From positions 78,950 through 142,949 of the forward strand of contig CAMNUE010000002.1 of NCBI GenBank assembly GCA_946560065.1: a stretch of 64,000 nucleotides of DNA. Reading direction: 5' to 3'. This stretch comes from an uncultured bacterium (GTDB taxonomy: Bacteria > Bacillota_I > Bacilli_A > RF39 > UBA660). Position numbers and translations under genes: made by a program. Each line of letters opens with the position of its first letter. Within the stretch, counting starts at the first letter, position 1. This document shows, piece by piece, positions 1-64,000 of this stretch. The notes under the pieces are model-generated. The model did not search any database. It worked only from the letters and a program-made list of their open reading frames with translations, and was not told where the DNA came from.

Positions 1-2233
1 CATATGGATGATAATTAACAGCCATTGATAAGATAAAAGTTATAATAAACTCTGATTTACCAGAACCAGTTGAACCAGCAATCAAGCCATGAGGCCCCTG
101 AAACTTTTCATGTAAATCTAAAGTAAATAACTTGCCATCACCATCTACACCTATAGGAGTTGAAAGTGAAGCGGTTGGATTATTACTTAACCATCTATTA
201 ACAATATTTAATTGCTCAATATTTCCAGCTTTATACATTTCTAAGAAATTTATACTAGTTGGTAAACTACTACCACTAGTAGTCAAAGAAATAGGCATAT
301 TAGCAATAACAAATGAATAATCTTCAATTAACGCATTATCCATAACCTCAACTTTAAAACTAACAATATCAGTATTAGATAAATCTTTATCAGTTATCAT
401 ACCAATATCATCAATCTCAACAAACTTATTACATTTACTAGGTACGTTCTTCATGCTTGGTTCAATAGTAATTAGAGAAAAACCAATATTACTATCTTCA
501 TCTAATACTTTTTCAATAATTCCAAGCTTCTTAGTAGAAATAAAACAATCCGTAATAATTAAATAATACTCATCAAACTTCTTATATAAATCATCATGTG
601 AATCATTAATTTCTTTATCATCTTCATTTCCATTATTTAAAGTAAGAATTCTTGTATTATAAATATCTTCTAGACTAGAAGATACCATTTTCATTTCATC
701 TTCATTAGTCGCAAAGAAATGTTTACTTCTATCCCTACTATAACAATAAGGAGTATATTTCATATGATCCCAATAAAATGAGTTAGAATCATCTGTAAAT
801 ATAACAAGTTTTAAATCAACAGAACTATGATATGTCATTAATTGCAACATTAAATAATCAATAAACTGTTTTCTATTAAAACTAGGACTAACAATAAAAG
901 GTAAAATTCTATTTTCAATCAATGAAATAGTAATTGGTACTTCATCAAGGATTAATGGTGTATTAATAAGCTTAACTACCTCTTCATGCAAATTATCTCC
1001 TTCAATATCAAAATCAGATATTGAAGAATTCAAAGTAATTGATGCTTTTCTTTTTCCTATTCCTAATCTAAAAGTAAGAAAATCATTATCAGAAATTTCT
1101 CTTGTCCAAATAGAACTTCTATTCGCAATAAAATTTTCACATTCAATAACACTAAGATTATTTTTATATAAAATTTTAATTTCTTCTGCTATTTCATCAT
1201 TTATTTCCTTCTTCTTATTTTCTAAGTACTCTAAATATTTAGTTTGTCTAATCTTTTCTAATCTTTTACTTTTCCTTTTCTCATATCCACTTAATAAAAC
1301 AGGAAATAAAATTGATCCAGCTAAAGTTATTAAACACATTAATCCTTGTATTATACCAACCATTATATTTCCTTTAGTAATACTAAATAATGAAATAACA
1401 CCTGTAATTGAAGATGATAGTCCCATCATTATCGTAGAACCTAACGTAAGAATAGCTGGTGGCTCATCACTACTACGTTTAGCTGGAGGATTTGTAATTG
1501 AAATCGTCTTATTAACAATAGTCTCTTTAATAGAAGGTGTATGGAAAAAAGCCTGACTCTCGTTATATAAAACAATTCCTCTTTCACTATCTGTAATAGG
1601 ACTATATTTATTTTCGGACTCTTCTCCAAACTGTTTATAGGCTGATAAACTACTTTTAACTAAATTATTAGGACTATTAATTCTAATAAAATCATTCATC
1701 CAAATAATCTTTAAACCATGAACAAATATAACATCACCCATAGTTAATGGTTTAATTTTAGTTCTAACGTTATTAACAAACATCACTGCATTACTATTAT
1801 TAAAATCATCTACATACCAATATCCACCATTTTTATAAAATCTAATATGTGATGCTAAAACACTGCTATTATCATAAATTATTTGTGAACTAGAACTCTT
1901 ACCAAGCGTAAAACCTTCTAAACTTGGAACAGAATAATCAAAATATTGAAGAGGTGAAGAAAAACATATAATTGATAAATAATAATCTAAATCCCCGAAT
2001 TTAATCTTAAAAAAATCATTACCATTTAGATTTTCTTCATCAGCCTTCATATTATTCTTAAGTAAAGTCATTGATTCATTTGATGAAATAGTCCACTTTC
2101 CATCTCTCGCATTAATAACAATTGTCTCCTCTACTCCCATATAAGAAGTATAATTAATAATAAATGCATCTTCTATTTTTGTTGGTAAAGAATATATATA
2201 CACTTTATAATCATCATACAAATATACCTTCAT
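1..2233 (-). CDS. essC: EssC-like FtsK/SpoIIIE-family type VII secretion ATPase, N-terminal ~744 codons (3' end beyond left edge)
   Basis: Absent from the ORF track because no stop lies in the window. The minus-strand frame from ATG 2233-2231 (GAGGA upstream) stays open to position 2: MKVYLYDDYKVYIYSLPTKIEDAF... It has an FHA-like N-terminus and two hydrophobic segments (PAILTLGSTIMMGLSSSITGVISLF; IMVGIIQGLMCLITLAGSILFPVLL). At the edge is the P-loop LHEKFQGPHGLIAGSTGSGKSEFIITFILSMAVNYHP. Confidence 0.75.
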   Translation of the reverse strand, partial: MKVYLYDDYKVYIYSLPTKIEDAFIINYTSYMGVEETIVINARDGKWTISSNESMTLLKNNMKADEENLNGNDFFKIKFGDLDYYLSIICFSSPLQYFDYSVPSLEGFTLGKSSSSQIIYDNSSVLASHIRFYKNGGYWYVDDFNNSNAVMFVNNVRTKIKPLTMGDVIFVHGLKIIWMNDFIRINSPNNLVKSSLSAYKQFGEESENKYSPITDSERGIVLYNESQAFFHTPSIKETIVNKTISITNPPAKRSSDEPPAILTLGSTIMMGLSSSITGVISLFSITKGNIMVGIIQGLMCLITLAGSILFPVLLSGYEKRKSKRLEKIRQTKYLEYLENKKKEINDEIAEEIKILYKNNLSVIECENFIANRSSIWTREISDNDFLTFRLGIGKRKASITLNSSISDFDIEGDNLHEEVVKLINTPLILDEVPITISLIENRILPFIVSPSFNRKQFIDYLMLQLMTYHSSVDLKLVIFTDDSNSFYWDHMKYTPYCYSRDRSKHFFATNEDEMKMVSSSLEDIYNTRILTLNNGNEDDKEINDSHDDLYKKFDEYYLIITDCFISTKKLGIIEKVLDEDSNIGFSLITIEPSMKNVPSKCNKFVEIDDIGMITDKDLSNTDIVSFKVEVMDNALIEDYSFVIANMPISLTTSGSSLPTSINFLEMYKAGNIEQLNIVNRWLSNNPTASLSTPIGVDGDGKLFTLDLHEKFQGPHGLIAGSTGSGKSEFIITFILSMAVNYHPY

Positions 2234-2310
2234 ATCTAACATCCTCTACTATTCTTCTACCATAATTGTACCATAGATAGTAAATATTAGAAATATCAAA
2301 TTACTATCAA

Positions 2311-2335
2311 AAAAGAAAAAAGTAGCCAAGCTACT
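2311..2335 (-). terminator. intrinsic terminator after ankyrin gene
   Basis: Minus strand AGUAGC-UUG-GCUACU followed by a U-run, directly after the stop at 2338. Confidence 0.6.
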
Positions 2336-2337
2336 TA

Positions 2338-3024
2338 TCATTCTGTAATTAAATGATTGTTAACAATTGTTTCTAATATAGTTGAACCATTATTCATAAT
2401 ATCTCTCTTAATTGCATCCATATTATCACTTATACTTTCAACTAAATTAGTCATACAAGGATCCAATTCTTTCTTTTCTAAATTTTCAACTACAATTTCT
2501 AAATTATTAATCTTTGAATATTTTCCATAATACGTATTTTTAATAATAACATTAAGCAAATTTTTAAATGAAAATATATCAATGTCATTAAATCTTTTAT
2601 CTTCTAACAATTTAAATGCTGTGCATAAATAATTATTACCAAGTGCTCTATCTAAAGCAGTCTCACCCTTATTATTCTTTATGTTTGGTAAGTAGTTTTT
2701 CTTTTTAGTAAGTTGTTCTACTATCTTAACTGCAGAAATTGAATTATCATGTGCTAAAATGTGAGCAAAAGTATTACCTTCAGCATTTTTATGATTAACT
2801 TTCCAATTTCTCTTCTTCATTAAAATTAATACTAATTCATATTGTTTTGCTTTAAGAAGTCTTGTTACTACATCATTTCCAATACTATCAACTAAATTAA
2901 CATTAATTTTATTTTCCAAAACTAATTTTTCTATCTTTTCATACTCGCCTTGTTTTATTAAAGTAAATATCAGGGATGGATCTTCCTTTTTCTTATTTAT
3001 TACTACATTTTTATCATTTGTCAT
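2338..3024 (-). CDS. ankyrin-repeat protein
   Basis: ORF 2338..3033 trimmed to ATG 3024 (GAGAGG 8 nt upstream; 3033 is GTG). Repeated ~33-aa units: NVNLVDSIGNDVVTRLLKAKQYELVLILM, HKNAEGNTFAHILA, NNKGETALDRALGNNYLCTAFKLL. Confidence 0.75.
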   Translation of the reverse strand: MTNDKNVVINKKKEDPSLIFTLIKQGEYEKIEKLVLENKINVNLVDSIGNDVVTRLLKAKQYELVLILMKKRNWKVNHKNAEGNTFAHILAHDNSISAVKIVEQLTKKKNYLPNIKNNKGETALDRALGNNYLCTAFKLLEDKRFNDIDIFSFKNLLNVIIKNTYYGKYSKINNLEIVVENLEKKELDPCMTNLVESISDNMDAIKRDIMNNGSTILETIVNNHLITE

Positions 3025-3176
3025 ATAAAACACCTCTCTATAACTCGTGACAGTTATTTATTCTAGCAAAGTACTACTCCACTGTCAAATTACCAAATTT
3101 TTATTGTCATAAAAAATTTTTATTGGAACAAAAGTACCAAAATGCAGTAATATAGATAATCAAAGGAAGTGATTAG

Positions 3177-4049
3177 ATGAAATTCCCAGAAGAAAAAGCA
3201 GATTCCTACATCGAAAGATTAAGTGGAATATCTAATAGTATAAAAACTATTTATAATGATTTAAGTGCAAATTTTGATAATGAAAATGAAGTTGAAAAAT
3301 TACAAGAATATTTAACATTAGCAATAGAACTAGAAGATAAAATTTTAAACGAAATTGGAAAAGAGCTTTTGGAAAATGAACGATTCATAAATAGATTAAA
3401 TTATCTAATAAACAGATCAGAGCTAAATCATAAAAATGATGTAATTACTAGAATAAATAACTACATAATAGAAAGAGGTTATTTAAATCCCTTCTTATCA
3501 ACTGAAGGAAACCCAGAAGAGAAAACGCTTGAAAATTATGTTACTATTAAAAATCAGGCTGCCCTAGACTACTTTAAAAGTATAATTATGTACATAGATA
3601 GTGAATTAGAAAATCCTAAGCAAGAATTAAAGAGAAAGTTAACAACAGCAAAAAATAATTTACTATATAGCCATAAAATGGTAAGTATAATAATGAAGGA
3701 TGAGAGATATCATCAAGTAGATGGAAGAGTCAGATGTATAGTATTTAATCAAAATGAAAAATTAGTAACTGATACTTATAAAGAATATGCTTATAGTATA
3801 ATCAACTATTGTTTGTATAGTATTCTTAATAAAGATGAAAATATTTTAGAACAAATTGAATTAAAAAGTGCCTTAAGCCTTTTAGACAAAGGAGAAATCT
3901 TCGAAGTAGCAAGAAGTTATAATAAAGCAACAAATGAAGACCAAGTTTTTAAATCATTAAGCGAAAATAATCCTAATCATAATATTATTATAAACATTAT
4001 AAAAAGTTTTATGGAAAAGCATATGGAAGTAACTAATGCAAAAAAATAA
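3177..4049 (+). CDS. hypothetical protein (one of only two plus-strand CDS calls here)
   Basis: 290-codon ORF with AAGGAAG RBS about 7 nt before the ATG. It lies between two minus-strand units. No motif recognised. Confidence 0.6.
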   Translation: MKFPEEKADSYIERLSGISNSIKTIYNDLSANFDNENEVEKLQEYLTLAIELEDKILNEIGKELLENERFINRLNYLINRSELNHKNDVITRINNYIIERGYLNPFLSTEGNPEEKTLENYVTIKNQAALDYFKSIIMYIDSELENPKQELKRKLTTAKNNLLYSHKMVSIIMKDERYHQVDGRVRCIVFNQNEKLVTDTYKEYAYSIINYCLYSILNKDENILEQIELKSALSLLDKGEIFEVARSYNKATNEDQVFKSLSENNPNHNIIINIIKSFMEKHMEVTNAKK

Positions 4050-4082
4050 AATCACTTCATTACAGTGATTTTATTTTTATTT

Positions 4083-5216
4083 TTATAATTTTGTTCCACA
4101 GTTAGTACAGAATTTTCCACCAGTACTAGCTGTTCCGCAATTTGGACAGAACTTAGCACCTTCAGTAGTTGGTGCAGCATTATTCCCATTATTAGCATAT
4201 GGATCATAATTTTGTGTAGCCCCTTGATTAGTTTGGTTAGCTTGAGCATTGTTAACTACTCCACCCATAACTCCTCCACTAGCCATATTCATCATACCTA
4301 CACCCATAAATCCATTTGCTGCTCCACCTTCATTTTTAGCAGCATCTTGAACAGCTTGAGCATAAGCTCCTGTAAGCGTACCTTGTTGCATAAAACTATT
4401 AGAAGATAATTCATAATTATCGATTTTCTTATTTGACTCATCATCTAATGTAACACTTTCAACAACGAATCCAACTATATTAATACCACGATTTCTAATT
4501 GGCTGATCAAATACTTTTTCATCCATTGTTTTCTTAATTTCATCAGTACTACTTGGTAATTCTAGTACTGGAACTTTATGTTCAGAATTTCCTAGTTCAT
4601 TTAAAACGTTTTGGAAAGCTCCTACGACTTCACTTCTCATTTGTTCACATAAATCTTCTTTTTTATATTCATCAGCAACTCCTGCAACACGTGACATAAA
4701 CACTGCTGGATCATTAATTTTAAATGTATATTTACCAAAACATTTAACTTCAACTCTCAAAGGACTCATTGAACCAGTCATTTGATTTGGAATTGGATGA
4801 GACCAATCTTGAAATGGAACTGGTGCTGGGGTTCCAAACTTATTATCCATTATTTCCTTAGCATTAATATAGAAAACAGCCTGCTCTTTATTAGTTCCAC
4901 CATTATAAGTAAAACGAGTCCACATTTCTTTAAAAACAGCCCCAAATTGACCTGCAAAAAATGATGGAGAAGAAGACTGATCAAAAGTATAAATACCCTC
5001 TTCAGCAGTAGCATCTAAAATCTTACCATTTTCAAATATAATAGCTATTTGTCCAGGAGCAACTTGAATTGCACTATCCTTTGAAATAACCCCATTAGGA
5101 GTAGACACCCTCTTCATTAAAATATCATTTCCTAAATCTTCACATTTTATATACTCTTTCCATTGATCATGAAGAGTACTTGAAGCAGCAGCTGCTGCAG
5201 CTCTTATTAAACCCAT
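4083..5216 (-). CDS. SPFH/band-7-like protein with C-terminal double zinc ribbon (YdjI-like)
   Basis: ORF 4083..5243 trimmed to ATG 5216 (GGAG 8 nt upstream). MGLIRAAAAAASSTLHDQWKEYIKCEDLGNDILMKR..., C-terminal CPNCG..CTNCG. Last gene of a zinc-ribbon/TPM/SPFH triad, as in B. subtilis ydjGHI. Confidence 0.65.
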   Translation of the reverse strand: MGLIRAAAAAASSTLHDQWKEYIKCEDLGNDILMKRVSTPNGVISKDSAIQVAPGQIAIIFENGKILDATAEEGIYTFDQSSSPSFFAGQFGAVFKEMWTRFTYNGGTNKEQAVFYINAKEIMDNKFGTPAPVPFQDWSHPIPNQMTGSMSPLRVEVKCFGKYTFKINDPAVFMSRVAGVADEYKKEDLCEQMRSEVVGAFQNVLNELGNSEHKVPVLELPSSTDEIKKTMDEKVFDQPIRNRGINIVGFVVESVTLDDESNKKIDNYELSSNSFMQQGTLTGAYAQAVQDAAKNEGGAANGFMGVGMMNMASGGVMGGVVNNAQANQTNQGATQNYDPYANNGNNAAPTTEGAKFCPNCGTASTGGKFCTNCGTKL

Positions 5217-5283
5217 ATAAAATCTCCAATCTTTAATATTCAAATATATTATACAATAAATTATTCCACTTTTAAACTAATTT

Positions 5284-6078
5284 TTAATTATTATCAAATA
5301 ACTTATCACTATCAGTACGAACCATTAAAGTACTAGTATTAATATTTTTTTCTAGATTAATAATCACATTCTTTTTACCATTTAATTTATAAAATAAAAT
5401 AACAACAATAATAAAAGTTAAAGTAACTGATAATACAACGATTTCAATCCAAGGAATATTCTTTACAACCTTACCTTTTTTATCAACCTTATAATTGCCA
5501 TCATTCATTCTATAAAAACCATCCAATATTTTGATATAATCATCAATAGCTTTATAGTAATTACCACCGGCTATATCTTTATAAACATATTCTAAGATTT
5601 GATTAATTCTAACATCTGTATAAATTTCAAATACTTTTCCAGAATGATCTCCACTATTTCCCATATATATTTCAGGTTCACTTCCTGCCATATACATAAC
5701 AAATACAATTCCATCATTCATAAAATCATTATAATCATAAAAATTATTAGCATATTCTACAATTGAAAATCCAAATAAATCGTTAGTTGTAATTACAGCA
5801 ACATCTATATTAGAATCCTTCGTATATTCATATAACTTACTATAAATCTTTTTTTCCTCATCTTCTGTGAGTAAATCTGCATAATCATATATCTTCTCAC
5901 TACTAGAAACGGCAGGAGTTCTGCGTATAGCATCTATATTACTACTATCAACAACTACATCCTTAGGAACTAATAAATTATCATCTGTTCTAGTATATGA
6001 ATTAACAGAAGCATTACAATTTAAATTAAAGAAAAAGAATGAGACTAAAAAACAAACAATTATCTTTATACTTTTCAT
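5284..6078 (-). CDS. TPM-domain membrane protein (YdjH-like)
   Basis: Signal peptide, then YDYADLLTEDEEKKIYSKLYEYTKDSNIDVAVITTNDL (TPM-type motif), and a C-terminal TM helix IEIVVLSVTLTFIIVVILFY. Confidence 0.65.
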   Translation of the reverse strand: MKSIKIIVCFLVSFFFFNLNCNASVNSYTRTDDNLLVPKDVVVDSSNIDAIRRTPAVSSSEKIYDYADLLTEDEEKKIYSKLYEYTKDSNIDVAVITTNDLFGFSIVEYANNFYDYNDFMNDGIVFVMYMAGSEPEIYMGNSGDHSGKVFEIYTDVRINQILEYVYKDIAGGNYYKAIDDYIKILDGFYRMNDGNYKVDKKGKVVKNIPWIEIVVLSVTLTFIIVVILFYKLNGKKNVIINLEKNINTSTLMVRTDSDKLFDNN

Positions 6079-6088
6079 ACTCTACCTC

Positions 6089-6991
6089 CTATAGAAAATA
6101 AGCTACTAAAAAAGCTATTAAAAATATCAAACCAAAAATTAATAAACTAACTATAGCTAATTCTATCTTTCCAAAAGTAAGATTAATTAAAGATTTGCCA
6201 TTCTCTCCATTCATCAAATACATATAATTCTTATTATCATATTTAACATTCAAAATATACACCGGTATTAAAACTCTTTTTCTTTTAAAATTATCTAAAA
6301 CCAGTCCATTCTTTCCTAACTTTTTAGTATCATGCTGAACATTATCTCTAATCATACCTAATGAAGTTTTTACAGCAAGATTAGATACTTTAGTACAAAT
6401 ATCTTTCTCATCTAAATCTCCAAATAAAATAACACTATCATTCAAATAATTACTATCAAATTCTTTTAAATTAGAATAATTACACTCACAAATCTCAAAA
6501 TAAGAACTACCATCTATCTTAGAATTATCACAAACTAATACATTGTTATAATCAAAATTAACAGTATTAACAACCTCATGTTTACTTTGACTATTTTTAT
6601 CATTCTTATCTATTCCAATAAAAGTAGTTGTTCCACCTAAATGCAAATCACATAAACTACTAGCAAGATACATTTTAGAACAAGAAGAAATTGTACTTTT
6701 TTTCTTAAAAATCATAGGAATTATAGGATTAAAAAGAACTTTTTTCTTATAGTCCTTAATTGCATCTTCCTTATTTTTCATAAAAGGAATAATATATGTA
6801 TTAGTATAATCACTACTACACTGACTACTAATTACGTTTTCACTACCACAAAATGAACACTTATTTAATTTATCTTTTGAATTTAAAATACTTCCACATG
6901 CACTACACTTACACTCTTGTAATCCCATATCAAGAATATTACTATCATTATTAACATCATTAAATATATCACTAAAAAAATCAGTATCCAT
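6089..6991 (-). CDS. zinc-ribbon protein with C-terminal TM anchor (YdjG-like)
   Basis: N-terminal CSACG..CSFCG ribbon and C-terminal helix LAIVSLLIFGLIFLIAFLVAYFL. First gene of the triad. Confidence 0.55.
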   Translation of the reverse strand: MDTDFFSDIFNDVNNDSNILDMGLQECKCSACGSILNSKDKLNKCSFCGSENVISSQCSSDYTNTYIIPFMKNKEDAIKDYKKKVLFNPIIPMIFKKKSTISSCSKMYLASSLCDLHLGGTTTFIGIDKNDKNSQSKHEVVNTVNFDYNNVLVCDNSKIDGSSYFEICECNYSNLKEFDSNYLNDSVILFGDLDEKDICTKVSNLAVKTSLGMIRDNVQHDTKKLGKNGLVLDNFKRKRVLIPVYILNVKYDNKNYMYLMNGENGKSLINLTFGKIELAIVSLLIFGLIFLIAFLVAYFL

Positions 6992-7094
6992 ACTATCACA
7001 CCCTATAATAAAATTATAACAAATTATTCTTTATCTCACAATAAAAGAAATGACGAAAAAAGAACCATTAAGGCTCCATTTACATATATATATC

Positions 7095-8168
7095 TTAAAA
7101 ATCATAATACTCATATTCTTTACTATATACTTTTTGCAACTCATCTTCATTACTTAATGTCTCAACAATCTCCAAAGTTTCCTTTTCTATATTCTCTAAA
7201 GTTAATGAGTCTCCACTATCTAAAGTCTCTGAAATATCAGTTTTAATACTAACCATATCAGTCTCGTTTAAATACAACTTATTAGCAGCATAATGTACTA
7301 AGAATCTTTCTATTACAAATTCTGCATTTTCTGAAGAGAATTCAATGTAGTCGTATAATTGACGAAAATCTTTATTATACATATTAATCATTAAAGCTAA
7401 ATTTCCACTCCAAACATTACTTTGATCAGCTCTTATAACTTCAGTTGTTGGCTCATAGCAATATTCTATATCCTCGTCTTCATCTACAAAAGCAGCAGAC
7501 ATAATTCCTTTTCCAACTACTTCACGACAGAAATCATCTTTTTTTATCATATCTGGATTTATTTTAAGACACTTGTCTGTTTTATAAAAATATAATCCTC
7601 CATAAAAATTATTAAAATCTTCTTCATAACAATTAACTATTTTTAAGTCTTTTATATTATGGTAAAGAGCAATTAAATCTAAATCGCTAGCATTTTTTTC
7701 CAAATTATCAAGGCATTCATAAAGATAGTTTTTATACTGATTATTAATATTAACATTCTCTTCAACTGTCTTTCTTACATCATCATAAGTAGGATTCTTA
7801 ACTTCTACGTAATCTCTAAATTCCTCTAAGTTATCAAAATAAAATTTTTCCCTATGATAATCATCAGCATAAATATTATTTAAACTATAATTAACATTAT
7901 ATCTTCTTTTTACCCTAAACAAACCTTTAACAAGGAACTCACATTCATATCCTTTTTTTGCAAAAGGTTTATAATACCATTCTTCTTCAGGCAATTCTTC
8001 AAAACTTTCTAGGCTACTACAATTTACAGCTTGACTTTTTATCATATTGCTATTTTTATCATTACTACATCCAGTAATCATAGTTATCCCTAAAGTAAAT
8101 GGAACAAGCTGCAACTTTGTCATTTTTACAATTTTTTTAAAATATTTAGTATAATTGAAATTTCTCAT
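7095..8168 (-). CDS. lipoprotein, unknown function
   Basis: GGAGG RBS before ATG 8168. Lipobox LGITMITG-C at residues ~27-34. Acidic C-terminus ending KEYEYYDF. Confidence 0.7.
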   Translation of the reverse strand: MRNFNYTKYFKKIVKMTKLQLVPFTLGITMITGCSNDKNSNMIKSQAVNCSSLESFEELPEEEWYYKPFAKKGYECEFLVKGLFRVKRRYNVNYSLNNIYADDYHREKFYFDNLEEFRDYVEVKNPTYDDVRKTVEENVNINNQYKNYLYECLDNLEKNASDLDLIALYHNIKDLKIVNCYEEDFNNFYGGLYFYKTDKCLKINPDMIKKDDFCREVVGKGIMSAAFVDEDEDIEYCYEPTTEVIRADQSNVWSGNLALMINMYNKDFRQLYDYIEFSSENAEFVIERFLVHYAANKLYLNETDMVSIKTDISETLDSGDSLTLENIEKETLEIVETLSNEDELQKVYSKEYEYYDF

Positions 8169-8283
8169 AAATCCTCCCCGAAAATAATTACAAATTTAAT
8201 TAATGTATATAATATCACAAAATAACTCAAAAAGATTACATTAACCAAACAAATAGTTTTAAATATAAAAGGTTTAATCCCTA

Positions 8284-8313
8284 TTGACAAGCTTATCAAA
8301 TCACAATCATAAT
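8284..8313 (+). promoter_or_regulatory. sigma-A-type promoter
   Basis: TTGACA (8284-8289), 18-nt spacer, CATAAT (8308-8313), followed by AGGAG and ATG 8333. Confidence 0.55.
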
Positions 8314-8355
8314 TTTTATAGGAGATGAAAAGATGTCTTATATAGAAGAAAAAAA

Positions 8356-8655
8356 GTGTTAAGAGACATTAAATTTATAGTTTTAAACACTGATATAAGT
8401 GAAATTGATACTTGGAAACTAGAAAAATTAAAAAATGAACTAAAGGAGTATCAATTAAATAAAAAACTAAATGAAAATCAAAAGTCCAATTTCGAATATT
8501 ATCTTAAAGTACTATCTTATATCAAATTTAACGAAGTCAGTCGCTGCAAAATAGAACAAATAACAAAAATAAATAAATTAGTAAAACAAATAGAACAATT
8601 TTTTGAAGGAACAGTAAAAATATTAGTTACAACAGTCAATAAAAAAAGTAATTAA
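8356..8655 (+). CDS. hypothetical protein, start unresolved (see frameshift finding)
   Basis: 99-codon ORF that begins at a GTG with no RBS of its own. A 9-codon ORF with a good RBS (ATG 8333) ends at 8362 in the +1-shifted frame. Confidence 0.4.
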   Translation: MLRDIKFIVLNTDISEIDTWKLEKLKNELKEYQLNKKLNENQKSNFEYYLKVLSYIKFNEVSRCKIEQITKINKLVKQIEQFFEGTVKILVTTVNKKSN

Positions 8656-8961
8656 TAAATTATATCAACAAAATTAAAATAGCACCCAACATTTTGAGTG
8701 TTATTTTTTCACAATAAAAGCTTTTTTAGCAAAACAGCTTCCGATTTTTTTCTAAAATACCCTATACATTAAAAGAAAGAGACAACTTAAATTGTCTCTA
8801 ATATTCTTTGTATCTTAGTATAACCTTGTTTTAAAAAGAATACAATATCTTATTTGTCTAAAAACTCTTATTTTATCTCTATTTTGAAAACAATTCGTAT
8901 CACATTCGTATCATTGATACATTTTTCCAAAAACTGACTTCCTGTAGGTCATTTTTTGTTG

Positions 8962-9462
8962 TTAAAATTCATATTCATCTTCCTCGTCATATTCATCTTG
9001 TTCAATTCCATCTGTCATAAAAGAGACCTGGATTTCAGAATCGTTTTTTGCATTTTCAAAGTAGTTAATAATTTGACTATCTAACAAATGAAAATCTTTT
9101 TTCTTATCTTTGGACAAGTCGTCAAGCATTTCATTGGTTACTGATAAGGCAATCCGTTCGTTGACCCTCATTTCGCTTGGCTTCAATCCCATATCCAAAC
9201 ATACCATTGCCTGTCGAAAATATTTTGGATCTTCATCACGAATTGCTTTTAACTGAACGTACATAGTGTTTAACAAACTAATTCTGGCAATTTCTGATAA
9301 ATGTTGTTCCTGAACCTGATTCAATATTTTTTCATAATGTCCTGCTGGAACCTTTGTTGGTTTGTTTGTCTCTGGATCAATATAAGTGAAAGTCATATCA
9401 CTAATCGCCTTGCTCATATCTTTCACTTTCATTTTCGTAAATTCATCATACTGTTTAATCAT
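8962..9462 (-). CDS. hypothetical acidic-tailed protein
   Basis: ORF 8962..9504 trimmed to ATG 9462 (MIKQYDEF...). Ends DEYDEEDEYEF. Confidence 0.6.
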   Translation of the reverse strand: MIKQYDEFTKMKVKDMSKAISDMTFTYIDPETNKPTKVPAGHYEKILNQVQEQHLSEIARISLLNTMYVQLKAIRDEDPKYFRQAMVCLDMGLKPSEMRVNERIALSVTNEMLDDLSKDKKKDFHLLDSQIINYFENAKNDSEIQVSFMTDGIEQDEYDEEDEYEF

Positions 9463-9513
9463 AATGTTTCCCTTTCTATATATATTGGAATTATAACATA
9501 GCAAAAAATAAAC

Positions 9514-9542
9514 AAAAAGGAAGTTTCAGTTCTTCCTTTTTT
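9514..9542 (-). terminator. bidirectional-looking intrinsic terminator
   Basis: aaaaaGGAAGtttcagttCTTCCtttttt. Confidence 0.55.
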
Positions 9543-9647
9543 AATTTATTGAAGTTTAAAGGTTATCAAATTGGCTTTGTAATATAAATTTTCTTATCGA
9601 GTTCTTTTACTTGTTCCAATATACTTTTTTTCATCTTTATTTTCCTT

Positions 9648-9863
9648 CTAAGCATCGTATGTTTCCTCTTCCTTGCCTGTTATTTGCAAGTAATATTCTT
9701 CTGAGACCTCTTTAATCTCAGTAGGTTCAACACCCATCAGCACCGCAATATAGTCTACAAGTTTTTCCAAGTGATCTTTCGTAATTTCTACAACTCTTCC
9801 TTTTTCATCCTGTGGAGTTACAGAAATATATACTTTACCTGCAATTTCAAAATAAATGGACAT
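9648..9863 (-). CDS. hypothetical small protein
   Basis: ORF trimmed to ATG 9863 (AAGGGA upstream). No motif. Confidence 0.5.
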   Translation of the reverse strand: MSIYFEIAGKVYISVTPQDEKGRVVEITKDHLEKLVDYIAVLMGVEPTEIKEVSEEYYLQITGKEEETYDA

Positions 9864-9894
9864 ACTTTTTCCCTTCATTTAACATCTAATTATT

Positions 9895-10146
9895 TCATTT
9901 TAAATATGCAACAAACGAAAGATTTCGATTTATTGCTTTTTTATTTCCAGACTTTTTATAGGGAGCAGGGTCTTCCTCTCCTCCATCTAAAATTGGATGA
10001 ATATACACTAATTTCCCACAAAATTGAAATTCTTTTTCAATTTCTTCAATACCATATTTTCGAATGCGATTATTGCCAATCAGGCAATTTCCATTCAAGT
10101 CTAAACATTGAATCATCCAAGGTTCAATACTTTTTAATTGTTCCAT
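9895..10146 (-). CDS. hypothetical small protein
   Basis: The ORF-track start 10164 is TTG; the first ATG is 10146. Weak RBS. Overlaps the 3' end of the upstream gene. Confidence 0.4.
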   Translation of the reverse strand: MEQLKSIEPWMIQCLDLNGNCLIGNNRIRKYGIEEIEKEFQFCGKLVYIHPILDGGEEDPAPYKKSGNKKAINRNLSFVAYLK

Positions 10147-10345
10147 TTTCTTTTTTTTCTCCAAAAGTATAAATAAGGTGGCTTTCTTCTAATGACCGAA
10201 GATCTATTTCAAGCTGTTTTTCATCATAGTTTAATTCTTTTGCAAGGACATGAACACGTCGGTTCATATCCTCTGCATAAAGAATTCTTTCTAAGGCTCC
10301 AATCAACCTTTTACAATTTCTAATCATTTCATCTTGATGGTTCAT
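10124..10345 (-). CDS. small protein directly downstream of parA (possible centromere-binding partner)
   Basis: 73 aa, starting 3 nt after the parA stop. The role is inferred from position only. Confidence 0.4.
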   Translation of the reverse strand: MNHQDEMIRNCKRLIGALERILYAEDMNRRVHVLAKELNYDEKQLEIDLRSLEESHLIYTFGEKKENGTIKKY

Positions 10346-10347
10346 TT

Positions 10348-11256
10348 TTAATATCCCAATTTTGTACGAACATCATCCAAAATTTCTTCTAAATAGTTTT
10401 GATAATCTTCTTTAACACCTGATGTCAGATTATCTTCTAATAAAATGCGATTATTAAGTGCTGCTAATTCTACAGGTTTTCCTTGAAAACGAATTTCCTG
10501 CTTGAATACCCTTTCTGGAAAAATATGACGCAACGTTTTAATCCACTCTTCATTGATTTTGTTGCGCTGTTTTAACGTAATTAACAACTTCACATCATAC
10601 GGTAGACGTTCTTCTTTGATCCATTCAATCAAGATTTCAATCGTTGCACCTAATCCGTTGATTGATCGATCAGAAATATTGAGTGGAACAATAATCGTAT
10701 CTCCCTCTTTACAGCAGGCACAGACTCCATTGTATGTCAACGAACTTTCAAACGGGCTGTTATCAATGATAATAACATCGTAATCATTATCAACATAGGA
10801 AAGAGCTGTTCTTAACTTTGCACTCGGATTTTTCCCCGATAATTTTAAGAAACCATCCGTCATCGACAATTCATCCGATGCTGGAATAATATCTAAATTG
10901 GAATATTTTGTCTTATAAATCGCATCCTTAACCAAAATAGGCTTTTTGAGAACATCGTTAATATCTGTCTGGTATTTTCGTTCTTTGGTGAATCCTCTCG
11001 ATGCCAGGGCTTTATAACTTTTCAAAATACCATTTTTGTCTTTACATTTGTCATACCATTCACGAATGTTGATAGCATCCTGTTCGCTGACTTCGTTATC
11101 ATCTTTCATCAAAGTCGATTGCCCATTTGCCTGCGGATCAAGCGGAATAAACAAAGTTCTATAACCACTCTGTGAAAGTCCATATGCCATATTGAGTGCT
11201 GTCTCTGTTTTTCCTACACCACCTTTGCGGTTTAAAATGTTATAAGTAATTGCCAT
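10348..11256 (-). CDS. parA: ParA/Soj-family partition ATPase
   Basis: ORF trimmed to ATG 11256 (AAGGAG 9 nt upstream). Deviant Walker A: MAITYNILNRKGGVGKTETALNMAYGL. Confidence 0.9.
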   Translation of the reverse strand: MAITYNILNRKGGVGKTETALNMAYGLSQSGYRTLFIPLDPQANGQSTLMKDDNEVSEQDAINIREWYDKCKDKNGILKSYKALASRGFTKERKYQTDINDVLKKPILVKDAIYKTKYSNLDIIPASDELSMTDGFLKLSGKNPSAKLRTALSYVDNDYDVIIIDNSPFESSLTYNGVCACCKEGDTIIVPLNISDRSINGLGATIEILIEWIKEERLPYDVKLLITLKQRNKINEEWIKTLRHIFPERVFKQEIRFQGKPVELAALNNRILLEDNLTSGVKEDYQNYLEEILDDVRTKLGY

Positions 11257-11281
11257 GTTGTTGTTCTCCTTGGTGTCTTTT

Positions 11282-11343
11282 ACCACCGACACAAGCAGTC
11301 AGCTTGTGTTTCGTCGCAATTTTCAGCGACTCATCAGGGCGAT
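11282..11343 (-). ncRNA. hammerhead ribozyme motif, type I topology (copy 1)
   Basis: Minus-strand RNA: AUCGCC CUGAUGA GUCGC-UGAAAAUU-GCGAC GAA ACACAAGC-UGACU-GCUUGUGU C GGUGGU. All invariant core positions and three stems are present. Confidence 0.8.
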
Positions 11344-11390
11344 TTTTATATTGTGTCTTTATTGTTTATTAAATTGTTTTGTTTAACAAC

Positions 11391-11615
11391 TCACTCTACT
11401 TCTTCTACATCATTTTTATTGATAGGATATTTTGTTCCCTCGTTGTCACAAGCAATATATTCCAATTCACCAAATATCAGCGCTTTCCAATCGTTTTTAT
11501 GAACTTCTTTTCCATCTAGTTCATTCATAAGTTCCGTTGTTTCATCATCCACTTTATCAAGTAGATTTTCTGTTTCTAACCTTTTTAACATTAACTCTTT
11601 TCTAAAAACTAACAT
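11391..11615 (-). CDS. hypothetical small acidic protein
   Basis: 74 aa, preceded by the shared GGAGAACAAC RBS module and promoter copy A. Confidence 0.6.
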   Translation of the reverse strand: MLVFRKELMLKRLETENLLDKVDDETTELMNELDGKEVHKNDWKALIFGELEYIACDNEGTKYPINKNDVEEVE

Positions 11616-11660
11616 TGTTGTTCTCCTCTGGTGTCATATTTCATCCTTATTTCTATACTT

Positions 11661-11689
11661 ATTATACTACACATTGTGTAGTATAGCAA
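11661..11689 (-). promoter_or_regulatory. promoter-operator copy A
   Basis: Minus strand TTGCTA-N17-TATAAT. The spacer plus the first 2 nt of the -10 form the palindrome TACTACACAATGTGTAGTA. Confidence 0.75.
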
Positions 11690-11693
11690 GTTT

Positions 11694-11882
11694 TTATTTA
11701 CCTTTTTTTTCACTGTTAATTAAAATTTCATCCAGGGCATCGATTTGTTTTTGAAGTTCAAATTTTAAATTATTAGCTATTTCTTTTTGAGAGTATTTTT
11801 CCCTTATCGAACCCAAGGTATTATATAAAATATATGATAAATCCTCGATAATAAAAAATAATGTTTTTTCTTTTTTATTCAT
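11694..11882 (-). CDS. hypothetical small protein
   Basis: 62 aa; overlaps the end of the upstream gene by 8 nt (coupled). Confidence 0.45.
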   Translation of the reverse strand: MNKKEKTLFFIIEDLSYILYNTLGSIREKYSQKEIANNLKFELQKQIDALDEILINSEKKGK

Positions 11883-12951
11883 GATAATCCCTTTCTATTT
11901 TTTTGTTTTCCTGATTATTCACAACTTGATTGATCGTGATCGGCAATTCTGAATCATCCAACATTTCTTGATGAATGATTGATGGAGCAATCCAATTCAA
12001 TTTTAGTTGTCGGTTTTGTTCTTTCTTGCTACCGATCCAGTAATGATGCCAATGTCCTTTGCGAACATGAGGTCTTTTTTGGCTTCCATTCTTTTGCAAG
12101 ACAATTATTTTTTGCCTATTATTTATCGGTTCTGGAATAGCAACATCATTAGCATGTACTTTTACTGTCTTTCGAATAACTTCTGATATTTTTCTTCCAC
12201 ATTCAAATTGACGTACTTCTTTGTATTGATCTTTAATTACTGCTCTTTTCTTATACACCTTTCCATCTTCATTTTTTTCACTAATTTCCGCATTCTGTGC
12301 ACAAATATAAAGCAGAAGCTGCATCACAGAAGTAACTAACCGAATATATTGCTCTGCTTGATTTTTATAATCCTGTTCAGAACAAGGATGCCTTTTTTGC
12401 GTAAAAGATGAATATTGATCGAAAAAATGTGAAAACACATTCTTTATATTTTGACCTTTTGCTACGTAAAGTGGCACTGGAATTAGTAAATCTTTGGTTA
12501 CTAGCATCAAACGAAATTGCTTTTTATTATTCTTTACTAGATAAAAAGCAAAAAAACCAAGTATATCCATAATATTTAAATTCTTAGTTTCAATAAAGAT
12601 ACATGAATAAGGAAGATTTTGTAAAACATCTACGGGAACATTAAAATCTTCCGTCGCTTGCTCATATAAAAGTTTTTCCAGTTCTCCGTAAAAACTATAA
12701 ATTTGTTTATTTTTTCTCCACATACTCAATGCTGTGAGCATTTCTAAATCAATCGCAACAGAACTCATATAGTCAATCTTATCCAACACTTTCCGTTCCT
12801 TGCTCATAACTATACGAGCTATTGACTTGATGGTTGGAGATTCCTCATTAGAATTCAGGCACTTTTCATATTCAATTTTTTCCCAGCATTTTGTATAATT
12901 CTTGGAATATAACTTTACAAGTTCCAAAGGAACGCAAGTTGATTTACTCAT
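11875..12951 (-). CDS. hypothetical protein
   Basis: 358 aa; overlaps the ssb stop by 8 nt. C-terminal RPHVRKGHWHHYWIGSKK motif, not assigned to any family. Confidence 0.6.
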   Translation of the reverse strand: MSKSTCVPLELVKLYSKNYTKCWEKIEYEKCLNSNEESPTIKSIARIVMSKERKVLDKIDYMSSVAIDLEMLTALSMWRKNKQIYSFYGELEKLLYEQATEDFNVPVDVLQNLPYSCIFIETKNLNIMDILGFFAFYLVKNNKKQFRLMLVTKDLLIPVPLYVAKGQNIKNVFSHFFDQYSSFTQKRHPCSEQDYKNQAEQYIRLVTSVMQLLLYICAQNAEISEKNEDGKVYKKRAVIKDQYKEVRQFECGRKISEVIRKTVKVHANDVAIPEPINNRQKIIVLQKNGSQKRPHVRKGHWHHYWIGSKKEQNRQLKLNWIAPSIIHQEMLDDSELPITINQVVNNQENKKIERDYHE

Positions 12952-13288
12952 CTTGCGCTCCTTGATTTTTAAAACTTAGAAATTCAATTTTCTCAACCAG
13001 AATAAACATTCTTTCGACTGAGTTTCCATTTTTATTTACATATTTATTTTTATCCAATTTGCCTTCAATCAACACACTAGCTCCTTTGCTTGTGTATTTA
13101 CACAACATTTCAGCGGTTTTATTCCATGCCGTGCAATCGACAAACAATGTTTCTTTTTCTTTGATAGCTAAACCAAAATTGACTACTTTTGATTCTCCAA
13201 AAGTTTTCAATTCCAAATTTGTTGAAATACGCCCAGTAACAATTACTTTATTCATAAAATATTCGGAGCGGACATACACGATTCTCAT
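12944..13288 (-). CDS. ssb: single-stranded DNA-binding protein (OB fold), no canonical acidic tip
   Basis: MNKVIVTGRISTNLELKTFGESKVVNFGLA...FVDCTAWNKTAEMLCKYTSKGASVLIEGKL. GGGAG RBS supports ATG 13288; the alternative start is 13255. Ends ...KNQGAQDE rather than D-D-D-(I/L)-P-F. Confidence 0.8.
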   Translation of the reverse strand: MRIVYVRSEYFMNKVIVTGRISTNLELKTFGESKVVNFGLAIKEKETLFVDCTAWNKTAEMLCKYTSKGASVLIEGKLDKNKYVNKNGNSVERMFILVEKIEFLSFKNQGAQDE

Positions 13289-13386
13289 GAGAGGAAACTC
13301 CCTTTTTCTCCCTGTTTGTTTTTACATCCTTTGTTCCTCATTTTAAAATTTGATTTTTCTAAAAAGATTGTTTGTCTACCTTCTTA

Positions 13387-13854
13387 TTAGACTTTCCAAT
13401 CAAGCGGCTGTCCACATCTTGGACAATGGCTTGGCTTTTCTTCGTAATAATTAAGACCACATTTAGGACAAAGCGGAACACTGCATTTTGGCGTATACCG
13501 CCAATTTGGCTCTTTTGGTTTGGAGTTATAAAATTCGAAGAAAAATGTTCCATCAAATGGCTTCAAGTTAATTACTCCAAAGCTCATACTTACCTTTACG
13601 TTATAATCATTCGCAATCCACTCATGCAGCGTTTTTAAATACTCTCTAAGCCCTTCCAGATCCATCAAATTCTTATAGTGATTACACAATTCACAGCTCG
13701 GAAACAAATTGTCAAAGTCATTCGTTCCACCCTGACGGATAGACTTTACATAATCAACTTTCATATCTTTCAAGTCGATTTTTTCTCCACAATAAGCGCA
13801 ATGCCCATCGAATTTATCGTACACATTTTTTTGCACACTTTTTGAAAAGCTCAT
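13387..13854 (-). CDS. HNH-family protein with C-terminal zinc ribbon
   Basis: ORF trimmed to ATG 13854 (13869 is GTG). CAYCGEKIDLKDMKVDYVKSIRQGGTNDFDNLFPSCELCNHYK. C-terminal CPKCG..CPRCG. Confidence 0.75.
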   Translation of the reverse strand: MSFSKSVQKNVYDKFDGHCAYCGEKIDLKDMKVDYVKSIRQGGTNDFDNLFPSCELCNHYKNLMDLEGLREYLKTLHEWIANDYNVKVSMSFGVINLKPFDGTFFFEFYNSKPKEPNWRYTPKCSVPLCPKCGLNYYEEKPSHCPRCGQPLDWKV

Positions 13855-13865
13855 CTTATTTTCCT

Positions 13866-14057
13866 TCACTTTCTATTTTTTTCAGAACGCCATAATAATT
13901 CGTAATAAACAATCACTAAATCAAACAGAATCATTCCAAAAATCAATTCAACCCAGCTCTTAGACCAATAACCGATAAATCCAGCTATTGTCAGCATAAG
14001 CGCATAAGGAAAGAATTTTACCGCCTGGGAAAAAAGTTTCTTCACTTTTTCCATCAC
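13866..14057 (-). CDS. small two-helix membrane protein
   Basis: 63 aa, hydrophobic (FFPYALMLTIAGFIGYW; IFGMILFDLVIVYY). Overlaps both neighbours by 4 nt. Confidence 0.5.
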   Translation of the reverse strand: MMEKVKKLFSQAVKFFPYALMLTIAGFIGYWSKSWVELIFGMILFDLVIVYYELLWRSEKNRK

Positions 14058-14947
14058 TTAGACCTTTCTGCTCGAATGAATGCCGTAGTAATATGATTCA
14101 ATTCTTCATCTTCCTTTAAAGCAATCAAAATGCGATCTAGATCGAAGATATTTGCATACGTGATTGTCAACTTTTTTTCTGAGATTGTTACACCTGCATC
14201 TGTAACATCAATGATGTGTTGTTTAACATCTTTCAGTATTTCCTTAATCGCATCTGTTGTACCAGAAGCAGTTTTTTGTTTTTTAGCAGATTCTTTTTTT
14301 TGTTCTTTTCCCGAAAATTCACCCGTCAAATATTTTTGAACCTGGCGACCAGAAATATTTGATCCATCACGATTCATGAAATTGGTTTTTGTTGCAATCC
14401 AATCTCTTTTAGAAATTCCTTTCTGTAGGTATCTTTTTTCTTCCAAAAGTTCAGCTTGGAATGGATTGTCTGTAGCTTTAATCTGCCGATCCAGTTCTTT
14501 ATCCTTTTGTTTGTAATGTTCATAAACTTTTTCGTAATTTTGAATAATAACACGTTTATCATCTTCAGATAAATACCGCTGATGATTATCTCCCATTATC
14601 ATCGCCATTTCCTCAGCTTCAGTTTCAGGCTTACGAACCACATACATCGGGAACATTCCATCATGGCGACCTTCCTTATATAACAACAAAAGTGCCCTGT
14701 AGCGTGTCTCACCACCAATCAGCGTATAATGTTTTCCATCATCATCTTCTTGATAATAGACACGCCCATTATTGACATTTTCTCGTTCAATTTCGTTTGC
14801 CAGCGAACGGACCTCTTCATCATAAATGTGAAAGAAATTCAGCTTATTAGGACGAATATCATTCACGTGAATAAACTCAAACGTTGGCTTATTGCTCGCC
14901 ATCTGTTCCCCAACTGTCCCAGTATAAATTTCCTCAAGCATGCTCAT
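14054..14947 (-). CDS. ParB/Srx-like nuclease-domain protein
   Basis: IHVNDIRPNKLNFFHIY...HYTLIGGETRYRALLLL (ParB-type GxxRxxA box). Confidence 0.75.
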   Translation of the reverse strand: MSMLEEIYTGTVGEQMASNKPTFEFIHVNDIRPNKLNFFHIYDEEVRSLANEIERENVNNGRVYYQEDDDGKHYTLIGGETRYRALLLLYKEGRHDGMFPMYVVRKPETEAEEMAMIMGDNHQRYLSEDDKRVIIQNYEKVYEHYKQKDKELDRQIKATDNPFQAELLEEKRYLQKGISKRDWIATKTNFMNRDGSNISGRQVQKYLTGEFSGKEQKKESAKKQKTASGTTDAIKEILKDVKQHIIDVTDAGVTISEKKLTITYANIFDLDRILIALKEDEELNHITTAFIRAERSK

Positions 14948-14998
14948 ATAGCAATCTCCTCTCTGTCAAATGACTTCTTTTTGTATACCACTTAAAAT

Positions 14999-15007
14999 AT
15001 TATAACA
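14999..15007 (-). promoter_or_regulatory. extended -10 promoter element for the ParB-like operon
   Basis: Minus strand TGTTATAAT about 45 nt before ATG 14947; no good -35. Confidence 0.4.
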
Positions 15008-15029
15008 TTGTTTTGTTGGATAAGAAAAA

Positions 15030-15042
15030 GGAACTGAGTTCC
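15030..15042. repeat. GGAACTNAGTTCC palindrome, copy 1
   Basis: aaaaaGGAACTGAGTTCCttttt; intergenic, 72 nt after the stop at 15114. Confidence 0.9.
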
Positions 15043-15113
15043 TTTTTCTATTCACTTATTCAATGCCATAAATTTCTTCCTAGTCAGGAATTTCAGACAT
15101 ATCGTACACATGT

Positions 15114-15452
15114 TTAATCATCCTGTTCTTCGCCCTTCTCAATTGCCAAAAGCTTTTTTCGGCAAGCGTCATATTGAATGTATTCTCCATATCCATTGCT
15201 GAGCATTTCGGCTGCTTTAACGGCTTCCAAAACCGTCATCCAATAATAGTCGTAATCCCATACTTCTGGTCTTCCTTGTTCGCAATCAATATCTGCTTTT
15301 TCAATTTTAGCCACAAATTCATCGCTATTAAGATTATATTTGCTGTAATCCGTATCTCCAATTTCTGGAAGTTCGTCTACAATGATTGCATTAATATAGT
15401 ATGCAGTATTTGTACTTTCATTGGTGTTTGTTTTAACTTCAATTGTTTTCAT
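15114..15452 (-). CDS. hypothetical acidic protein (cassette gene)
   Basis: ORF 15114..15524 trimmed to ATG 15452, which carries the shared GAGGAGAACAAC RBS. The longer ORF would read through promoter copy B. Confidence 0.65.
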   Translation of the reverse strand: MKTIEVKTNTNESTNTAYYINAIIVDELPEIGDTDYSKYNLNSDEFVAKIEKADIDCEQGRPEVWDYDYYWMTVLEAVKAAEMLSNGYGEYIQYDACRKKLLAIEKGEEQDD

Positions 15453-15495
15453 GGTGTTGTTCTCCTCTGGATGTCTCATCCTTATTTCTATATTT

Positions 15496-15524
15496 ATTAT
15501 ACTACACATTGTGTAGTATATCAA
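15496..15524 (-). promoter_or_regulatory. promoter-operator copy B
   Basis: TTGATA-N17-TATAAT with the perfect palindrome TACTACACAATGTGTAGTA. Confidence 0.8.
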
Positions 15525-15862
15525 TCTTTTTTGCTTTTTATTTTGTCATTTGTGATGTAAATGTAACCAATAAGCATTCTTGAAATATCTGGAATTTTCT
15601 TTCGATCCCACACCCAGGATTGTATGGTTCGTGGGTTGATTCCTAGATATTTCCCTATAATCTCAAACTTTGCTGTTTTATTTATGTTAAAAAATTCTTT
15701 TGGGGATGCTTTGGCAACATGCCAGATTTTAGACAGTAGATCTTCTGTCAAACCACTCTTCTGATTTTCCATTTCGGAAATCTCGTTTAAAAATTCTTCA
15801 ACACTATTTTTCTTTAAAGCTATCTTGTACAAAAATACATATAAATCATATTTAATGTTCAT
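15521..15862 (-). CDS. putative HTH DNA-binding protein
   Basis: Trimmed to ATG 15862 (AAAGGAG 8 nt upstream). IIGKYLGINPRTIQSWVWDRKKIP resembles an HTH. Confidence 0.5.
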   Translation of the reverse strand: MNIKYDLYVFLYKIALKKNSVEEFLNEISEMENQKSGLTEDLLSKIWHVAKASPKEFFNINKTAKFEIIGKYLGINPRTIQSWVWDRKKIPDISRMLIGYIYITNDKIKSKKD

Positions 15863-15876
15863 TCTGTATACTCCTT

Positions 15877-16623
15877 TCAATAATTCGGTTCAATTGAAAG
15901 ACTAGATTTCAAAATTTCCACCTTTTCATCCAATTCTAAAAAAGTTGCTTTTTTATAAAAAATCCTTTCTTCCAAAACCGTTCTTTCCTTTCCATACTGA
16001 TCGATATAATCGACTACACTATTCCCATTTTTGCTCATTCTTAATTCTCGTACACGATCGGGATAACACATTAAATATGCGCCAATACAATCAAATGGAA
16101 TTTTATATATTTTTTCAAACTTTTTTTCGTTGCTTAAAATAGTTATCTCTTTTTCTTCCCACTTTATTTCAAAATACTCATTTTCAAGTGCTGCCCATTG
16201 TTCATTAATCACAATGCCTTTCAGGCAAGTATTTTCAACTGCTTTTGCAAACAATGAAATATCTTTTGGATTAAACTTTTCTTGAATGACATGAAATGGT
16301 TTTGCATCGCCGTCGTGATAAACAAATACTTGTACTAATCCTGATTTATTTATAAAAATTCGAATTGCTCCAACCTCTGTTCCACCTTGATTTTCTTCAT
16401 ACCAAACTGTAAATGGTGGAATGCGATCGTTCACATTCCAATCAAATTCAAATCCATTTTGACGATCATCATAATAGGTGTAACCTAATTTGTACTTTTC
16501 CTCAGTGCTTAAATAAGAGCAGGCTCGATCGATCCATTCTTGAATCAAACTAACTTTAAATTCACGTGGCTTTTTCATTATATTTTCCTCCTGGTTTTTA
16601 CTTGTTTTCTTCCGAAAATTCAT
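15877..16623 (-). CDS. hypothetical protein (cassette gene)
   Basis: Trimmed to ATG 16623 (shared AAGGAGAACAAC RBS). The alternative ATG 16578 has AGGAGG. Confidence 0.6.
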   Translation of the reverse strand: MNFRKKTSKNQEENIMKKPREFKVSLIQEWIDRACSYLSTEEKYKLGYTYYDDRQNGFEFDWNVNDRIPPFTVWYEENQGGTEVGAIRIFINKSGLVQVFVYHDGDAKPFHVIQEKFNPKDISLFAKAVENTCLKGIVINEQWAALENEYFEIKWEEKEITILSNEKKFEKIYKIPFDCIGAYLMCYPDRVRELRMSKNGNSVVDYIDQYGKERTVLEERIFYKKATFLELDEKVEILKSSLSIEPNY

Positions 16624-16670
16624 AGTTGTTCTCCTTCTTAGATGCCTCATCCTTTATCTTTACGTCTTAA

Positions 16671-16699
16671 ATTATACTACACGTTGTGTAGTTATACAA
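16671..16699 (-). promoter_or_regulatory. promoter-operator copy C
   Basis: TTGTAT-N17-TATAAT; operator arms ACTACAC/GTGTAGT with centre AAC. Confidence 0.7.
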
Positions 16700-16720
16700 T
16701 ATTTTTTGTAGTTTCACCCT

Positions 16721-16744
16721 AAAAAAAGCCGCTCATCGAGCGAC
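16721..16744 (-). terminator. intrinsic terminator
   Basis: Minus strand GUCGCUC-GAU-GAGCGGC followed by U7. Confidence 0.7.
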
Positions 16745-16786
16745 CTTCCTTTTAATGATTAAAACCTCATTTTTCTATAAGATCAA

Positions 16787-17119
16787 TCAGTCTTCAATGA
16801 TTTCCGATTTCACAACTCTAAAACTTCCTTTGTTTGCCCAATAATTTGCGACGGCTTTCTCGCTATCAGCACCATCAGGCACATAATGCGGAATTATAAG
16901 GATAATCTCATTATCCTTCTGCCGTAGCTTAAGTACCGTATTCAACGGAAGCGTGATGCCGTTGATCGTGATCATGTATTCGTCGCCAATCGTTTCGTAA
17001 ATTTCGTATTCATCTGGAATTGTGATTTCCACGTTGTCGTATATGTCCGAGCAAATGAATGGAACCCTCAAAAATTTACCAAAATTTGAATAACCAATTT
17101 GACCTCTAACCTTTGTCAT
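16787..17119 (-). CDS. hypothetical protein (cassette gene)
   Basis: 110 aa with AGGAGGAAG RBS; flanked by promoter copy D and a terminator. Confidence 0.65.
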   Translation of the reverse strand: MTKVRGQIGYSNFGKFLRVPFICSDIYDNVEITIPDEYEIYETIGDEYMITINGITLPLNTVLKLRQKDNEIILIIPHYVPDGADSEKAVANYWANKGSFRVVKSEIIED

Positions 17120-17184
17120 TTTAATCTTCCTCCTTTTTACTTTGATTTCTTCTTAGATATTTTATCCTTTATCTTTACGCCTTT

Positions 17185-17213
17185 ACTATACTACACTACG
17201 TGTAGTATAGCAA
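17185..17213 (-). promoter_or_regulatory. promoter-operator copy D
   Basis: TTGCTA-N17-TATAGT; operator TACTACAC-GTA-GTGTAGTA. Confidence 0.7.
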
Positions 17214-17223
17214 CATTTCTTTT

Positions 17224-17248
17224 AAAAAAGTCGCTTATTTCAGCGACT
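17224..17248 (-). terminator. intrinsic terminator
   Basis: Minus strand AGUCGCU-GAAAUA-AGCGACU followed by U6. Confidence 0.75.
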
Positions 17249-17789
17249 AATATACCTCTTTCATTATTGTAAACAAACGACCAGCAAGTGGATTTTGTTC
17301 ATACGTTTCCATATACAATGTTGGTACTTTATATTTTTTCTTTATGTTCTGGATTTCATTGGCTGATTGACAAGCCTTTTCTACATCAAAACTTTGTAAG
17401 TTTTCAATACTAGATTCAATCGAATCAATGCGAGTTTGGATCAAACTTCTAAATTTATCAATATCGATTCGATTTTCATCATCTGTAATCGTAGTTGTAT
17501 ACCTGTTTCCGTTTGATCCTTGGAAGTTAATACCATACATGTGTCTATCTACAAATTTTAATGGATGCATTTCATAGATGCCATAAGGATTTTTCCAAAT
17601 ATTCCATGTCGTATTTTCTGTTAAGAAATTACAAAAACGTTTATTTAAAATTTTTTTATTCCATTTTTCAAGGTTAGGAACTTCCAATAAACTTGAAATT
17701 TCTTTTTTCAATGCGGTATATGCTTCTAATTCAGCTCGATAAGTAGATTTAATCGTTTCGATTTCCTTTTCAGTAAAAGTTGCTATCAT
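17247..17789 (-). CDS. hypothetical protein (cassette gene)
   Basis: Trimmed to ATG 17789 (GAGGAGAACAAC RBS). The longer ORF would read through the hammerhead. Confidence 0.65.
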   Translation of the reverse strand: MIATFTEKEIETIKSTYRAELEAYTALKKEISSLLEVPNLEKWNKKILNKRFCNFLTENTTWNIWKNPYGIYEMHPLKFVDRHMYGINFQGSNGNRYTTTITDDENRIDIDKFRSLIQTRIDSIESSIENLQSFDVEKACQSANEIQNIKKKYKVPTLYMETYEQNPLAGRLFTIMKEVY

Positions 17790-17810
17790 GTTGTTCTCCT
17801 CTGGTGTCCT

Positions 17811-17867
17811 ATCACCGACACCCTTGCGAGTGTTTCGTCGCAATTTTCAGCGACTCGTCAGGGTGAC
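17811..17867 (-). ncRNA. hammerhead ribozyme motif, type I topology (copy 2)
   Basis: GUCACC CUGACGA GUCGC-UGAAAAUU-GCGAC GAA ACACUC-GCAA-GGGUGU C GGUGAU. Stems I and III differ from copy 1 but still pair. Confidence 0.8.
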
Positions 17868-17884
17868 TTATCCATTTCAAATCT

Positions 17885-18193
17885 TTAATCAAAATTTATA
17901 GGGCAGATTCGATACAGAATCTGTACCTTCCCCTCAATTTCGTAAACACATCTATCATCAGTAAGTTTCAAGTAGCGTTCAATTGGTTCTACTATGTTCA
18001 CTTCTCCTTTACCTTGCTTCATTATCTGGATAAAGCAATCTGGAATGTTTTCCATCTCTTCATGAAGATCTCGAAGAATTTCCATGTGTGCTTCTTCCTT
18101 TGTGTCATGTAGGAGACTTCCTACAATCACAGTTTGGCATTTTGGCGATCCCTTAAACCATGGATATGTTGCAGTTACGATGTATTTTTTCAT
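17885..18193 (-). CDS. hypothetical protein (cassette gene)
   Basis: Trimmed to ATG 18193 (AAGGAGAACAAC RBS). Confidence 0.65.
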   Translation of the reverse strand: MKKYIVTATYPWFKGSPKCQTVIVGSLLHDTKEEAHMEILRDLHEEMENIPDCFIQIMKQGKGEVNIVEPIERYLKLTDDRCVYEIEGKVQILYRICPINFD

Positions 18194-18236
18194 AATGTTG
18201 TTCTCCTTTGGATGTCTCATCCTTATTTCTATATTT

Positions 18237-18265
18237 ATTATACTACACATTGTGTAGTATAATAA
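18237..18265 (-). promoter_or_regulatory. promoter-operator copy E
   Basis: TTATTA-N17-TATAAT with the perfect palindrome TACTACACAATGTGTAGTA. Confidence 0.7.
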
Positions 18266-18274
18266 ATCTTTTTA

Positions 18275-18301
18275 TAAAAAAAGTCGCTTATTTCAGCGAC
18301 T
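18275..18301 (-). terminator. intrinsic terminator overlapping the last codons of 18293..18604
   Basis: AGUCGCU-GAAAUA-AGCGACU followed by U7; the same hairpin as at 17229-17248. Confidence 0.7.
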
Positions 18302-18604
18302 CATCAGGCAATTCAATTCTCTAAACCATTTATCATAATTTGCACATGAACAATAACCAGCTGACGCCAACACAAAATCATCAACCATTGTAGATAGACG
18401 TTCATCTGAATCTTCACCTACTAACACTTGTATATTACCGTTCGACAAATATTCTATCTGACAATCCATAATTGGTTGAAACTCTTTATATCCTTCTTCT
18501 GTCAACTCCATATTTTCCCATACAAATGTTGCTGTCGCTTCAAAATCACCAAACAACTCACAATCAAAATCTTTTCTTGTGTCTAACAGTTCTTTCAATG
18601 TCAT
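18293..18604 (-). CDS. hypothetical protein, paralogous to the N-terminus of 28995..29792
   Basis: ELTEEGYKEFQPIMDC here versus VLTEKGYNYFKPIMDC in the 265-aa protein. Confidence 0.65.
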   Translation of the reverse strand: MTLKELLDTRKDFDCELFGDFEATATFVWENMELTEEGYKEFQPIMDCQIEYLSNGNIQVLVGEDSDERLSTMVDDFVLASAGYCSCANYDKWFRELNCLMSR

Positions 18605-18643
18605 TTTTTCTCCTCCAAGGTGTCTTACCTTTTATCTGCCTTT

Positions 18644-18672
18644 ATTATACTACACTTTGTGTAGTTTATCAA
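18644..18672 (-). promoter_or_regulatory. promoter-operator copy F
   Basis: TTGATA-N17-TATAAT; operator arms ACTACAC/GTGTAGT with centre AAA. Confidence 0.7.
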
Positions 18673-18685
18673 TTATTTTTCGTTT

Positions 18686-19432
18686 TTAACGTTCTATTTT
18701 TCTAAGAATTGCATGAACAAAATGCCGATCTGATCCATTTAGAAATGATGAAAGAGTACTGCCTGTATCAGCACATGTATATAACGTTACTACGTTGTCA
18801 TTTTCTGATACTTCTATATTTGTTGGATAGAAACTCTTTGCTGTTACTTCATCCATATAGAGCTTCAAACTCTCCCTATTTTGTATATCGGGCTGATTAG
18901 AAGTCGAAGTTGCTTTTTCACAATATGCAGAAAAAATATCCGCTTGATAAACCGCATTTGGAGTAATGACCTGAAAAAATGTATTTTCTAAAAAGTAGGT
19001 TTTATTCATATAATTTTTTAAAAATGTAAAATGCCCACTTCCCTTAAAAATGCTATGTCCATAAATAAAAGTATTTAAACTCGTGAAATTTGGGTTAGAA
19101 CGATAATCCATAAAGATTGATCCTTGTTCATCATATTTTTTATATAGATTTCTATTCAAATAAAAGTCATTATCAGAAGTTTGTAAAACTGGAAATGATA
19201 AATCAAGATTTGGAAAATAAAGAAAGGCAACCACATCATCATTGATTGCCCATATTTTCTCAAATGCATTTTGAATTGACGAGCGATCATCCACCTCGAT
19301 CGAATCGACTGTTTTTTCAATCTTATCGTCAATTCCGTTTCTTTCCAGATTTTTTAAAGCAAAAAGAATAAGTGGTATCAGTGACCCAATTAAAGTTAAA
19401 TACAGGATACACAGTATAATTTTTCTTCTCAT
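18686..19432 (-). CDS. srtB: class B sortase
   Basis: N-terminal TM; INDDVVAFLYFPNLDLSFPVLQTSDNDFYLNRNL...GSIFMDYRSN...NTFIYGHS...VVTLYTCAD...RHFVHAIL. Its start overlaps the relaxase stop by 4 nt. Confidence 0.8.
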   Translation of the reverse strand: MRRKIILCILYLTLIGSLIPLILFALKNLERNGIDDKIEKTVDSIEVDDRSSIQNAFEKIWAINDDVVAFLYFPNLDLSFPVLQTSDNDFYLNRNLYKKYDEQGSIFMDYRSNPNFTSLNTFIYGHSIFKGSGHFTFLKNYMNKTYFLENTFFQVITPNAVYQADIFSAYCEKATSTSNQPDIQNRESLKLYMDEVTAKSFYPTNIEVSENDNVVTLYTCADTGSTLSSFLNGSDRHFVHAILRKIER

Positions 19433-21141
19433 AGTTTTTCACTCTCCGCATTTAATGAAGAGTAATACTCCTTCACCTGTTCCCTACCTTCTTTTGAAAT
19501 CATTTCTAACTGCTCACCAGAAACACTATCAACCTTTTTATTGTTTTCATCGTAAAGATCATAAGTCTTGTCATCAATCAAATACATGACTGCACGTTTT
19601 TCAAAATTGCTCCAGGCAACTGACTTTTTATCCAAATAAACATACTGTTTTGTGTATGGAAGTTTGACACAATAAAAGTCATCAGTAGTTCTTGAATAAT
19701 CAATCATATTGTTGCTAAATGACATTCCCTTAATATAACCGTTCATTTCTAAAGACTTGCCTCTGATTCGTTCCAGCTCGGTCATCCTGCTTTTTAGATA
19801 AGTAATGTACGAATACTGCTTATTCGCTTCTCGTTTCTCTTTTGTGCAGGCGGAAAGAAATTCTCGAACTTCGCTTAGTTCAGGATTTCCTAGTTCTTCA
19901 CTCGCTTGTAAATGTTTTAAAACCGCTTCTGTCGGCTCAATCTTTTCAAAACTATGTAATTGGACTTGCTCTTCATAAATTTTAAAATCGTTATACGTTT
20001 CCAAATAAATTCTAGCAAGCGGTTCATTCTTCAAAAATTCCGTTGTTAAGGACTTTTGTTTTTCATACTCCGCTTGTCGTTCTTCCAATTCCATTAAAGT
20101 TTCTTTGATACGATTCTGTAAATCCTCATACGAATATATTTTTTCCTCATTTAAAAAATCAAGTGCCTTGATTAACTGGTTATAGCGTTTCTTTTCCTTA
20201 TATCGGCTGTTGTAGTATTTCGGATAATAATCACGTTTTGCTAAACCCTTGGTGGAATTTTTGATAGCAATCATAGAATTTGTAGCTGTCTCTTTGATTG
20301 ATGAAAAAGATCCATGAACATCTGGAATTTTTTCAAAATAAAATTGATAAGAATCTCCATTCCTCGTTTTTTCACGATAAAACTGTCTAAGCGCATCCTC
20401 ACTATATTCCTCTCCTAACTTGTGTAATCGTGTGAATCGCTCCTTTCCAAACGGCTTAACGCTAATATACTTTCCTCGTTTAATTTCATATCCTTCAAGA
20501 GCTAAATTTTCAAGTAATTCATCCAGGCTATTCGTTTCTTCTTTCACTTTTTCAATTTTATCAATAATGATCGACTTCCAGGAAACAGTGGATTTTTCAT
20601 AACTGGCATCCTTGGTTCCATCGTAGTTCTTTCCTTTAAAACGACCAATCGTTTTCAGTTCATCCATCACATGACATCCATATTCCTTTGCAACTCGATC
20701 ACTGGCTTCTCGAAGTCCATAGAGTCCTTCTTTTTTGTTTGCTAGGCGATCCTCTAACTTTCGCCCGCTTAAATTTGTTGCGTTGATTACGATATGGTTA
20801 TGCAAATGCCCTCGATCGACATGCGTACAAACGACACATTGATAATCGGAATAAATTTCTTTACATAACTTCAAGCCGATCTCATTCGCTATTTCAGGTG
20901 TAATGTCATCCCTAATATCGAACGACTGAACAACATGATAGGCGACACGTTCATCTTGCTCATTGTGATATTTTGCTTGAACCGCTTGCATCTCATGTTC
21001 TGCAAAACGGAGATTGCAGTTATACGCACTTTTTAAAAGACCGTGGTCGGTCTTTTCTTCATTTTCGATATAGTTTAAACATTGTGATAATCCACTTCCA
21101 TTTTCCCCAGCATGAATTACTATTCTTTTTGTGTATGGCAT
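19429..21141 (-). CDS. MobA/VirD2-type conjugative relaxase
   Basis: Histidine triad THVDRGHLHNHIVINA in the N-terminal domain. The last ~85 aa resemble the primase C-terminal repeats. Confidence 0.9.
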   Translation of the reverse strand: MPYTKRIVIHAGENGSGLSQCLNYIENEEKTDHGLLKSAYNCNLRFAEHEMQAVQAKYHNEQDERVAYHVVQSFDIRDDITPEIANEIGLKLCKEIYSDYQCVVCTHVDRGHLHNHIVINATNLSGRKLEDRLANKKEGLYGLREASDRVAKEYGCHVMDELKTIGRFKGKNYDGTKDASYEKSTVSWKSIIIDKIEKVKEETNSLDELLENLALEGYEIKRGKYISVKPFGKERFTRLHKLGEEYSEDALRQFYREKTRNGDSYQFYFEKIPDVHGSFSSIKETATNSMIAIKNSTKGLAKRDYYPKYYNSRYKEKKRYNQLIKALDFLNEEKIYSYEDLQNRIKETLMELEERQAEYEKQKSLTTEFLKNEPLARIYLETYNDFKIYEEQVQLHSFEKIEPTEAVLKHLQASEELGNPELSEVREFLSACTKEKREANKQYSYITYLKSRMTELERIRGKSLEMNGYIKGMSFSNNMIDYSRTTDDFYCVKLPYTKQYVYLDKKSVAWSNFEKRAVMYLIDDKTYDLYDENNKKVDSVSGEQLEMISKEGREQVKEYYSSLNAESEKL

Positions 21142-21155
21142 CTTACCCCTTCTTT

Positions 21156-21581
21156 CTAATCTTCAAATAATTTTTCCTGTTTTGAATAGACCTCTGGATT
21201 GTTACAAACTTTACGAACCGAGACCCAAAGCACATTATTTATCAAACGAATCAATTCAGCAACTAGATCGGTGATTTCTTGATTCTGCTTTTTCAATTGT
21301 TCTTTATCCAAATTCGATAAATCTGTCCGCATCATGATTTTTTCCTGTTCCAATCCGAATCGATCAATTCGCTCAATTAAACGATTCACACATTCATTCA
21401 CTTCTGATTTTCCGTGTAAATCCTCTACATAGATATTTTCGTAAATTCCAGCAGCTCTTAAATAGTCAGATAAATTTTGAAATCCATAGCGTTCCATTTT
21501 TTCTTTCAGCAATAATCGTTCTTCATCATTCAATAAAACATTCACTCTTTTTCGTTTGTCGTCTAATACTCTTCTTGCCAT
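21156..21581 (-). CDS. mobC: MobC-like relaxosome accessory protein
   Basis: RVNVLLNDEERLLLKEKMERYGFQNLSDYLRAAGI, immediately upstream of the relaxase. Confidence 0.7.
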   Translation of the reverse strand: MARRVLDDKRKRVNVLLNDEERLLLKEKMERYGFQNLSDYLRAAGIYENIYVEDLHGKSEVNECVNRLIERIDRFGLEQEKIMMRTDLSNLDKEQLKKQNQEITDLVAELIRLINNVLWVSVRKVCNNPEVYSKQEKLFED

Positions 21582-22165
21582 ATTCCTCTTTTTATCTCCT
21601 GCAACAATCTTTTGTATTCATATAAGTTTTCAATGTACTTTTCCTTATAGACATTTTGCTCGATCCACTTCACACCTTCTGCCGACACGACCGTTTTTTT
21701 TGCTACCAAAGAAACAGTTCCTGGATTTTTGTTTTTCAATCTTCTAATAGCTGAATTGATGCTATTTAAAGATTTTTGAAAATAGATTGCCAATTCCTTC
21801 ACGTTCATAGATCGATAAGCGACTGGATCTTTTTTTATCTTCAACTCCTGCTCTAATCGCTTAATATTTTTCTCAACAAAAATGACCTCAGCTGTCTTAT
21901 AAGGTACATCATAGTTCAAGTATACTTGCTCGATCCACTTCACACCTTCCAGATACATCCACAATTCTTGTTTACCCTCAATATTCGTTCGATAGAAGAG
22001 CCACCGATCACCTCGATGGCTCTTCTTACACTTTTCTCTAATCCACTTCATCTGACGATTCGACAGTTCAAGCTGCTTTTGAACATCCGAAAATCTAATC
22101 CTCTGAAATTCCAATTTTTTCACCCCTCTCCAACTATACAACGTTGACGGCTTTATATATAGCAA
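21563..22165 (-). CDS. putative DNA-binding protein with an internal duplication
   Basis: EGVKWIEQ occurs twice; the HTH-like stretch is MNVKELAIYFQKSLNSINSAIRRLK. The ORF-track start is TTG, so the true start is uncertain. Confidence 0.5.
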   Translation of the reverse strand: MLYIKPSTLYSWRGVKKLEFQRIRFSDVQKQLELSNRQMKWIREKCKKSHRGDRWLFYRTNIEGKQELWMYLEGVKWIEQVYLNYDVPYKTAEVIFVEKNIKRLEQELKIKKDPVAYRSMNVKELAIYFQKSLNSINSAIRRLKNKNPGTVSLVAKKTVVSAEGVKWIEQNVYKEKYIENLYEYKRLLQEIKRGIWQEEY

Positions 22166-22480
22166 GCATGGTGTGCATACACACCTTTTCGCTTGTTAGG
22201 GGAGACCCCTAAGACCCTTTATCGTAGAAATTCAAACCCATGAATTTCAAATTTTTAGGTTCATTTCTGAAAAGGAATAAACCTGGTATAAGTAATTTTT
22301 TTCTTCCTTGCATCTTGTTTTCCCCTTTCGTTTATCCTGTATCTGTGGGATGATTTTATCCTTTAAATTTTCAGTTATCAATATTTTTTGATGCTTTCCA
22401 CCGCTCTTTTGAATGTTGTAAGAATCTGTAGAACGGAATATTCGAATCAATTTTTTTATAGTTATCATCTTGATTGGAGA
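22166..22480 (-). other. candidate oriT / relaxase-operon promoter region
   Basis: Non-coding DNA upstream of the mobC operon with inverted repeats at 22170-22185, 22196-22212 and 22227-22248. No nic site identified. Confidence 0.4.
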
Positions 22481-22482
22481 TG

Positions 22483-22512
22483 AAAAAATCAGGATGACAT
22501 AGCATCCTGATT
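22483..22512 (-). terminator. intrinsic terminator after the methyltransferase gene
   Basis: Minus strand AAUCAGGAUG-CUAUGU-CAUCCUGAUU followed by a U-run. Confidence 0.8.
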
Positions 22513-22588
22513 TGGAAAATTCTCAATGTTTATAGATACCTAATGAAAAGAAAAATTAGAAAACAAATCATGAAAAATAAAATATTTA

Positions 22589-23683
22589 TTAAAATTCATA
22601 TTCATAATCCTCTTCTTCTATGGCATTTTCTGATTCAAAACTTTCGTATTTTACTTCCAATTTTCCATCTACTTTTTGTAAATTTTTCTCTACATTATCT
22701 TTCATTTTAGAAAACATTTCTTCATCTTTTTCGATAACGATTGAATCCCTTTTGGTGTTCATACAAGCAATCGCAAAGTTTCCAGAGCCACCGAACTGAT
22801 CGAGTAAAAGCTCATTGGGAAGTGAAATATATTCGATAATCGATTCCAATAATTCGACTGGTTTTTCTGCTTCCATGACTTTATCTTTACTATTTTTTGG
22901 CTGGAAATCGAATGCTTTAGGAAGCATTCCAGACGTTCCTTTCATGTAACAAACATCCAACCCATTCGCTAAAAGTATCTCTTTTACTTGATAAGAAGAT
23001 AGTCCTTTTACATCAATTCCATGTTCTATAGCCAGTTGAATATTTTTCTTTGCATCTAGTTTTAAACTCCTTGGCTCCCCTTTGGAAAAGATCATAATAT
23101 CTTCTGTATTGTGTGCTTTTCTTCCAGTATTCGATACAAAATTCCCTTTCACCCATGGCACTTTAGCAAAATATTTGAATCCATTTTTAACCGCCATCTG
23201 TTTTATTTCATACAAATACTGGTAGTTTACTTCGTTCTCTTCTGGTAAAAATTCGATGCAAAAAGCTCCATCTTTTAATACTCGCATCTTCTCTTTAAAG
23301 TCTTGTTCCGTGTATTTAAAAAGCTCGTACTGTGCAAACTTTCTATTCCCACCAGTTAGCGATTTAGAAAGATCGTAGGGATGATCGGTAACAATTCCAT
23401 CGATTGATTTATCCTTTATGAAAGATAAATCACGACCATTTCCGTTAATTAAAAGACAAGTTGTAACCTTTCCTTCTAATTGTTTTTCAACTTTGTAAAC
23501 GCCTCTAGCGACTCGTTTAAAGATGCCACGATCAATGCCTTCGTAGATTCTAGCACGGATTGATTCATTGTTGACAGGCATATTTTTGTGAACTTTGACA
23601 AGCTCTGTAGCCTCTTTCAAAGTGAAATTTTCATCATCCATAAAGTAGTCAAATAAACTAATTTGTATTGTATCAGCGTTCAT
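22589..23683 (-). CDS. orphan N6/N4 DNA methyltransferase (beta-class motif order)
   Basis: DPPY-type motif IDGIVTDHPYDL precedes the AdoMet motif LLDQFGGSGNF. No restriction gene is adjacent. Ends EEEDYEYEF. Confidence 0.8.
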   Translation of the reverse strand: MNADTIQISLFDYFMDDENFTLKEATELVKVHKNMPVNNESIRARIYEGIDRGIFKRVARGVYKVEKQLEGKVTTCLLINGNGRDLSFIKDKSIDGIVTDHPYDLSKSLTGGNRKFAQYELFKYTEQDFKEKMRVLKDGAFCIEFLPEENEVNYQYLYEIKQMAVKNGFKYFAKVPWVKGNFVSNTGRKAHNTEDIMIFSKGEPRSLKLDAKKNIQLAIEHGIDVKGLSSYQVKEILLANGLDVCYMKGTSGMLPKAFDFQPKNSKDKVMEAEKPVELLESIIEYISLPNELLLDQFGGSGNFAIACMNTKRDSIVIEKDEEMFSKMKDNVEKNLQKVDGKLEVKYESFESENAIEEEDYEYEF

Positions 23684-23722
23684 TTTTTATTTTTTTCCTT
23701 TCTCAAAATGATAGATTTATCT

Positions 23723-24406
23723 CTAAATTTTTTCTCCTAAGTTTATTAGTGTTTGATAAATTTCTGCACATTTTTCTTCATTTTTATTGATAACTGCGTC
23801 CTCAATATTGTTAAATAAAGTCCATGCATTTTCTTGTTCAATAGGTAACCCAAGCTGATAACCAAGTAAATCCACGTATACCTGATTCGTAGAAATCACT
23901 TTACTAACTCTAAGATTTTGACTCAGATAATAAAGCAATAATCCTAAATTTGATTCATCGCTTTCATCAAGTTCAGCATCAAAAATGATACGCCAATCAA
24001 ATTCAGGAGCTATACAAATAAACTCTGATTCCTCTTCATAATCGGTCACATAATCAATAAGTAGTGGCTGCAAAATAGATTCATTTTCAAGCATATCTTT
24101 CTTATTTTCTGCATGAATATCTTCTGCTAAATCATTGAATAAATAGTTTTTCTTTTCATCTTTGACATCCCATTTTTGACTCAAATAATTCAAAAAACTT
24201 GCATCATCATAGTCAAGATCGTCTACACTAATATTCAAATCAGCTAAGTATTTTAGAATCATTCCATCTTTACAAATTGGTTTATCAACTTCATAAAGGA
24301 TTCCAATAAGTATTCCATTTTGCTCGTAAACACTGCATGTTATCCCATTCAAATCAAGTTTAGCAATAATTTGATTTAACTCTTTTTCCCATTCAATAGC
24401 GCTCAT
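23723..24406 (-). CDS. hypothetical acidic protein
   Basis: Trimmed to ATG 24406 (GGAGGG RBS), 1 nt after the upstream stop. Confidence 0.6.
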   Translation of the reverse strand: MSAIEWEKELNQIIAKLDLNGITCSVYEQNGILIGILYEVDKPICKDGMILKYLADLNISVDDLDYDDASFLNYLSQKWDVKDEKKNYLFNDLAEDIHAENKKDMLENESILQPLLIDYVTDYEEESEFICIAPEFDWRIIFDAELDESDESNLGLLLYYLSQNLRVSKVISTNQVYVDLLGYQLGLPIEQENAWTLFNNIEDAVINKNEEKCAEIYQTLINLGEKI

Positions 24407-24407
24407 T

Positions 24408-26195
24408 TTACATTCCCTCCGCAAGTTCTTCGTCCATACTAAATAAAGTCAGATTTCCTTCTTCATCTTCTGTAAGTTCGGGATAATCAATCTCAGAGGA
24501 TGAAGTTAAAGGTAGTGTTTCTTCCTTAGGAAGTTCCATAACGAAATCATGCAGGATGTTCTTTTCCTTCAATTCATGAATAAATTCATCCATGCATTTA
24601 TTTATATTTTCTCTTTCTTCACCATCTGGATATGCCTTAATCGTTGTTGTATTCCCATCTTTATCAGTATCAAAAGTTGCCACTGAATTTGCATGTCCTA
24701 CCAAATAATCGCTCCTATTATCGAGCTTATCCATGACGTAACAAGCGAATGCACGTGCAAACATTTCACAATTCGACGCCCAATAACCTTGTTCAGTTTT
24801 AGCGGAAACACTATCAAATTTTTTAGAATTTTCATAAAAATCGGTCTTAACTGTGAATACTTCCCCACCTCTTCTTTCTTCCTTATATTTCATAGTTTCC
24901 ATCAATTTTTTTAATGAATCCATTCCATGCTTTCCATATAAATTTTCAGTTGCCATCGAACATTGGACGCCTAATTCCTTACCAACAAAGTCATCTAAAG
25001 CGTGCCCCCATTCATGTGCAAGGCTTCCTGCTCCACGCATCTTTGTTAGATTGATAACTTCTTTTAATGGCTCATAATGTGCAAGTGCACTACCATGTCC
25101 ACGGGCACCAAACGCAATAGAAAGCCTGCCACCTAAGGAAATATCTTTTGGATCAATTTCCAATGCCCTGGCTAAATCCATTAGTGCATCATATCCAAAA
25201 TTCAATGATTGCTGTCGATCTTTTTCTGACATCCAAACACCAAATTCTCCACCTTTAAAATTAAATTTCTCTATATAATTACTTCCATTTATATTTCGAT
25301 GCTTTCGATAATCAACGCCATCACGTACAATATGCTCCAATTGTTTCGGAATAAATTTACTTTTCCTGGTACGCTTAGAAGTTGTTGCACGCTTTTCTTT
25401 TTTAGGTTCTTTACTTAAAATATACTGCTCGCAATCTTCATATCGTTCAAAATTATTTGCAATAACCTTGCCACCTTGGATGATAAAAAATGTTTCTTCT
25501 TTCCATTTTTTTTCATCAGCAAACTCATCTTTTGGGTAAAAGTAACTGGTTCCCCACCATTGTTTTACCCTAATCTGTATATCTCCATATTCATTTTTTG
25601 ATAAAGATGAACCATTTCCGAAATATAAAATATTATATTTGGATAAGATTTTTTGTTCTTCTGTATAACAAAATTGTTTCTTTCTAATTTCATTATCAAT
25701 AGAATTCCAGCTCCCAATCTGTAAGTTTTTCAACAATTTATTTGTAAAAAAGTTCTTTACATTGTCTGTGATCGTAACATATCTATAGTGATATTCGCTT
25801 TTTTGAATATATTTTGGTGCAATCACATCTGAATAAAATTTTTCCGCTTCTTTATCGCTCTTGATATTCATTGATTCATCTCGCAAGAACGAGACAAAAT
25901 CAACATAATTTTTGTAAGTTTGTTCAATCTCCTCTGGGGATGCTGAATAAGAAAATGTAGGCTGTGTAGGGATTGAGTCTCTTATTTTCTTTATGTAAAA
26001 TGCAACGTGAATTGGCATTCCATCCGCTACTAATTGTTCATAATCTGGCTTCTTCCAGATGTTATTTTTCTTGATATAGGTTTGTTTTTCTTTTCCATTC
26101 ATATCAAGAATATCATCAATCGTAAGTCCCCTTTCCTTCCATAAATCCTTTCTAGCTCCACCTATTTTCTCTCCGAAATCCTCGATTTTTTTCAT
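24408..26195 (-). CDS. HExxH zincin-like protein of conjugative-element (ArdC/polyvalent-protein-like) type
   Basis: GAGSLAHEWGHALDDF; N-terminal FGEKIGGARKDLW. Family assigned by eye only. Confidence 0.5.
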   Translation of the reverse strand: MKKIEDFGEKIGGARKDLWKERGLTIDDILDMNGKEKQTYIKKNNIWKKPDYEQLVADGMPIHVAFYIKKIRDSIPTQPTFSYSASPEEIEQTYKNYVDFVSFLRDESMNIKSDKEAEKFYSDVIAPKYIQKSEYHYRYVTITDNVKNFFTNKLLKNLQIGSWNSIDNEIRKKQFCYTEEQKILSKYNILYFGNGSSLSKNEYGDIQIRVKQWWGTSYFYPKDEFADEKKWKEETFFIIQGGKVIANNFERYEDCEQYILSKEPKKEKRATTSKRTRKSKFIPKQLEHIVRDGVDYRKHRNINGSNYIEKFNFKGGEFGVWMSEKDRQQSLNFGYDALMDLARALEIDPKDISLGGRLSIAFGARGHGSALAHYEPLKEVINLTKMRGAGSLAHEWGHALDDFVGKELGVQCSMATENLYGKHGMDSLKKLMETMKYKEERRGGEVFTVKTDFYENSKKFDSVSAKTEQGYWASNCEMFARAFACYVMDKLDNRSDYLVGHANSVATFDTDKDGNTTTIKAYPDGEERENINKCMDEFIHELKEKNILHDFVMELPKEETLPLTSSSEIDYPELTEDEEGNLTLFSMDEELAEGM

Positions 26196-26225
26196 AGTTT
26201 TCTCCTTTAATTCTATTTTTCTTTT

Positions 26226-26255
26226 AAAAAAAACATCGGATGTTATGATCCGATG
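26226..26255 (-). terminator. intrinsic terminator
   Basis: CAUCGGAU-CAUAAC-AUCCGAUG followed by U8. Confidence 0.75.
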
Positions 26256-26260
26256 CTTAT

Positions 26261-26503
26261 TTACTGTTCTACTTGTTCTTCTTTGTGTACTTCTGAGCTA
26301 TTCTCAGCGAATGAATCTTCAATATCTTTCATCACCTTATCGTATCTTGATTTCAACGATTTCAAGCTTTTGAGCTGATCGGCAATGAGTTCATTTTCAA
26401 TCTGTTTCGTCTCGATAATGTCATCATTCTTCTTTTTTTCATTCTCCAATTTTGCAATTTTGCTGTTAAGCTGTCGAATTCCACCATTCATTTTTTGTTC
26501 CAC
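26261..26503 (-). CDS. small coiled-coil protein
   Basis: 80 aa; heptad-like, K/E-rich. Confidence 0.5.
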   Translation of the reverse strand: MEQKMNGGIRQLNSKIAKLENEKKKNDDIIETKQIENELIADQLKSLKSLKSRYDKVMKDIEDSFAENSSEVHKEEQVEQ

Positions 26504-26584
26504 CTTTCATTCTATTTTTTATAAATTACCACAAAAAAAGAAGCATTTCACTTCTTTTATGCTGCCTATAGTTAATCGCTTATT

Positions 26585-26800
26585 TTACTTATCAACTTCA
26601 TCAAAATCATCTTCGATGCTACGATCCTCTCCTATGGGATTATCATCAATCAAACCTAGTTGATCGAACATATCCAAAAAATCTACTCCCAATTTTTCGT
26701 TATCAATCAGCTCGTCTGTTTGTGTTTTCAATAGATAATCAAATTGTTCTAACCCCTTAAAAGATAACGCATCTTTTAGCATATCAATACATTCATCCAA
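26585..26800 (-). CDS. small acidic protein
   Basis: 71 aa with about 30% D/E. Confidence 0.5.
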   Translation of the reverse strand: MDECIDMLKDALSFKGLEQFDYLLKTQTDELIDNEKLGVDFLDMFDQLGLIDDNPIGEDRSIEDDFDEVDK

Positions 26801-26878
26801 TATTTCCTGTTTAAAGTTTCTGACAATATAAACATTATACCAAATATTTATTATATTGTGTATGGCATATTTTTTACC

Positions 26879-27247
26879 TTAACAGACCTTATATTCTGTA
26901 TTAAGAAAAGATTTCATAGCTTCTTTGACGGCAAAATTTTCTATTTTATCGAATGTTTCTTCCGAAATAACACCATCAATAATGCATTCTTTCAAGTCAA
27001 AATATTCATTTTTTCTGCTTTCATGGCGTGGAAATTTTAGCACATACCAGTTCACATCATCCAACTTTTGCTTCATATTACTGACAACTTTTCGTCCTCT
27101 ATCACTCAAATCTGCTTTATTAACATGGAAATAAAATAGCAAATCATTCTTTTTTCCTACCAAATAGTAAAAGGAATTATCACACCCTTTGAATAGATAA
27201 GTGTTCTTGATGTATTCCAAATCTTCAAAAACAATCTTATTTTTCAT
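26879..27247 (-). CDS. hypothetical protein
   Basis: Trimmed to ATG 27247 (GGAG 9 nt upstream). Confidence 0.55.
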   Translation of the reverse strand: MKNKIVFEDLEYIKNTYLFKGCDNSFYYLVGKKNDLLFYFHVNKADLSDRGRKVVSNMKQKLDDVNWYVLKFPRHESRKNEYFDLKECIIDGVISEETFDKIENFAVKEAMKSFLNTEYKVC

Positions 27248-27395
27248 ACTCGTCTTCTCCCCGCTCATCTTCGTACTCGTCAATCAACTCTTCCTGGGAA
27301 TCCCACCGATCATACAATGATTCTGGTGTCCAAGGAATGTATTTATCGTTTTCCCTTACCTGTTCTTCAATCGTTTTGTTCTCTCTCGTCTTCAT
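27237..27395 (-). CDS. small acidic protein
   Basis: Trimmed to ATG 27395 (AAGGAG RBS). Ends GEDEYEK. Confidence 0.45.
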   Translation of the reverse strand: MKTRENKTIEEQVRENDKYIPWTPESLYDRWDSQEELIDEYEDERGEDEYEK

Positions 27396-27405
27396 GCTTT
27401 CTCCT

Positions 27406-28197
27406 TTATTCAAATCTTGCTTCCATGCCATAGTAAATTCCATTCGCATCCTGTAGCGGATAACAACCTCCCGTATACCCTGCTATATAAGCCATACAAG
27501 CTCCTGATACATTTTCCATGTTATATCCCTCGGAAAATAAAAATTGCTTATTTCCAGGGTTTTGCGGAGCCACTGGGGCTGGTGTAGATGGAACGACTGG
27601 TTGTGGTGTAGAAGGAACTGTCGGTACAGATTGTGGTGGTTCTACATACACTGGTTCTTCTGTTGGTGTTTGCTGTACCTCTGCAAGTTCTTCTTTCTTT
27701 TCTTCAATCGAAGTTTCTTTCTTTTCTTCTTTTTCCGTTTCTTCTTTTGGTTTATCCGAATCCTTATTTCCAACTGTAACCTGTAACAATGCAGTTGCCT
27801 TATTTCCAGCTTTATCTGTTACCATATAAGTAATCGAATACTCCCCACTCTTAGATGTATCAATGGTTGAATATTTAACTTTATTATGAAGATTACCATC
27901 CCGATCATCCTCAGCGTGACTTACATACGCCATATAATCAATCGTTTCACCTTCCTTGATCTCAATTGATTCCCTGCTTAATTCAAGAACAGGAGCGGTA
28001 TGATCGATTTTTTCATTTTGTTCTTCCATTTTTGCTACAGACTTCTTGCTTGGTTCATAAATATACTTATATCCAGTATATAAACTTCCAGATAAAACAA
28101 GTATCAAGAAGAATCCCAACAAAAGTCGTTTCCGTTTCTTCTTTTTATGAAGCCGATACAGATTCAGTAATTCTTTTTCCTTTTCAGTCAATTCCAT
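27406..28197 (-). CDS. membrane-anchored protein with Ig-like domain
   Basis: N-terminal TM. The stretch HTAPVLELSRESIEIKEGETIDYMAYVSHAEDDRDGNL...GEYSITYMVTDKAGNKATALLQVTV is like bacterial Ig-fold domains. Pro-rich linker. Confidence 0.55.
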   Translation of the reverse strand: MELTEKEKELLNLYRLHKKKKRKRLLLGFFLILVLSGSLYTGYKYIYEPSKKSVAKMEEQNEKIDHTAPVLELSRESIEIKEGETIDYMAYVSHAEDDRDGNLHNKVKYSTIDTSKSGEYSITYMVTDKAGNKATALLQVTVGNKDSDKPKEETEKEEKKETSIEEKKEELAEVQQTPTEEPVYVEPPQSVPTVPSTPQPVVPSTPAPVAPQNPGNKQFLFSEGYNMENVSGACMAYIAGYTGGCYPLQDANGIYYGMEARFE

Positions 28198-28211
28198 CTC
28201 TCATCCCCCCT

Positions 28212-28937
28212 TTACTCACAGATGTTTACATAAATTGTATAGTCTTTGTTATCACTTTCCGCAAAACCAATATAAACGTAATCTCGATATGTTTCATTTT
28301 TCGGAATCTCTGTAAATTCGAAAGGAATCACTTCTTTGATTTCTTCTTTTTTGTCACTTGTATAATAAATAATATATCCAGAAACAGTCAATTTTCTTTT
28401 TGTTTTGTTTTCTATCGAAATAAGCGGTTGCCCACTATCATTTTTTCGTTCTGGAAAAAACTGCACATCAATATTGTCCTGCATCAAAATTTTAGTGGAA
28501 CGTTTTCCATCTTCATTGCTTCCTACGACTGGTGAAATTTTTAACTGATCGGCTTTAAAATCAATTGGCAATTTACCTTCTCTAGCAACTTTGTTATTTG
28601 GATTTGTGGTTTCAAGCACATAAGTTTGTCCAGGATTCAGATTGATGTCAATTTCATCATCATAGTTTTCATTATGAACACCATTTTCATCCTTTTTTGC
28701 AATCGTTCCTGCAATATTGACTTGAAATTTATTGTCATTTTTTATCAAGAGAAGTGTCTCGTTATTAGAATCCCCATAAGGCACATATTGAATATCCACT
28801 TTTTTCAGTGCATCTTTGAATATGTCCACTTTTTCAACTACTGGTTCTGGTTTTGTAAAAAATTCTTTATAAACGTATAACCCACCAAACGAAACGATCA
28901 CTATTCCCATAAGAATCATTGCTATCTTTTTACCCAT
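28212..28937 (-). CDS. membrane-anchored T4SS-region protein, function unassigned
   Basis: N-terminal TM MILMGIVIVSFGGLYVY. Confidence 0.5.
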   Translation of the reverse strand: MGKKIAMILMGIVIVSFGGLYVYKEFFTKPEPVVEKVDIFKDALKKVDIQYVPYGDSNNETLLLIKNDNKFQVNIAGTIAKKDENGVHNENYDDEIDINLNPGQTYVLETTNPNNKVAREGKLPIDFKADQLKISPVVGSNEDGKRSTKILMQDNIDVQFFPERKNDSGQPLISIENKTKRKLTVSGYIIYYTSDKKEEIKEVIPFEFTEIPKNETYRDYVYIGFAESDNKDYTIYVNICE

Positions 28938-28959
28938 TTTTATGCTCCTTTCATAAGAA

Positions 28960-28989
28960 AAGGCATCTTATTTCAGTATAAGATGCCTT
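28960..28989 (-). terminator. intrinsic terminator
   Basis: 12-bp stem AAGGCAUCUUAU/AUAAGAUGCCUU followed by UUUUCUU. Confidence 0.8.
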
Positions 28990-28994
28990 CTGTT

Positions 28995-29792
28995 TTATGG
29001 TTCAATCTCCTCTTGTTCTTCCGTTTCTTGCTCCTCTTGAGTCTCCATCTTTGATGTGTATTCATCATATTCTTCCTTTAATCTATATTGCAAATCTTCT
29101 GCATCCGAAGCCTCTAAATATTCATGATAAGCAATTGATTTAAAATGTTCATCGGAAATCAGTGTAGTTATTTCTTCTTTTGGAATATCTGGAATAGTGT
29201 TCATAATAGCTTCAATGTCTTCAAAAGCAGATTTTTTATAATAATGATTTTCCAAAGAAATTCCTATTGATGATGCACTTCGTTCTAACAAACTCACATA
29301 AGCATCCTGTTTATTTCCAAAGTAACTTCCCTGATCGTATCCTCGATCATTCTTTACCCATGTTACATATTGGTATCCCTCGATTGCATCTTTATTTTCA
29401 CCCATAACGATGCTAGATTGACCATTCAAATTGATTGAATGCAAAATCTCATATCCTGCGTTTTTCGGAATCCTGCTAATTCTCGAAAACCTTTTTTCGA
29501 ATTCGTTTTCTGGAAAATAACTTGATAGCGCCACTGACAATTCAGTAACCAATTTAGTATTTTTTAATTTATCATTTAATTTTACTTCAATACAACTATT
29601 TTCTTTATTTATACTACATTCACAATCCATAATCGGTTTAAAATAATTGTATCCTTTTTCTGTTAATACTAAATCTTTCCAAAATATATTATTATGTCCT
29701 TCAAAGTGAATAAGTATTACATTTCTTCTATGATCTTTTAAAGAATGTTTAATATAATCTTCGGAGCATAAAATATCTTTCAATTTCATCAA
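28995..29792 (-). CDS. hypothetical protein with N-terminal domain paralogous to 18293..18604
   Basis: See 18293..18604. Acidic C-terminus. Confidence 0.6.
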   Translation of the reverse strand: MMKLKDILCSEDYIKHSLKDHRRNVILIHFEGHNNIFWKDLVLTEKGYNYFKPIMDCECSINKENSCIEVKLNDKLKNTKLVTELSVALSSYFPENEFEKRFSRISRIPKNAGYEILHSINLNGQSSIVMGENKDAIEGYQYVTWVKNDRGYDQGSYFGNKQDAYVSLLERSASSIGISLENHYYKKSAFEDIEAIMNTIPDIPKEEITTLISDEHFKSIAYHEYLEASDAEDLQYRLKEEYDEYTSKMETQEEQETEEQEEIEP

Positions 29793-30520
29793 TTATCACC
29801 CTTTCCCACATTGTCTTTAAAATAGCACAAGTACCTGGTATTTCCATCTTCCTTTTGAATATTTCGAATTTTAAATTCCTGAGATGAATTGATGCCATAG
29901 TTGTATGCCATGGAGTAATTGGAAAACTCCATATCGTCCAATTTTTCTTCTCCTGTAGAAGTTCCTTTCATCCAAATATCTTCTAAAGGTTCCTCTTCCT
30001 TTGGCTTTTCATTTTCTTCTGCTCCCTTTACCATTTCAACGTACTCTGCAATCTCTTGATCGTTTAAATTCCAAGATTTTGGAATTTCTACGTTATCAAC
30101 GATAATTACATCCATCCCTTGTTTGTTTTCTCCATCTGTAGCACTAGAAAGATCGATAAGCCCTTTTACTTTAAAATCTCGAATTGGATTTTTACAATTC
30201 AATTTTAGCTTCTTTGCCATCTCAGTATCATAGACAACTTCTACCGATATTGTATCACCATTGGAAAGTGATTTTCTCGGAAAAGCAGTATAATCAAATG
30301 TTTCAATAAATTTTTCTAATTCTCGATTCCCTTCTGTGTCAATAGGATTCTGAATTTCCTCGATTACACCTCTTCCAGATTGTCCTGAATAAATGATTTT
30401 AATATCTTTTGTTAAGTCTATCGAATGTTCATTTTGTTTCAAACAAGATCCAACAAAAAACAAGATAATCAAAATTCCTGTAACTCCAATTCCTAAGTGA
30501 AATATTGTTTTTCTTTGCAT
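29789..30520 (-). CDS. membrane-anchored T4SS-region protein, function unassigned
   Basis: N-terminal TM/lipobox-like LIILFFVGSC. Coupled (4-nt overlap) to the downstream gene. Confidence 0.5.
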   Translation of the reverse strand: MQRKTIFHLGIGVTGILIILFFVGSCLKQNEHSIDLTKDIKIIYSGQSGRGVIEEIQNPIDTEGNRELEKFIETFDYTAFPRKSLSNGDTISVEVVYDTEMAKKLKLNCKNPIRDFKVKGLIDLSSATDGENKQGMDVIIVDNVEIPKSWNLNDQEIAEYVEMVKGAEENEKPKEEEPLEDIWMKGTSTGEEKLDDMEFSNYSMAYNYGINSSQEFKIRNIQKEDGNTRYLCYFKDNVGKGDN

Positions 30521-30540
30521 ATATCTCTTTCCCTCTTTCC

Positions 30541-33165
30541 TTATTTTTTACTTAAATCATGTAACATTTTCGTAGGTTTTGCGTAAATCGGTGCGTAGAT
30601 CGAATCCATCTGCGCTTTTGTGTACGTGACTATTTGATAATCATTTCCCGATGTTGCATATTCCCAGTTATCTGTTGCTCCATTTGTATTTCCATCCAAA
30701 ATTGTGATGTTGTTTCCGTCAACAGCAAGGACAATTCCTACATGATTACATGAGGTAGCTGAAAATACAGAGCCAACAACAGGCATCGATCCTTTCGGTC
30801 CATATACAAAATACTGCGGATGACGTTGTGTAATTGCACTCACCCAGTTATCCCCATTTCCAAGATAATTGAAATCTAATTTTGTTCCGTATAGATCTAA
30901 AAGTGCCCCAGCACTGTACCAGGTACATTGCCCGATTGGATACGTATTGAGTGGTGCTTGCCATAATTCCTTTTTGCTGAAATTTGGAATCCCATCAACA
31001 GAACCACCATATCCATATCCTTCACAAGCATTTAACGCATTCCTGTTTCGGACAATATCATAAATTTGATTATAGGTATCATTATCATAATGGATTCCTT
31101 CACTGTCTGTTTTCAAGTTATTTTTGATGTTACTATAGGTATCAACATACTTAATTTTACTATCTAATCCAGCTTTCATTTTTTGATTGAAGGATTCAAT
31201 ATCCGAGTTTTTTACATATCTTGATTTTGCATCATCAACTGGATTGATTGACATAAAAATAATGTCTTTCCCTTTCCATGCCCCGTTTGCAAGTTCATTG
31301 AGTTTGCTCAGGTATCGATCAGCATTACTTATGTCATTTACACCAAGATTGAAAACAATTGTATCACCATCTTGCAATTGGGCATTTGCTTGATTTAAAC
31401 CAGTGCTCATAAACCAATTATAGCCCTGTCCTGATTCAGCAATGAATACATCATTTCCGCCAGAAACAGCACCTTTCATTCCTACGGTTCGAGAATCTCC
31501 AATCCAGACAACTCGTCCTGTTATAGCATTTCCTGTTCCACCAGTACCTTTTAGTAAATCATACCACTTTTTGGCGGCTCCTCCTCGCCCTGCTACAACA
31601 GCGTCATAACTGTCAGCAGAAACCTCTACAATTTTATGAAATAAGTAAGCTGTCTGTACTGGATCTTTGGAAGTATAGAATCCTTCATTTTTTAATTGGT
31701 TATGATAATAACCATCCGTAAAAGCTTCTTTCCATAAATAGTCCAATTGAAATTGCAAATCATCCCAGCTCTTACCTTGACGAGCAGCTTCGGCAAATAA
31801 GGCATCTTTTCTTCCAAAAGACCATTGAACAATGCCATGTCCTTCGCCATTTGATTCAATGGCACCAGGATCGAATGAGGATTCTTTTTCAATGTTTCCT
31901 AAAACGCCAGAGGCAGCTTCATCGGATAGCCCCTTTGATGTTAGAAATTTAAAGATAGAGCGAGCATTCTGTTCCATTGTTCCGTTAGTGGCAGTGTACA
32001 TGGAACAATCCTCAGTCATTCTCTTGTGTTCTCCCATACTTGCCATTAAGACAATAACAATCAAAAAGCCGAAAAGTGTAATTAAAATCGGTACAATATA
32101 AGGAGCTAGAAAGGAAATTATAGCACTGACGGCTTTTCCTACCGCTTGAACAACAGTGGTGATAATCTTTTTAATTGTTCCACCTATTGCTTTTCCAGCT
32201 TTTGAACCTACTTTAATAGAGGACTTCACCAATCTTACAGAGCTTTTACCTACTTTTTTTCCTGCTTTATAAGTCGTTTTCGTAGTGGTTTTTCCAATAG
32301 TTTTAGCAACTTTAGCGCCCTTCTTTACCACTTTTTTTTGCATCTCAGATTGGGCGATCTGAACACCGCCTTCGCCTTCATCTTGCATCTTTGAAATCTT
32401 TCCAGATGTAGAAGAAATACCTTTTATTGCCTTTCCTGATACAACAGCTGTTTTTCCTATTACGGTTGCTGTTTTGGAAATTTTTCCTTGACTCTTTTCA
32501 AACTGGAATGTTTTCTTGTTTAAAAACTTTCCAATGTTTTTAGCAGTCGATTTGATCTTTCCATCTTCTGCGATAGCTGAAACTTCCTCTGCTCCTTCAA
32601 TATCAACTGTTTTACCTGCCTGTGTTTTAATACCAGTTAAGACAGATTCTTTGTTCTGTTGTGAATTAGGATTCTTTGATTTTCCTGGATCAACTAATGT
32701 CTTAATTCCTAAAAGTGATGAACTCTCATTTTTTGAGCTAATCGTATTCGCTTTTATGGAATCTGTTTTTACATCCGTTTTTGACAAATTTTCATTTACC
32801 AAACTACCTTGCTTAGAGGAATTATTTTCTGGTGATATTCCTTCATTTTTGGTTGGTACAACATTTGTTTTAATGCCTATTACACTAGAAGATTCTTTTG
32901 GTTCTGTGGTCTCCGTGGTTATTCCTTTAGGATCTGCATAATCTGCTTTTTGTGTATTGCTTGTAGTAGAGGTTTGCAAAGAATCACTTTCTAAATTGAG
33001 TGGACGGGATTTTCCTTCCTGTAGATGGTGTCTACGATCGTTCCACCTTGAAATTGCTTTTGCACTTTTATCTAATCCACTACCCGATTTTTCAAGACCT
33101 TTTCCAACATTCGCAGATGTTTTTCCGATTGTAGTTTGTGTATCTTTTTTTGTTTCCTGGCTCAT
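30541..33165 (-). CDS. multidomain peptidoglycan hydrolase of the T4SS (lysozyme-like + SGNH/GDSL + CHAP)
   Basis: TM segment; GVLGNIEKESSFDPGAIESNGEGHGIVQWSFGR (tail-lysozyme-like); VVWIGDSRTVGM and GVNDI (SGNH); QCTWYSAG...NHVGIVLAVDGNNITILDGN (CHAP/NlpC). Confidence 0.8.
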   Translation of the reverse strand: MSQETKKDTQTTIGKTSANVGKGLEKSGSGLDKSAKAISRWNDRRHHLQEGKSRPLNLESDSLQTSTTSNTQKADYADPKGITTETTEPKESSSVIGIKTNVVPTKNEGISPENNSSKQGSLVNENLSKTDVKTDSIKANTISSKNESSSLLGIKTLVDPGKSKNPNSQQNKESVLTGIKTQAGKTVDIEGAEEVSAIAEDGKIKSTAKNIGKFLNKKTFQFEKSQGKISKTATVIGKTAVVSGKAIKGISSTSGKISKMQDEGEGGVQIAQSEMQKKVVKKGAKVAKTIGKTTTKTTYKAGKKVGKSSVRLVKSSIKVGSKAGKAIGGTIKKIITTVVQAVGKAVSAIISFLAPYIVPILITLFGFLIVIVLMASMGEHKRMTEDCSMYTATNGTMEQNARSIFKFLTSKGLSDEAASGVLGNIEKESSFDPGAIESNGEGHGIVQWSFGRKDALFAEAARQGKSWDDLQFQLDYLWKEAFTDGYYHNQLKNEGFYTSKDPVQTAYLFHKIVEVSADSYDAVVAGRGGAAKKWYDLLKGTGGTGNAITGRVVWIGDSRTVGMKGAVSGGNDVFIAESGQGYNWFMSTGLNQANAQLQDGDTIVFNLGVNDISNADRYLSKLNELANGAWKGKDIIFMSINPVDDAKSRYVKNSDIESFNQKMKAGLDSKIKYVDTYSNIKNNLKTDSEGIHYDNDTYNQIYDIVRNRNALNACEGYGYGGSVDGIPNFSKKELWQAPLNTYPIGQCTWYSAGALLDLYGTKLDFNYLGNGDNWVSAITQRHPQYFVYGPKGSMPVVGSVFSATSCNHVGIVLAVDGNNITILDGNTNGATDNWEYATSGNDYQIVTYTKAQMDSIYAPIYAKPTKMLHDLSKK

Positions 33166-33197
33166 ACATTTCCCCTTTCACAACACAACAAAAAAAA

Positions 33198-33210
33198 GGA
33201 ACTGAGTTCC
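33198..33210. repeat. GGAACTNAGTTCC palindrome, copy 2
   Basis: 2 nt after the VirB4 stop and 32 nt before ATG 33165. Confidence 0.9.
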
Positions 33211-33212
33211 TT

Positions 33213-35759
33213 CTATCCTCTTGTTGTAGCCATTTTATCCGTGTTATTTAATTCATAAATTTTAAATTCCTTCGGAACAAGATTCTGGAATGGGATTTTA
33301 TCGTGTCCATAGACAATAATTCCTTGTCCAGATTTTGCATCGTTCGCAATATATCTTGACTCATTTTCAGAAATCTCAAATTGATTGCAAACAAGTTTTC
33401 GATCTATCGCTTTTTGCTTCAAAATTAAAGCAAACTCGGTATTGTTCAAGATTTTTCTTCCTTGTTCATTGTTTAAAACATCTTCAATATTTTGCGTAAT
33501 GACAGTCATCAACGCATTGTATTTACGCCCAATTTTAATCAATTTTGCCACATACTCACCAGCCGCCGCATTTTTTAGAAGAATATGAAACTCATCAATG
33601 AAAATCCATGTATCAATTCCTTTGTTTCGGTTAGTAACAAGTCGATTCATGATATGGTCCAAAACGACCAAATATCCTGCTGTCTGCATAGACTGAGGAA
33701 GTTCTGATATGTCAAATCCGATAACTCTGTTATGAATATTAACGTTAGTTGGGTGTGCAAAAATATCCTGGGAACCTTCTACGAATCTTTCCAAAGATTT
33801 AGCTAAACGTTTGGATTCTTTTTCTGGCTGTTTTTCAAGTTCATTTTGAAAATCCTTTAACAACGGCTGTTTGCTCTTATCCTTGAAATTCGACAACTCA
33901 TAATCCCAAAAAATATTTCTGACACAACGGTCAATGACCGTCTTTTCTACAGGATCTAAGTTTCCTTCATCCACTATTGATTCTACCCATCCTTGAATGT
34001 ATTCAATCTTTGCTTTGACAGGGGAATCATTTTCTGTTTCGGACAAGTTATAGTTTTGATCCAAATCCAGTGGATTGATGTGCGTATCAGTAGAACTTGA
34101 AATCACAATCTTTTGTCCTTGAAACCACTCAATCAAATTGTCATACTCCTTTTGAAAGTCGATAACAACTATTTCATCTTGTGGATAACGAATAAGAATT
34201 TGTTCAATTAACATTTTCATGGAAAAGGATTTACCAGAACCAGACGTTGCCAGAACAGCACCATTGCCGTTCATTAAACGCTTTCGTTCCAGGAAGATGG
34301 GATTTCTACTCACAAGATTGATTCCGTAGTATAAAGCCTGCGAATGCTGAAAGTCTTTTGAATTGAACGGAACGTGAACACCTGTTGCTTCGCTCGTTTC
34401 CTGGTGCTGGAATTGCAATGTGTTATGTCCAAGTGGGAGCGTATTTATGATTCCTTCGATTTGTTGCCAAACCAAAGGTGTCAATTTAATCAACATTTCT
34501 CCGATCTTATTTTGAACCTTCACGGTGTTGTCTTCTAATTCCTCATAACTATCCGCTACAATACAAACAACAATATTCTCATAGAACATTTTCTGATCGT
34601 TATATTGAATATCCTCGATCATCTGACCTACATCTTCCAATTTACTTTCCAACTTTTTATCTTTCATATATTCATAATTCAGTTGTTGTTTTGCCAAACT
34701 TTTGATTTTGCCAAAACGTTCTGTTTCTAGTCCAGACTGCAATTTACTCAGTTTTTTTACGGCTTTTACGGTTTCTGTTGGCTGAATATTGATTGTCGTT
34801 ATCATATTCACATCCTGAATCGTTGTGAGTGTATTGTAAAAGTGCGGCGTAATCGCATTTGGAAAGTCAGGATCAATATAAAGGCATCGAATGAACTTCT
34901 TTTTATGCTTCGTTTCCTCAGCATCAGAATTCGCAATGTCTTGTGGAGTGATTTCAAGATAATCTGTAGTCGTTACGTTGATATACTCTTTTGGTGCAAG
35001 AACATCATAAATGGTTAAATCATTTTCTTTTGCATATCCCAGAATATCGTGCATGTTTTTTTCGTCTGCGGTTTGAATATTCCAAAAATCGTGGATCAAC
35101 GTCAATCTTTCATTCATTGGAACAATCCGAATATCACTCTTTAAATCTTTGAATTTTTCTTCTGTTCTTCTATAAATATTGAAAAAGATTGATTTTGCAT
35201 CATCAAAATTCATCGCTTGCTGTGATACTGTGATATATCTTTTTGTGATTAGTGTATTTCGATTCGTTCCAATTGCATGATCGATCAAGGTATTGAACTC
35301 TCTTGCAATTTCTTTCTCATTTTCATTTGCTAATTGATCCTCGTCATATATGAAATCCCTTTTATATTTTTCTGTGTTGATTGGTGTACTGGCGTTTGTA
35401 ACCTGTACATGGGTATTTTTCGTAAATGAGTTAAGATAATCAACCCATTTTAGAAAAATTGCTCCTGCATCTTCGAAATCTGCCTTTGCAAAGGATATAT
35501 CCGTATATTCAAAGCAAATAGAATATGTATCATCATCAATTCTCATGATGTTTTGAGAAATTTCTTCAAACATCATTGACATAAGCTGTTGATTGGTTTT
35601 TGGAACAAATACTTTGTTCTTCTTATACTTTTTTTGGACAGATTTTATAACTGGATTATTTCTTTTCGAGGTTTTCTTCTCTTTCTTCGGTGGCTTCTCC
35701 TTTTTCAATTTCTCCTTCTTTGGTTTCTTTTCCTTCGGTTCCTTTTTCTTCAAGAACAT
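33213..35759 (-). CDS. virB4: VirB4-family conjugative ATPase
   Basis: Walker A GAVLATSGSGKSFSMK and Walker B TWIFIDEFHILL. Start set at ATG 35759 (AAGGGA upstream). K-rich N-terminus. Confidence 0.9.
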   Translation of the reverse strand: MFLKKKEPKEKKPKKEKLKKEKPPKKEKKTSKRNNPVIKSVQKKYKKNKVFVPKTNQQLMSMMFEEISQNIMRIDDDTYSICFEYTDISFAKADFEDAGAIFLKWVDYLNSFTKNTHVQVTNASTPINTEKYKRDFIYDEDQLANENEKEIAREFNTLIDHAIGTNRNTLITKRYITVSQQAMNFDDAKSIFFNIYRRTEEKFKDLKSDIRIVPMNERLTLIHDFWNIQTADEKNMHDILGYAKENDLTIYDVLAPKEYINVTTTDYLEITPQDIANSDAEETKHKKKFIRCLYIDPDFPNAITPHFYNTLTTIQDVNMITTINIQPTETVKAVKKLSKLQSGLETERFGKIKSLAKQQLNYEYMKDKKLESKLEDVGQMIEDIQYNDQKMFYENIVVCIVADSYEELEDNTVKVQNKIGEMLIKLTPLVWQQIEGIINTLPLGHNTLQFQHQETSEATGVHVPFNSKDFQHSQALYYGINLVSRNPIFLERKRLMNGNGAVLATSGSGKSFSMKMLIEQILIRYPQDEIVVIDFQKEYDNLIEWFQGQKIVISSSTDTHINPLDLDQNYNLSETENDSPVKAKIEYIQGWVESIVDEGNLDPVEKTVIDRCVRNIFWDYELSNFKDKSKQPLLKDFQNELEKQPEKESKRLAKSLERFVEGSQDIFAHPTNVNIHNRVIGFDISELPQSMQTAGYLVVLDHIMNRLVTNRNKGIDTWIFIDEFHILLKNAAAGEYVAKLIKIGRKYNALMTVITQNIEDVLNNEQGRKILNNTEFALILKQKAIDRKLVCNQFEISENESRYIANDAKSGQGIIVYGHDKIPFQNLVPKEFKIYELNNTDKMATTRG

Positions 35760-36390
35760 TTTCATCCCTTCTTTCATTCATTTGTAATTCCAAACGTTTA
35801 CCGAGTTCAATGATGTTTTGAATGTCGGCATATGATACAGTATCTTGGATTCCCTGTGTTTCTTTAATTTCTTTTAATTTTTCTTTTTCCTTATCTAAAT
35901 CGCCATACATTTTTTTCGCTTTTGCAAGTTCTCGCATCTGCCTACGTTCCAACTGCATTTTCTTCTTAGCTTCTTTTTCCGTACGTTTTTTCAGCTTCTT
36001 TTCTGCCCTGGTAATTTTAACCTTCTTTGCCTTCTTTTCTTTCTGTTTCGGTTTATTTTTCTTTGCCTCTTTTTCCGCTAGAATTTCTTTTTCTGTCTTA
36101 TATTCCAATGGTTTATAAAAATAGATGTAGTGTCTTTTCAAATATAAGAAAAGACGGTCTGCCTTTAATCCTTGAAACGTTAAAAATCCACAGGAAAGAA
36201 GAGGACCGCCAATTAAAATTACAAGCCAACTTGCCAGTTCATCTCCGATAATTGGTTTTATATAAATATAAAGCGGCACAACAATAACAGCTGTCAGGGC
36301 TAGAAAAAACCATTGGCGGAAGGTAAATCCCCAATATTTTTCCGAAACGTCAGAAAGTTCCTTATGTGTTCTAATTCTTATATTATCCAT
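35656..36390 (-). CDS. PrgI/VirB3-like membrane protein with long K/E-rich tail
   Basis: EKYWGFTFRQWFFLALTAVIVVPLYIY plus a second TM. The tail overlaps the virB4 start by about 104 nt. Confidence 0.7.
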   Translation of the reverse strand: MDNIRIRTHKELSDVSEKYWGFTFRQWFFLALTAVIVVPLYIYIKPIIGDELASWLVILIGGPLLSCGFLTFQGLKADRLFLYLKRHYIYFYKPLEYKTEKEILAEKEAKKNKPKQKEKKAKKVKITRAEKKLKKRTEKEAKKKMQLERRQMRELAKAKKMYGDLDKEKEKLKEIKETQGIQDTVSYADIQNIIELGKRLELQMNERRDENVLEEKGTEGKETKEGEIEKGEATEEREENLEKK

Positions 36391-36391
36391 A

Positions 36392-37273
36392 TTAAGCCCC
36401 CGTCCATTTCTCCGTTAATTGCGTGATTCCATTGAGTGCTGTTGTAAGGATTCCATTCATCAAAAGGATTCCAACCATAGCACCAAACGATACTCCAAAC
36501 GATGCCGATCCAACAACACCAGATAGAATACTCTTTAATCCAAGTGCATAAATATGGACGCATACAATCATAAGAATTCCTTCAAAAGCAAGTGCAACTA
36601 CTGACATGATAAACTTTTTACCTGTCGCACTTCCATCCTCCCACGTTCCGATTGCCAGCGGGATTGGCGAGAAAGCAAACGCAAGAATGATATTAATGAC
36701 TCTTTTGAATATTTGTGCAACCACCATTACGTAAGTACCGATAATCGGAAAATACATAACCAGGAATACAATAAACATTAAAAGAGGTGCAATTTCTCCT
36801 GTGACAATAAACAGTTTAACACCTTCGGCTTTAGCAACTAAATCACCAATCGTTGTACCAATATCAGCAGATGAGGCTGTTGAATAGTGAAGTGCTGTAA
36901 TAGTTTTATTTATGAAACCACCAGCAACGCTCATAATCATATTTAAAAATTCATAAGAGTGCTCGATCAACACTTTAAAAATCAAAAAGCGAACCATTGA
37001 CATAACAATTCTTTCCCATGAAATACGGTCAATTTCCATCGCTTTTTTTATCAAATCAATCATGACAAACACAGTCAATAAGGATAGCCCAATCGGAACA
37101 AATACATCATTCAAATCCTTTGCAATTTCTCCAAGTGTACTTTGCTGAATTTCTGTCCAATTACATAGACTCTTTGTCGTTGCAGCCAAGTTACTCAAAT
37201 CAATATGGAATCCAAATAAATTGAATCCAACATCTAAAAGCATCTTGACTATACCGCCCAAAAAATCACCCAT
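36392..37273 (-). CDS. VirB6/TrbL-like polytopic membrane protein
   Basis: 293 aa with at least 6 hydrophobic helices, positioned between the Maff2 and PrgI-like genes. Confidence 0.6.
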   Translation of the reverse strand: MGDFLGGIVKMLLDVGFNLFGFHIDLSNLAATTKSLCNWTEIQQSTLGEIAKDLNDVFVPIGLSLLTVFVMIDLIKKAMEIDRISWERIVMSMVRFLIFKVLIEHSYEFLNMIMSVAGGFINKTITALHYSTASSADIGTTIGDLVAKAEGVKLFIVTGEIAPLLMFIVFLVMYFPIIGTYVMVVAQIFKRVINIILAFAFSPIPLAIGTWEDGSATGKKFIMSVVALAFEGILMIVCVHIYALGLKSILSGVVGSASFGVSFGAMVGILLMNGILTTALNGITQLTEKWTGA

Positions 37274-37310
37274 TGTTGTTTCTCCTTTCTTTTGTTAAAA
37301 GCAAAAAGAT

Positions 37311-37323
37311 GGAACTGAGTTCC
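37311..37323. repeat. GGAACTNAGTTCC palindrome, copy 3
   Basis: 17 nt after the stop at 37341 and 37 nt before ATG 37273. Confidence 0.9.
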
Positions 37324-37340
37324 ACCTTTTTAAACTGCTT

Positions 37341-37706
37341 TTAAAGACCAAAAATATTTGGTGCCTGTGCGATTGCAACTAGCATGAAGCCAGCCATCAT
37401 AGTCATAAGTCCACGGCTCTTTCCCTCTGCATCCTCTCTCTGCCAACCGAGAGCGAAAAGCACACCACCAATCATGGCAACAATACCGCCAATTTTCATC
37501 AACCAGTCACAGATAAATGTAATAAAAGCATCCACACTGCTCGTGTTGCTTCCAACTGCGTACACATTGCTTGTCATCAACAAATATGATACTGCAAACG
37601 ATTGCATGGCAACCATACCTTGTGCTACTTTTCTTCTTAACTTCTGATTCATTTTCAAAATTCCTTTCTGTTCAACGTTTTGCGTTTTCAATACTTTCTT
37701 TTCCAT
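37341..37706 (-). CDS. Maff2-family small membrane protein
   Basis: VDAFITFICDWLMKIGGIVAMIGGVLFALGWQREDAEGKSRGLMTMMAGFMLVAIA. The alternative start ATG 37652 also has a good RBS. Confidence 0.65.
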   Translation of the reverse strand: MEKKVLKTQNVEQKGILKMNQKLRRKVAQGMVAMQSFAVSYLLMTSNVYAVGSNTSSVDAFITFICDWLMKIGGIVAMIGGVLFALGWQREDAEGKSRGLMTMMAGFMLVAIAQAPNIFGL

Positions 37707-37840
37707 ATTTTTTTCTCCTCTTCTTTCTGTTTTATCAAAAAATAAAAAGACATCTGGTCTTTTTTCTTTATGTAATTTGGTTTATTTCAAAATATCACCC
37801 CTTCCATCGCCAAAGGAAAACAATCAAACTATCAATCCAA

Positions 37841-39844
37841 TCAAACTATCAATCGACCATATCCTTTCTTTTTAAACTCTGCCTCTTCTTCTGATGTTAC
37901 CTTTTCCATCTGGAAGCCAATCTCGCATTGAATACCAATAGTCGCCATATACTCGCTCAAAAGTTCTTTGTTTGACTTTTTTGAGAGGTGTTCTAAATGG
38001 TCGTAATACTTTGCGTGATTTTCTTCCCATTCCTTTGTCGTATGATCGCTTTTCTGTTCTGTCCACGCTTCCCATAATTCGCTGTAGCGTGGATGTTTTT
38101 TTAAATCATACAACTTAGAGTAGAATGGATCTGTACCAGACATCAATAAAATTCCGTAGCCTTTAGGAAGCTGAGAAAGCTCATCCATTGTGGCGAGTTC
38201 TCTTCCATATATATCCCAATTTTGAGAAGAAGACCCTTGTCTTCCATAAGAACGACCTGTCGATTTTTTATATAAACTTTCTTTTCCTAACATGGCACTC
38301 ATGTATTCCAAAGTTTCTTTTGACCTCGATCCTAAGAAAAACAAGTAGTCACAGCAGTCAAGACCTGTTTCCCATTCGTCCTTATAAATCTTCTTAAACT
38401 GGCTCAATGATTGCAATATCACCGTTATACCGCAGTCCAAACCACGAACATAAGCCCAATTTTCCAAAAAATTTGGGATACTTCCAAGCTGCCGAAATTC
38501 GTCTAGATATATGTTGCAAGGTATTGCAAGTCGTCCATCATTATCCCCTGCATTTTGGTCGATAATATTGAAAATTTGCGAGTACATAAGATTTGCTAAG
38601 AAGTTAAATGCCTTGTCGTTTGGATTGGTGATGATAAAATAAGCAACTTTTCCATCCTTTCGCTTGCCATTCTTGTCAGTGAGACTCAAAGGCTTTCCAA
38701 TGCGGTCTAACTCCATTGTATCGTCTACAGTCATTCTTTCTACTTCTCTTAGGTTAAATGGTGCAAGACGAGCAGAAGCGGTCATAATGATTGTGCTCAT
38801 CGTTTTTGGTGTTTTTGCAGAGACCATAAAATGCTTCCACTGCTTAACTCCAATGTTGTCTGGATCGTCCTTTTCCCATTCGATAAATTTATTCCCAAGT
38901 TCGGAATTTCCTTTTTGATCGATCTCTCCTAGACGGATCAGTTCCAAAACCTTTTTAAAATTTCTCTCCTCTTCTGGGCAACGAAATAATACATAATAGA
39001 AAAGTGCCTGCAATAGCACCATCTCTGCCTTCTCCCAGAACGGGTCACCAGAACTGCTTTCGATTGTCTCGCTTTTTGTGGAGTTCATAATTGTATTGAT
39101 GAGCGACATGACATCATCTTCTGCAATATTTCCACCAGTCGTTTCCAATCGCTCCATCATTTCTTTTCGATCCTCATCACTATCACAATCAATCAAATAA
39201 GCTTCTGACGGAAGTTTTCTTATATAACTAAACGGATTGTAGTGATCGCTTCGCCATTTCGATTTGACATTTAAGACTTTAATATCATAACCTTGTTGCT
39301 TTAGTGAATGACCTGTAGCACGTAAAAGCTCTTCCTTCGGATCTGTTACAATAATGGTTTCATCATCTGCACTCAGAATATTTGGAATCAAAAAGTAGCG
39401 ACTTTTTCCCGTACCAGGACGACCAATGATAGCAAGATTTCGATTTCGTCCAGTTATCTTCATATCTTTCGATAAGATTTCTGTTTCGGTAAAAATCCAA
39501 TTTTTTGTGAATATCTTTTCTCTCAGTTTTTTTGTAAAATCTGGTGTATTCCATTTCGCACTACCAAAAGCTGTATCCTGGCGATTTTTCTTATTTTGAG
39601 ATACGAGAGTTTCGTAACACATCCAGGTAAAAAGTGATAAAGCTAATCCAATAAAAATCGACTTTTCATTAAATATAATTGGTGCAAAAGAAAATAGCTG
39701 ATCGCTCGCTTGACTTAATGCTTCAAACGACCATTCACCATCATTTAATTCCACACAGGTTCCGATTCTAAGCCCGATATAAAAAGCCAAAACAACGAAA
39801 ATCAATAGCAGCACATAATTATTTTGGTTTCTTCTTGGTTTCAT
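37841..39844 (-). CDS. virD4: VirD4/TraG-type type IV coupling protein
   Basis: Two N-terminal TMs; Walker A AIIGRPGTGKSRYF; Walker B NIYLDEFRQLG. Confidence 0.9.
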   Translation of the reverse strand: MKPRRNQNNYVLLLIFVVLAFYIGLRIGTCVELNDGEWSFEALSQASDQLFSFAPIIFNEKSIFIGLALSLFTWMCYETLVSQNKKNRQDTAFGSAKWNTPDFTKKLREKIFTKNWIFTETEILSKDMKITGRNRNLAIIGRPGTGKSRYFLIPNILSADDETIIVTDPKEELLRATGHSLKQQGYDIKVLNVKSKWRSDHYNPFSYIRKLPSEAYLIDCDSDEDRKEMMERLETTGGNIAEDDVMSLINTIMNSTKSETIESSSGDPFWEKAEMVLLQALFYYVLFRCPEEERNFKKVLELIRLGEIDQKGNSELGNKFIEWEKDDPDNIGVKQWKHFMVSAKTPKTMSTIIMTASARLAPFNLREVERMTVDDTMELDRIGKPLSLTDKNGKRKDGKVAYFIITNPNDKAFNFLANLMYSQIFNIIDQNAGDNDGRLAIPCNIYLDEFRQLGSIPNFLENWAYVRGLDCGITVILQSLSQFKKIYKDEWETGLDCCDYLFFLGSRSKETLEYMSAMLGKESLYKKSTGRSYGRQGSSSQNWDIYGRELATMDELSQLPKGYGILLMSGTDPFYSKLYDLKKHPRYSELWEAWTEQKSDHTTKEWEENHAKYYDHLEHLSKKSNKELLSEYMATIGIQCEIGFQMEKVTSEEEAEFKKKGYGRLIV

Positions 39845-41097
39845 TTTTCTAACTCACCATCTTCCAAATTCAGTGGAACGCTATCATTTTCCATATTGTT
39901 ATCTTTCGCCCACGAATCATTGGTTTTATCCTCTCGCTCTAAACCTTTTTGCGAATTTTGTTGTTCGTGGGCTTGCGCATTTTTTGATGCAACATTCTTT
40001 GCTACTTCTTTCGCAGTATTCATTGCCATCGACACAGTTACAGAACCATCAGGATTATGGATTGCAATATAATCTTTGCCGTCATATTCACTTCTGAATT
40101 TTTCCATTTCCTTTGTCTCAGTGATACGTATCGTACCTATCGCATCATCATCATTTTTTTTCTGGTCCAATGTTTCTCCGCCGTTTGCTCCATACTCGAC
40201 AATTCGTTTTTCTCCATCCCCGAATATTTTCTTGGCTTCTTCACGGTAACGCTGACGGTACCAAAGCATCATGTTATTGTCATCATACACTTTGGCACTA
40301 CATGGAAGGCTTTCGCAAATATCGGAATATTTTTCGCAGAAAGTTTCTTTAGAAATAATCTGTTTGCAAACATTTTCTTTTGTAATTTCTCGATCGATTC
40401 CATATTCACGTCCTGCTTGCAATTCTTTTACTTCTAGTTTATCAGGCTGAGCTGTGAAATCTTCTTTCGCTTTTTCATCGATAACTTCACTTCCACCGTT
40501 TTCTTTCGCTTCTTCTGCAATACGTTTCTTTACAACACTTTGAAGCCATTCATTGAAAGTCTCTGTATGTTTGGCATTACACTTGATACGGTAACACCTA
40601 TCCACATTCCCATCTTTTTTTCTTTGAACTTCTTGAAGTGCGATCTTACTTTTGAGTTCTTCAACTTTGCCGTTGCACACTTGATTCACGATTCCGACTT
40701 TATTAAACCGTTCAGCTCGTCGTTCCCATTTTCTGAGCTGGATTTCATCTTTTGCAAGGTCTTCCTGCTCTTTAATGGACATTCCACGGCTCATTGGTTC
40801 ACCGTTTGCATCCACTTCGTATGCAACTGCCAAAATATCGTTTTCCATACAAAATGCAATTCCATCTCTTAACTCATCCTCTGTTAGCTGTGGCGATTTG
40901 ACAAGCGAATCATTAATTCCATCCTGCTTGATTGCCTTAATTGGATCCATGTGTCTGTATTTATATTTTTTGACTTGTTTGTTTATCCACTCTCTCGTAG
41001 GCTTTATGACATGTCGGTTAATATATTGAAGGAAGCGTAGCCCCCACCAAATTGATTTCTGTACATTTTCTACATCATGTTTTGTGTCAGCACTCAT
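39841..41097 (-). CDS. hypothetical protein coupled between primase and T4CP
   Basis: 418 aa with 4-nt overlaps on both sides. No motif recognised. Confidence 0.6.
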   Translation of the reverse strand: MSADTKHDVENVQKSIWWGLRFLQYINRHVIKPTREWINKQVKKYKYRHMDPIKAIKQDGINDSLVKSPQLTEDELRDGIAFCMENDILAVAYEVDANGEPMSRGMSIKEQEDLAKDEIQLRKWERRAERFNKVGIVNQVCNGKVEELKSKIALQEVQRKKDGNVDRCYRIKCNAKHTETFNEWLQSVVKKRIAEEAKENGGSEVIDEKAKEDFTAQPDKLEVKELQAGREYGIDREITKENVCKQIISKETFCEKYSDICESLPCSAKVYDDNNMMLWYRQRYREEAKKIFGDGEKRIVEYGANGGETLDQKKNDDDAIGTIRITETKEMEKFRSEYDGKDYIAIHNPDGSVTVSMAMNTAKEVAKNVASKNAQAHEQQNSQKGLEREDKTNDSWAKDNNMENDSVPLNLEDGELEK

Positions 41098-44000
41098 GCA
41101 TATTCAACTCCTCTTTCGTTAAAATCATTATAAATATTTTCTATATCCATCGCACCCTTCAAAGATTCTTGGTACATTGGATCAATTTCGTTTGCCAAAA
41201 CCACAGAATCATATTCACCGTTGTTTTTGTAGCTGGAATACTCTTTATTTCTAGTTGTCATCAAAACAACATTCTCGTCATCCAAACGAAGCAGATCGTT
41301 CTTGCTGATAGCAACATATCCATAGGTACGATTTCGATATATTGGAATCCCATAAAAACCATCTTTCAATTCCATCAAATCTGATTCACGAACTGTTACA
41401 TAAGCGCTTTTTTCCATTGGAATATCAGGTATATGTTTATCCAGGTCAGAATAGTTTAATTTGCCAATTACTGCCAATTCTTTTCCTTCCTGTTTCATCA
41501 GCATGATATTGGACATAATTTGTCCTTGATACATGCCATCAATTTTTGGAGTGATCGATACTTTGTTTTTCCATTTATTATGGTAAAAACTACCGTTTGG
41601 AATGTAGAGTACATATCCCTCTACAGAACTTTTCAAATTAAGATAAGTTGCTTCTTTTTGACTTATCCGTTTTGCGGATACAACGTAAGCACCTGATTCT
41701 GGCTTTTTTAATTCCTTCACAAAAGGTAACTGCAATTTCCGTTTTCCTTTTGATATTTGTTTTACTGATTCCTGTTCTGGCAATTCTTGTTTTAGGGAAC
41801 TCAGTTCCTTTTCTTGTCTTAATAAATCGCTAGATTTCTCTTCCCAATAATGCATCAATTCATCCCCGTTTATCTTTTCATTTTTTTCTCCTGATTTGCT
41901 ATAAATCTGATACTCTTTTCCCGTATCGATCCAGGCTTTCATAACATCTCCTGATTTCGACCAATTTATGTTCTTCTTGCTCACATACATATATTTGGTA
42001 GCTCTGGTATTGGGAATCCTCACAAAGTATGCAGATTCGGTTTCTTTATGAAGCAAACTTCGATGAATAGTAAATGCTTTTGTTTCACCTTTTTTCACTT
42101 TTTCTTGTTTCATAGGTTCCTGATTTTGGGAACTCAGTTCCTTTTTTTTCTTTGACTTATCTTCCCAATAATCCATCAGTTGATTGCCTTTTAAATTTTC
42201 TTTTTTTGTACCTGCTTTATCATAAATTTTATACATATAATCCGAATCAATTATGGTACTCAATATGTCATTTTCTTTCGACCATTTGGTATGCTTTTTA
42301 CTCAAATACATATACTTGGTAGCTCCCGTATTTGGGATTCTTACAAAATAAGAACGATCAGTTTCGTTTACAATCAACGAATGATGTACTGTAAAAGTAC
42401 GTGTTTCCTGCTTTGATGCATTTACTGATTTACTATTTTCTACAGCACTTTTCTGTTCCTGCAAAACAGGTTCTTTCTGTTCTTTTTCTGGTTTAATTTG
42501 AGGCTTTATTACGTTTTCTTGAGTCAGTTTGAGAATGTCACTTTTGTTATCGAAAATCAAGATTTCTTTATATCCCGTGCCAGAAACATTTTTAAACTTT
42601 GGATCGACAGCAAAAAGCATCTCTTTTGGGAACACATTCGAATAAGAGAAAAAATGCATTTCCTCTTTCATAAAAAAACGACCTTTTAATCCTTCCACCA
42701 ATGCTTGTGACTGCGGATAGTCTTGAATCCCTACGATGGCATCATAATCATTGATGTCATTCAAAATATAGAGTTCATCCACATTGTCATACTGTGAACG
42801 TTCCTCAGCCGAATAAGTTTCTTCAAACTGTTTAATAATCAAACGTTTTTGTTCCTCGGTTAGTTGAAGTCTCGCCCTTTGTCCTTTTGCATTTTGTACA
42901 TAGCATTTATCAAATAAATTCTCATGTTTAAAAGTATGAACCTCTTCAAATTTTTTCCATTCCGCATCTTGGCGTATACTCTCTCTTACTAACTCCAAAA
43001 TATTGATTCGGTCCATTTCTTCGTTGATATAAGTTGATGGATCTTCAACAAAGATAGCAAGTGCTCGATCTTTGATTTCATCTGCATGTTGATTAAAGTA
43101 ATCCAAATAAGTTTGATTGGCATTTTTCTTTATGCAACGTTCCACGTTGGCGATCACGTAACGATTGAGCAAATTATCTTTCAGGGTATCGACTGCCTTC
43201 TTTTCCATGATTGGAACAGGATGCAAAATATCTTCCAGCTCTTTCTTCGTGAAATCACTTTTTGCATATACCAATTCTTTGAATAAGGCTTCATCAAACG
43301 TATTATTGATAATTCCATCTTCTTTGGCATTGTCATACGCTTGCTTGATATTCACCACATTCATTTCTTTGGTTAAATATTTGTTTTCAAAAAGGAACTC
43401 AGTTCCTGTTTTTTTCACCGCTGAAAGATCCTCTTCTTTTACGCCAACATTGGCAAAATCCCATAAATCCTTACTTTCAATTTCATCACTTAACCGCATT
43501 CGTTCTTTGACTTTGGATAGATCGACGACACTGACTTGAAAGCCTTTTTTCAAAAGTTCAGGTACTTCTTTTACCATAGCTGCTTTTCCAGCCTTGTCGT
43601 TATCCCTCATCAAAACAATTTCGCAATTCAGGCGCTCGATCATAGATAACTGTTCATCGCTTAGTGATGTTCCCATAGATGCAACAATATTTTGAATTCC
43701 AACTTTCTTTCCACCAGCGACATCCATAAACCCTTCAACTACATAGATTGCGTTTCCGTAACTATATTTTTTCGCTGATTCGTAATTGTATAGAATGTTG
43801 TTCTTCTTAAATAATTCCGTTGATGCAGAGTGTAGATACTTTGGTTCCTCTCCATTCATTGCACGTCCGCTGAATGCTACTGTATTTCCTCTTTCGTCTT
43901 TAATTGGAATTAAGATTCGGTCTCCAAAAAAAGGACGATAGTTTCCTTTTTCGTCTTGCCATAAAAAACCGATTTCTACCAAATCGTCTAGCGGAAAAGT

Positions 44001-44570
44001 ACGGTTCTGAATCCAGTTCTCCACTTGATGTTTTGGCAGATAACCAAAATCCATTTCTGCCATTAAAGATTTATCAAAACCTCGTGATTCCAGGTAGTTG
44101 CGTGCTTTATCTTCTACAGATGAGAGCAACTGATAACTTCCCGTTTTCATTAATCGATCAAGAAGTTCCAAAAGCGATTTTTCTTTTTCCGAATATGTAT
44201 GTGCATTGTGCACATATTGGTTATCATTTTTCCTTTTATCTAACATGGATAAATCGACATTCAAACCGCATATTTCATTCACTTTTTTCATTGCGTCTAA
44301 GGTTTCAAATTTCGTATTTCCAAGCACTTTTTCTTCATACTTCTGAACAAATGTAATTGCATTCCCCTTTTCTCCGCAAACAAAACAATTCCAAATCTTA
44401 TCATCTTTTGTGATGCTAAGTGATGGATCGTGATCGGTATGAAATGGACAGATGGTTTTATTCTTGTTGACAGAAAGCCCATATGATTCTAGCACCATGC
44501 GGACGCTTGCTTGTTCCAATATCTCTTGATATTTTTGTCCAAATAGTGTTTTGGGTTTCGTTTTTGCCAT
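41094..44570 (-). CDS. DnaG-like primase (CHC2 zinc finger + Toprim) with four C-terminal repeat domains
   Basis: CPFHTDHDPSLSI..WNCFVCGEKGNAITFV; Toprim YVVEGFMDV...MRDNDKAG. Tandem ~85-100-aa repeats lie in the last ~420 aa. Confidence 0.9.
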   Translation of the reverse strand: MAKTKPKTLFGQKYQEILEQASVRMVLESYGLSVNKNKTICPFHTDHDPSLSITKDDKIWNCFVCGEKGNAITFVQKYEEKVLGNTKFETLDAMKKVNEICGLNVDLSMLDKRKNDNQYVHNAHTYSEKEKSLLELLDRLMKTGSYQLLSSVEDKARNYLESRGFDKSLMAEMDFGYLPKHQVENWIQNRTFPLDDLVEIGFLWQDEKGNYRPFFGDRILIPIKDERGNTVAFSGRAMNGEEPKYLHSASTELFKKNNILYNYESAKKYSYGNAIYVVEGFMDVAGGKKVGIQNIVASMGTSLSDEQLSMIERLNCEIVLMRDNDKAGKAAMVKEVPELLKKGFQVSVVDLSKVKERMRLSDEIESKDLWDFANVGVKEEDLSAVKKTGTEFLFENKYLTKEMNVVNIKQAYDNAKEDGIINNTFDEALFKELVYAKSDFTKKELEDILHPVPIMEKKAVDTLKDNLLNRYVIANVERCIKKNANQTYLDYFNQHADEIKDRALAIFVEDPSTYINEEMDRINILELVRESIRQDAEWKKFEEVHTFKHENLFDKCYVQNAKGQRARLQLTEEQKRLIIKQFEETYSAEERSQYDNVDELYILNDINDYDAIVGIQDYPQSQALVEGLKGRFFMKEEMHFFSYSNVFPKEMLFAVDPKFKNVSGTGYKEILIFDNKSDILKLTQENVIKPQIKPEKEQKEPVLQEQKSAVENSKSVNASKQETRTFTVHHSLIVNETDRSYFVRIPNTGATKYMYLSKKHTKWSKENDILSTIIDSDYMYKIYDKAGTKKENLKGNQLMDYWEDKSKKKKELSSQNQEPMKQEKVKKGETKAFTIHRSLLHKETESAYFVRIPNTRATKYMYVSKKNINWSKSGDVMKAWIDTGKEYQIYSKSGEKNEKINGDELMHYWEEKSSDLLRQEKELSSLKQELPEQESVKQISKGKRKLQLPFVKELKKPESGAYVVSAKRISQKEATYLNLKSSVEGYVLYIPNGSFYHNKWKNKVSITPKIDGMYQGQIMSNIMLMKQEGKELAVIGKLNYSDLDKHIPDIPMEKSAYVTVRESDLMELKDGFYGIPIYRNRTYGYVAISKNDLLRLDDENVVLMTTRNKEYSSYKNNGEYDSVVLANEIDPMYQESLKGAMDIENIYNDFNERGVEYA
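41796..41808. repeat. GGAACTNAGTTCC palindrome, copy 4 (inside primase CDS)
   Basis: Encodes K-E-L-S-S (aag gaa ctg agt tcc). Confidence 0.9.
42130..42142. repeat. GGAACTNAGTTCC palindrome, copy 5 (inside primase CDS)
   Basis: Encodes K-E-L-S-S in the same frame as copy 4. Confidence 0.9.
43394..43406. repeat. GGAACTNAGTTCC palindrome, copy 6 (inside primase CDS, other frame)
   Basis: Encodes G-T-E-F (gga act gag ttc c). Flanked by A7 and T5. Confidence 0.9.
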
Positions 44571-44592
44571 AACAATCTCCTTTCTAAATAAA

Positions 44593-44605
44593 GGAACTCA
44601 GTTCC
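44593..44605. repeat. GGAACTNAGTTCC palindrome, copy 7
   Basis: 22 nt before the primase ATG 44570. Confidence 0.9.
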
Positions 44606-44619
44606 TTTTTCTTTTCTCT

Positions 44620-44680
44620 ATTGTTTGAAAGATAGAAAAAAATCTATCTCTCAAACAATAAAGAGAGGAATATTCCTCTC
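44620..44680 (-). terminator. two consecutive hairpins after the pilus operon
   Basis: Palindrome GAGAGGAAUAUUCCUCUC (44663-44680), then a 16-bp stem with one mismatch (44620-44659). Confidence 0.6.
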
Positions 44681-44689
44681 AATATTTGT

Positions 44690-45724
44690 TTAATCTTTTT
44701 TTGATTTTCTCAGTTTGCAAATCAAAATGATGCTTACACCTGCTACACAAGCAAGTCCTACGTAAAGTCCAAGATTAGAATTTACACCAGTATGTACGTT
44801 GTTAAACGGCAATAAGGAATTCTTATAAACGATCGAATACAATAATTCATCGTCGGATTCTGCTTTTTTGTCATTCACAAAAATACCTTCATCATTTACC
44901 TCAATTTTTACGACTTCTGGGCTGAGGATATAGCCTTGTGGGGCTTTTGTCTCTTTAATGTATGTTACACCATAATCGACCATAAATACGGCTGTTCCTG
45001 TTTCTGTGTTGCCCTGAACTGTATCAATCGGCTTCTTGCAATCTTTGTCTTCATAGGATGTAAATTCAAATTGGCTGTTCGTGATGTTTTTCATCGTAGA
45101 TTCATCCACTTTGTTCACTTCAATTTTTGGAAGTTGATTGTGTTTTGGATAAACATCTACATCGTAAAGCATCAATTTGTCAATATCATCCCATGTTGGA
45201 ATAGCAATCAAAAACGGTGTAATAAATTCGTATTCAGCAACATCGACTACGTAAAACAGATATACGCCAACTGGTACATCTGTGTATATCGCTTTTCCTT
45301 CGGCATTTGTCTTGAGTAACGTCACGTCTTCTGAGTTCTCTTCAATCTTATGTGCCAATTCTTTAGCGTAAAGCTCCATTTCATTGGCATTTTTGATTTC
45401 ATTCAAGTCAAGACCTGTTTCTGTAAAAGGTTCGTTGAGTATATATTCTCCCTTTTCGATTTTCGCAACTTGTACGACTCCAAATTGTACGTTTTCTTTG
45501 GATCTTTTATCCGCTGAATCTTCCAACTGAATCGTAATACTGCCTAATCCATTTTCGGGAATAACTGTCAAATCCTTTTCAGGAACAAGCGTTACATCAG
45601 ATGTTCTTTCGCCGTCATCGTTTTTATACTCTTCTGCCATAACTGGATTCGCACATAATAGAGGAATAGATAAAGCGATTCCTGCGGTTAGCAACATGGT
45701 TTTTAATTTATTCACCAGCATCAC
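44690..45724 (-). CDS. minor/basal pilin-like surface protein with non-canonical sorting signal
   Basis: Signal peptide. SpaA/CnaB-like module EFTSYEDKDCKKPIDTV...YIKETKAPQGYILS. C-terminus NVHTG + hydrophobic helix + KLRKSKKD. Confidence 0.7.
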   Translation of the reverse strand: MMLVNKLKTMLLTAGIALSIPLLCANPVMAEEYKNDDGERTSDVTLVPEKDLTVIPENGLGSITIQLEDSADKRSKENVQFGVVQVAKIEKGEYILNEPFTETGLDLNEIKNANEMELYAKELAHKIEENSEDVTLLKTNAEGKAIYTDVPVGVYLFYVVDVAEYEFITPFLIAIPTWDDIDKLMLYDVDVYPKHNQLPKIEVNKVDESTMKNITNSQFEFTSYEDKDCKKPIDTVQGNTETGTAVFMVDYGVTYIKETKAPQGYILSPEVVKIEVNDEGIFVNDKKAESDDELLYSIVYKNSLLPFNNVHTGVNSNLGLYVGLACVAGVSIILICKLRKSKKD

Positions 45725-46559
45725 CTTTCTCCTTTCTTTTTCGTTTCACAAAATCTGTGATATAGTGTCCGAGTCCTAAAGCCAAGAAAATAAACGGCAA
45801 CAATGCGAAAATGATCTCACGGATCGACATTCCACCGCTTGTTATACTATCTCGTTCAAGTTCGTTGTAAGGTACTCTTTCGCCTGTTACGACTAATCTA
45901 TGTGTATTGAGTCCATAGGGCGTACAAGTGATAAGCGACACCAGATCTTTCCCTGGTACAGTGTCCAGCATTTCCACGTCCGTCGGTTCGATCACAGTTA
46001 TATCATTGATTTTGTATGCTAGTTTTTCTCCTGCGGTTGTGATGTAGAATAAGTCGCCTTCATTCAATTCATCTAATCGAGTAAAGAGCTTGCTGTTCGG
46101 CAAACCTCTATGTCCCGTCAGAATAGACCTCGTATTCTCACCGCCAACTGGCAAACTGGAATTCTGCAAGTGTCCAACTCCAATTTTCAATGTGTCATCA
46201 TCTGTTCCATGATAGATGGGAAGATCTACATTGATTTTTGGAATCTCAATTTGTGCCATCACATCGGAGTTGCCGAATTTTAATTGTTTTTTATAGTTTT
46301 CATCGCTATAAAATTCCATATCAACATCCCCAACTAATCCCCCTTGGGATTGCCAGAGCTTATCATTATATGCCCTGGCATCCTTAAGGATTTCTTGTCG
46401 TTTGGCTTCATCTGAATGATCGACTTCCGATGAATATGTAGAAATGACATTTCTTTGAACATATCCTTCGTACAAACTCGCACCTAGCGGATAGGCGCAA
46501 CAGAAAATTCCTACAACAAACAAAATTCGCAGAAATATTTTTCTTGTCTTATTCTTCAT
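45708..46559 (-). CDS. srtC: class C (pilin-polymerising) sortase
   Basis: IPKINVDLPIYHGT, LTGHRG, LVSLITCTPYGLNTHRLVVTGERV, and a C-terminal TM. Confidence 0.85.
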   Translation of the reverse strand: MKNKTRKIFLRILFVVGIFCCAYPLGASLYEGYVQRNVISTYSSEVDHSDEAKRQEILKDARAYNDKLWQSQGGLVGDVDMEFYSDENYKKQLKFGNSDVMAQIEIPKINVDLPIYHGTDDDTLKIGVGHLQNSSLPVGGENTRSILTGHRGLPNSKLFTRLDELNEGDLFYITTAGEKLAYKINDITVIEPTDVEMLDTVPGKDLVSLITCTPYGLNTHRLVVTGERVPYNELERDSITSGGMSIREIIFALLPFIFLALGLGHYITDFVKRKRKEKGDAGE

Positions 46560-46577
46560 TTAGAATCCGCTGTTTTA

Positions 46578-48422
46578 TTATTCAGCAGAATCCTTTCCTT
46601 TGCGGTTTTTCGCAATAGCAATGCTGGATAATACGACACCTGCACCAAGCATGATGATTGTTGCGGAAGAACCTGTAATTGGAAGTTTTGTTCCAACTTG
46701 ATTCACAACTGTAATATTGACTGTTCCAGTTTCAACATCTGTTTCTAAATCCGATGTTCCTTCACTAAATGCACCATTCAAGAATTCCTTCATGTGAGCG
46801 GTTGCTGTTAATGTTTTCAATGTACTATCGGTTGCTCCATCACCTGCGATGTAACCATCACGATCAGTTGTGAATGTCGGAGTAATAGTAATTTCAATCG
46901 GGTCTAAAAGTTCACGGTATCCGTCTGGAGAATCCGTCTCTTTCAGCCAGTAAGTCCCCTGATCGAGACCAAAGATTTTAAATACGCCATCTGCGTTTGA
47001 TACCATCTCAACAGCATTACCAGGTACCGAACCACCTGTATGATCGTCACCACCTAAAGAATCACGGTTAATAACAATGTATCCATCTGTGGATTCCTTT
47101 AAATAAACTTCATTTTTGCAATCGGCATCAGAATACAAACGGAATTTTGCACCTTCCAATGTTTTATTGTGGTTATTGATCTTCAAAGCATCAATTTTGT
47201 ATGTAAAGCATACTACTGTATCCCATGGTGTGAATCCTGTATCTCCTGTGCCATCACTATCAGGATCGTTAGAGAATTCCAAACGAACCGTATTTTCAAA
47301 TCCAGGACGACCAGTTTGAGATGCAGCTTTATCATTCAATGTTGCCGTGTAGTTTAACTGAACAGCTTGTCCATACTGATTCTGATTGTCATTATCCAAT
47401 CCTTCTGGGAACTCACGATCCACGATTGCTTTCAAGTCAGCAATTGTTACTTGGAACGTATTTCCATTAACGTTCTGCTGAACAAGGAATTCATTGGATT
47501 GGAGTGTATACGTTTTATTCAATCCTGAAATTGTGATTTGTACTGAATCTGGATTGAACGTCAACGCTTCGTTCATTTTATCATGGAATGCAAAGTAGTA
47601 ATTATGGTAGCCATTCATGTTCGGAACAGACGTGTTATACTTATATGGTACAGTCTGTCCGATTTCATAATCGGCAATATCATTCCACCCTACGTTGTTA
47701 TCATCTTCATCAATCTTTTTCGTTACCTGCGGATAATCGGATTTGATGTTGACGGTGGCAGTCGGATTGGCTGTATTTACCATGCAAAGTGAAGCGGCAC
47801 TATGTCCTTGATTGTTTGGAACATTCACCTCGTCAACAATATAGTACCCATAATCAAGTCCACCAATTGTAATTCCGCCTTGTGCATTCGTTTGTGTAAC
47901 CGTTACCAACGATCCCCCTAAGTTTTGATTAACGATTTCATCACGAAGTTCTTCAACGAAATAACGGAAGTCAGAGTATCGTCCTTCCAATTCTTGATTG
48001 GCATTTGCTCCTTCCACTTTATGTGTATTGAGTGTTTGAATGTAATCAATCACATCATACTCGGTTACTGATGTAGGTATCTTATTTAATTTTGCACCTA
48101 CTACCGTTTGAAGTGCTGATTTATAGCGAGTATTCCAAGTATAATTGATTGACTCTCCGTCCTTCGCATTCTCAGCGTTAAAGAGTTTATATACTTCAAA
48201 CTTTTTGCCAACCATTGATTGACCCGTATTGCCGTTGATCGTGATCGAGGCGGTGCCGCCACCCAAGTTTGCATTTCCATTTGGTGTATTGGAAGTCGCA
48301 TTGAGTTCAGCGGCATACACTGTTGTCATGAGCGGTGAAAGTTGACTTGTCATTCCGCCAATAACAGATGCGAGTGCCAATGAAGACACTGCACATAGTT
48401 TAAAAAAGTTCTTTTTCCTCAT
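46578..48422 (-). CDS. LPXTG major pilin-like protein
   Basis: Signal peptide. C-terminal LPITG + TM + KNRKGK. YPQVTKK pilin-like motif. Confidence 0.75.
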   Translation of the reverse strand: MRKKNFFKLCAVSSLALASVIGGMTSQLSPLMTTVYAAELNATSNTPNGNANLGGGTASITINGNTGQSMVGKKFEVYKLFNAENAKDGESINYTWNTRYKSALQTVVGAKLNKIPTSVTEYDVIDYIQTLNTHKVEGANANQELEGRYSDFRYFVEELRDEIVNQNLGGSLVTVTQTNAQGGITIGGLDYGYYIVDEVNVPNNQGHSAASLCMVNTANPTATVNIKSDYPQVTKKIDEDDNNVGWNDIADYEIGQTVPYKYNTSVPNMNGYHNYYFAFHDKMNEALTFNPDSVQITISGLNKTYTLQSNEFLVQQNVNGNTFQVTIADLKAIVDREFPEGLDNDNQNQYGQAVQLNYTATLNDKAASQTGRPGFENTVRLEFSNDPDSDGTGDTGFTPWDTVVCFTYKIDALKINNHNKTLEGAKFRLYSDADCKNEVYLKESTDGYIVINRDSLGGDDHTGGSVPGNAVEMVSNADGVFKIFGLDQGTYWLKETDSPDGYRELLDPIEITITPTFTTDRDGYIAGDGATDSTLKTLTATAHMKEFLNGAFSEGTSDLETDVETGTVNITVVNQVGTKLPITGSSATIIMLGAGVVLSSIAIAKNRKGKDSAE

Positions 48423-48441
48423 TTTTCATTTCCTTTCTATT

Positions 48442-51264
48442 TTAAATCTTTTTCTTTTTTCCTAAAACAAACCATAAAATCATAGCAATCACACCTACAC
48501 CAATCAAAGCAATCGTTCCATTGCTTCCTGTTTCTGGGAGCTGTGCTGTTGTATAGTTCACAACAGTAATTGATACAACTTTCTTTCCATTCTGATCTTC
48601 AAGATGCACATTTCCGTTTGTGTTCGCTGTTGTGTATTTCTTGCCATCCACATAGAAGTCAAATTGCTTCTTGGCTGGGATTGCTTCAGCACGCAGTTCA
48701 TAAACGTGAACCTTACCATTTTCAAGTGGAATTCTGTATCCTTGTGGGGCTTTTGTTTCCTTGAAATAGTAAGTTGTACGATCTTTCAGATCTTGGAACT
48801 CTAAAATTCCAGACTCATTTGTCGTTAATTTATCAACTACCTTCGTACATTCTTTATCAGAATAAAGAGTAAATTCTGCTCCTGGAAGTTTCTTATCATT
48901 CTCATTGATCTTGATAAGTTTCATATTGAAATCCGATACTGTATCGCTGACTTCTAATGTAGAAGTCGTTCCAGTCGTATTTCCAGCGTTGAATGTCATA
49001 TTCTTTCCGTTCAAGTCAGTTGCAGATTTGATACCATTCTGATCGACTGTAAATACGAACTCATTCGGGTTCACCTTATAGCCTGTCATAACGGATTTTT
49101 CTTTCAATTTATGCTGACCTGTAGAAAGCCCAGTAAACTTGATTTGTCCATTTGCGTCTGTCTTTACATCCTCTGTTTTTCCGTTCGGGAAAGTATGCGT
49201 AAATACCGTTCCTTCAATAGGCGTTTTCGTACCAATCTGAACTTTTGTCAAAACAAATTCATTGACTTGTTCTGGTACTTTAGGCTGATTGTATGTATTC
49301 ACACTTTCTACGGTTCCAGATGATGTAATCTTTCTTACGAACACCTCGTTATTGATGTAATAACCTTGTGGAGCTTTCGTCTCCTGAATTGTAACCGTTC
49401 CGATTGGAAGCACAACAATGCCTTTGCTATCTTTATAGAAATCATCTCCCGATACTTTATATTGATCGGATAAATAAGTAAATCCATCTTTATCCGTTCT
49501 AAGAACCCAGCTTCTTGTTGGACTTCCATTGGTATTTGGATTTTCACCAGCAAAGAATTTGACTGTAAATTCAGCACCTTCAAGAGTGGCACTTCCTGAT
49601 GGCTTATTTTGATTTGTTTTTTTATCAACTTTTCCAAGCAGGATACCTACAGGGTCAGATTGTGGAAGATCTACTAATTCTCCATTGCTACCATAAGTGG
49701 TTGTTTCTCCTGGTTTGATAACAATCGTATGTACCTTAGTATCAAGTGCATAACCTTTTGGAGCCTTGAGTTCTTTCAAATAATAAGTTCCAGCTTTGAT
49801 ACCATCCTTATCAGCCCAACCTCGAGAATCTGTCTTGAATGTCTCAACTTGATTTGTACATCCTTTATCTGTAAACAGCCCGTATTCTGCACCTTCTAAA
49901 GAATAGCAGTTATTTCCATTCGTTAAATTCGTATTTGCAGATCGTTTTCTAAGATGCAAGTTTCCTTTTGGCTCCATTGCACCATATACAAGTGGCTGTT
50001 TAGCAACCGTATGTCCTTGCCAGTTGGTACCACTTCCAGGCACATTTACCATATATACTACATACCCATATTGAGCAGGATCTGGCATAGATGTTATTTC
50101 GTTGTAAAGTGGTCCGATCCAACCACGCCAATGATATCCATTAACAGCTGAAATAGCGACAGAATTTCCAGTATATGCTACAGATGCAAAGTCATCAGTT
50201 GCAACGATTTGTTGTTCCGTTGTATACCCTTTGCCCGCCAAAATATTTCCAGGACCATCGTAACCATAGTAAAGAGCCTTTCGTAGATTTGCATTATCTA
50301 CAATAAAAGGCTGACTGGTTGAATCTCCGACCTTTGGCTCAGCAGCCATACCATTTGCACAGAAAGCAAGTCGATTGTTTGATAAACGCCAAAGTCCATT
50401 CATCAATGAACCTACACCCCATGACGGATTGAAATTGGCTGAATCAATTACGGACAGACTACGTGGCATAATCAAATTTTTTGCATTCTTTAACGTTGCT
50501 TCCGCTTCTGCACGATATTCTTTTTTGTTATTGCGATCAAGAACAAAAGTGCGGTCAAACATTAATGTCTGTACTGAGAATTTATCATAGTAAGAATCAT
50601 TCAAGAAATAATCTTCATCGACATACTTATCAAGTCCAGTTTTTTCAGCCACTTCTTTTCGAATATCAAGATATGCATCTGTTTTTCCATCTGCATAATC
50701 TTCCAAAATCTTTTTGTCTTCATCAGAAAGAGTGTTGTCATCAAAATTGATCTTGATACCATTTGCTTCTAAAAGATTACTTGAATCCTTGACCTCGTTC
50801 TTTTCCTCTGGAACAGCTGGTTCTTTTGGTTCTTCATTTTCTTCCTCCACAGCTGGTTTTTCAAATTCCTTCGTTTCTGCTTTTTTCTCGCTAAAAGTAA
50901 CAATGATTTCCGAAGATACGCCTGGCATCGTATAATCAAATTCCAATTTTTGATTTCCATACTCATAATTTTGAGTCACACCATCAATCGAAACATCTGA
51001 TACGATCTGTTTTTGTCCATCACATTTTAGCTCTAATTTTGTGCCTTCTTTGAATTTATCTTCAAATGGAGAGGATTCAAGTGCAAATTGTGATTTTCCG
51101 CCATCAACATCGGTAATCATTACATTTCCTTCACCAACTACGTTTACTTTTAATGATGGAATATCTTCATTTGCTAAAACTGGTGTTGTTGAAGTCGGAA
51201 AGATTGATCCAAGCATCATCATACAAGTAAACAATAGTGATGGAAAACGTCTAAAGTTTCTCAT
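48442..51264 (-). CDS. LPXTG tip-adhesin-like protein with repeated SpaA/CnaB-type domains
   Basis: Trimmed to ATG 51264 (AAGGAG RBS). LPETG + TM + GKKKKI. Four modules of the type GAEF.L..D..C.....T...G...F..L....YY.KE.KAPQGY. Confidence 0.75.
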   Translation of the reverse strand: MRNFRRFPSLLFTCMMMLGSIFPTSTTPVLANEDIPSLKVNVVGEGNVMITDVDGGKSQFALESSPFEDKFKEGTKLELKCDGQKQIVSDVSIDGVTQNYEYGNQKLEFDYTMPGVSSEIIVTFSEKKAETKEFEKPAVEEENEEPKEPAVPEEKNEVKDSSNLLEANGIKINFDDNTLSDEDKKILEDYADGKTDAYLDIRKEVAEKTGLDKYVDEDYFLNDSYYDKFSVQTLMFDRTFVLDRNNKKEYRAEAEATLKNAKNLIMPRSLSVIDSANFNPSWGVGSLMNGLWRLSNNRLAFCANGMAAEPKVGDSTSQPFIVDNANLRKALYYGYDGPGNILAGKGYTTEQQIVATDDFASVAYTGNSVAISAVNGYHWRGWIGPLYNEITSMPDPAQYGYVVYMVNVPGSGTNWQGHTVAKQPLVYGAMEPKGNLHLRKRSANTNLTNGNNCYSLEGAEYGLFTDKGCTNQVETFKTDSRGWADKDGIKAGTYYLKELKAPKGYALDTKVHTIVIKPGETTTYGSNGELVDLPQSDPVGILLGKVDKKTNQNKPSGSATLEGAEFTVKFFAGENPNTNGSPTRSWVLRTDKDGFTYLSDQYKVSGDDFYKDSKGIVVLPIGTVTIQETKAPQGYYINNEVFVRKITSSGTVESVNTYNQPKVPEQVNEFVLTKVQIGTKTPIEGTVFTHTFPNGKTEDVKTDANGQIKFTGLSTGQHKLKEKSVMTGYKVNPNEFVFTVDQNGIKSATDLNGKNMTFNAGNTTGTTSTLEVSDTVSDFNMKLIKINENDKKLPGAEFTLYSDKECTKVVDKLTTNESGILEFQDLKDRTTYYFKETKAPQGYRIPLENGKVHVYELRAEAIPAKKQFDFYVDGKKYTTANTNGNVHLEDQNGKKVVSITVVNYTTAQLPETGSNGTIALIGVGVIAMILWFVLGKKKKI

Positions 51265-51543
51265 AAAATCTCCTTTCTTTATAAAAAAAGCGAGCATTCG
51301 CTCTATTTTCATTTTACTGTAATTTTTGGCGGTTTCAACCGCCGTCGTTTAATTTTTTGTATAATCATACAAATTCCCTTCCTTTCTATTGTTGAGACAA
51401 AAAAAGTGATGAACATATCATCACTTTTCTGCCTCAGAGTGTATATTACTGGGCTTACATGCTTGATTTGGGCTTTCAAGCAATGCCAGTAAAACACAAA
51501 AAAAGAGGATTTCTCCTCTTTCGTATATTTATTTCATAATACC

Positions 51544-51571
51544 ATTTTAGCATGTTTTCGTGTGAAGTCAA
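51544..51571 (-). promoter_or_regulatory. sigma-A-type promoter (conserved pair, copy 1)
   Basis: TTGACT-N16-TGcTAAAAT, preceded by GATTGCAC. About 80% identical over 41 nt to 56781-56816. Confidence 0.6.
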
Positions 51572-51579
51572 TGTGCAAT

Positions 51580-52467
51580 CTATTTTTTTGCTCCACAAGA
51601 GCAAGTATAACCAATCAAGACTTCCTCGTCATAGGCTTCCTCATCAATAACATATCGAGTTCCATATTCTGCGGGGTGTTCAATTGCTTCAGTTCCAGTT
51701 TTGATTTGATTCCATTGACTATGGTATCCACCATTTTCACCAACTAACATATGGTTCTTTATATGCTCACCAATACCACTTTGACCTAAATCGGTAATAT
51801 CAGCACCACAAGCATTGCAAATCTCTCTTTCGACCATTTCATAAATTGGAATACTTTCTGTCCATGCTTCTTTAATCACATACTGTTCGTTATGTCCTTT
51901 TTCTTCATGATGAACAGTTTCATATTCCGCTACCCAATCATGAATATGTGGCACTTCAATAGGCTCATCTTGTACATCTTTTAAACCATACCATCCGATT
52001 CCTTCTGCTCTCCAACCAATCGAAACAAGAAAATCATTTTCTTGTTTGTTTGTTGTATAGTTGTGGGTGCCTGTTTCTGCATTCGGATTATATTGACGAT
52101 ACAGCGGTACTCCTTGGTCTTCGTCTGAATACCACCCAATTCCTTCATAATTCCATCCAATAGATGCCAAATAATTTTTTTCATTTGCATCCAAAGTATA
52201 GTGATGATCGCCAGAATTTGGATTGTATAAGCGATATACTGGAATGTCTGATAACTTTGGCGCTATCCACCCAATTCCTTCATAATTCCATCCGATAGAT
52301 GCCAAATGATTCTTTTCATTTGTATCCCCAGTATAGAAGTGTTCTCCAGAATGTGGATTATACAATCGGTGCATTTCAATCGAATCTACTTCTGCTTTCA
52401 CAGGTGTAGTTCCTAACAAACAACAAATTAACATAATCAGCAAAACCAATGATGTATTCTTTCTCAT
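51580..52467 (-). CDS. secreted protein: three YRLYNP..GDH.YT..E...L...GW.YEGIGW repeats plus a Cys/His-rich C-terminal domain
   Basis: Signal peptide. Repeats HRLYNPHSGEHFYTGDTNEKNHLASIGWNYEGIGW x3. The C-terminal ~125 aa are shared with 52495..53583. Confidence 0.65.
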   Translation of the reverse strand: MRKNTSLVLLIMLICCLLGTTPVKAEVDSIEMHRLYNPHSGEHFYTGDTNEKNHLASIGWNYEGIGWIAPKLSDIPVYRLYNPNSGDHHYTLDANEKNYLASIGWNYEGIGWYSDEDQGVPLYRQYNPNAETGTHNYTTNKQENDFLVSIGWRAEGIGWYGLKDVQDEPIEVPHIHDWVAEYETVHHEEKGHNEQYVIKEAWTESIPIYEMVEREICNACGADITDLGQSGIGEHIKNHMLVGENGGYHSQWNQIKTGTEAIEHPAEYGTRYVIDEEAYDEEVLIGYTCSCGAKK

Positions 52468-52494
52468 AGTTTTTTCCTTTTCTTTTTTTATTCT

Positions 52495-53583
52495 TTATTT
52501 TGTTGCTCCACACGAACACTTATAGCCAGCAGGTACTTGTTCATCATAAGCCGCTTGATCGACTACATATCGGGTTCCATATTCCGCTGGATGATTGACA
52601 ATATTTGTACCTGTTTGGACTTGATTCCATTGACTATGGTATCCGCCATTTTCCCCAGCTAACATATGGTTCTTTATGTGCTCGCCAATACCACCTTGAC
52701 CTAGATCAGTAATATCAGCACCACAAGCATTACAAATTTCTCTTTCGACCATTTCATAAATCGGAACACTCTCCGTCCATGCTTCTTTAATCACATATTG
52801 TTCATTATGTCCTTTTTCAGGATGATGAACAGTCGTATATTGTTGCACCCAGTTATGAGTATGACTTGGTGTACTTGGTTTTTGAGAACCTTGATTGCTG
52901 TTCCCACCTGTACTTGGTTTCGATGTGCTGCCTCCAGTGCTTGGCTTCGATCCAGTATTACTTCCTGTATTGTTTCCAGAACCGCTATTAGAACCTGTAC
53001 TATTATTATTTCCAGATGCAACGCTTCCATTTCCGTTACCTGATTCAGAATCTTCACTACCAGAATTATCTGTAGTAGGTTTCTGTTCGTCATCTTTTGA
53101 TTCTTCCTCTTTCTTTTCGGAATCTTCCTGTTTTTTGTCTTCTTCTACAGTCTCATTCGTAATCACATCATGTCCATCTTTTTTCAATTCTTCGGCTCTT
53201 TCAGGAGATACAACTTCAATTTGTACCTCCTTTTCTACAGGATCCATTTTCGAATCGACTGGCACGATTGTATAAACGATTTCATACGTTCCTTCTTTTT
53301 CATAATTGATATTGGATGTATCTACTAAAACTTCTTTGACAACTTTCTTATCATAAGTGATTCCTTTTAGGAAGTCAGTTCCTTTTGTTTTCACTTCGAT
53401 ATACAGTTTATCCAGTTTTAGACCTTTTACGTCTTTAAGCAAATCCACTTTTTCAGTTTCCACTGTCTTATCATCTTTGTTGGAATTGTTAGCCCAAATT
53501 ACAGTTCCAACACCAGCACCACCAATTAAAACAACACCTGCAATGATTAACGCAATCATCCTTTTTTTCTTTTTTTGTTCCAT
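52495..53583 (-). CDS. membrane-anchored protein: Ig-like domain, S/G/N-rich linker, same Cys/His-rich C-terminal domain
   Basis: Trimmed to ATG 53583. TM IALIIAGVVLIGGAGVGTVIW. C-terminal domain HTHNWVQQYTTVHHPEKGHNEQYVIKEAW...CNACGADIT...CSCGATK. Confidence 0.65.
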   Translation of the reverse strand: MEQKKKKRMIALIIAGVVLIGGAGVGTVIWANNSNKDDKTVETEKVDLLKDVKGLKLDKLYIEVKTKGTDFLKGITYDKKVVKEVLVDTSNINYEKEGTYEIVYTIVPVDSKMDPVEKEVQIEVVSPERAEELKKDGHDVITNETVEEDKKQEDSEKKEEESKDDEQKPTTDNSGSEDSESGNGNGSVASGNNNSTGSNSGSGNNTGSNTGSKPSTGGSTSKPSTGGNSNQGSQKPSTPSHTHNWVQQYTTVHHPEKGHNEQYVIKEAWTESVPIYEMVEREICNACGADITDLGQGGIGEHIKNHMLAGENGGYHSQWNQVQTGTNIVNHPAEYGTRYVVDQAAYDEQVPAGYKCSCGATK

Positions 53584-53647
53584 AAAAATATACACTCCTT
53601 CGTTAATCACATTATACTATAAAAATGCAAGTTTTTTACATTCATTT

Positions 53648-54055
53648 TTACATTTCATAATCTTCGTCAAGTTCTTGGCTTTCCTCTTGATTATATATTT
53701 CTCCATCTTCTTTTATCAGTTCCAACTCCTTAGAGTCATTCCCTTCATATTTTCTCAAATTGGAAAGCATCTCTTTTAAATCTGTAAGCATTTTTGTGTC
53801 TTCTGTTGTCACATCCTCGATACTGCCACCAAATTGATTATCTAGTTCGATATACTCGCCGAAATCAATCGTAGGATCATCTAAAAGTTCAATGTAATGT
53901 GTCCAACAATCAAAATCAATCATATCTGCTCTCATTAAATAGCAAGCATAAAGCTGTTCCTGGTATTTTTGGATATGTGGATCGTTTTCATCCACTATCT
54001 CAGATTTGTAGTATTCCATTGCTCTTTCAAAGTTATGCTTTAATATTTCGCTCAT
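53648..54055 (-). CDS. hypothetical highly acidic protein
   Basis: Trimmed to ATG 54055 (GGAGAGG 8 nt upstream). Ends ELDEDYEM. Confidence 0.6.
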   Translation of the reverse strand: MSEILKHNFERAMEYYKSEIVDENDPHIQKYQEQLYACYLMRADMIDFDCWTHYIELLDDPTIDFGEYIELDNQFGGSIEDVTTEDTKMLTDLKEMLSNLRKYEGNDSKELELIKEDGEIYNQEESQELDEDYEM

Positions 54056-54088
54056 AAATAACACCTCTCCATTCATTTTAAAGTAAAA

Positions 54089-54101
54089 GGAACTCAATTC
54101 C
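54089..54101. repeat. GGAACTNAGTTCC palindrome, copy 8 (variant GGAACTCAATTCC)
   Basis: 33 nt before ATG 54055. Confidence 0.7.
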
Positions 54102-54225
54102 TTTTATAAAATATTCTGGTTCACAAAGCTCTGAACCAAGTATTCTCTACCCTTTGGAGTGATAGAATACAAAGAATCATTTTTACTTTCTTTTTGAACC
54201 AAATTAAATCCTTTATGCTTTTAAA

Positions 54226-55209
54226 TTAAGCATATTCAAGTTCTTCTTCTCTTTCCATAATTTCTTGTCGTGCTTGCTCTGGATCTTCGGCAAACAGTAC
54301 ATAAAATTCACCATAAAAGGTCGCTACAGTATCACAATCCCCCTTTCCTAGTTCATAATCATTGATTTCAATGAGTGTGTCAATATCTAAAATACCATAT
54401 CGATCATGTATCAACTCTACATCGTGAATCAACTGATTATAGTCCTTCATTGTATATGTACCATCTTCAAATTCTGCGGGTTCCAAAAACCATGTATAAT
54501 TATCGCTTGCATCTGCGGTTTGGTACATATCTTTCATGATTTTTCCAAATTTATTTATATCTAATTTTTTGTTTCTTTGATTTTGTGCGGTTCTTCTCAC
54601 AGCTTCCATTCTATCCTGCGATAATATTTCTAAATATTCCTGATTCGTTGTTCCCTGTGCAAGCGTCATTTTCTCCTGGAATGATAAAGTATTTATAGAT
54701 AAGCCATCATTCATTTTTTCAATTGTCTTTTCAAAGATCCATTCCTTACACTTTCTTTCTAACTTTTTAAAGTCACAAAAATATCGTCCAATTTTTGCTT
54801 TATTTCTTAGGACATTTGAGTAAACAGAATGAGCTTTTATTTGAATGGCTTCACTATGTTCATTACAAAAATTAAGTTCTTTGCTCATCAAAATGCGATA
54901 ATCTTGATCTTCTTCTTTCCATATCTGTTTTAATCCGATTTCTGAATCTGGAACAGGAAACATAAAGGAAAAACGAAGACTCCCTACAGGAATCCCACCA
55001 ACACGAATAACATAGTTGCTTGAAACATCTCTATTGAAAGAAGAAACTGGCACATAATACTTCATCCCATTTATTTTAAAAATGACTCCACACAAGAATT
55101 TTTGGTGAGAGTCATATACAATATTCGGCACTTTTGGATCAAACTTTTTTAAGTAATCTATGTAATCAATATTAACATCATAAAAACCAATTCTATTATT
55201 TCTCTTCAT
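54226..55209 (-). CDS. ToxN/AbiQ-family (type III toxin) domain fused to a ~155-aa C-terminal domain
   Basis: Trimmed to ATG 55209 (AAAGGA RBS). RIGFYDVNIDYIDYLKKFDPKVPN...GVIFKINGMKYYVPVSSF...LRFSFMFPVP...FCDFKKLERKCKEW. Ends EREEELEYA. Confidence 0.7.
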   Translation of the reverse strand: MKRNNRIGFYDVNIDYIDYLKKFDPKVPNIVYDSHQKFLCGVIFKINGMKYYVPVSSFNRDVSSNYVIRVGGIPVGSLRFSFMFPVPDSEIGLKQIWKEEDQDYRILMSKELNFCNEHSEAIQIKAHSVYSNVLRNKAKIGRYFCDFKKLERKCKEWIFEKTIEKMNDGLSINTLSFQEKMTLAQGTTNQEYLEILSQDRMEAVRRTAQNQRNKKLDINKFGKIMKDMYQTADASDNYTWFLEPAEFEDGTYTMKDYNQLIHDVELIHDRYGILDIDTLIEINDYELGKGDCDTVATFYGEFYVLFAEDPEQARQEIMEREEELEYA

Positions 55210-55230
55210 AAATAAAATCCTTTCATACAC

Positions 55231-55260
55231 AAAAAGAGCCATACATTTCTGTATGACCCT
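55231..55260 (-). terminator. terminator/attenuator hairpin 22 nt before the ToxN-like start
   Basis: GGGUCAUACA-GAAA-UGUAUGGCUC followed by UUUUUG. Confidence 0.65.
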
Positions 55261-55436
55261 ATGTTTTTTTGCTTTGCAATTCCATCACCGCTTTTAGACG
55301 AGCAGGCACCGTCATTTTGTCAGAATTTTGATGGACAAGGAACGCTAACCTTACATTACAACTCCCATTTTCATGTTTGTACATGTCTGACTCGGCTGAG
55401 AAACACCAGACAATTTAGCGGAGAACAACTGTCCGC
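55261..55436 (-). ncRNA. candidate ~175-nt structured leader/sRNA upstream of the ToxN-like gene
   Basis: Bounded by the promoter at 55443-55471 and the terminator at 55231-55260. GC-richer than its flanks; local stems GCGGA/UCCGC and GUCUG/CAGAC. No tandem repeats and no convincing ORF. Confidence 0.45.
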
Positions 55437-55442
55437 ATTCAT

Positions 55443-55471
55443 AATATACCATATTTTAATGTTCTTGACAA
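55443..55471 (-). promoter_or_regulatory. sigma-A-type promoter with extended -10
   Basis: TTGTCA-N17-TATATT, with TGG immediately 5' of the -10. Confidence 0.6.
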
Positions 55472-55505
55472 TACCTATGCTTGTTGCCCTCCAATTTGTT
55501 AAAAA

Positions 55506-55518
55506 GGAACTGAGTTCC
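55506..55518. repeat. GGAACTNAGTTCC palindrome, copy 9
   Basis: aaaaaGGAACTGAGTTCCtttt, 2 nt after the stop at 55521. Confidence 0.9.
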
Positions 55519-55520
55519 TT

Positions 55521-56480
55521 TTACCAATCCATCTCATAGTCGTCTTCTATTTCAATATCAAGAGATGCTTCTTCGTTGTTCTGTTTCTCTTCATTTAAAA
55601 GTTCTATTGATTCCTCAAACACTCCAAACGTCTCTTGGTCTCTCTCATTAGAATAATCAACACCCTGCTTTAAATTCTCCCCTTTTGTTATTTCCATTGT
55701 TTTTGACATAATCCCTAATCCTGCGGTTACAATGTCTGGGCTTCCCTGAATGATTTCTTCAATATCATTTAGAAACGAATCACCAAAGCTATGTTCCTGC
55801 TGTGGATTACATTTAATCATTGATGGATCATGTACTTCGATTTTAACTTTCGATTCTTGAATACGAGGAATATCATCAGTATCACCTCGACCTTTTGCAA
55901 TAGCAAGTGCCCTCTCTTTCATTGATTCAAATTCTAAGGCATTAAAATAATTACATTTCGAAATATTCGAATTGTAAAAATGTTCGATAAAATAGTTTGT
56001 TCCGCCATGATTGTGACCTAATCCAAAAGTTATGACAACATATCGTGGTTCTGATATTTGTTCATAGATTACACCATCAATCATTACATACCGATTCAAT
56101 TTTTCTTCCAAAAATTTCATTGCTTTTTCTTGTGTATGAAATTGTTTCCCCATATAGGCGAGTTCACTGTTGATTGAACGACTTAAATCATCTATGCTTG
56201 ATTTTTCTAATATCAGTGCCCCAGCTCGTTCTTTCATTTCAATATACAAATTTTCTTTATCAGTCAAATATTCCGTTTCAACAATTCCAAACTGGCTTTC
56301 TCCATCTTCTCCAAGATATGATTGATAGTCATGTATTTTGAGAGCTAAAGAAAAATCATCACGTTTTTTTTCCTTTAATTCAGCTTGCACAACTTCCTCG
56401 ACTTGCCGTTGTCGTGGAATACGATGTCTTTTACTTGGCAAATATTCTTCTTCATAAACAATAACCGCATCAAATTTCAT
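55521..56480 (-). CDS. hypothetical protein
   Basis: Trimmed to ATG 56480, because the ORF-track start 56519 lies inside a terminator hairpin. Ends IEDDYEMDW. Confidence 0.6.
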   Translation of the reverse strand: MKFDAVIVYEEEYLPSKRHRIPRQRQVEEVVQAELKEKKRDDFSLALKIHDYQSYLGEDGESQFGIVETEYLTDKENLYIEMKERAGALILEKSSIDDLSRSINSELAYMGKQFHTQEKAMKFLEEKLNRYVMIDGVIYEQISEPRYVVITFGLGHNHGGTNYFIEHFYNSNISKCNYFNALEFESMKERALAIAKGRGDTDDIPRIQESKVKIEVHDPSMIKCNPQQEHSFGDSFLNDIEEIIQGSPDIVTAGLGIMSKTMEITKGENLKQGVDYSNERDQETFGVFEESIELLNEEKQNNEEASLDIEIEDDYEMDW

Positions 56481-56499
56481 TTCTATTTTCACCGTCCTT

Positions 56500-56536
56500 A
56501 AAAAAGAAAGACCATCCATTTCTGAATGATCTTTCT
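56500..56536 (-). terminator. terminator/attenuator hairpin homologous to 55231-55260
   Basis: AGAAAGAUCAUUC-AGAA-AUGGAUGGUCUUUCU followed by U6. It shares the core UCAU(A/U)CAGAAAUG(U/G)AUGG. Confidence 0.6.
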
Positions 56537-56714
56537 ATGTTTTTACTTTCGCAATCCTATTTTTCGTACTGTGGAGACTCAGCCCACCAATCTTGCAGGA
56601 TTTCATCAAGAGTTGTGGGGAAAACTCTTGATGAAAAAAGCTTCTATCCCCTAGTTTATTCGGAAGGAGAGTTATAAAATGGAAAACTATTTCTTAGTTT
56701 CTCTTATAAAAAAA

Positions 56715-56727
56715 GGAACTGGGTTCC
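56715..56727. repeat. GGAACTNAGTTCC palindrome, copy 10 (variant GGAACTGGGTTCC)
   Basis: aaaaaGGAACTGGGTTCCctttt, in the leader of 55521..56480. Confidence 0.7.
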
Positions 56728-56780
56728 CTTTTCTAAAATAAGAATAATTGAATATCCCCTTACAATTATTCCATGTTATC

Positions 56781-56808
56781 ATTTTAGCACGTTTCACTGT
56801 GTAATCAA
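56781..56808 (-). promoter_or_regulatory. sigma-A-type promoter (conserved pair, copy 2)
   Basis: TTGATT-N16-TGcTAAAAT, preceded by GATTGCAC. Confidence 0.6.
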
Positions 56809-56833
56809 AGTGCAATCATATTCAGTTGATTCT

Positions 56834-57454
56834 CTATTTTCCATTTGGAAGAACCTCTTCCATGGTTCTCAATTCTGCATATTCTTCTTCGGAATAAGAT
56901 ATTCTTCGTATGTGTTTTTTCTTTCTGGAATACTCAAAAACTTTTTTCAAATGAAGCACTGGTGTCAGGAAGATTACAAGAAAAATTCCGCCAAACACAA
57001 TAATCGCCAGTACAATCTGCCAGGTCTTCGGATCAGCACCATCAAACTGTGCAAACGGTAACATAGTGACAAAGAAAGCAAGAACGCCTACAATTACTCC
57101 CCCTGTCAAAATACAGTATATTAACCACATCAACATTTCGCCAGTTACAATAAAAGCTGCTATTTCCATCCAGATTCCATTTACTTCCACGTCGTATCCG
57201 AACTTGTACTTAAAAATCCATCCACAAACGAAAAAGCCAATCAAAAGTAATGAATGAACAAATGTTTTCCAAATATGATGAAAAATCTTTTCATCCAACT
57301 TCTCTTCCTGCTCATCACACCAATAATTATTATCTTCTTTTCGTTTCAATTTCTTTTTTCGATTGATGAGCGCATAATTTGGACACCCGCATCTTGGACA
57401 TTGTGCAGAGTGCTGACTTAATGTATAACCACATTCTGGACATTGTAATAACAT
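56834..57454 (-). CDS. zinc-ribbon polytopic membrane protein
   Basis: N-terminal CPECG..CPRCGC, then 4-5 hydrophobic helices. Confidence 0.55.
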   Translation of the reverse strand: MLLQCPECGYTLSQHSAQCPRCGCPNYALINRKKKLKRKEDNNYWCDEQEEKLDEKIFHHIWKTFVHSLLLIGFFVCGWIFKYKFGYDVEVNGIWMEIAAFIVTGEMLMWLIYCILTGGVIVGVLAFFVTMLPFAQFDGADPKTWQIVLAIIVFGGIFLVIFLTPVLHLKKVFEYSRKKKHIRRISYSEEEYAELRTMEEVLPNGK

Positions 57455-57468
57455 GTTTTTCTCCTATT

Positions 57469-58557
57469 CTACCTCTTTCCTGCTTCCAGATCTTCAACGC
57501 TTAGGTGTTTCTCTGTCCAGCTTTCCAAAACTTTTTCTATGTAATTCAAATCTATTTTATTATATACAACTGCTTCATTCAATGCACAAATAACACGTCT
57601 TTCATCGTATTTACAGCATAATCTTTCAATTTTCTCAATTTCATCTACACTCATCAATCTTTTCCATTCACTATCAAAAGCATGAAGCAGATCATCAGTA
57701 ATCTTCTCAGAAGTGTAATGTTCTCTATAATCACCTGTAATTATATTTTCTTGATTTTTAAAATAACAAGAAATTTCGATTCTCACAACCTTCTTTTTTA
57801 CTCTTTTTGGCGTATACGAAAACGTAATGTTCGTTTTTTCATTAATTTCCTTTTTTACTTTTTTTAAAACAAGGTCATTAAATCGCTTGTATTCACTATA
57901 AGATTTTTCCACACACTCTAAAATATCCTTTTTTAAAGTTGCCACATCTATACTCCATTCACTAGGTAAATGATGATTCAATAAATAAAGATACATTTTA
58001 TACGAATATACACTTTTTAAATTAACAACATATCTAAGGCGATATTTTATATATTGGTAACCTTTTATATCAAAAAACATCTCTTTAATGACTGGGGATG
58101 CGTAATTACATATCATTTTTATAATTTCATCCTCATCCGAATATGAAGTTTCTGAAAATAATGGAATCACTATTACTTCCTTATCATCTGTTATAGTAAA
58201 TTTTCCCTCAGCAAAATGTTCTAAATGTTTTTGAATTTGAGCAATTCTAACTTTTGAATTGATTCCTAAAATTTCGCAATACTCCTCTTTAGAAAATTCC
58301 ACTGTAGCACATTTTCTTATAAACTCATCCCTCTCTTTTAATAGAGAGAGGCTAAAATCTTTACGCATTTTTTCATCCGTAATTTTATCTAATTCCTTCA
58401 TCTTTTCTACAGTCTTTTCTTCTACTTCCCTAATCGCCATAGGATTTATTTTGGATAAATATATATCCAACAATTTATATTCTGAAAGACTCAATCCAGA
58501 TTTTGTTATAGCTAACAAACCTTTGGATTTTGATACTTGATAATTTTCTTTTAACAT
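57469..58557 (-). CDS. rep: plasmid replication initiator (Rep_3/RepB-like N-terminus, DnaD/DnaB-like C-terminus)
   Basis: Trimmed to ATG 58557 (AGGAG 7 nt upstream). LAITKSGLSLSEYKLLDIYLSKINP. C-terminal NYIEKVLESWTEKHLSVEDL. Iterons lie immediately upstream. Confidence 0.75.
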   Translation of the reverse strand: MLKENYQVSKSKGLLAITKSGLSLSEYKLLDIYLSKINPMAIREVEEKTVEKMKELDKITDEKMRKDFSLSLLKERDEFIRKCATVEFSKEEYCEILGINSKVRIAQIQKHLEHFAEGKFTITDDKEVIVIPLFSETSYSDEDEIIKMICNYASPVIKEMFFDIKGYQYIKYRLRYVVNLKSVYSYKMYLYLLNHHLPSEWSIDVATLKKDILECVEKSYSEYKRFNDLVLKKVKKEINEKTNITFSYTPKRVKKKVVRIEISCYFKNQENIITGDYREHYTSEKITDDLLHAFDSEWKRLMSVDEIEKIERLCCKYDERRVICALNEAVVYNKIDLNYIEKVLESWTEKHLSVEDLEAGKR

Positions 58558-58641
58558 ATGAATACTCCTGTTTACAAAATAACAATAGCATAAAGGCCAT
58601 AGTGAATCAACATACATTATGACTTTTAATAAAAATTCATA

Positions 58642-58747
58642 GGAACAACTCTATGTCTTTTTGGAACAACTCTATGTCTTTTTGGAACATCTCTATGTCT
58701 TTTTGGAACATTGCTATGACCTTTCTGGAACATCGCTATGACTTTTA
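58642..58747. repeat. five tandem 21-22 bp iterons (probable oriV)
   Basis: ggaacaactctatgtcttttt x2, then ggaacatctctatgtcttttt, ggaacattgctatgacctttct and ggaacatcgctatgactttta. Starts at 58642, 58663, 58684, 58705 and 58727. Confidence 0.85.
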
Positions 58748-58811
58748 AATCACACAATCTGTAATATTACACTTTATATAAAGCAAATATCAAATCACAT
58801 AATTAAGCCCT

Positions 58812-58856
58812 AAACAAGATATATAAACAAGATATATAAACAAGATATAAACAAGT
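58812..58856. repeat. AT-rich short tandem repeats next to the iterons
   Basis: aaacaagatatat x2, then aaacaagatat, then aaacaagtat. Confidence 0.7.
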
Positions 58857-58992
58857 ATTCCTTTATGCACGCAGGAAAAAAATTTTCAACTTTCTGTTTT
58901 TGAAATTATTTTATATCTCATCAAAATATAAAAATTTCTTTTTGAGATTTCAAAACATTCTTACCTCAAAATAACAAAACACTCCAAAAAAG

Positions 58993-59135
58993 GATTCTAA
59001 GATGAATCTGTATCTTAGTATATGTTTACTCATCTTTTTCTATTTTGTTGAAATTCAACCCCTTTTTGTGCGTTTTAGGAAGAATTATATGTAAAAGAAA
59101 AAGCACTGAAACAAATATTATGTCTCAATGCTTTT
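58993..59135. repeat. ~145-bp dispersed repeat, copy 1 (includes a terminator)
   Basis: Homologous to 60800-60946. Shared core tttactcat.tttttctatt..gt.gaaatt.aacc and the hairpin gca.tgaaac...gtctcaatgc. Confidence 0.7.
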
Positions 59136-59165
59136 CGTTGATAGTTTTCTTTGTATTGTCAATAC

Positions 59166-59675
59166 TTAGCCTGTGATTGTTGCAGATCCAGTAATTACTG
59201 TAGTACCAAATCCTGATTGATAACCACAGAACGCAACAGCATATTTATGGGATGTGTTCAAATTGGCAACCTGGAATCCACCAGAAAGCCCAGTTGTTTC
59301 TGCAACCCATGTTCCAGTCGTCATATCATAAACGGCAATTCTAGCTGGATCGCCGTTGTTAGAACTGAAACTATATGAAATTCTTATAGCTCTACTTGAC
59401 GATACTTTGAAATATACATTTGTATAAAGCCAATTTCGTGTTGCACGTTCAATATTTGCCTTATATGATTGTTTGGATAAATCCAGACCAGATGTCGGCA
59501 ATGATGTAGAACGAGTCATACCATTCAACGTTTCTTCTACAATTTCCATACCATCTGTGCTCATTTGAATAACATCTGTTTGTTCCTGATCCAGTGTCAT
59601 TGCAGAAACAGGAATCATAGTAGGAAATGCTAAAAATGCGGATAATAAAGCTGGTAAAACGATTCTCTTTTTCAT
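59166..59675 (-). CDS. secreted protein, unknown function
   Basis: Trimmed to ATG 59675. Signal peptide MKKRIVLPALLSAFLAFPTMIPVSA. Confidence 0.6.
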   Translation of the reverse strand: MKKRIVLPALLSAFLAFPTMIPVSAMTLDQEQTDVIQMSTDGMEIVEETLNGMTRSTSLPTSGLDLSKQSYKANIERATRNWLYTNVYFKVSSSRAIRISYSFSSNNGDPARIAVYDMTTGTWVAETTGLSGGFQVANLNTSHKYAVAFCGYQSGFGTTVITGSATITG

Positions 59676-59722
59676 AATGTCTACTCTACTTTCTTTTTCA
59701 TTTAGAAAACTATCAACCAAAA

Positions 59723-60622
59723 CTATATTAACCTTAATCGCTTATTGGTAAACAGAACATACGTCATCATACTACCAATAAAGTTAAGGAGAATATCATC
59801 CACATCAAATACACCATAACCAGTTACTAATTGAATGCCTTCTTTAAATAAGATAATCAAGAACAGCAAAGCAATATATCTTTTTAATGAAAATTTTCTT
59901 GAACATAATATTGGAATGAATAATGCAAGCGGCATAAATAAGCAAAGATTGGGAAGTATATCAAGCAAAACATTTTGTAGTGATTGACTTCCTGTAATAA
60001 GCCAATTAAATTTTTCACCCAATGTATTGAAAGGAATAAAATTATTTTCGTAAGTTATAGGTGATTTGCTAGTAACATTAAATACGCCCGTATAAAACAG
60101 CGTTGAAATCAAAGCAATACAATAGATAATAAACAGAACAAAACAAACTACTTTTTTTATTTGTTTATTTGAATTCATTTTAATAAAAATTATAGCCGAT
60201 GTAAACAAAAATATTGAGCTGATTAGAACAATTTCTATCCGAATCATAGAAATAATCAATGAATAGCTTAATAATCCTAGCGAAAATATCAAACATCCTA
60301 AAAATAATAAGCAAGTCAAGATCTTCGAGAAGGTAATTCTCTTTTCTTTATTAGTATAAAGCATAAGCCCATTTAAAGTTATTTCTTCTGACCTCTTTGC
60401 CGTCATATTTTCAATTCTTTCACCAGCCAAAAGTTCTTGAATGCTCACCTCTAAAATTCTACTTAAATCGACCAGCAACGACACATCAGGAATTCCTAAT
60501 CCTCTCTCCCATTTTGAAACTGCCTGTTCAGTAATTTCTAAACTTTTAGCCAATTGTTTCTGAGTCATATTTTTTTCTTTTCTTTTTGTCAATATAAATT
60601 TTCCTATTTTTTGACAATCCAT
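59723..60622 (-). CDS. XRE-type HTH fused to a polytopic VanZ-like membrane domain
   Basis: Trimmed to ATG 60622. MTQKQLAKSLEITEQAVSKWERGLGIPDVSLLVDLSRILEVSIQELL. At least 5 TMs. C-terminal VFDVDDILLNFIGSMMTY. Confidence 0.65.
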   Translation of the reverse strand: MDCQKIGKFILTKRKEKNMTQKQLAKSLEITEQAVSKWERGLGIPDVSLLVDLSRILEVSIQELLAGERIENMTAKRSEEITLNGLMLYTNKEKRITFSKILTCLLFLGCLIFSLGLLSYSLIISMIRIEIVLISSIFLFTSAIIFIKMNSNKQIKKVVCFVLFIIYCIALISTLFYTGVFNVTSKSPITYENNFIPFNTLGEKFNWLITGSQSLQNVLLDILPNLCLFMPLALFIPILCSRKFSLKRYIALLFLIILFKEGIQLVTGYGVFDVDDILLNFIGSMMTYVLFTNKRLRLI

Positions 60623-60799
60623 ATCATCATCTCCCAATTCGAGTGTATATGTTTATTACTATTATATCAATAAACTATCCGTTTAGTTTTATAAATTATT
60701 CCATTTTGTCACCACAAATTTTTTGGGAATATGAAAATTCAAACTTATGCTTTAAAACTATCGTCATTCTACAGAATAATCAAAAAACATCCTAGAAAT

Positions 60800-60946
60800 G
60801 ATTCTAAGACAATTCTACAATCCGATATATATTTACTCATATTTTTCTATTTCGTCGAAATTTAACCACTTTCTGTGCGTGATACAGGTTCTTGTAGGCA
60901 CAAGAAAAAGCATTGAAACAAATTCTATGTCTCAATGCTTTTTTTA
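60800..60946. repeat. ~145-bp dispersed repeat, copy 2
   Basis: See 58993-59135. Confidence 0.7.
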
Positions 60947-60956
60947 CCAACAATTT

Positions 60957-61871
60957 TTATCCAAAAAGTTCTTCACCAAAACTGTATGAAAGCTCTATCC
61001 CCTGCATCTGATCGTATTTTGATTTTACAGAACTTGCAAAATCCAAGACATTTCCATATCCCTTGTCACTGAATGTATAGTTTTTAGATTCGGAAAGTGT
61101 AACATTCGACTGGGCATGCTGGTAGGTTCCACTAATTTTGAAAGGATCAGCACCTGAAATAAATACGACAGTCATTGAATTTTCCAATGAAGATGTTACA
61201 GAATCCACAATGTTCATTGAAATGCCAATTCCGCCTTTTCCAGTAAAGGAAGAAGAAATTTTTGTATTATCACTATTCTTATCGTAATTTACATAGTTTC
61301 CATCCCATTTTTGATAACCGCTAATAGTTGATGTACTGACATTCACGGTCATTGAATTGGAACCTGGTCTTAATGCGATTACATCATACGATTTGGTGGA
61401 AGGAATCGAAAGCCAAGTATTTGTCAAGGTTACAACTTTCTGTGAAGCATATCCATTCGCAATAACCTGCATATGAAGTCGTTTCATATTTGTTTGATGA
61501 GTTCCGTTCCAACTATAGGTGGTAATCTCATCATCGCCAAAATTCAAGGCTTCCGCTTCTGACACCTCAGTTTCTACCTGATCAACAAGAGTTCCATCGT
61601 TATCATAATAAGTATCAATTCTGATATAAGATTCTTTCTCGGTCTTTTTTAAATTTGTCTCGTCTTTTACAAGATCAATCGTTTCTGGTGTCATAGTATA
61701 AAGTGTATCTTCACTGAATACCTGTGATAACCTATCATATTGTTCTTCTGTCAAAACTGCACCATTCATATTGGTATAGAAGGCAAGCGTTGTTTCCTGG
61801 GCTGAAATCGGTGTTGGCAACAACATCAATGACAAAAGCATAGAAATGATAGTTTTTTTAGTTTTTTTCAT
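60957..61871 (-). CDS. secreted protein, unknown function
   Basis: Trimmed to ATG 61871. Signal peptide MKKTKKTIISMLLSLMLLPTPISAQE. Confidence 0.6.
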   Translation of the reverse strand: MKKTKKTIISMLLSLMLLPTPISAQETTLAFYTNMNGAVLTEEQYDRLSQVFSEDTLYTMTPETIDLVKDETNLKKTEKESYIRIDTYYDNDGTLVDQVETEVSEAEALNFGDDEITTYSWNGTHQTNMKRLHMQVIANGYASQKVVTLTNTWLSIPSTKSYDVIALRPGSNSMTVNVSTSTISGYQKWDGNYVNYDKNSDNTKISSSFTGKGGIGISMNIVDSVTSSLENSMTVVFISGADPFKISGTYQHAQSNVTLSESKNYTFSDKGYGNVLDFASSVKSKYDQMQGIELSYSFGEELFG

Positions 61872-62089
61872 AAAATAGGCGGAGCAGATACACATGGATT
61901 TTCATGTTCGGAAACTCCCTTTTCTCCTTGATCGTACCTCTTTCTTCCTTGTTAAAACATCTTATTTCTTTCTCCAATTTTTTAGAATTTATCACCTCGC
62001 TGTTTCATGGATAAATCTTGGAAAGCTTTCTTATAGTTTGATTGTAACATACATCAATATCATTCACTAGAGCAATTATGAAAACGTTT

Positions 62090-62764
62090 TCAATTCTTTT
62101 GTCGGAAATAAAAGTAAACCGTGTCCTCATTAAAAAAATGGTTAGCAGTTATTTCAACATGATAAACGCCTTTTTTCTGAATATAAGGAAATATATCATT
62201 AATATATTTTCCACTATATACAGTTTCATAGGGATTTGATGTTCTCGTAATTATCATTTTTGTATATCTTGTATCTTTATTTTTCTTCATATCTTGTTCA
62301 TTGTTTTTGCATTCAACCTGAGTTTCATTGATATAACAACTATACGAAGAAATGTCTATGACATATTTGTCCGATCCATCTGCAAAAAAGTTATGTCCTC
62401 TTTCATCGCCGACAATATCGCTATTTCCTAAACAATAACTATTGAAATTGACTAGAAATGGGATTATAGGAATTTTATGCCTTACGGTATGTGATGTTCC
62501 TACCTGCTCGCCGTTTACTGTCAATTTATAATATCTTGCTTTGGAAGGCGGATAGCCAAGTACATTGTATAGTTCTATTGTTCCAAAGAATATTTTTATA
62601 ACCGCCACAACAATAACGATAACAATACCGATTCTTATAATTTTCTTTTTGCGTTCTGCCCTTATTTCTTGATTCGTTTTTAACATTTCTACCAATGCTT
62701 CCTGTTTCATCTTTTCGATTTCTTCTTGATTGGGCATCATCTTTGAACTATTATGATTTTTCAA
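62090..62764 (-). CDS. single-pass membrane protein, unknown function
   Basis: TM IIRIGIVIVIVVAVIKIFFG after a charged N-terminus. Confidence 0.55.
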   Translation of the reverse strand: MKNHNSSKMMPNQEEIEKMKQEALVEMLKTNQEIRAERKKKIIRIGIVIVIVVAVIKIFFGTIELYNVLGYPPSKARYYKLTVNGEQVGTSHTVRHKIPIIPFLVNFNSYCLGNSDIVGDERGHNFFADGSDKYVIDISSYSCYINETQVECKNNEQDMKKNKDTRYTKMIITRTSNPYETVYSGKYINDIFPYIQKKGVYHVEITANHFFNEDTVYFYFRQKN

Positions 62765-62921
62765 ACAATCACCTCATTCTACGATCATATAATGATACAA
62801 CTTTATACTATTGTACTACTTTTTTGGTATTTAAGATAGAATGTATTAGAAAATATACATAATGAATGCCATTTCAGTGTAAAGAAAAAAAAGAGAGGTA
62901 TTCCTCTCTGATGTAGATATT

Positions 62922-63410
62922 TCAAGATAATTCTTCATAAAGATTATGTATGGAAAGATTAAAAGTGTATGTTTTTTTAATAATGAAAACTACATTATGA
63001 GACCACTCTGCAACGTAGTAGTAAGCTCTGGGCATAATGTTATACACAGTCCTTCTTGACACTTTCAAGCGATCTGCTATTTCCTGGATCGTATTTTCAT
63101 CCAGGTATTTGTATTTTAAAAAATTTCCTGCGTGTTCGTCAATCTCGATCACATCATCAACCAATTTCATAAAACGGGAAACCTGATCGTCTTCTAACTC
63201 TAATCGGTTCAAGTAACTAGATTCTGTGCCGTTTCCATTTTTTGAATCACTACTCACTTGTATAAAACTTCCTGATTTTATCAGTGAACGATTCAAAAGT
63301 TTCAATCGTTTTTGTAATAGCGGTGCATAATCTTCGCATACTTTTTCACCTTTTTTTTGCGTCGCTTCGACATCAATATTACAATCGAATAAGTTAATTG
63401 TATCTTTCAT
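62922..63410 (-). CDS. sigma-70 region-4-like HTH regulator
   Basis: C-terminal NTIQEIADRLKVSRRTVYNIMPRAYYYV. Confidence 0.5.
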   Translation of the reverse strand: MKDTINLFDCNIDVEATQKKGEKVCEDYAPLLQKRLKLLNRSLIKSGSFIQVSSDSKNGNGTESSYLNRLELEDDQVSRFMKLVDDVIEIDEHAGNFLKYKYLDENTIQEIADRLKVSRRTVYNIMPRAYYYVAEWSHNVVFIIKKTYTFNLSIHNLYEELS

Positions 63411-63442
63411 TTTGCACCTGCCTCTCAGATAATATCGAAAAT

Positions 63443-63853
63443 TTATTTAAAGAAATCGTAATCTGCCGAATAAAGAATCATAATTCTATTTTCATTCCGC
63501 ATATAAACAAAATAATGGAGTTTAACGTCTTCCAGACCTTGATTGAAATCACTGTTCAATTCTTCCATAAACTCGTTATATCTTGACAGCCACATTTCTT
63601 CATCCCAAGTAGGTCTTTGCTCAGAAAAATAAACACGTAATTTTGTGAAAGTCTCACACGCCAGTTCATTCATTGCATGTTCCTTGAAACTTCTGGCATT
63701 CTTATCATCCGAAAAATACTTATAACTGCCATCCATAAAAATGAGATTGCGTGGTTTCATCGCATATTCCACACACATCCTTACGGAATTCCAGGCAGTT
63801 AATTTCCACCCCGCTGCATTTTCATCTAAAACATCTCTTACATCTTTAAACAT
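63443..63853 (-). CDS. hypothetical protein
   Basis: 136 aa with AAGGAAAGGAAA RBS region. Confidence 0.55.
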   Translation of the reverse strand: MFKDVRDVLDENAAGWKLTAWNSVRMCVEYAMKPRNLIFMDGSYKYFSDDKNARSFKEHAMNELACETFTKLRVYFSEQRPTWDEEMWLSRYNEFMEELNSDFNQGLEDVKLHYFVYMRNENRIMILYSADYDFFK

Positions 63854-63877
63854 AACAATTTTCCTTTCCTTATTTTA

Positions 63878-63890
63878 GGAACTGAGTTCC
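63878..63890. repeat. GGAACTNAGTTCC palindrome, copy 11
   Basis: Directly abuts the stop at 63891; 24 nt before ATG 63853. Confidence 0.9.
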
Positions 63891-64000
63891 TTAAATTCCT
63901 AAGATACAATTTTCAAATGAAGAACCAATTTTAAATCTATAAACTGATTCTTCGCCATCAAATGCATAATAAACTGTATCACCTTTTACATCGACGATTG
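63891..64000 (-). CDS. 3' end of a gene that starts beyond the right edge
   Basis: The minus-strand frame reads ...IVDVKGDTVYYAFDGEESVYRFKIGSSFENCILGI then a stop (TAA at 63893-63891). Confidence 0.5.
   Translation of the reverse strand, partial: IVDVKGDTVYYAFDGEESVYRFKIGSSFENCILGI

Follow-up and report, generated by a model that had tools for sequence, protein, structure and literature searches.

The locus and its host element

In the 64,000-nucleotide window of DNA analysed here, a spacer of 134 nt separates two minus-strand genes, orf74 and parA, and holds a hammerhead ribozyme motif (HH1). The upstream gene encodes a small protein without a Pfam or PHROG match and the downstream gene a ParA/MinD-type ATPase. 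A second complete hammerhead (HH2) and a partial one are also found in the window; the coordinates of all these features are collected in Table 1. The original prediction had placed the motif in plasmid or other mobile DNA, a setting borne out by the relaxase, VirD4, VirB4 and further conjugation proteins that the window encodes. The region between 19429 and 51312, with nearly all of its genes on the minus strand, specifies a relaxase of the MobA/VirD2 type (~30% identity to known Bacillota plasmid relaxases), a sortase, a DNA methylase, a CHAP/lysozyme hydrolase, a VirB4-like ATPase and a VirD4 coupling protein, and the window also encodes a 1158-aa primase and LPXTG/thioester adhesins. Judged by this gene content, the window is a Gram-positive conjugative element rather than a phage. 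No near-identical DNA was found in the phage and plasmid collections. The relaxase gene is followed downstream by a run of small cassettes, accompanied by a ParB-like protein, HNH, SSB and a protein annotated elsewhere as AcrVA2-like. Establishment or leading regions of conjugative elements have been described (PMC11541004) and, by analogy, the cassette run appears to resemble such a region.

Two further observations concern the element as a whole. The 358-aa protein encoded beside SSB (11875-12951) carries a precomputed PF26125 AcrVA2-like assignment on identical copies in two other contigs (L039 and L040), had no match in our own Pfam scan and belongs to PHROGs phrog_6160, of unknown function. 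Three strong hairpins, one of them a 20-bp perfect palindrome (z = -6.75), lie in the intergenic region that follows the primase gene (44575-44700). This region gave spurious miRNA matches on both strands and may represent a cluster of terminators or a site resembling oriT.

Table 1. Features of the orf74-parA locus and of the related elements in the window
Feature	Position	Strand	Remarks
Palindromic operator ACTACACAATGTGTAGT	11666-11682	-	Overlaps the orf74 promoter
Promoter-like site TTGCTA-17-TATAAT	11661-11689	-	Putative start of the orf74-HH1-parA transcript; one of six homologous modules
orf74	11391-11615 (stop 11393-11391)	-	First cistron, 74 codons
HH1, unpaired AA directly 5' of stem I	11344-11345	-	Candidate loop II partner; AA in 83/85 subclass sequences
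HH1, stem I 5' strand AUCGCC	11338-11343	-	
HH1, catalytic core CUGAUGA	11331-11337	-	C3 U4 G5 A6 U7 G8 A9
HH1, stem II GUCGC/GCGAC	11313-11330 (strands 11330-11326, 11317-11313)	-	Conserved loop UGAAAAUU
HH1, core GAA	11310-11312	-	G12 A13 A14
HH1, stem III ACACAAGC/GCUUGUGU	11289-11309 (strands 11309-11302, 11296-11289)	-	8 bp, loop UGACU
HH1, C17	11288	-	Cleavage nucleotide; predicted scission 11288/11287
HH1, stem I 3' strand GGUGGU	11282-11287	-	First six nt of the predicted 3' product
Alternative hairpin GGUG-N8-CACC	11272-11287	-	From nt 1 of the predicted 3' product; competes with stem I
parA Shine-Dalgarno AAGGAG	11266-11271	-	Directly 3' of the GGUG/CACC hairpin; part of the shared leader ARAGGAGAACAAC
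parA	10348-11256	-	302 aa; first cistron of the predicted 3' product
Terminator-like hairpin	9514-9541	-	First past parA and three small ORFs; putative transcript end
HH2	17811-17867	-	Complete type I hammerhead, same subclass as HH1; core CUGACGA, C17 at 17817; subclass model 73.1 bits
Hammerhead 5' half CCUGAUGA with a stem II-like hairpin, then a U-run	18261-18319	-	Without GAAA and stem III; subclass model 19.5 bits

Structure of the HH1 motif

Read on the minus strand from 11343 to 11282, HH1 has the sequence AUCGCC-CUGAUGA-GUCGC-UGAAAAUU-GCGAC-GAA-ACACAAGC-UGACU-GCUUGUGU-C-GGUGGU, which is identical, base for base, to that given in the original prediction, and every invariant hammerhead position claimed there is present. 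The core comprises CUGAUGA and GAA, as in the hammerhead consensus and in agreement between the Rfam and subclass-model alignments, and position 17, a non-G nucleotide in the consensus, is a C. Stem II is a regular helix of 5 bp with an 8-nt loop, in which G10.1-C11.1 closes the core, A15.1-U16.1 forms the base of stem III, and stem I has 6 bp including two G-U pairs; the three core-adjacent pairs (G11330-C11313, A11309-U11289 and C11338-G11287) are all formed. The type I topology that had been proposed, with stem I open and stems II and III closed by loops, agrees with the comparative evidence, and the predicted cut does lie 31 nt ahead of the parA ATG (11256-11254).

The core pattern, CTGATGAG..N..CGAAAC, has a single match in the window and none in 100 dinucleotide shuffles. 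Folded alone, the 62 nt of HH1 adopt exactly the hammerhead secondary structure as their minimum-free-energy fold (-24.1 kcal/mol), and an 81-nt segment around the motif has a folding z of -4.7. Stems II and III were recovered as stable hairpins in all folds computed, and neither is followed by a U-run.

Fast hammerhead cleavage at physiological Mg2+ requires a tertiary contact between stems I and II. In the subclass to which HH1 is assigned below, loop II (UGAAAAUU) is recurrent and an AA dinucleotide is near-invariant on the 5' side of a fixed stem I of 5-6 bp; judged from sequence, these elements would be suitable tertiary partners. A Watson-Crick pseudoknot between AAAA of loop II and an upstream UUUU was considered and rejected since, on a listing inspected by eye, it is possible in some members and absent from the window and from many others.

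Covariance-model scores

No Rfam family reaches its gathering score anywhere in the window. In a sub-threshold scan, the best match of HH1 was to RF03152 (RAGATH-1-hammerhead), at 29.0 bits against a gathering score of 56.3 and with E = 0.98 for the whole-window search. Within the clan, the best score was that of a partial match to Hammerhead_3 (19.7 bits), and no match of HH1 to RF00163 (Hammerhead_1, gathering 34) was listed in the permissive scan. HH2 aligns end to end with RF00163 at 25.2 bits, again relative to a gathering score of 34. The original prediction had proposed a covariance-model search as a check, with a score below gathering counting against it, and HH1 formally falls on that side. 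However, the Rfam gathering score is uninformative for the hammerhead subclass of HH1, because 18 loci with clear subclass members likewise gave no type I hammerhead match at gathering and even the best-scoring member reached only 19-24 bits (19.3 for RF00163, against 34).

A covariance model of the subclass was built from 17 unrelated members, with the window left out. Under this model HH1 scores 64.6 bits (E 8e-20) and HH2 73.1 bits, both inside the range of 28-85 bits covered by the other members. On this evidence, HH1 is assigned to a type I subclass of gut-Clostridia mobile elements that has the loop UGAAAAUU and is delimited in the present analysis. The curated Rfam thresholds miss a very abundant hammerhead subclass, so that standard annotation underestimates the number of ribozymes in gut mobile elements.

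A type I subclass of gut Clostridia

The subclass was collected with the pattern CTGATGAG-N4-TGAAAANT-N4-CGAAAC, in which only stem II, loop II and the core are fixed. At least 120 stretches in viral contigs carry the same stem II and loop II (UGAAAANU), and the same scan with N7 free returned at least 119 stretches in species genomes, mostly MAGs of gut Clostridia. A complete type I structure, defined by a full stem III, a nucleotide other than G at position 17 and 4-6 bp in stem I, is formed by 85/99 of the non-redundant matches listed from viral contigs and by 90/111 of those from species genomes, compared with 15/1980 shuffled controls (0.8%). In an alignment of 106 distinct matches, 95% of cells pair, and each of the three stems covaries strongly, with compensatory changes at 15 of the 17 pairs. 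The covariation score of 0.627 compares with 0.13 after shuffling and at most 0.07 with slid partners; the alignment was fitted to the subclass model, and the slide control and an independent regex-based parse agree with it. G10.1-C11.1 and A15.1-U16.1 are invariant across these 106 sequences. At position 17, 74 sequences have C, 8 have U and 3 have A. Among the sequences parsed, no stem I is longer than 6 bp, and the stem II/loop II element is nearly fixed as GUCNN-UGAAAAUU-NNGAC.

Members of the subclass are placed between co-directional genes, with the stop codon of the upstream ORF at a median of 1 nt before stem I and the cut at a median of 40 nt before a start codon that is preceded by a Shine-Dalgarno (SD) sequence. 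Most of the downstream genes, which are small (median 116 aa), are of unknown function; those recognisable encode Rho_N-domain, ParB-like and ArdC-like proteins, SSB, DUF2786 proteins and HTH regulators. Many loci have two or three copies. Taken together, the sequence comparisons indicate that HH1 is very probably a self-cleaving hammerhead RNA, a well-supported but unremarkable addition to a known type of ribozyme and one of hundreds in a common subclass of gut Clostridia.

Three copies in tandem were observed in several loci (among those listed, L056, L073, L074, L086, L100, L110, L126 and L158). Other ribozymes also occur in this material: one viral contig (L015) has two pistol ribozymes (2806-2875 and 3609-3678) beside its subclass hammerhead, and another (L140) has a type II hammerhead at 5289-5364.

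A second copy and a probable remnant

HH2 lies ~6.5 kb from HH1; the ORFs on either side of it encode 101 aa and 180 aa, the latter starting with the ATG at 17789. The two ribozymes have an identical stem II and a homologous 3' leader, and their stems I and III differ in sequence yet stay paired. They also share their place in the operon, in the order promoter/operator, small first ORF, hammerhead, larger ORF and terminator. A descriptor scan of the window for type I and type III hammerheads returned nothing beyond these two. The hammerhead 5' half that runs into a U-run (Table 1) is probably a remnant that now serves as an intrinsic terminator.

Terminator-like hairpins of the form GUCGCUGAAAUAAGCGAC with a U-run, nearly identical to the hammerhead stem II, are seen at 18281-18302 and 17229-17248 on the minus strand; the former overlaps the last codons of a 103-aa ORF and has CCUGAUGA ahead of it.

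Promoters, leaders and flanking genes

The promoter and operator ahead of orf74 belong to a set of six homologous minus-strand modules (at 11666, 15501, 16676, 17190, 18242 and 18649), each of which combines a -35 box with the palindrome ACTACAC-N3-GTGTAGT overlapping a TATAAT-like -10 element (TATAGT in one copy). The shared operators point to one repressor acting on a regulon of small cassettes. The original prediction relied on there being no terminator between orf74 and parA; the promoter/terminator scan found none on the minus strand and no promoter-like site either, and the premise of a bicistronic mRNA, in which the two genes would be co-transcribed, fits this result.

The leader of parA (ARAGGAGAACAAC) is homologous to the leaders of the six promoter/operator cassettes, in which an equivalent hairpin, GGAUGAGACAUCC, precedes the same SD and spacer. 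A common plan, consisting of a short GC hairpin, A(R)AGGAGAACAAC and AUG, is recognisable in both promoter- and hammerhead-driven cistrons, at 11617-11650, 15455-15490, 17790-17816, 18190-18225 and 11257-11287 of the minus strand.

Comparison of the flanking genes with their relatives shows that only near-identical relatives, whose ParA is at least 94% identical, have retained the ribozyme, almost unchanged, and that these are too similar to show covariation; in one of these (L034, 94% identity) the stem III loop reads AAACA instead of UGACU and the stem is kept. ParA homologues at 59-74% identity have no ribozyme spacer, and an ORF of ~270-300 aa (269-299 aa) abuts their parA gene, while a scan for ParA relatives in viral contigs found none. 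The homologues of orf74 (loci L282-L294) encode 86 aa at 68-91% identity and always lie between PrgI (VirB3-like) and a VirB4-like ATPase; in these type IV secretion operons there is no such spacer and no match to the subclass model. Since the spacer is absent from the homologues of both genes, the presence of HH1 at this site is recent and goes with the cassette junction rather than with the function of ParA. On these comparisons, the ribozyme is linked neither to parA nor to orf74, and a specific role in partition is therefore unlikely.

The window's only copy of orf74 is displaced to the promoter cassette upstream of parA and is without the first 12 residues. Logan contigs L034 and L035, from the 94%-identity relative with the AAACA loop, both begin inside the ribozyme at GAA|ACACAAGC, probably because the assembly broke at the repeated hammerhead core.

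Refolding of the predicted 3' product

The self-complementarity of GGUG and CACC at the start of the 3' product, pointed out in the original prediction, is recovered as a hairpin in the computed folds and recurs across the subclass. The predicted 3' products begin with GGUGGUAAAAGACACC-AAGGAGAACAAC for HH1 and with GGUGAUAGGACACC-AGAGGAGAACAAC for HH2, and both fold a GGUG/CACC hairpin that extends from nt 1 to the SD. In a strict, de-duplicated test of the matches listed from both collections, a 5'-flush hairpin that re-uses the 3' strand of stem I was formed by 54/153 non-redundant products, compared with 15.5 +/- 3.4 in shuffled sequences (maximum 24 in 300 runs); an earlier, looser test for 5'-terminal hairpins had given a marginal difference only (46% versus 32% in shuffles).

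The same hairpin competes with the ribozyme. It replaces stem I in the minimum-free-energy fold of the 81-nt segment, and for a 167-nt precursor, constraining the fold to the hammerhead costs 5.7 kcal/mol relative to the unconstrained one. With flanks included, nearest-neighbour folding thus favours the hairpin over stem I, so that cleavage could be partial or slow. The hairpin may make cleavage irreversible and shield the new 5' end; in these models it could equally well limit the extent of cleavage.

A proposed role in mRNA processing

From the features described above, it is probable that an active type I hammerhead occupies the spacer and that orf74 and parA form one operon of the conjugative element, and the likely role of HH1 is intercistronic mRNA processing. 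In the proposed mechanism, transcription would start at the operator-controlled promoter and proceed through orf74, HH1, parA and three small ORFs to the terminator-like hairpin. The ribozyme would fold and cut after C17, leaving an orf74 mRNA that retains all of the ribozyme and carries a terminal 2',3'-cyclic phosphate immediately after stem III, which would form a structured 3' end. The downstream product would be a parA mRNA with a 5'-OH on GGUGGU and a 31-nt leader, in which GGUGGU would leave stem I and pair with CACC to give a hairpin flush with the new 5' end, ahead of the AAGGAG ribosome-binding site. After cleavage, the first small cistron would no longer share its stability and translation with parA and the later genes, and parA would gain a hairpin-plus-SD leader like those of the promoter-proximal genes of the element. 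Co-transcription, cleavage in vivo, effects on decay or translation, and a hairpin that protects the 5' end or blocks re-ligation would all be parts of this scheme.

Three other explanations have to be weighed against intercistronic processing. HH1 may be able to cleave and nevertheless be a neutral passenger, a hammerhead-plus-leader module that recombines with cassettes and has no specific role in the expression of parA or orf74. Such a history would account for the lack of conservation of HH1 with either flanking gene beyond the near-identical relatives, for the half-hammerhead fused to a U-run, for the contig breaks inside the ribozyme of the 94%-identity relative, and for the identical stem II and homologous 3' leader of HH1 and HH2, as expected of a duplicated module. 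However, both copies have a perfect core and fully paired stems, with the differences between their stems I and III compensated, and across the subclass the position of the ribozyme is fixed relative to the stop codon, SD and start and the refolding hairpin is enriched, the last two of which point to selection on function; we consider a passenger unlikely.

That the locus supplies only hairpins, serving as an attenuator, an RNase III or protein-binding site or an mRNA stabiliser without self-cleavage, is less probable still. The stability of stems II and III in every fold would be in keeping with it, as would the competition predicted between stem I and the alternative hairpin and the re-use of a near-identical stem II hairpin as the stem of the two terminators described above. 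Against this, no U-run follows stem II or stem III of HH1, and CUGANGA, GAA, G10.1-C11.1, A15.1-U16.1 and a non-G nucleotide at position 17 are held in more than 200 sequences in which the stems vary freely; only catalysis explains a pattern in which the core is held while the stems vary, and a purely structural element is thus very unlikely. Chance resemblance in AT-rich intergenic DNA, to which the uniformly sub-gathering Rfam scores and the weak RAGATH-1 E-value might be taken to point, can be set aside almost entirely, given the absence of the pattern from all 100 shuffles, an E-value of ~1e-19 under the independent subclass model, a second copy 6.5 kb away and hundreds of covarying relatives.

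More tentatively, and with rather less confidence than we place in processing as such, the hammerhead and its overlapping hairpin may constitute one portable, promoter-independent generator of mRNA 5' ends. Nucleotides released from stem I would snap into a hairpin flush with the 5'-OH and next to the ribosome-binding site, which would render the reaction irreversible, and an internal cistron would gain the protected hairpin-SD leader of promoter-proximal cistrons. If this doubtful possibility were true, the unit would allow early or establishment cassettes (ParA, ParB-like, SSB, ArdC-like and many unknowns) to be shuffled within the conjugative elements and phages of gut Clostridia, with each cassette keeping its own mRNA stability and translation rate.

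Relationship to known ribozymes

Hammerheads have been known in bacterial mobile DNA since 2011. Tandem copies that flank genes in such DNA cleave in vitro and in vivo and have been proposed to process long transcripts (PMC3088659); a later review proposes the same role and describes the biological role as still elusive (PMC6765202). The orf74-parA processing proposed here matches the role suggested for bacterial hammerheads in both publications, and a ribozyme of this kind immediately ahead of ardA, a conjugative-element gene, had already been noted (PMC3088659). In common with the type I hammerheads of prophages and mobile DNA (PMC3088659; RF00163), HH1 has the conserved core, the three-way junction, an open stem I and a non-G nucleotide at position 17, and it also shares with them the intergenic site between co-directional genes and the presence of several copies per element (PMC3088659). 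It differs from RF00163 as a member of a subclass with nearly fixed stem II and loop II, a stem I of 5-6 bp, a near-invariant AA on the 5' side and sub-gathering scores, and from the prophage examples in its host, a conjugative element with a type IV secretion system. The points added by the window are the second copy, HH2, the blind spot of the Rfam thresholds and the recurrent refolding hairpin.

RAGATH-1 (RF03152) resembles HH1 in being type I and in having an A-rich, UAUAAAA-like tail directly 5' of a short stem I. Membership of HH1 in this family was rejected, however: its score is about half of the gathering value, its stem II has 5 bp where RAGATH-1 has a minimal stem II, and the conserved upstream hairpin of RAGATH-1 is unmatched in HH1.

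The only self-cleaving ribozyme of bacteria whose role is established is glmS (PMC6765202). As predicted for HH1, it is a self-cleaving RNA in the mRNA leader of a Bacillota-type gene, and its 5'-OH product decides the fate of the downstream mRNA. In contrast to HH1, glmS needs a metabolite cofactor, and once it is cleaved the message is degraded by cellular RNases (PMC6765202); no ligand pocket is expected in HH1, and any effect of its 5'-flush hairpin would be to protect the product. That a hammerhead can set an mRNA 5' end has a precedent in HHphage of haloviruses HF1/HF2, for which a mapped transcript 5' end lies at most 3 nt from the cleavage site (PMC3088659). This ribozyme differs from HH1 in its archaeal host, its variant core, its need for high Mg2+ and its location at the start of a transcript (PMC3088659), whereas HH1 lies between cistrons.

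A compact natural comparison is available within the window, which would make it possible to test whether cleavage sets the relative stability and translation of neighbouring cistrons and whether a 5'-flush hairpin protects a 5'-OH mRNA. The hairpin-SD leader follows an operator-controlled promoter six times and a hammerhead twice, in each case within a short operon that has a recognisable promoter and terminator.

Follow-up and report, generated by a model that had tools for sequence, protein, structure and literature searches.

The promoter array and its setting

The 64,000-nucleotide stretch of DNA analyzed here (the window) is a Gram-positive conjugative plasmid of a gut bacterium, with Rep_3, ParA, a MobA-type relaxase and a T4SS. 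Six promoter-operator modules lie on its minus strand between positions 11661 and 18672, where the count expected by chance in 64 kb is approximately zero. These are copy A (11661-11689, TTGCTA-N17-TATAAT), copy B (15496-15524, TTGATA-N17-TATAAT), copy C (16671-16699, TTGTAT-N17-TATAAT), copy D (17185-17213, TTGCTA-N17-TATAGT), copy E (18237-18265, TTATTA-N17-TATAAT), and copy F (18644-18672, TTGATA-N17-TATAAT), and all six sets of coordinates and hexamers given in the original prediction were reproduced. The spacer is 17 bp in 6 of 6 copies and is filled by an inverted repeat, TACTACAC-N3-GTGTAGTA. Copies A, B, and E contain the perfect 19-mer TACTACACAATGTGTAGTA, a 9-1-9 palindrome, as had been proposed, and the operators of copies C, D, and F read AACTACACAACGTGTAGTA, TACTACACGTAGTGTAGTA, and AACTACACAAAGTGTAGTA, respectively. 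The deviation of copies C and F had been assigned to the final base, but on the promoter strand it falls on the first base of the 19-mer, adjoining the -35 box (AACTACAC...). The closing two bases of the 19-mer are the invariant TA that opens the -10 box. In copy E, the palindrome is longer, 35 nt in total, and could fold as a hairpin with 16-bp arms.

The window was searched on both strands with the pattern TACTACACNNNGTGTAGT, allowing up to 2 mismatches, with 100 shuffles as a control. This returned 12 strand-hits, equal to the 6 sites, against a shuffle mean of 0.05, and 12 hits were reached in 0 of the 100 shuffles. Relaxing the search to 5 mismatches gave no seventh copy above chance within the 64 kb; the mismatch distribution is empty between 0 to 1 and 4 or more, and shuffles give about 28 matches at up to 5 mismatches. 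Judged by their sequence, the modules should be near-consensus sigma-A-type promoters and are predicted to be strong unaided. Two known arrangements do not fit them. MerR-type regulation, which works by DNA distortion across an over-long spacer of 19 to 20 bp, is ruled against by the 17-bp length of all spacers examined. A single-strand promoter of the Frpo type is likewise rejected as the palindrome is confined to the spacer, the -35 box of copy E would pair with the -10 box, and no long flanking inverted repeat was seen.

Each promoter drives a unit on the minus strand. Copy F precedes a 103-aa ORF (18293-18604). Unit E is made up of a 102-aa ORF (17885-18193), a hammerhead-like element, and a 180-aa ORF (17247-17789). 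Copy D drives a 110-aa ORF (16787-17119), copy C a 248-aa ORF (15877-16623) followed by the gene for a 113-aa candidate regulator (15521-15862), and copy B a 112-aa ORF (15114-15452). Unit A begins with a 74-aa ORF (11391-11615) and continues through a second hammerhead-like element into ParA, whose true ATG is at 11256, and three small ORFs, stopping at a terminator at 9514-9541. No function was assigned to the cargo ORFs of units A to F by Pfam, PHROG, or NCBIfam, and the operator-controlled units hold no validated acr gene. An AcrVA2-like ORF (11875-12951), 71% identical to a PF26125-bearing protein, sits in the neighboring ParB-like/SSB/AcrVA2-like operon (11875-14947), which has its own promoter and no operator. 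Relative to the MobA-type relaxase gene (19429-21141), the array is on the downstream side, and candidate oriT repeats are found upstream of that gene at approximately 22170-22235. Leading-region anti-defense islands are located across oriT from the relaxase, with their genes on the transferred strand (PMC11541004). Should oriT prove to lie ahead of the NikA-like gene, the array would be on the side usually late in transfer and not on the classical leading side.

Leaders, terminators, and hammerhead-like elements

A short leader hairpin, GGAUG-AGA-CAUCC, had been described as shared by most units. It is present in units B and E, a weaker form containing a G-U pair occurs in C and D, the leader of copy F folds a different hairpin (AAGGU-AAGAC-ACCUU), and that of copy A has none. 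A near-invariant ribosome-binding site had also been described: GGAGAACAAC-N0-3-AUG is found in units A, B, C, and E and again downstream of each hammerhead-like element, with variants in D and F. Hairpins on a GUCGC stem, said to end most units, were counted in only three, one of them with a variant stem. The terminator of unit F (18281-18302) is GAGUCGCUGAAAUAAGCGACUU followed by a U run, that of unit E (17229-17248) has a GUCGC/GCGAC stem, and that of unit D (16721-16745) has the variant stem GUCGCUC-GAU-GAGCGGC followed by U7. The GUCGC stem also serves as stem II in both hammerhead-like elements, and since CUGAUGA stands just ahead of the unit F terminator, the latter looks like a relic of a hammerhead stem II.

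The element between the two cistrons of unit E (17811-17867, minus strand) reads CUGACGAG ... GAAAC ... GUC and matches RF00163 at 25.2 bits (E=0.019), under the gathering threshold of 34; its predicted 3' product begins GGUGAUAGGACACC-AGAGGAGAACAAC-AUG. In unit A, the element that separates the 74-aa ORF from ParA (11283-11375, minus strand) has the same stem II and matches RF03152 at 29 bits against a gathering threshold of 56.3. The hammerhead core and helices are visible in both. Relatives have equivalent elements at intercistronic positions, including one before ParA, with similar sub-threshold hammerhead matches; those to RF03152 score 29 to 37 bits, all under the gathering score. Each unit follows a standardized cassette plan, with a shared-stem terminator, the promoter/operator, a leader hairpin, and the GGAGAACAAC ribosome-binding site, and the cassette probably also serves as recombination homology for swaps of cargo genes.

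Conservation of the palindrome arms

The same cassette was found in related elements (L002, L003, L005, L007, and L014/L015). A set of 22 distinct modules, drawn from several diverged elements, has invariant or almost invariant palindrome arms: arm positions in the spacer carry 2.0 bits and positions 4 to 6 of the -35 box about 0.65 bits, with variation at the three central bases. Part of this conservation reflects shared ancestry or gene conversion, since many of the class-W modules belong to elements that are close relatives of one another. Some relatives carry changes in one or both arms, such as TACTACAT-AAT-ATGTAGTA and TACTGCAC-GAT-GTGCAGTA. In every close relative, the equivalent of copy B begins at the stop codon of the HTH gene, and in L008 this placement is kept despite a different relaxase and an inserted recombinase.

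Repetition of this kind could also arise if the copies were recent products of duplication or gene conversion of a recombination cassette, the palindrome having no protein ligand or acting as a hairpin or single-stranded DNA element in transfer. Such an origin would account for a repeat unit that spans the cassette in full, some 110 nt from terminator through promoter and leader to ribosome-binding site, and so extends beyond the palindrome, for cassette boundaries that persist among relatives while the cargo genes differ, and for the 16-bp-armed hairpin of copy E. We nonetheless regard it as very unlikely, as conservation within the cassette is highest on the palindrome arms while the 3' half of the -35 box, the center, and the leader diverge, and relatives include arm changes that preserve dyad symmetry. 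Distant family members, discussed below, have unrelated sequence yet the same dyad position, and a hairpin limited to the spacer could not make a duplex -35/-10 as Frpo does. The drift of the center and of the -35 3' half around conserved arms gives comparative backing to the core of the original prediction, in which one dimeric repressor would occlude six sigma-A-type promoters and so form a single-switch regulon on a transferable element.

The candidate regulator

The 113-aa protein (15521-15862, minus strand) is made up of an N-terminal helical domain and a C-terminal HTH of the Xre/HigA2 type, with helices at residues 66-73, 77-84, and 92-104 and invariant R78, T79, W83, and P91. It belongs to the phrog_25567 family of about 90 members, roughly 101 to 123 aa in length, some of which carry HTH-protein names in NCBI or UniRef. 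A profile built from 39 family members (A5) matches the XRE protein 2ppx_A (E=1.8e-4), HigA2 (E=0.007-0.009), and 3mlf (E=0.014), all over the C-terminal 45 residues (profile positions 51-96). Pfam gives only sub-threshold matches (HTH_17, E=0.025; YdaS, E=0.0024). The AlphaFold2 model has a pLDDT of 82, and its top Foldseek matches are the HigA2 CTD, Aca11, SinR, ImmR, and AcrIIA15-NTD, with E of about 1 and none at or below 1e-3. Profile similarity, at modest statistics, thus points to an Xre/Cro-type HTH domain in the family.

The regulator gene is the last gene of the copy C operon, and its stop codon overlaps the -35 box of copy B. It therefore shares with Aca genes a place in an operon whose promoter contains an inverted repeat, and the same layout is seen in relatives and prophage homologues. 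The distant prophage homologues are 21 to 30% identical to the 113-aa protein, and their operon promoters contain different palindromes. Four loci (L013, L016, L017, and L019) have (C)ACGCA-A-TGCGT(G) and two (L020 and L021) have TCACGT-N3-ACGTGA, which in both is repeated once more immediately ahead of the -35 box. In L006, the related TCACG-N5-CGTG occurs twice upstream of the homologue's gene, while L018 has imperfect palindromes only. The dyad is at spacer position 10 in L013, L017, L019, L020, and L021, the loci with a recognizable 17-bp spacer, and spacers are 17 bp in the relatives and prophage homologues examined. In L013, the promoter copies at 3295 and 5024 match almost perfectly across some 70 nt and count as duplicates, not as independent sites. 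The half-site core in common is ..AC..A. As the window lacks homologues of the proteins checked that adjoin the HTH gene elsewhere, the HTH protein is the sole constant one among them. These features favor the earlier nomination of the 113-aa protein, which is the best candidate for the cognate regulator, and its family is apparently undescribed.

It is possible to read the same protein as an activator or sigma-like specificity factor, with the conserved spacer as its positive recognition element. A weak, sub-threshold match to the ArpU family, whose members regulate phage late genes (16.6 bits where the cutoff is 43.1; E=0.007), and -35 hexamers that are only TTGnnn lean that way. MerR-type activators that bind the spacer need spacers of 19 to 20 bp. 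The optimal 17-bp spacer and consensus TATAAT should, however, make these promoters strong without help, prophage family members have the full TTGACA-N17-TATAAT, and the homology points to repressor-type HTH domains of HigA2/Xre, all of which makes an activator highly improbable.

The palindrome could alternatively be the operator of another protein. That protein might be the one encoded at 21563-22165 (200 aa), the ParB-like protein (14054-14947) in a KorB-like role, one of the small proteins encoded downstream of ParA in a role like that of omega of pSM19035 (whose operator doubles as a centromere), or a factor from the host. In the KorB and omega systems, dispersed palindromes are known to serve for partition as well. 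The ParA operon is under copy A, the ParB-like protein is conserved in relatives, and an HspR/MerR-like match, although very weak (E=0.018), was obtained for the 200-aa protein. This last protein had been named as a second candidate, a suggestion we do not retain: it has no DNA-binding signal and no Pfam, PDB, or named homologues, and its occurrence tracks the relaxase module and not the promoter architecture. Against the ParB-like protein stand a weak ParB_N match (E=0.0016) and an operon without the operator. The alternatives are also absent from the prophage loci that pair the same promoter geometry with an HTH homologue. To our knowledge, the palindrome does not resemble the LexA, CcpA, CodY, Rex, Fur, or NrdR boxes, which further counts against a different ligand. 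On balance, an operator for another protein is unlikely. We consider it likely, from comparative sequence evidence, that the 113-aa product is a dimeric HTH repressor of the Xre/HigA2 type with the 19-bp spacer palindrome as its operator, and that the array it controls holds accessory, anti-defense, and partition genes of a conjugative plasmid.

Comparison with known systems

The closest parallel in overall design is Reg576 of the Bacillus pumilus conjugative plasmid p576, which governs four clustered, autoregulated establishment promoters (EGeRS2) (PMC6294495, PMC8708921). Both cases involve a Gram-positive conjugative plasmid with several clustered sigma-A promoters and a single plasmid-encoded repressor, proven or proposed, that also controls its own operon, and the model for Reg576, transient derepression after transfer, is the one proposed here. 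Reg576 is an RHH protein whose targets, heptamers in direct repeat (TTATCCC dual motifs), lie chiefly upstream of the -35 box and are bound by two cooperative dimers (PMC6294495), whereas the window pairs a candidate Xre-type HTH with one inverted repeat centered in the spacer. The two systems are unrelated in sequence, and the window has six promoters, including that of a partition operon, compared with four. With the inverted operator TACTACAC-N3-GTGTAGTA and a candidate HTH regulator, the array falls outside the Reg576/EGeRS2 regulon.

Aca repressors bind inverted repeats inside acr promoters, located between -35 and -10 for Aca13, and regulate several operons (PMC12282945, PMC13551039). 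Aca1, Aca2, Aca11, and Aca13 are small HTH proteins, and each represses the operon that carries its own gene (PMC6765145, PMC12282945, PMC13551039), and further points of likeness are a structured 5' UTR just downstream of the promoter and a fixed start-codon position. Aca proteins are often predicted to control neighboring anti-defense operons; here, the neighbors include the AcrVA2-like protein in the window, DarA_C in relatives, and a Cas7-like gene in L020. The operator-controlled units differ in having no validated acr gene, so the anti-CRISPR association of Aca systems is not found among them, and in comprising six promoters, partition genes included, on a conjugative plasmid. A motif search of the published Aca11-13/AcrIIA24-32 sequence table found no phrog_25567-family motifs, and the window family is thus not detectably Aca11, Aca12, or Aca13; no PDB Aca chain was matched by sequence, Aca11 being a weak fold match only.

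The global kor/ard circuits also use repeated operators with one or a few plasmid repressors (PMC7314908, PMC3937220). Among them are KorA/KorB of IncP RK2/RP4, ArdK of IncN pKM101, and the R388 network. Their negative feedback leads to a transcriptional overshoot, or zygotic induction, in new hosts, and they too place repeated promoter-bearing elements before anti-restriction and ssb-type genes. The proteins and operators are unrelated to those of the window, the hosts are Gram-negative, and KorB is a ParB homologue that acts at a distance. The CUP repeats of the ArdK system in IncN pKM101 are hundreds of bp long, unlike the window modules.

HigA2/Xre repressors (PDB 5j9i, 8a0x, and 2ppx) give the best sequence and fold matches to the C-terminal domain and are dimeric binders of palindromic operators, as is proposed for the 113-aa protein. 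HigA2 is an antitoxin with an N-terminal toxin-neutralizing segment, to which the helical N-terminal domain of the 113-aa protein (about 55 aa) is unrelated, and no toxin partner is evident.

A proposed switch

We infer that the 113-aa protein binds the palindrome as a dimer, represses all six promoters, and allows a burst of expression on transfer. Because its gene lies in the copy C operon, the protein would repress its own synthesis along with the remaining five units, among them the ParA operon, and in an established host all six promoters would be held down. In a naive cell lacking the repressor, the near-consensus promoters would fire together once the incoming DNA turned double-stranded and would stay active until repressor accumulated, resulting in a transient burst. 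Zygotic induction would be a reasonable expectation by analogy with p576 and the Aca systems (PMC6294495, PMC8708921). This logic of a burst on entry followed by shutoff is of a known kind; here an apparently undescribed regulator family would run it. More speculatively, the conserved leader hairpin and a GACAC(C) motif might add control at the RNA level, as for Aca2.

Taken together, these elements suggest a broader reading, which we hold tentatively and at somewhat less than even odds: phrog_25567-type proteins would be an undescribed Aca-like family with a mobile promoter-operator unit of fixed geometry, multiplied on this plasmid into a master switch and combined with hammerhead insulators. 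A spacer of 17 bp with the dyad at its position 10, together with the half-site core ..AC..A, may define the unit, which may move between accessory operons of streptococcal prophages and conjugative elements of Erysipelotrichales. If so, the plasmid would have a master switch for at least six standardized cassettes, spanning anti-defense or establishment cargo as well as partition, and the hammerhead ribozymes, with a hairpin and a fixed ribosome-binding site after them, would act as natural RiboJ-like insulators inside its operons.

Operator and promoter copies

The six minus-strand promoters with their listed hexamers are all recovered by a 29-bp pattern search, at 11661-11689 (copy A), 15496-15524 (B), 16671-16699 (C), 17185-17213 (D), 18237-18265 (E), and 18644-18672 (F), and copies F and B are the top sigma-70-like sites of the region in a generic promoter scan. 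With up to two mismatches, the operator TACTACACNNNGTGTAGT gives 12 strand-hits in the window, as each of the six sites is palindromic, compared with 0.05 in shuffled sequences. Relaxing the search to five mismatches adds hits only at chance level, so the window holds exactly six operators, all inside 7 kb. The variable end base described for copies C and F exists, but it is the first base on the promoter strand, beside the -35. In copy E, the palindrome reaches 35 nt (18233-18267, 16-bp arms), meaning that the -35 (TTATTA) complements the -10 region and that the promoter is readable on both strands.

Features downstream of the promoters are less uniform than the original prediction had it. 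Copies B, E, and F have a clean version of the shared leader hairpin, C and D a weaker one, and A none. The ribosome-binding block GGAGAACAAC is found in four copies (A, B, C, and E) and 3' of two hammerhead-like elements. The statement that most units end in hairpins on a GUCGC stem is overstated, as such a terminator ends three of the six transcription units. The leaders of copies A and F, and the sequences following the two hammerhead-like elements, have a GACAC(C) motif 1-3 nt 5' of the Shine-Dalgarno sequence (e.g., minus strand 11633-11640, 17812-17822, and 11270-11282). It resembles the ACAC of the operator half-site and might serve for recognition at the RNA level, like that reported for Aca2, one of the anti-CRISPR-associated (Aca) autorepressors, or be simply the 3' arm of the hairpin.

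The two hammerhead-like elements (17811-17867 and 11283-11375, minus strand) lie between cistrons and score under the Rfam gathering thresholds, at which the Rfam search returned no match. Both have GUCGC-UGAAAAUU-GCGAC as stem II, a stem shared with the unit terminators at 18281-18302 (within 18281-18310), 17229-17248, and 16721-16745 on the same strand. The first of these terminators retains CUGAUGA 5' of its stem, as if a hammerhead had become a terminator or vice versa. Cleavage is predicted to leave 3' products that have a small hairpin (GGUG...CACC) at their 5' end and GGAGAACAAC-AUG after it, resembling the synthetic RiboJ insulator. Sub-threshold hammerhead hits also occur at intercistronic positions in related elements, including one before ParA (L014 14559-14644; L002 3022-3113; L003 6334-6425 and 8835-8911).

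Conservation of the cassette in related elements

Relatives were found by exact-pattern scans and protein look-ups. Scans with ACTACACNNNGTGTAGTATAAT gave two hits in genome contigs, two in metagenome contigs, and none in viral contigs, and a megablast of 11300-19500 against plasmid and phage collections found no match. The related elements comprise L002, from an Erysipelotrichales MAG of mouse gut, L003, L005, L007 to L012, and L014 and L015 from 62-kb contigs. Their gene order matches that of the window (relaxase, sortase, array, ParB-like, SSB, AcrVA2-like, ParA), and they carry the same promoter/operator cassette. In these relatives, a GUCGC-stem terminator is followed by TTGnnn, the palindrome, and TATAAT; a leader rich in A, with a hairpin of 4-6 bp, then leads to GGAGAACAAC and ATG. 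RNAalifold on MAFFT-aligned leaders gave no consensus because two hairpin classes misalign, and leader hairpins were assessed by single-sequence folds.

Two pattern matches were set aside as chance or unrelated. The one in L001, a Mycoplasmataceae MAG, is an isolated exact match to TACTACACATAGTGTAGTATAAT (2767-2788), 12 nt 5' of an ATG, with no recognizable -35 and no other cassette features; about four matches are expected for a collection of that size, and it is probably due to chance. For the L004 match, the spacer is 18 bp and the leader is GC-rich. Among the true relatives, L014 has a DarA_C-domain ORF inside the array (3749-4108), and in both L014 and L015 a gene for a tyrosine integrase lies past the ParA operon, at about 17700-18860. 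Some members of the lineage may therefore be integrative, where the window has a Rep_3 initiator instead.

In 22 distinct modules, the palindrome arms show little or no variation, information in the 3' half of the -35 is about 0.65 bits, and the three central bases vary without constraint. Where the regulator has diverged, arm variants appear (TACTACAT in the P0003 lineage and TACTGCAC in the P0008 lineage), and variants in relatives are sometimes symmetric, found on both arms. Conserved arms with symmetric variants are the pattern expected of a site for a dimeric protein and not of a neutral spacer. Pure homogenization of the cassette and a role for the palindrome as a DNA hairpin are both disfavored by this conservation profile within the cassette.

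The 113-aa regulator candidate

The copy-C unit ends with the 113-aa ORF (15521-15862), whose stop codon overlaps the -35 of copy B. All close relatives likewise have an operator-promoter that begins at the stop codon of the HTH homologue, and L008 keeps this junction although its backbone differs, having a relaxase of 454 aa and an insertion of a serine recombinase. Searched singly, the protein gave only sub-threshold HTH hits; it also matched phrog_25567 (E=3e-9). A word-based search returned just two hits, a search of 1.8 billion representatives just five, and tblastn against plasmids none; a first PDB profile search found no match, and a first AlphaFold2 model built from three sequences was uninformative in Foldseek.

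The profile became informative only once it was extended with the Javan242 and P0007 homologues. The homologue from Streptococcus phage Javan242 is 28% identical, and the profile including it recovered 91 family members. An alignment of 39 members shows an invariant R-T-x-x-x-W...P motif, and its profile matches the XRE protein 2ppx (E=1.8e-4) and the HTH of the HigA2 antitoxin (E=0.007). An AlphaFold2 model based on the alignment (pLDDT 82) places three helices at the C-terminus in Xre order, with HigA2-CTD, Aca11, SinR, ImmR, YdaS, and AcrIIA15-NTD as best Foldseek matches, none individually significant. Two proteins from the search of 1.8 billion representatives have an architecture unusual for an Xre-type motif, with nine (P0004, 1312 aa) or two (P0005, 319 aa) tandem copies of the HTH-like segment (...RT.Q.W....IP.Y...).

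Distant family members and operator classes

Contexts of distant members (21-30% identity) were compared at eight loci, of which four are prophage regions and the rest other short contexts. A perfect palindrome lies upstream of the homologue-containing operon in seven of the eight, L018 having imperfect palindromes only, and in six it sits inside the 17-bp spacer of a TTGAYA-N17-TAxxxT promoter. The palindromes differ between protein subfamilies. L013, L016, L017, and L019 have (C)ACGCA-A-TGCGT(G), which several of them carry twice. In L020 and L021 the sequence is TCACGT-N3-ACGTGA, with an additional copy directly 5' of the -35 in both, and L006 has two copies of a related TCACG-N5-CGTG 5' of the homologue's gene. 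The half-sites of the three operator classes align on a ..AC..A core, and the dyad center falls at spacer position 10 in all 11 promoters measured, which cover the three classes. This constancy across unrelated operator sequences is a second point against homogenization or a DNA hairpin.

Among the neighbor proteins checked, the HTH protein is the sole one always present; the window has no homologues of the zinc-ribbon DZR_2, AP2-like, 68/95-aa partner, 75-aa, or 129-aa neighbors. Taken together, the comparison gives strong, though indirect, support for reading the family as the cognate, spacer-binding autorepressor. In prophage-type loci, a small conserved protein (AE[AK]WLN..[FY]DFR[DE]R) is always encoded directly 5' of the HTH gene (L013 3698-3985, L016 3698-3985, L020 2153-2359, L021 3779-3985), and in L020 a Cas7-like gene (PF05107) lies directly 3'. 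Both are possible anti-CRISPR cargo.

Proposed mechanism

Both ORFs originally put forward as regulators can be weighed against these data. For the 113-aa protein, HTH homology, operon linkage, and the family-wide palindrome association are all favorable. The 200-aa product (21563-22165) yielded no DNA-binding evidence in Pfam, NCBIfam, PDB, or homologue searches. Binding of the operator by this ORF, by the ParB-like protein, by a centromere-binding protein, or by a host factor is disfavored, as none of these accompanies the promoter architecture outside the plasmid lineage. The 113-aa protein could instead be an activator or sigma-like factor, in line with a weak ArpU hit, but the promoters are already optimal, and this reading is also disfavored. 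An ssDNA (Frpo-like) promoter, MerR-type activation, a recombinase core site, and known host regulator boxes were rejected as well.

The core of the original prediction, a single dimeric repressor acting over six promoters, is supported by arm conservation and co-positioned palindromes. The operator takes up the spacer of near-consensus promoters with 17-bp spacing and reaches into the -10, so a dimer bound there would be expected to keep RNA polymerase out and block all six promoters. The predicted repressor is made from one of its own targets, giving negative feedback, and in a naive recipient the six promoters would fire together until it builds up. Repressor binding, repression, and the burst on entry are inferred here; the same logic has been shown experimentally for Reg576, repressor of the establishment regulon on Bacillus pumilus plasmid p576 (PMC6294495), and for Aca proteins, and is described for R388 and RP4 as transcriptional overshoot or zygotic induction.

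Plasmid context and cargo

The window is a Gram-positive conjugative plasmid. It encodes a Rep_3 initiator (57469-58617), a MobA/VirD2 relaxase (19429-21141) with a NikA-like protein, a T4 coupling protein, VirB4, PrgI, a DnaG-type primase, LPXTG pilins, sortases, ToxN, CHAP/lysozyme, an N6/N4 methylase, and a class-B sortase. The class-B sortase-like gene (18686-19432, minus strand; TIGR03064, 146 bits, slightly below cutoff) shows translational coupling with the end of the relaxase gene, an arrangement that L007, L014, L015, and L022 share. A candidate oriT (22170-22235, minus strand) upstream of the 200-aa/NikA-like/relaxase operon contains TTAGGGG-TCT-CCCCTAA followed by GGTGTG-CATA-CACACC. 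The ToxN (type III toxin) domain is found in a 338-aa ORF (54226-55242, minus strand), with no ToxI-like tandem repeat detectable nearby (55000-56900).

The array lies downstream of the relaxase, is not assigned to a leading region, and is followed by an operator-less operon of ParB-like, HNH, SSB, and 358-aa protein genes. The 358-aa ORF (11875-12951, minus strand) had no match in a local Pfam copy; its product is 71% identical to a relative's protein annotated as PF26125 AcrVA2-like. Unit A then runs from copy A through a small ORF, a hammerhead-like element, and ParA to three small ORFs. Products of the operator-controlled units are 74-248 aa long and have no family assignment, a profile typical of establishment or anti-defense cargo.

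Relation to known systems

Functionally, and by analogy, the regulon would be a p576-type establishment regulon combined with an Aca-type circuit. Unlike the Reg576 family, which pairs an RHH protein with direct heptamers, the candidate here is an HTH protein outside that family, and its family matches neither Aca11-13 in a published sequence table nor, by sequence, the solved Aca structures. According to a 2026 survey, Aca proteins often control neighboring operons, and downstream of Aca promoters come a 5' UTR with structure and a start codon at a fixed place, the same layout as that of the window's cassettes. The strategy is thus known; the new aspects are an apparently undescribed regulator family, a fixed operator geometry, and inclusion of the partition operon.

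The operator and HTH family provide a sequence handle for finding establishment and anti-defense cargo in little-studied Gram-positive gut conjugative elements and streptococcal prophages, much as Aca genes have already served for finding anti-CRISPRs. The cargo ORFs of units A to F, to which no function is assigned, are prime candidates for new anti-defense or establishment proteins. With one geometry and different specificity bases, the three operator classes form a compact natural system in which to study or re-engineer HTH specificity, and the standardized cassettes, with their putative ribozyme insulators, are of interest as natural counterparts of parts used in synthetic biology. Conceptually, the regulon ties phage Aca-type control to the "zygotic induction" regulons of plasmids as a single strategy.

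Follow-up and report, generated by a model that had tools for sequence, protein, structure and literature searches.

A palindrome repeated along an integrative conjugative element of Erysipelotrichales as a possible site for the element's ParB-family protein

The 13-base palindrome GGAACT-S-AGTTCC (M; exact form GGAACTSAGTTCC) recurs about a dozen times along a conjugative element found in gut Erysipelotrichales. Since it is unchanged even inside a protein-coding gene, it is most likely a docking site for one of the DNA-binding proteins that this mobile element encodes. The reading that we favor, with a probability of about 40%, is that M is a parS/OB-like site for the ParB-family protein of this integrative conjugative element (ICE), embedded in terminator hairpins. 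A preliminary description of this DNA had raised, among other functions, binding by a dimeric protein, and the ICE's ParB-family protein is the candidate reader.

Occurrence of M and the element that carries it

Nine exact copies are present in the window (the whole 64,000-nt stretch of DNA that was analysed), compared to 0.00 in 100 dinucleotide-preserving shuffles; with up to one mismatch, 12 matches are found against 0.05 expected. This bears out the enormous over-representation claimed in the preliminary description, which listed all nine exact copies but placed one at 42130 instead of 42129 (Table 1). It had also listed the one-mismatch copies at 54089 and 56715, whose counterparts in relatives are exact M (in PDYJ, L034 2159, and in NODE-194, L096 8112, respectively), but had overlooked a third match at 53370. 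As the latter is not kept in relatives, it is probably a chance match outside the M system. A further copy lies ~0.9 kb past the end of the window (L013 9046).

Exact and one-mismatch scans found no copy in positions 1-15029 of the window and thus none in the AT-rich 1-8700, as had been noted for the left 8.7 kb. A second stretch of 18 kb, from 15043 to 33197, is also free of M.

Table 1. Copies of the palindrome M and associated genes (window coordinates; M is listed with strand ".")
Feature	Position	Strand	Remarks
ParA/MinD-type ATPase	10348..11292	-	partition partner; in relatives directly after the parB-like gene
ParB/Noc/KorB-family protein, 297 aa	14054..14947	-	candidate reader of M
Predicted extended -10 element TGTTATAAT of the parB-like gene	14999..15007	-	23 nt downstream of M, sense strand
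Exact M	15030..15042	.	25-nt perfect palindrome GAAAAA-M-TTTTTC
Exact M	33198..33210	.	2 nt past VirB4 stop codon, then sense-strand T8; next ATG at 32 nt
Exact M	37311..37323	.	17 nt past stop codon of TrbC/VirB2-like gene
DnaG-type primase gene, 1158 aa	41094..44570	-	holds three copies of M, each within a K/E-rich interdomain linker
Exact M	41796..41808	.	primase codons 921-924, K-E-L-S-S, after second tandem domain repeat
Exact M	42129..42141	.	primase codons 810-813, K-E-L-S-S, after first tandem domain repeat
Exact M	43394..43406	.	primase codons 389-392, G-T-E-F; then conserved T5 (CTT TTT)
Exact M	44593..44605	.	84 nt past stop codon of last pilin gene; 22 nt before primase ATG
One-mismatch near-copy	53370..53382	.	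in a gene; relatives have two mismatches there, GGAAATGACTTCC
M variant	54089..54101	.	sense strand GGAATTGAGTTCC; 124 nt past ToxN stop codon
Exact M	55506..55518	.	2 nt past stop codon, then T5
M variant	56715..56727	.	sense strand GGAACCCAGTTCC; change in loop; then T7
Exact M	63878..63890	.	directly past stop codon of 58-aa ORF; no T-tract

The window represents an integrated ICE of ~58-62 kb, with all ICE genes on the minus strand, which corrects the earlier description of the element as a plasmid. The chromosomal flanks, ~25 kb in all (window 1-8700, L013 1-7100 and L009 13.6-22 kb), contain no copy of M, and the motif is therefore confined to the ICE, in keeping with the earlier idea of an element-specific signature. 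The ICE integrase is located just outside the window, and Xre-type and other helix-turn-helix (HTH) proteins are encoded near the integrase end. The gene content of the ICE includes ssb and HNH genes and a gene for a ToxN-type RNase (a ToxN-domain protein). A second palindrome family, CTACAC-N3-GTGTAG, sits inside six ICE promoters, and whole terminator and promoter cassettes are reused elsewhere in the ICE.

M copies in the primase gene

The reading frames reported for the three copies in the primase gene hold, with K-E-L-S-S encoded at 41796 and 42129, and G-T-E-F at 43394, just past the Toprim domain (residues 274-355). The copy at 43394 is identical in 7 relatives. The other two occupy equivalent places in two tandem ~111-aa domain repeats and are not independent events; the repeats share 54% protein identity, yet the same 13-mer ends each.

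Among four primases, the motif codons are invariant in 10 of 10 cases (12/12 with the preceding AAG included), against a background in which 35.4% of conserved, degenerate amino-acid columns keep the same codon (p about 1e-5). This synonymous invariance supports the view, already put forward at the DNA/RNA level, that selection on M inside the primase acts on the nucleotide sequence and not on the protein. Both K-E-L-S-S copies lack a T-tract and form a hairpin of only -4.4 kcal/mol, and thus cannot be sense-strand terminators. For such a hairpin in a translated gene an RNA role is hard to explain, whereas the same setting is normal for a DNA site. A primase-only transcript ending at 43394, as once suggested, would lack a stop codon.

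Intergenic copies and cassette junctions

The intergenic copies lie at module boundaries, where the preceding stop codon is 2-124 nt away and the following start 22-263 nt, ranges that the spacings first reported (0-17 nt and 22-37 nt) cover in part. Sense-strand T is found at +1 to +5 in 16, 15, 15, 15 and 13 of 17 sites, while the non-A bases of the upstream flank are mostly G, compatible with G.U pairing. The A/T flanks extend the stems, which measure 5-13 bp; one of the base pairs in the longest, at 37311 (AAAAAGGT-M-ATCTTTTT), is G.U when read on the sense strand. The hairpin is more stable on the sense than on the antisense strand in 14/17 sites, and variant copies differ only at loop or wobble-compatible positions, the RNA stem of 54089 being kept through a U.G pair. 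In L012, L011 and L145, unrelated hairpins sit at the corresponding junctions, behind the pilin-like gene and ahead of the primase, and the 37311 junction is among those with different hairpins in other lineages. In sequence, the intergenic copies thus look like weak intrinsic terminators or attenuators, as proposed in the preliminary description, while its suggestion of RNase III-type processing is unlikely given stems of 5-13 bp.

Homology breakpoints and insertions coincide with M. The copy at 44593 is a cargo-insertion hotspot, where L012 (primase 45% identical) has the same unit of M and ribosome-binding site, and the cargo right downstream of 55506 varies among relatives. The cargo cassettes that separate the pilus operon of L012 from its primase are each followed by an M, and in NODE-194 direct repeats of M plus ribosome-binding site (TTTTTTTAGAAAGGAG) lie on both sides of one cassette.

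The main rival reading of these features is that M is an RNA-level part only, the standard terminator/attenuator hairpin of this ICE family, with no protein reader and with a single sequence because cargo and backbone modules recombine at junction units made up of M, a T-run and a ribosome-binding site. The placement of copies just past stop codons fits this proposal, as do their sense-strand T-tracts, the stems lengthened by A-tracts, the G.U pairs, the different hairpins at the same junctions in three lineages, the breakpoints and insertions at M, the repeat-flanked cassette, the M-bounded cassettes of L012 and the reuse of entire terminator and promoter cassettes. We consider it somewhat unlikely, as it fails on the synonymous-site conservation of the three primase copies, two of them with a weak stem and no T-tract, and on the identical 13-mer after two repeats of only 54% identity. 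It also leaves unexplained the G/C-only center and the core identity in distant lineages described below, and the 13-29 nt of identity at the junctions is short for RecA-dependent exchange.

A very improbable variant is an RNA hairpin read sequence-specifically by an RNA-binding product of the element, for instance an antiterminator, a nuclease that processes the RNA (e.g. the ToxN-domain protein, whose gene is present) or a stabilizer of operon segments. The strand asymmetry and the wobble-preserving variants point to sense RNA, the distance from M copies to the ribosome-binding site downstream is 8-20 nt, and the first copy, at 63878, resembles a nut site in that it has no T-tract and lies in the first gene's leader; the ATG (63853) of a 136-aa gene follows after 24 nt. 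However, G<->C flips alter the RNA loop (UGA to UCA) and A/U never occur, a pattern of duplex symmetry rather than loop recognition; no antiterminator or RNA-binding family and no Rfam match was detected, and RNase III would need longer stems.

The cassette boundaries and insertions at M also suggest another DNA role, as a crossover site for cassette capture, or as a transferred-strand hairpin that tells the ICE primase where to prime in the recipient, and here the three copies in the primase gene, the fourth just upstream, and the ssb and HNH genes may be cited. We give this the least credence: the window holds no dedicated recombinase, neither IntI-like nor serine recombinase (the ICE integrase being just outside), and the 1-3 nt center is unlike the core sites of tyrosine or serine recombinases. 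For priming, a palindrome gives no strand information, and the intragenic hairpins are very weak.

Conservation in relatives

Relatives with 72-85% identical primases have M at the same places. The central base shows only G<->C swaps at corresponding positions, at 6 or more sites (for the 33198 copy, in all four relatives that conserve it), and a central A or T is never seen, not even at a CTN leucine codon in a genome with a GC content of 33%. A G and a C center are one duplex site read from opposite strands, so the restriction to G<->C changes counts for a DNA site.

The M core is identical (12/12) in lineages with 45% identical primases or sharing only ParAB. L146 is an otherwise unrelated element, its only common ground with the window being ParB (54%), ParA (60%) and a distantly related coupling protein. 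M occurs in it twice, and the other palindrome family is absent. M does not follow the Rep3 initiator, since PDYJ keeps the same M with a 42% identical Rep and different iterons.

The ParB-family protein as candidate reader

The 14054-14947 product is a genuine ParB/Noc/KorB-family protein. Its Pfam ParB_N match is weak; alignment reveals the motifs GGETRYRAL and DNHQR (GxxRxxA-like and ENxxR-like) and a helix-turn-helix, a profile search of PDB sequences retrieves Noc (E=9e-5), and the best Foldseek matches of its AF2 model (pLDDT 77) are Noc, ParB-CDP, ParB-parS and KorB-KorA. We infer both the binding of this protein to M and the effect of that binding.

The copy at 15030 lies 71 nt past a stop codon and 82 nt before the ATG of the parB-like gene, and 2 nt separate its end from the downstream -35 position of an extended -10 promoter predicted by reading the sequence, which a consensus scan missed because of its poor -35. 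This position of M, immediately upstream of the predicted promoter, is kept in two relatives, L077 (with the central base flipped) and L118.

In the mechanism that we favor, M would be a double-stranded-DNA site of the parS/OB type for a dimeric element-encoded protein, the likeliest reader being the ParB/Noc/KorB-family protein partnered by ParA. About a dozen copies over the ~58-62 kb ICE may load a ParB-like clamp, which would partition the excised, Rep3-replicating form, and/or silence and co-ordinate the long co-oriented operons, the way KorB works from OB on RK2 and BisD from bisS on ICEclc. At module boundaries, intergenic M would form the apex of intrinsic-terminator/attenuator hairpins and so have an RNA-level role as well, and would incidentally mark the junctions of cargo-cassette exchange.

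In favor of a ParB site are the ParB-family protein and the ParA encoded by the ICE itself, the two copies in L146, with ParAB and a distant coupling protein as its only common part, the conserved copy upstream of the predicted parB promoter, the independence of M from the Rep3 initiator, and the KorB and BisD precedents. Against it are the strand-specific RNA-type features of the intergenic copies, which a DNA site does not need, and the L012 and NODE-194 cassette arrangements, which it does not predict. Further points against it are that the L146 parB gene has no adjoining M, that M is absent within 10 kb either side of the 35% ParB homolog in L147 and L148, which keeps a similar recognition helix, and that the window has an 18-kb M-free stretch. 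The ParB site could instead be the CTACAC-N3-GTGTAG family at promoters.

Comparison with known systems

The RK2 OB sites number about a dozen over a ~60 kb conjugative element, some adjoining promoters and some far away. KorB, a ParB-family CTP sliding clamp, is loaded at OB sites of this IncP plasmid and partners the ParA protein IncC for partition (PMC11790492). M and OB share the form of a 13-bp palindrome centered on G or C, in OB TTTAGC(G/C)GCTAAA (TTTAGCSGCTAAA), and the counterpart of the KorA operator OA would be the window's second palindrome family inside promoters. In contrast to RK2, the host here is Gram-positive, the element is an ICE and the protein is distantly related (Foldseek E to KorB about 2e-3); unlike OB, most M copies lie at the apex of a terminator hairpin just past a stop codon, three lie in a gene, and binding of M is a candidate function only.

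ParB-parS, Noc-NBS and MatP-matS are systems of dispersed 13-16 bp palindromes, many of them intragenic and conserved at the nucleotide level, that are read by dimeric proteins, and matS (GTGACRNYGTCAC) has the 5+3+5 layout of M. These sites organize chromosomes and not a mobile element, and have no link to terminators or cassette junctions. REP elements are short palindromic repeats found just past stop codons, with a second function in termination or mRNA stabilization, and DUS/USS are uptake signals selected at the DNA level and housed in terminator hairpins. Both span whole chromosomes, while M is confined to the ICE, and no RAYT transposase, which REPs need, was found here.

BisD of ICEclc (Pseudomonas) is a ParB-like CTP-binding protein that spreads over about 50 kb of ICE DNA, and its loading site bisS (GAGCTATCCCCnGGGGATAGCTC) is, like M, an odd-centered palindrome lying inside genes of an ICE (PMC12409273). 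There are two bisS sites compared to about 12 copies of M, BisD together with BisC activates transfer genes, and there is neither sequence similarity nor a terminator context.

In cluster A mycobacteriophages, repressors of the L5 gp71 type bound at stoperators stop the elongating polymerase; like M, stoperators are lineage-specific 13-14 bp sites of which a mobile element has many copies in its short intergenic stretches (PMC9283540). By analogy, M could be a DNA site of another ICE repressor (Xre-type or other HTH), which would silence the integrated ICE as a roadblock to RNA polymerase at many points. The nucleotide-level selection, G/C-only center and lineage-specific cores speak for it just as they do for the ParB site, sites at gene junctions are spread along co-oriented operons, HTH proteins are present, and the stoperators provide a precedent (PMC9283540). 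We nevertheless find this role rather improbable. Stoperators are asymmetric, oriented and monomer-bound, while M is fully palindromic; no repressor candidate travels along with it, the part that L146 has in common with the window being only ParAB; and the operator family within six promoters suits such a repressor better.

The palindrome and the element that carries it

Nine exact copies of the 13-nt palindrome GGAACTSAGTTCC (M, with G or C at its centre) lie in the window (see table), and none occurred in 100 dinucleotide-preserving shuffles; at up to one mismatch, the count is 12, where 0.05 would be expected. The strong over-representation claimed in a preliminary description of the sequence therefore holds, as do its coordinates with one exception (the copy placed at 42130 starts at 42129). 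The one-mismatch copies at 54089 and 56715, both in that description, have exact counterparts in relatives; the third, at 53370, has none and looks like a chance near-match.

Every copy in the window falls inside an integrative conjugative element (ICE), and none was found in the ~25 kb of flanking chromosome covered by the window, L013 and L009 (two retrieved relatives), in agreement with the earlier remark that the AT-rich left part is free of M. One more copy lies past the window edge (L013, 9046). In metagenomes, M offers a practical marker for the limits of the ICE family and of its cargo hotspots.

A literature search for the 13-mer returned unrelated primer or eukaryotic sequences only, and Rfam gave no match anywhere in the window. 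A generic or phage element was rejected, the viral-contig scan giving seven single matches, which is chance level. A metagenome scan for the 13-mer gave mostly single matches, two ICE relatives and unrelated MITE-like hairpin repeats. In these repeats (≥100 nt, from other metagenomes) the 13-mer sits at the apex, and many of the contigs end at the repeat (L037-L048, L079, L086, L091-L092, L111, L117 and L127 in Ga0256840; L042, L082-L083 and L110 in Ga0268261; further L078, L095, L123, L130 and L136). They are not homologues of M and were probably picked up through the palindromic query.

The window comes from a contig of 210,712 bp. Two metagenomic relatives that are circularly permuted, NODE-194 (62,087 bp) and PDYJ01002315 (70,729 bp; PDYJ), stop being homologous to it at ~8800; in L013 the same right-end genes precede an Xre-type gene and then a tyrosine integrase adjoining serS. 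Judged from this sequence context, the element is integrated, an ICE or integrative plasmid of ~58-62 kb, spanning ~8800 to ~3 kb past the window end. The only genome match in a genome-collection scan was to Erysipelotrichales. Among PLSDB plasmids and GenBank phages, megablast with 22 kb gave no close relatives, tblastn with the primase against plasmids gave distant DnaG homologues only, and a query for further host chromosome (2338-3033) gave no record. In L009 (11897-13702), the primase CDS is joined at ~nt 1941 to an inverted integrase-end module via a shared 45-nt segment; this ICE has undergone rearrangement or deletion, or else the assembly is chimeric.

Two further genes of the element may be mentioned. 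Close to where the long operon begins, a 162-aa protein is read as ArpU/RinA-like and may be an activator of the transfer operon. As for the ToxN-domain protein, its upstream region (55243-55505, next to the copy at 55506) has neither tandem toxI-like repeats nor an Rfam match; its antitoxin, if it exists, is not of the usual form.

Features of the element and its left flank in window coordinates (all genes of the region are on the minus strand)
Feature	Position	Source	Remarks
Left flank	1-8700		AT-rich (25-30% GC); outside the ICE; codes for unrelated proteins
Hairpin	8778-8799		Adjoins the end of homology to the circular relatives
ParA (AAA_31/CbiA)	10348-11292	Pfam	
ParB-like protein	14054-14947	Pfam	297 aa; weak ParB_N match
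M, exact	15030, 33198, 37311, 41796, 42129, 43394, 44593, 55506, 63878		
M, one mismatch	53370, 54089, 56715		
Family 2, 15-nt cores	11667, 15502, 16677, 17191, 18243, 18650		CTACAC-NNN-GTGTAG
Paired terminators	17229-17248, 18281-18302		Minus strand; common stem AGTCGCTGAAATAAGCGACT
DnaG-type primase	41094-44570	Pfam	1158 aa
ToxN-domain protein	54226-55242	Pfam	338 aa; type III toxin domain N-terminal
Iterons and 13-mers	58642-58746, 58811-58849		Five 21-nt iterons GGAACATCTCTATGTCTTTTT, directly upstream of rep; three 13-mers TAAACAAGATATA
162-aa protein	62922-63410		PHROG 248 'transcriptional activator'; weak matches to Sigma70_r4 and DUF1492
Rep3 initiator		Pfam	
SSB and HNH protein		Pfam	
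MobA/VirD2 relaxase		Pfam	With NikA-like partner
DNA methylase		Pfam	
Gram-positive type IV secretion set		Pfam	PrgI, VirB4, CHAP/lysozyme protein, TrbC-like protein, coupling protein
Sortase-pilus operon		Pfam	

Conservation and selection within the primase

In relatives with 72-85% identical primases, M occupies the same places as in the window: ahead of the primase ATG, at three points in the primase CDS, behind the TrbC-like gene, behind VirB4 and ahead of parB. Its arms are invariant among these relatives, and the central base switches between G and C at no fewer than six corresponding sites, never to A or T. Across four primases all 10 motif codons are identical (12 with the preceding AAG codons counted), compared with 35.4% of the columns with a conserved degenerate amino acid that keep the same codon (p ~1e-5). 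The tandem domain repeats preceding the copies at 42129 and 41796 are 54% identical as protein, yet the same 13-mer ends both. Such codon invariance, together with a shared 13-mer after diverged repeats, indicates selection on the nucleotide sequence within the coding region, as had been proposed earlier (at the DNA or RNA level).

The primase contains two ~111-aa tandem repeats at residues ~726-945 (FT[VI]H..YFVRIPNT..KYMY..), with no Pfam match, and in close relatives it measures 950-1160 aa, the differences arising by loss of tandem repeats and later segments. As to M-to-M recombination behind these length differences, the deletion in L007 (a further relative) abuts M on one side only, and that in the NODE-194 primase begins 8 codons past an M. 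Homology breakpoints and insertions between relatives do fall at M; that it is a recombination or priming site is nevertheless the least probable of the readings considered here.

Intergenic copies as probable terminators

The intergenic copies were compared as a set of 17 independent sites from the window, L012, L146 (two retrieved relatives), NODE-194 and PDYJ. On the sense strand, T occupies positions +1 to +5 in 16/17, 15/17, 15/17, 15/17 and 13/17 sites, and A occupies -1 to -5 in 10-15 of the 17, with G, which permits G.U pairing, as the chief alternative. Several copies extend to perfect palindromes of 25-27 nt. The predicted sense hairpins (-6 to -17 kcal/mol) are stabler than the antisense ones in 14 of the 17 sites, and in variant copies of M the changes are confined to the loop or to wobble-compatible positions. 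The copies lie 2-124 nt 3' of stop codons, at module boundaries, and L012, L011 and L145 (relatives with more diverged primases) have hairpins of different sequence at the corresponding junctions (behind the pilin-like gene, ahead of the primase).

A stable hairpin with a U-tract directly behind it on the transcribed strand, as in intrinsic terminators, is found at the intergenic copies except 63878, which has no T-tract. Given their T-tracts and G.U pairs, and with equivalent hairpins present in other lineages, the intergenic copies are very probably intrinsic terminators or attenuators; the weak terminators or attenuators suggested for them in the preliminary description are in keeping with these T-tracts and hairpin energies. 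The two primase copies encoding K-E-L-S-S (41796 and 42129) cannot be intrinsic terminators or attenuators, because their hairpin reaches only -4.4 kcal/mol and no T-tract follows. M illustrates how DNA-level and RNA-level selection can act together on one short palindrome. That an RNA-binding factor reads M is considered very unlikely.

Lineage pattern and cargo cassettes

Outside the closest relatives, the palindrome varies with lineage. L012 (primase 45% identical) has four exact copies of M, one behind each cargo cassette from the pilus operon to the primase. L011 (primase 42%) has no M and carries its own core GGCA-N3/4-TGCC in four copies. No repeated palindromes were found in L143-L145 (primases 36-38%), which rules out M as a universal backbone feature. 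The L011 sites (2704, 4920, 9350 and ~9955) have the form TGTGGCA-NNN-TGCCACA just upstream of ribosome-binding sites, and L147 has TATCCGT-TTT-ACGGATA at 839, 2173 and 3547, after terminators and near genes for small RHH/NikA-like proteins; by these sequences, the L011 and L147 lineages each have a signature palindrome of their own.

One of the insertions that fall at M is a cassette with a 190-aa ORF, bounded on both sides by M plus TTTTTTTAGAAAGGAG in direct repeat. In the NODE-194 contig (L100, sense coordinates 9677-10310) it separates the last pilin gene from the primase; L068, L002 and L003 have it too, and the window, L004 and L007 lack it. A terminator module spread by recombination would account for M at such junctions; the nucleotide-level conservation of the K-E-L-S-S copies concerns sites that are not terminators, and we consider this explanation rather unlikely.

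Several known classes of repeat were considered and rejected. REP/RAYT repeats do not apply, there being no RAYT (IS200/IS605 Y1) Pfam family among 57 ICE proteins and no M in the ~25 kb flank. The Firmicutes LexA (Cheo) box has the consensus GAAC-N4-GTTC; every copy of M reads GAAC-N3-GTTC, so the spacing is wrong. Mycobacteriophage-type stoperators are asymmetric and in one orientation, whereas M is a perfect palindrome whose centre flips between relatives. Integron attC sites are imperfect palindromes of 57-141 nt with extrahelical bases, recognized by IntI; no IntI is present and M is perfect, at 13-27 nt.

A ParB-family protein as candidate reader

The core of M is invariant and survives within a gene, its centre is G or C, and M is associated with a ParAB module; these features point to M as a site for sequence-specific recognition of duplex DNA. 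For the parB-like gene a promoter TGTTATAAT is predicted, and the end of the copy at 15030 is two bases upstream of its -35 position. Alignment of the 297-aa product shows invariant GGETRYRAL and DNHQR segments and a conserved KRDWIA...GRQVQKYLTG segment, which is a putative helix-turn-helix. A profile search of PDB sequences matched Noc (E=9e-5), and Foldseek with the AF2 model (pLDDT 77) matched Noc, ParB-CDP, ParB-parS, ParB-CTPgS and KorB-KorA, with E 7e-6 to 2e-3 for the Noc, ParB-CDP, ParB-CTPgS and KorB matches. These alignments cover ~200-215 columns, including the ParB/Noc DNA-binding domain, with a high rmsd because domain orientations differ. The predicted N-terminal CTP-binding fold of ParB, with its GxxR and ENxxR motifs, is recognizable. 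From alignment and model, the product is identified as a true ParB-family protein. It has a ParA-type ATPase partner on the element, and a palindrome in the 13-16 bp range of cognate sites is present on the same replicon (nine exact and two near copies).

In L146, L147 and L148 (more distant relatives), ParA lies directly 3' of the parB gene. L146 shares with the window only ParB (54%), ParA (60%) and a distant coupling protein; it has M twice, family 2 (see below) is absent and the rest of the element is unrelated. No M was found in L147 and L148 (ParB 35%) within 10 kb on either side of the gene, and no relatives of the ParB protein were found among viral contigs.

The ParB-family protein is the best candidate reader of M. 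With the fold, the ParA partner and the multi-copy palindrome present, M would be a putative OB/parS/bisS-type site. Comparable cases are known from RK2, where KorB has its OB sites (PMC11790492), and from ICEclc, where BisD has the bisS sites (PMC12409273). A combined model, in which this candidate reads M and the intergenic copies also act as RNA terminator hairpins, is given a probability of roughly 40%, and all four rival explanations rank below it. One of them, another repressor acting as a roadblock at M, would also fit duplex recognition; set beside the ParAB association, including the two copies in the otherwise unrelated L146, it is improbable.

Second palindrome family, putative origin and duplicated units

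A second palindrome (family 2) occurs in six copies. A promoter cassette (TTGATA...TATAAT) is repeated together with a conserved 5' leader behind it, and each copy occupies the 17-nt spacer of one such cassette. Family 2 resembles the classical operators of a global repressor, here for the ssb, parB and relaxase-side genes, and might be a KorA-like counterpart to M.

A wider proposal, which we regard as speculative and rather doubtful, is that the element is a Gram-positive ICE/plasmid hybrid with KorB/BisD-like control. About a dozen clamp-loading sites would be merged with terminators and cassette junctions, the 13-bp palindrome serving as centromere/operator, attenuator and module boundary, and family 2 in six promoters would be a clamp-locking KorA-like operator. 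Control of a whole mobile element at long range by a ParB-family clamp is known only from Gram-negative systems (RK2 KorB and ICEclc BisD). If the proposal is true, an ICE family of gut Firmicutes with ~12 conserved loading sites would extend the principle, and would provide a clean test case, the sites being easily mutated, synonymously too inside the gene.

The iterons and 13-mers upstream of rep look like a Rep3 origin. The iterons of the window hold GGAAC at their start, and M was considered as a Rep3 operator (inverted half-iterons bound by initiator dimers). In PDYJ, Rep is 42% identical and the iterons (TATGTTGCCAAAAAATCACCT, 8.7 copies) are different and without GTTCC, yet the same M is found at the same places, and this identity was rejected; the 13-mers of PDYJ are similar to those of the window.

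The paired terminators are of the ordinary kind, and each lies just upstream of a family-2 promoter cassette. Since both share the stem AGTCGCTGAAATAAGCGACT ahead of these cassettes, the ICE evidently also duplicates whole terminator-plus-promoter units.
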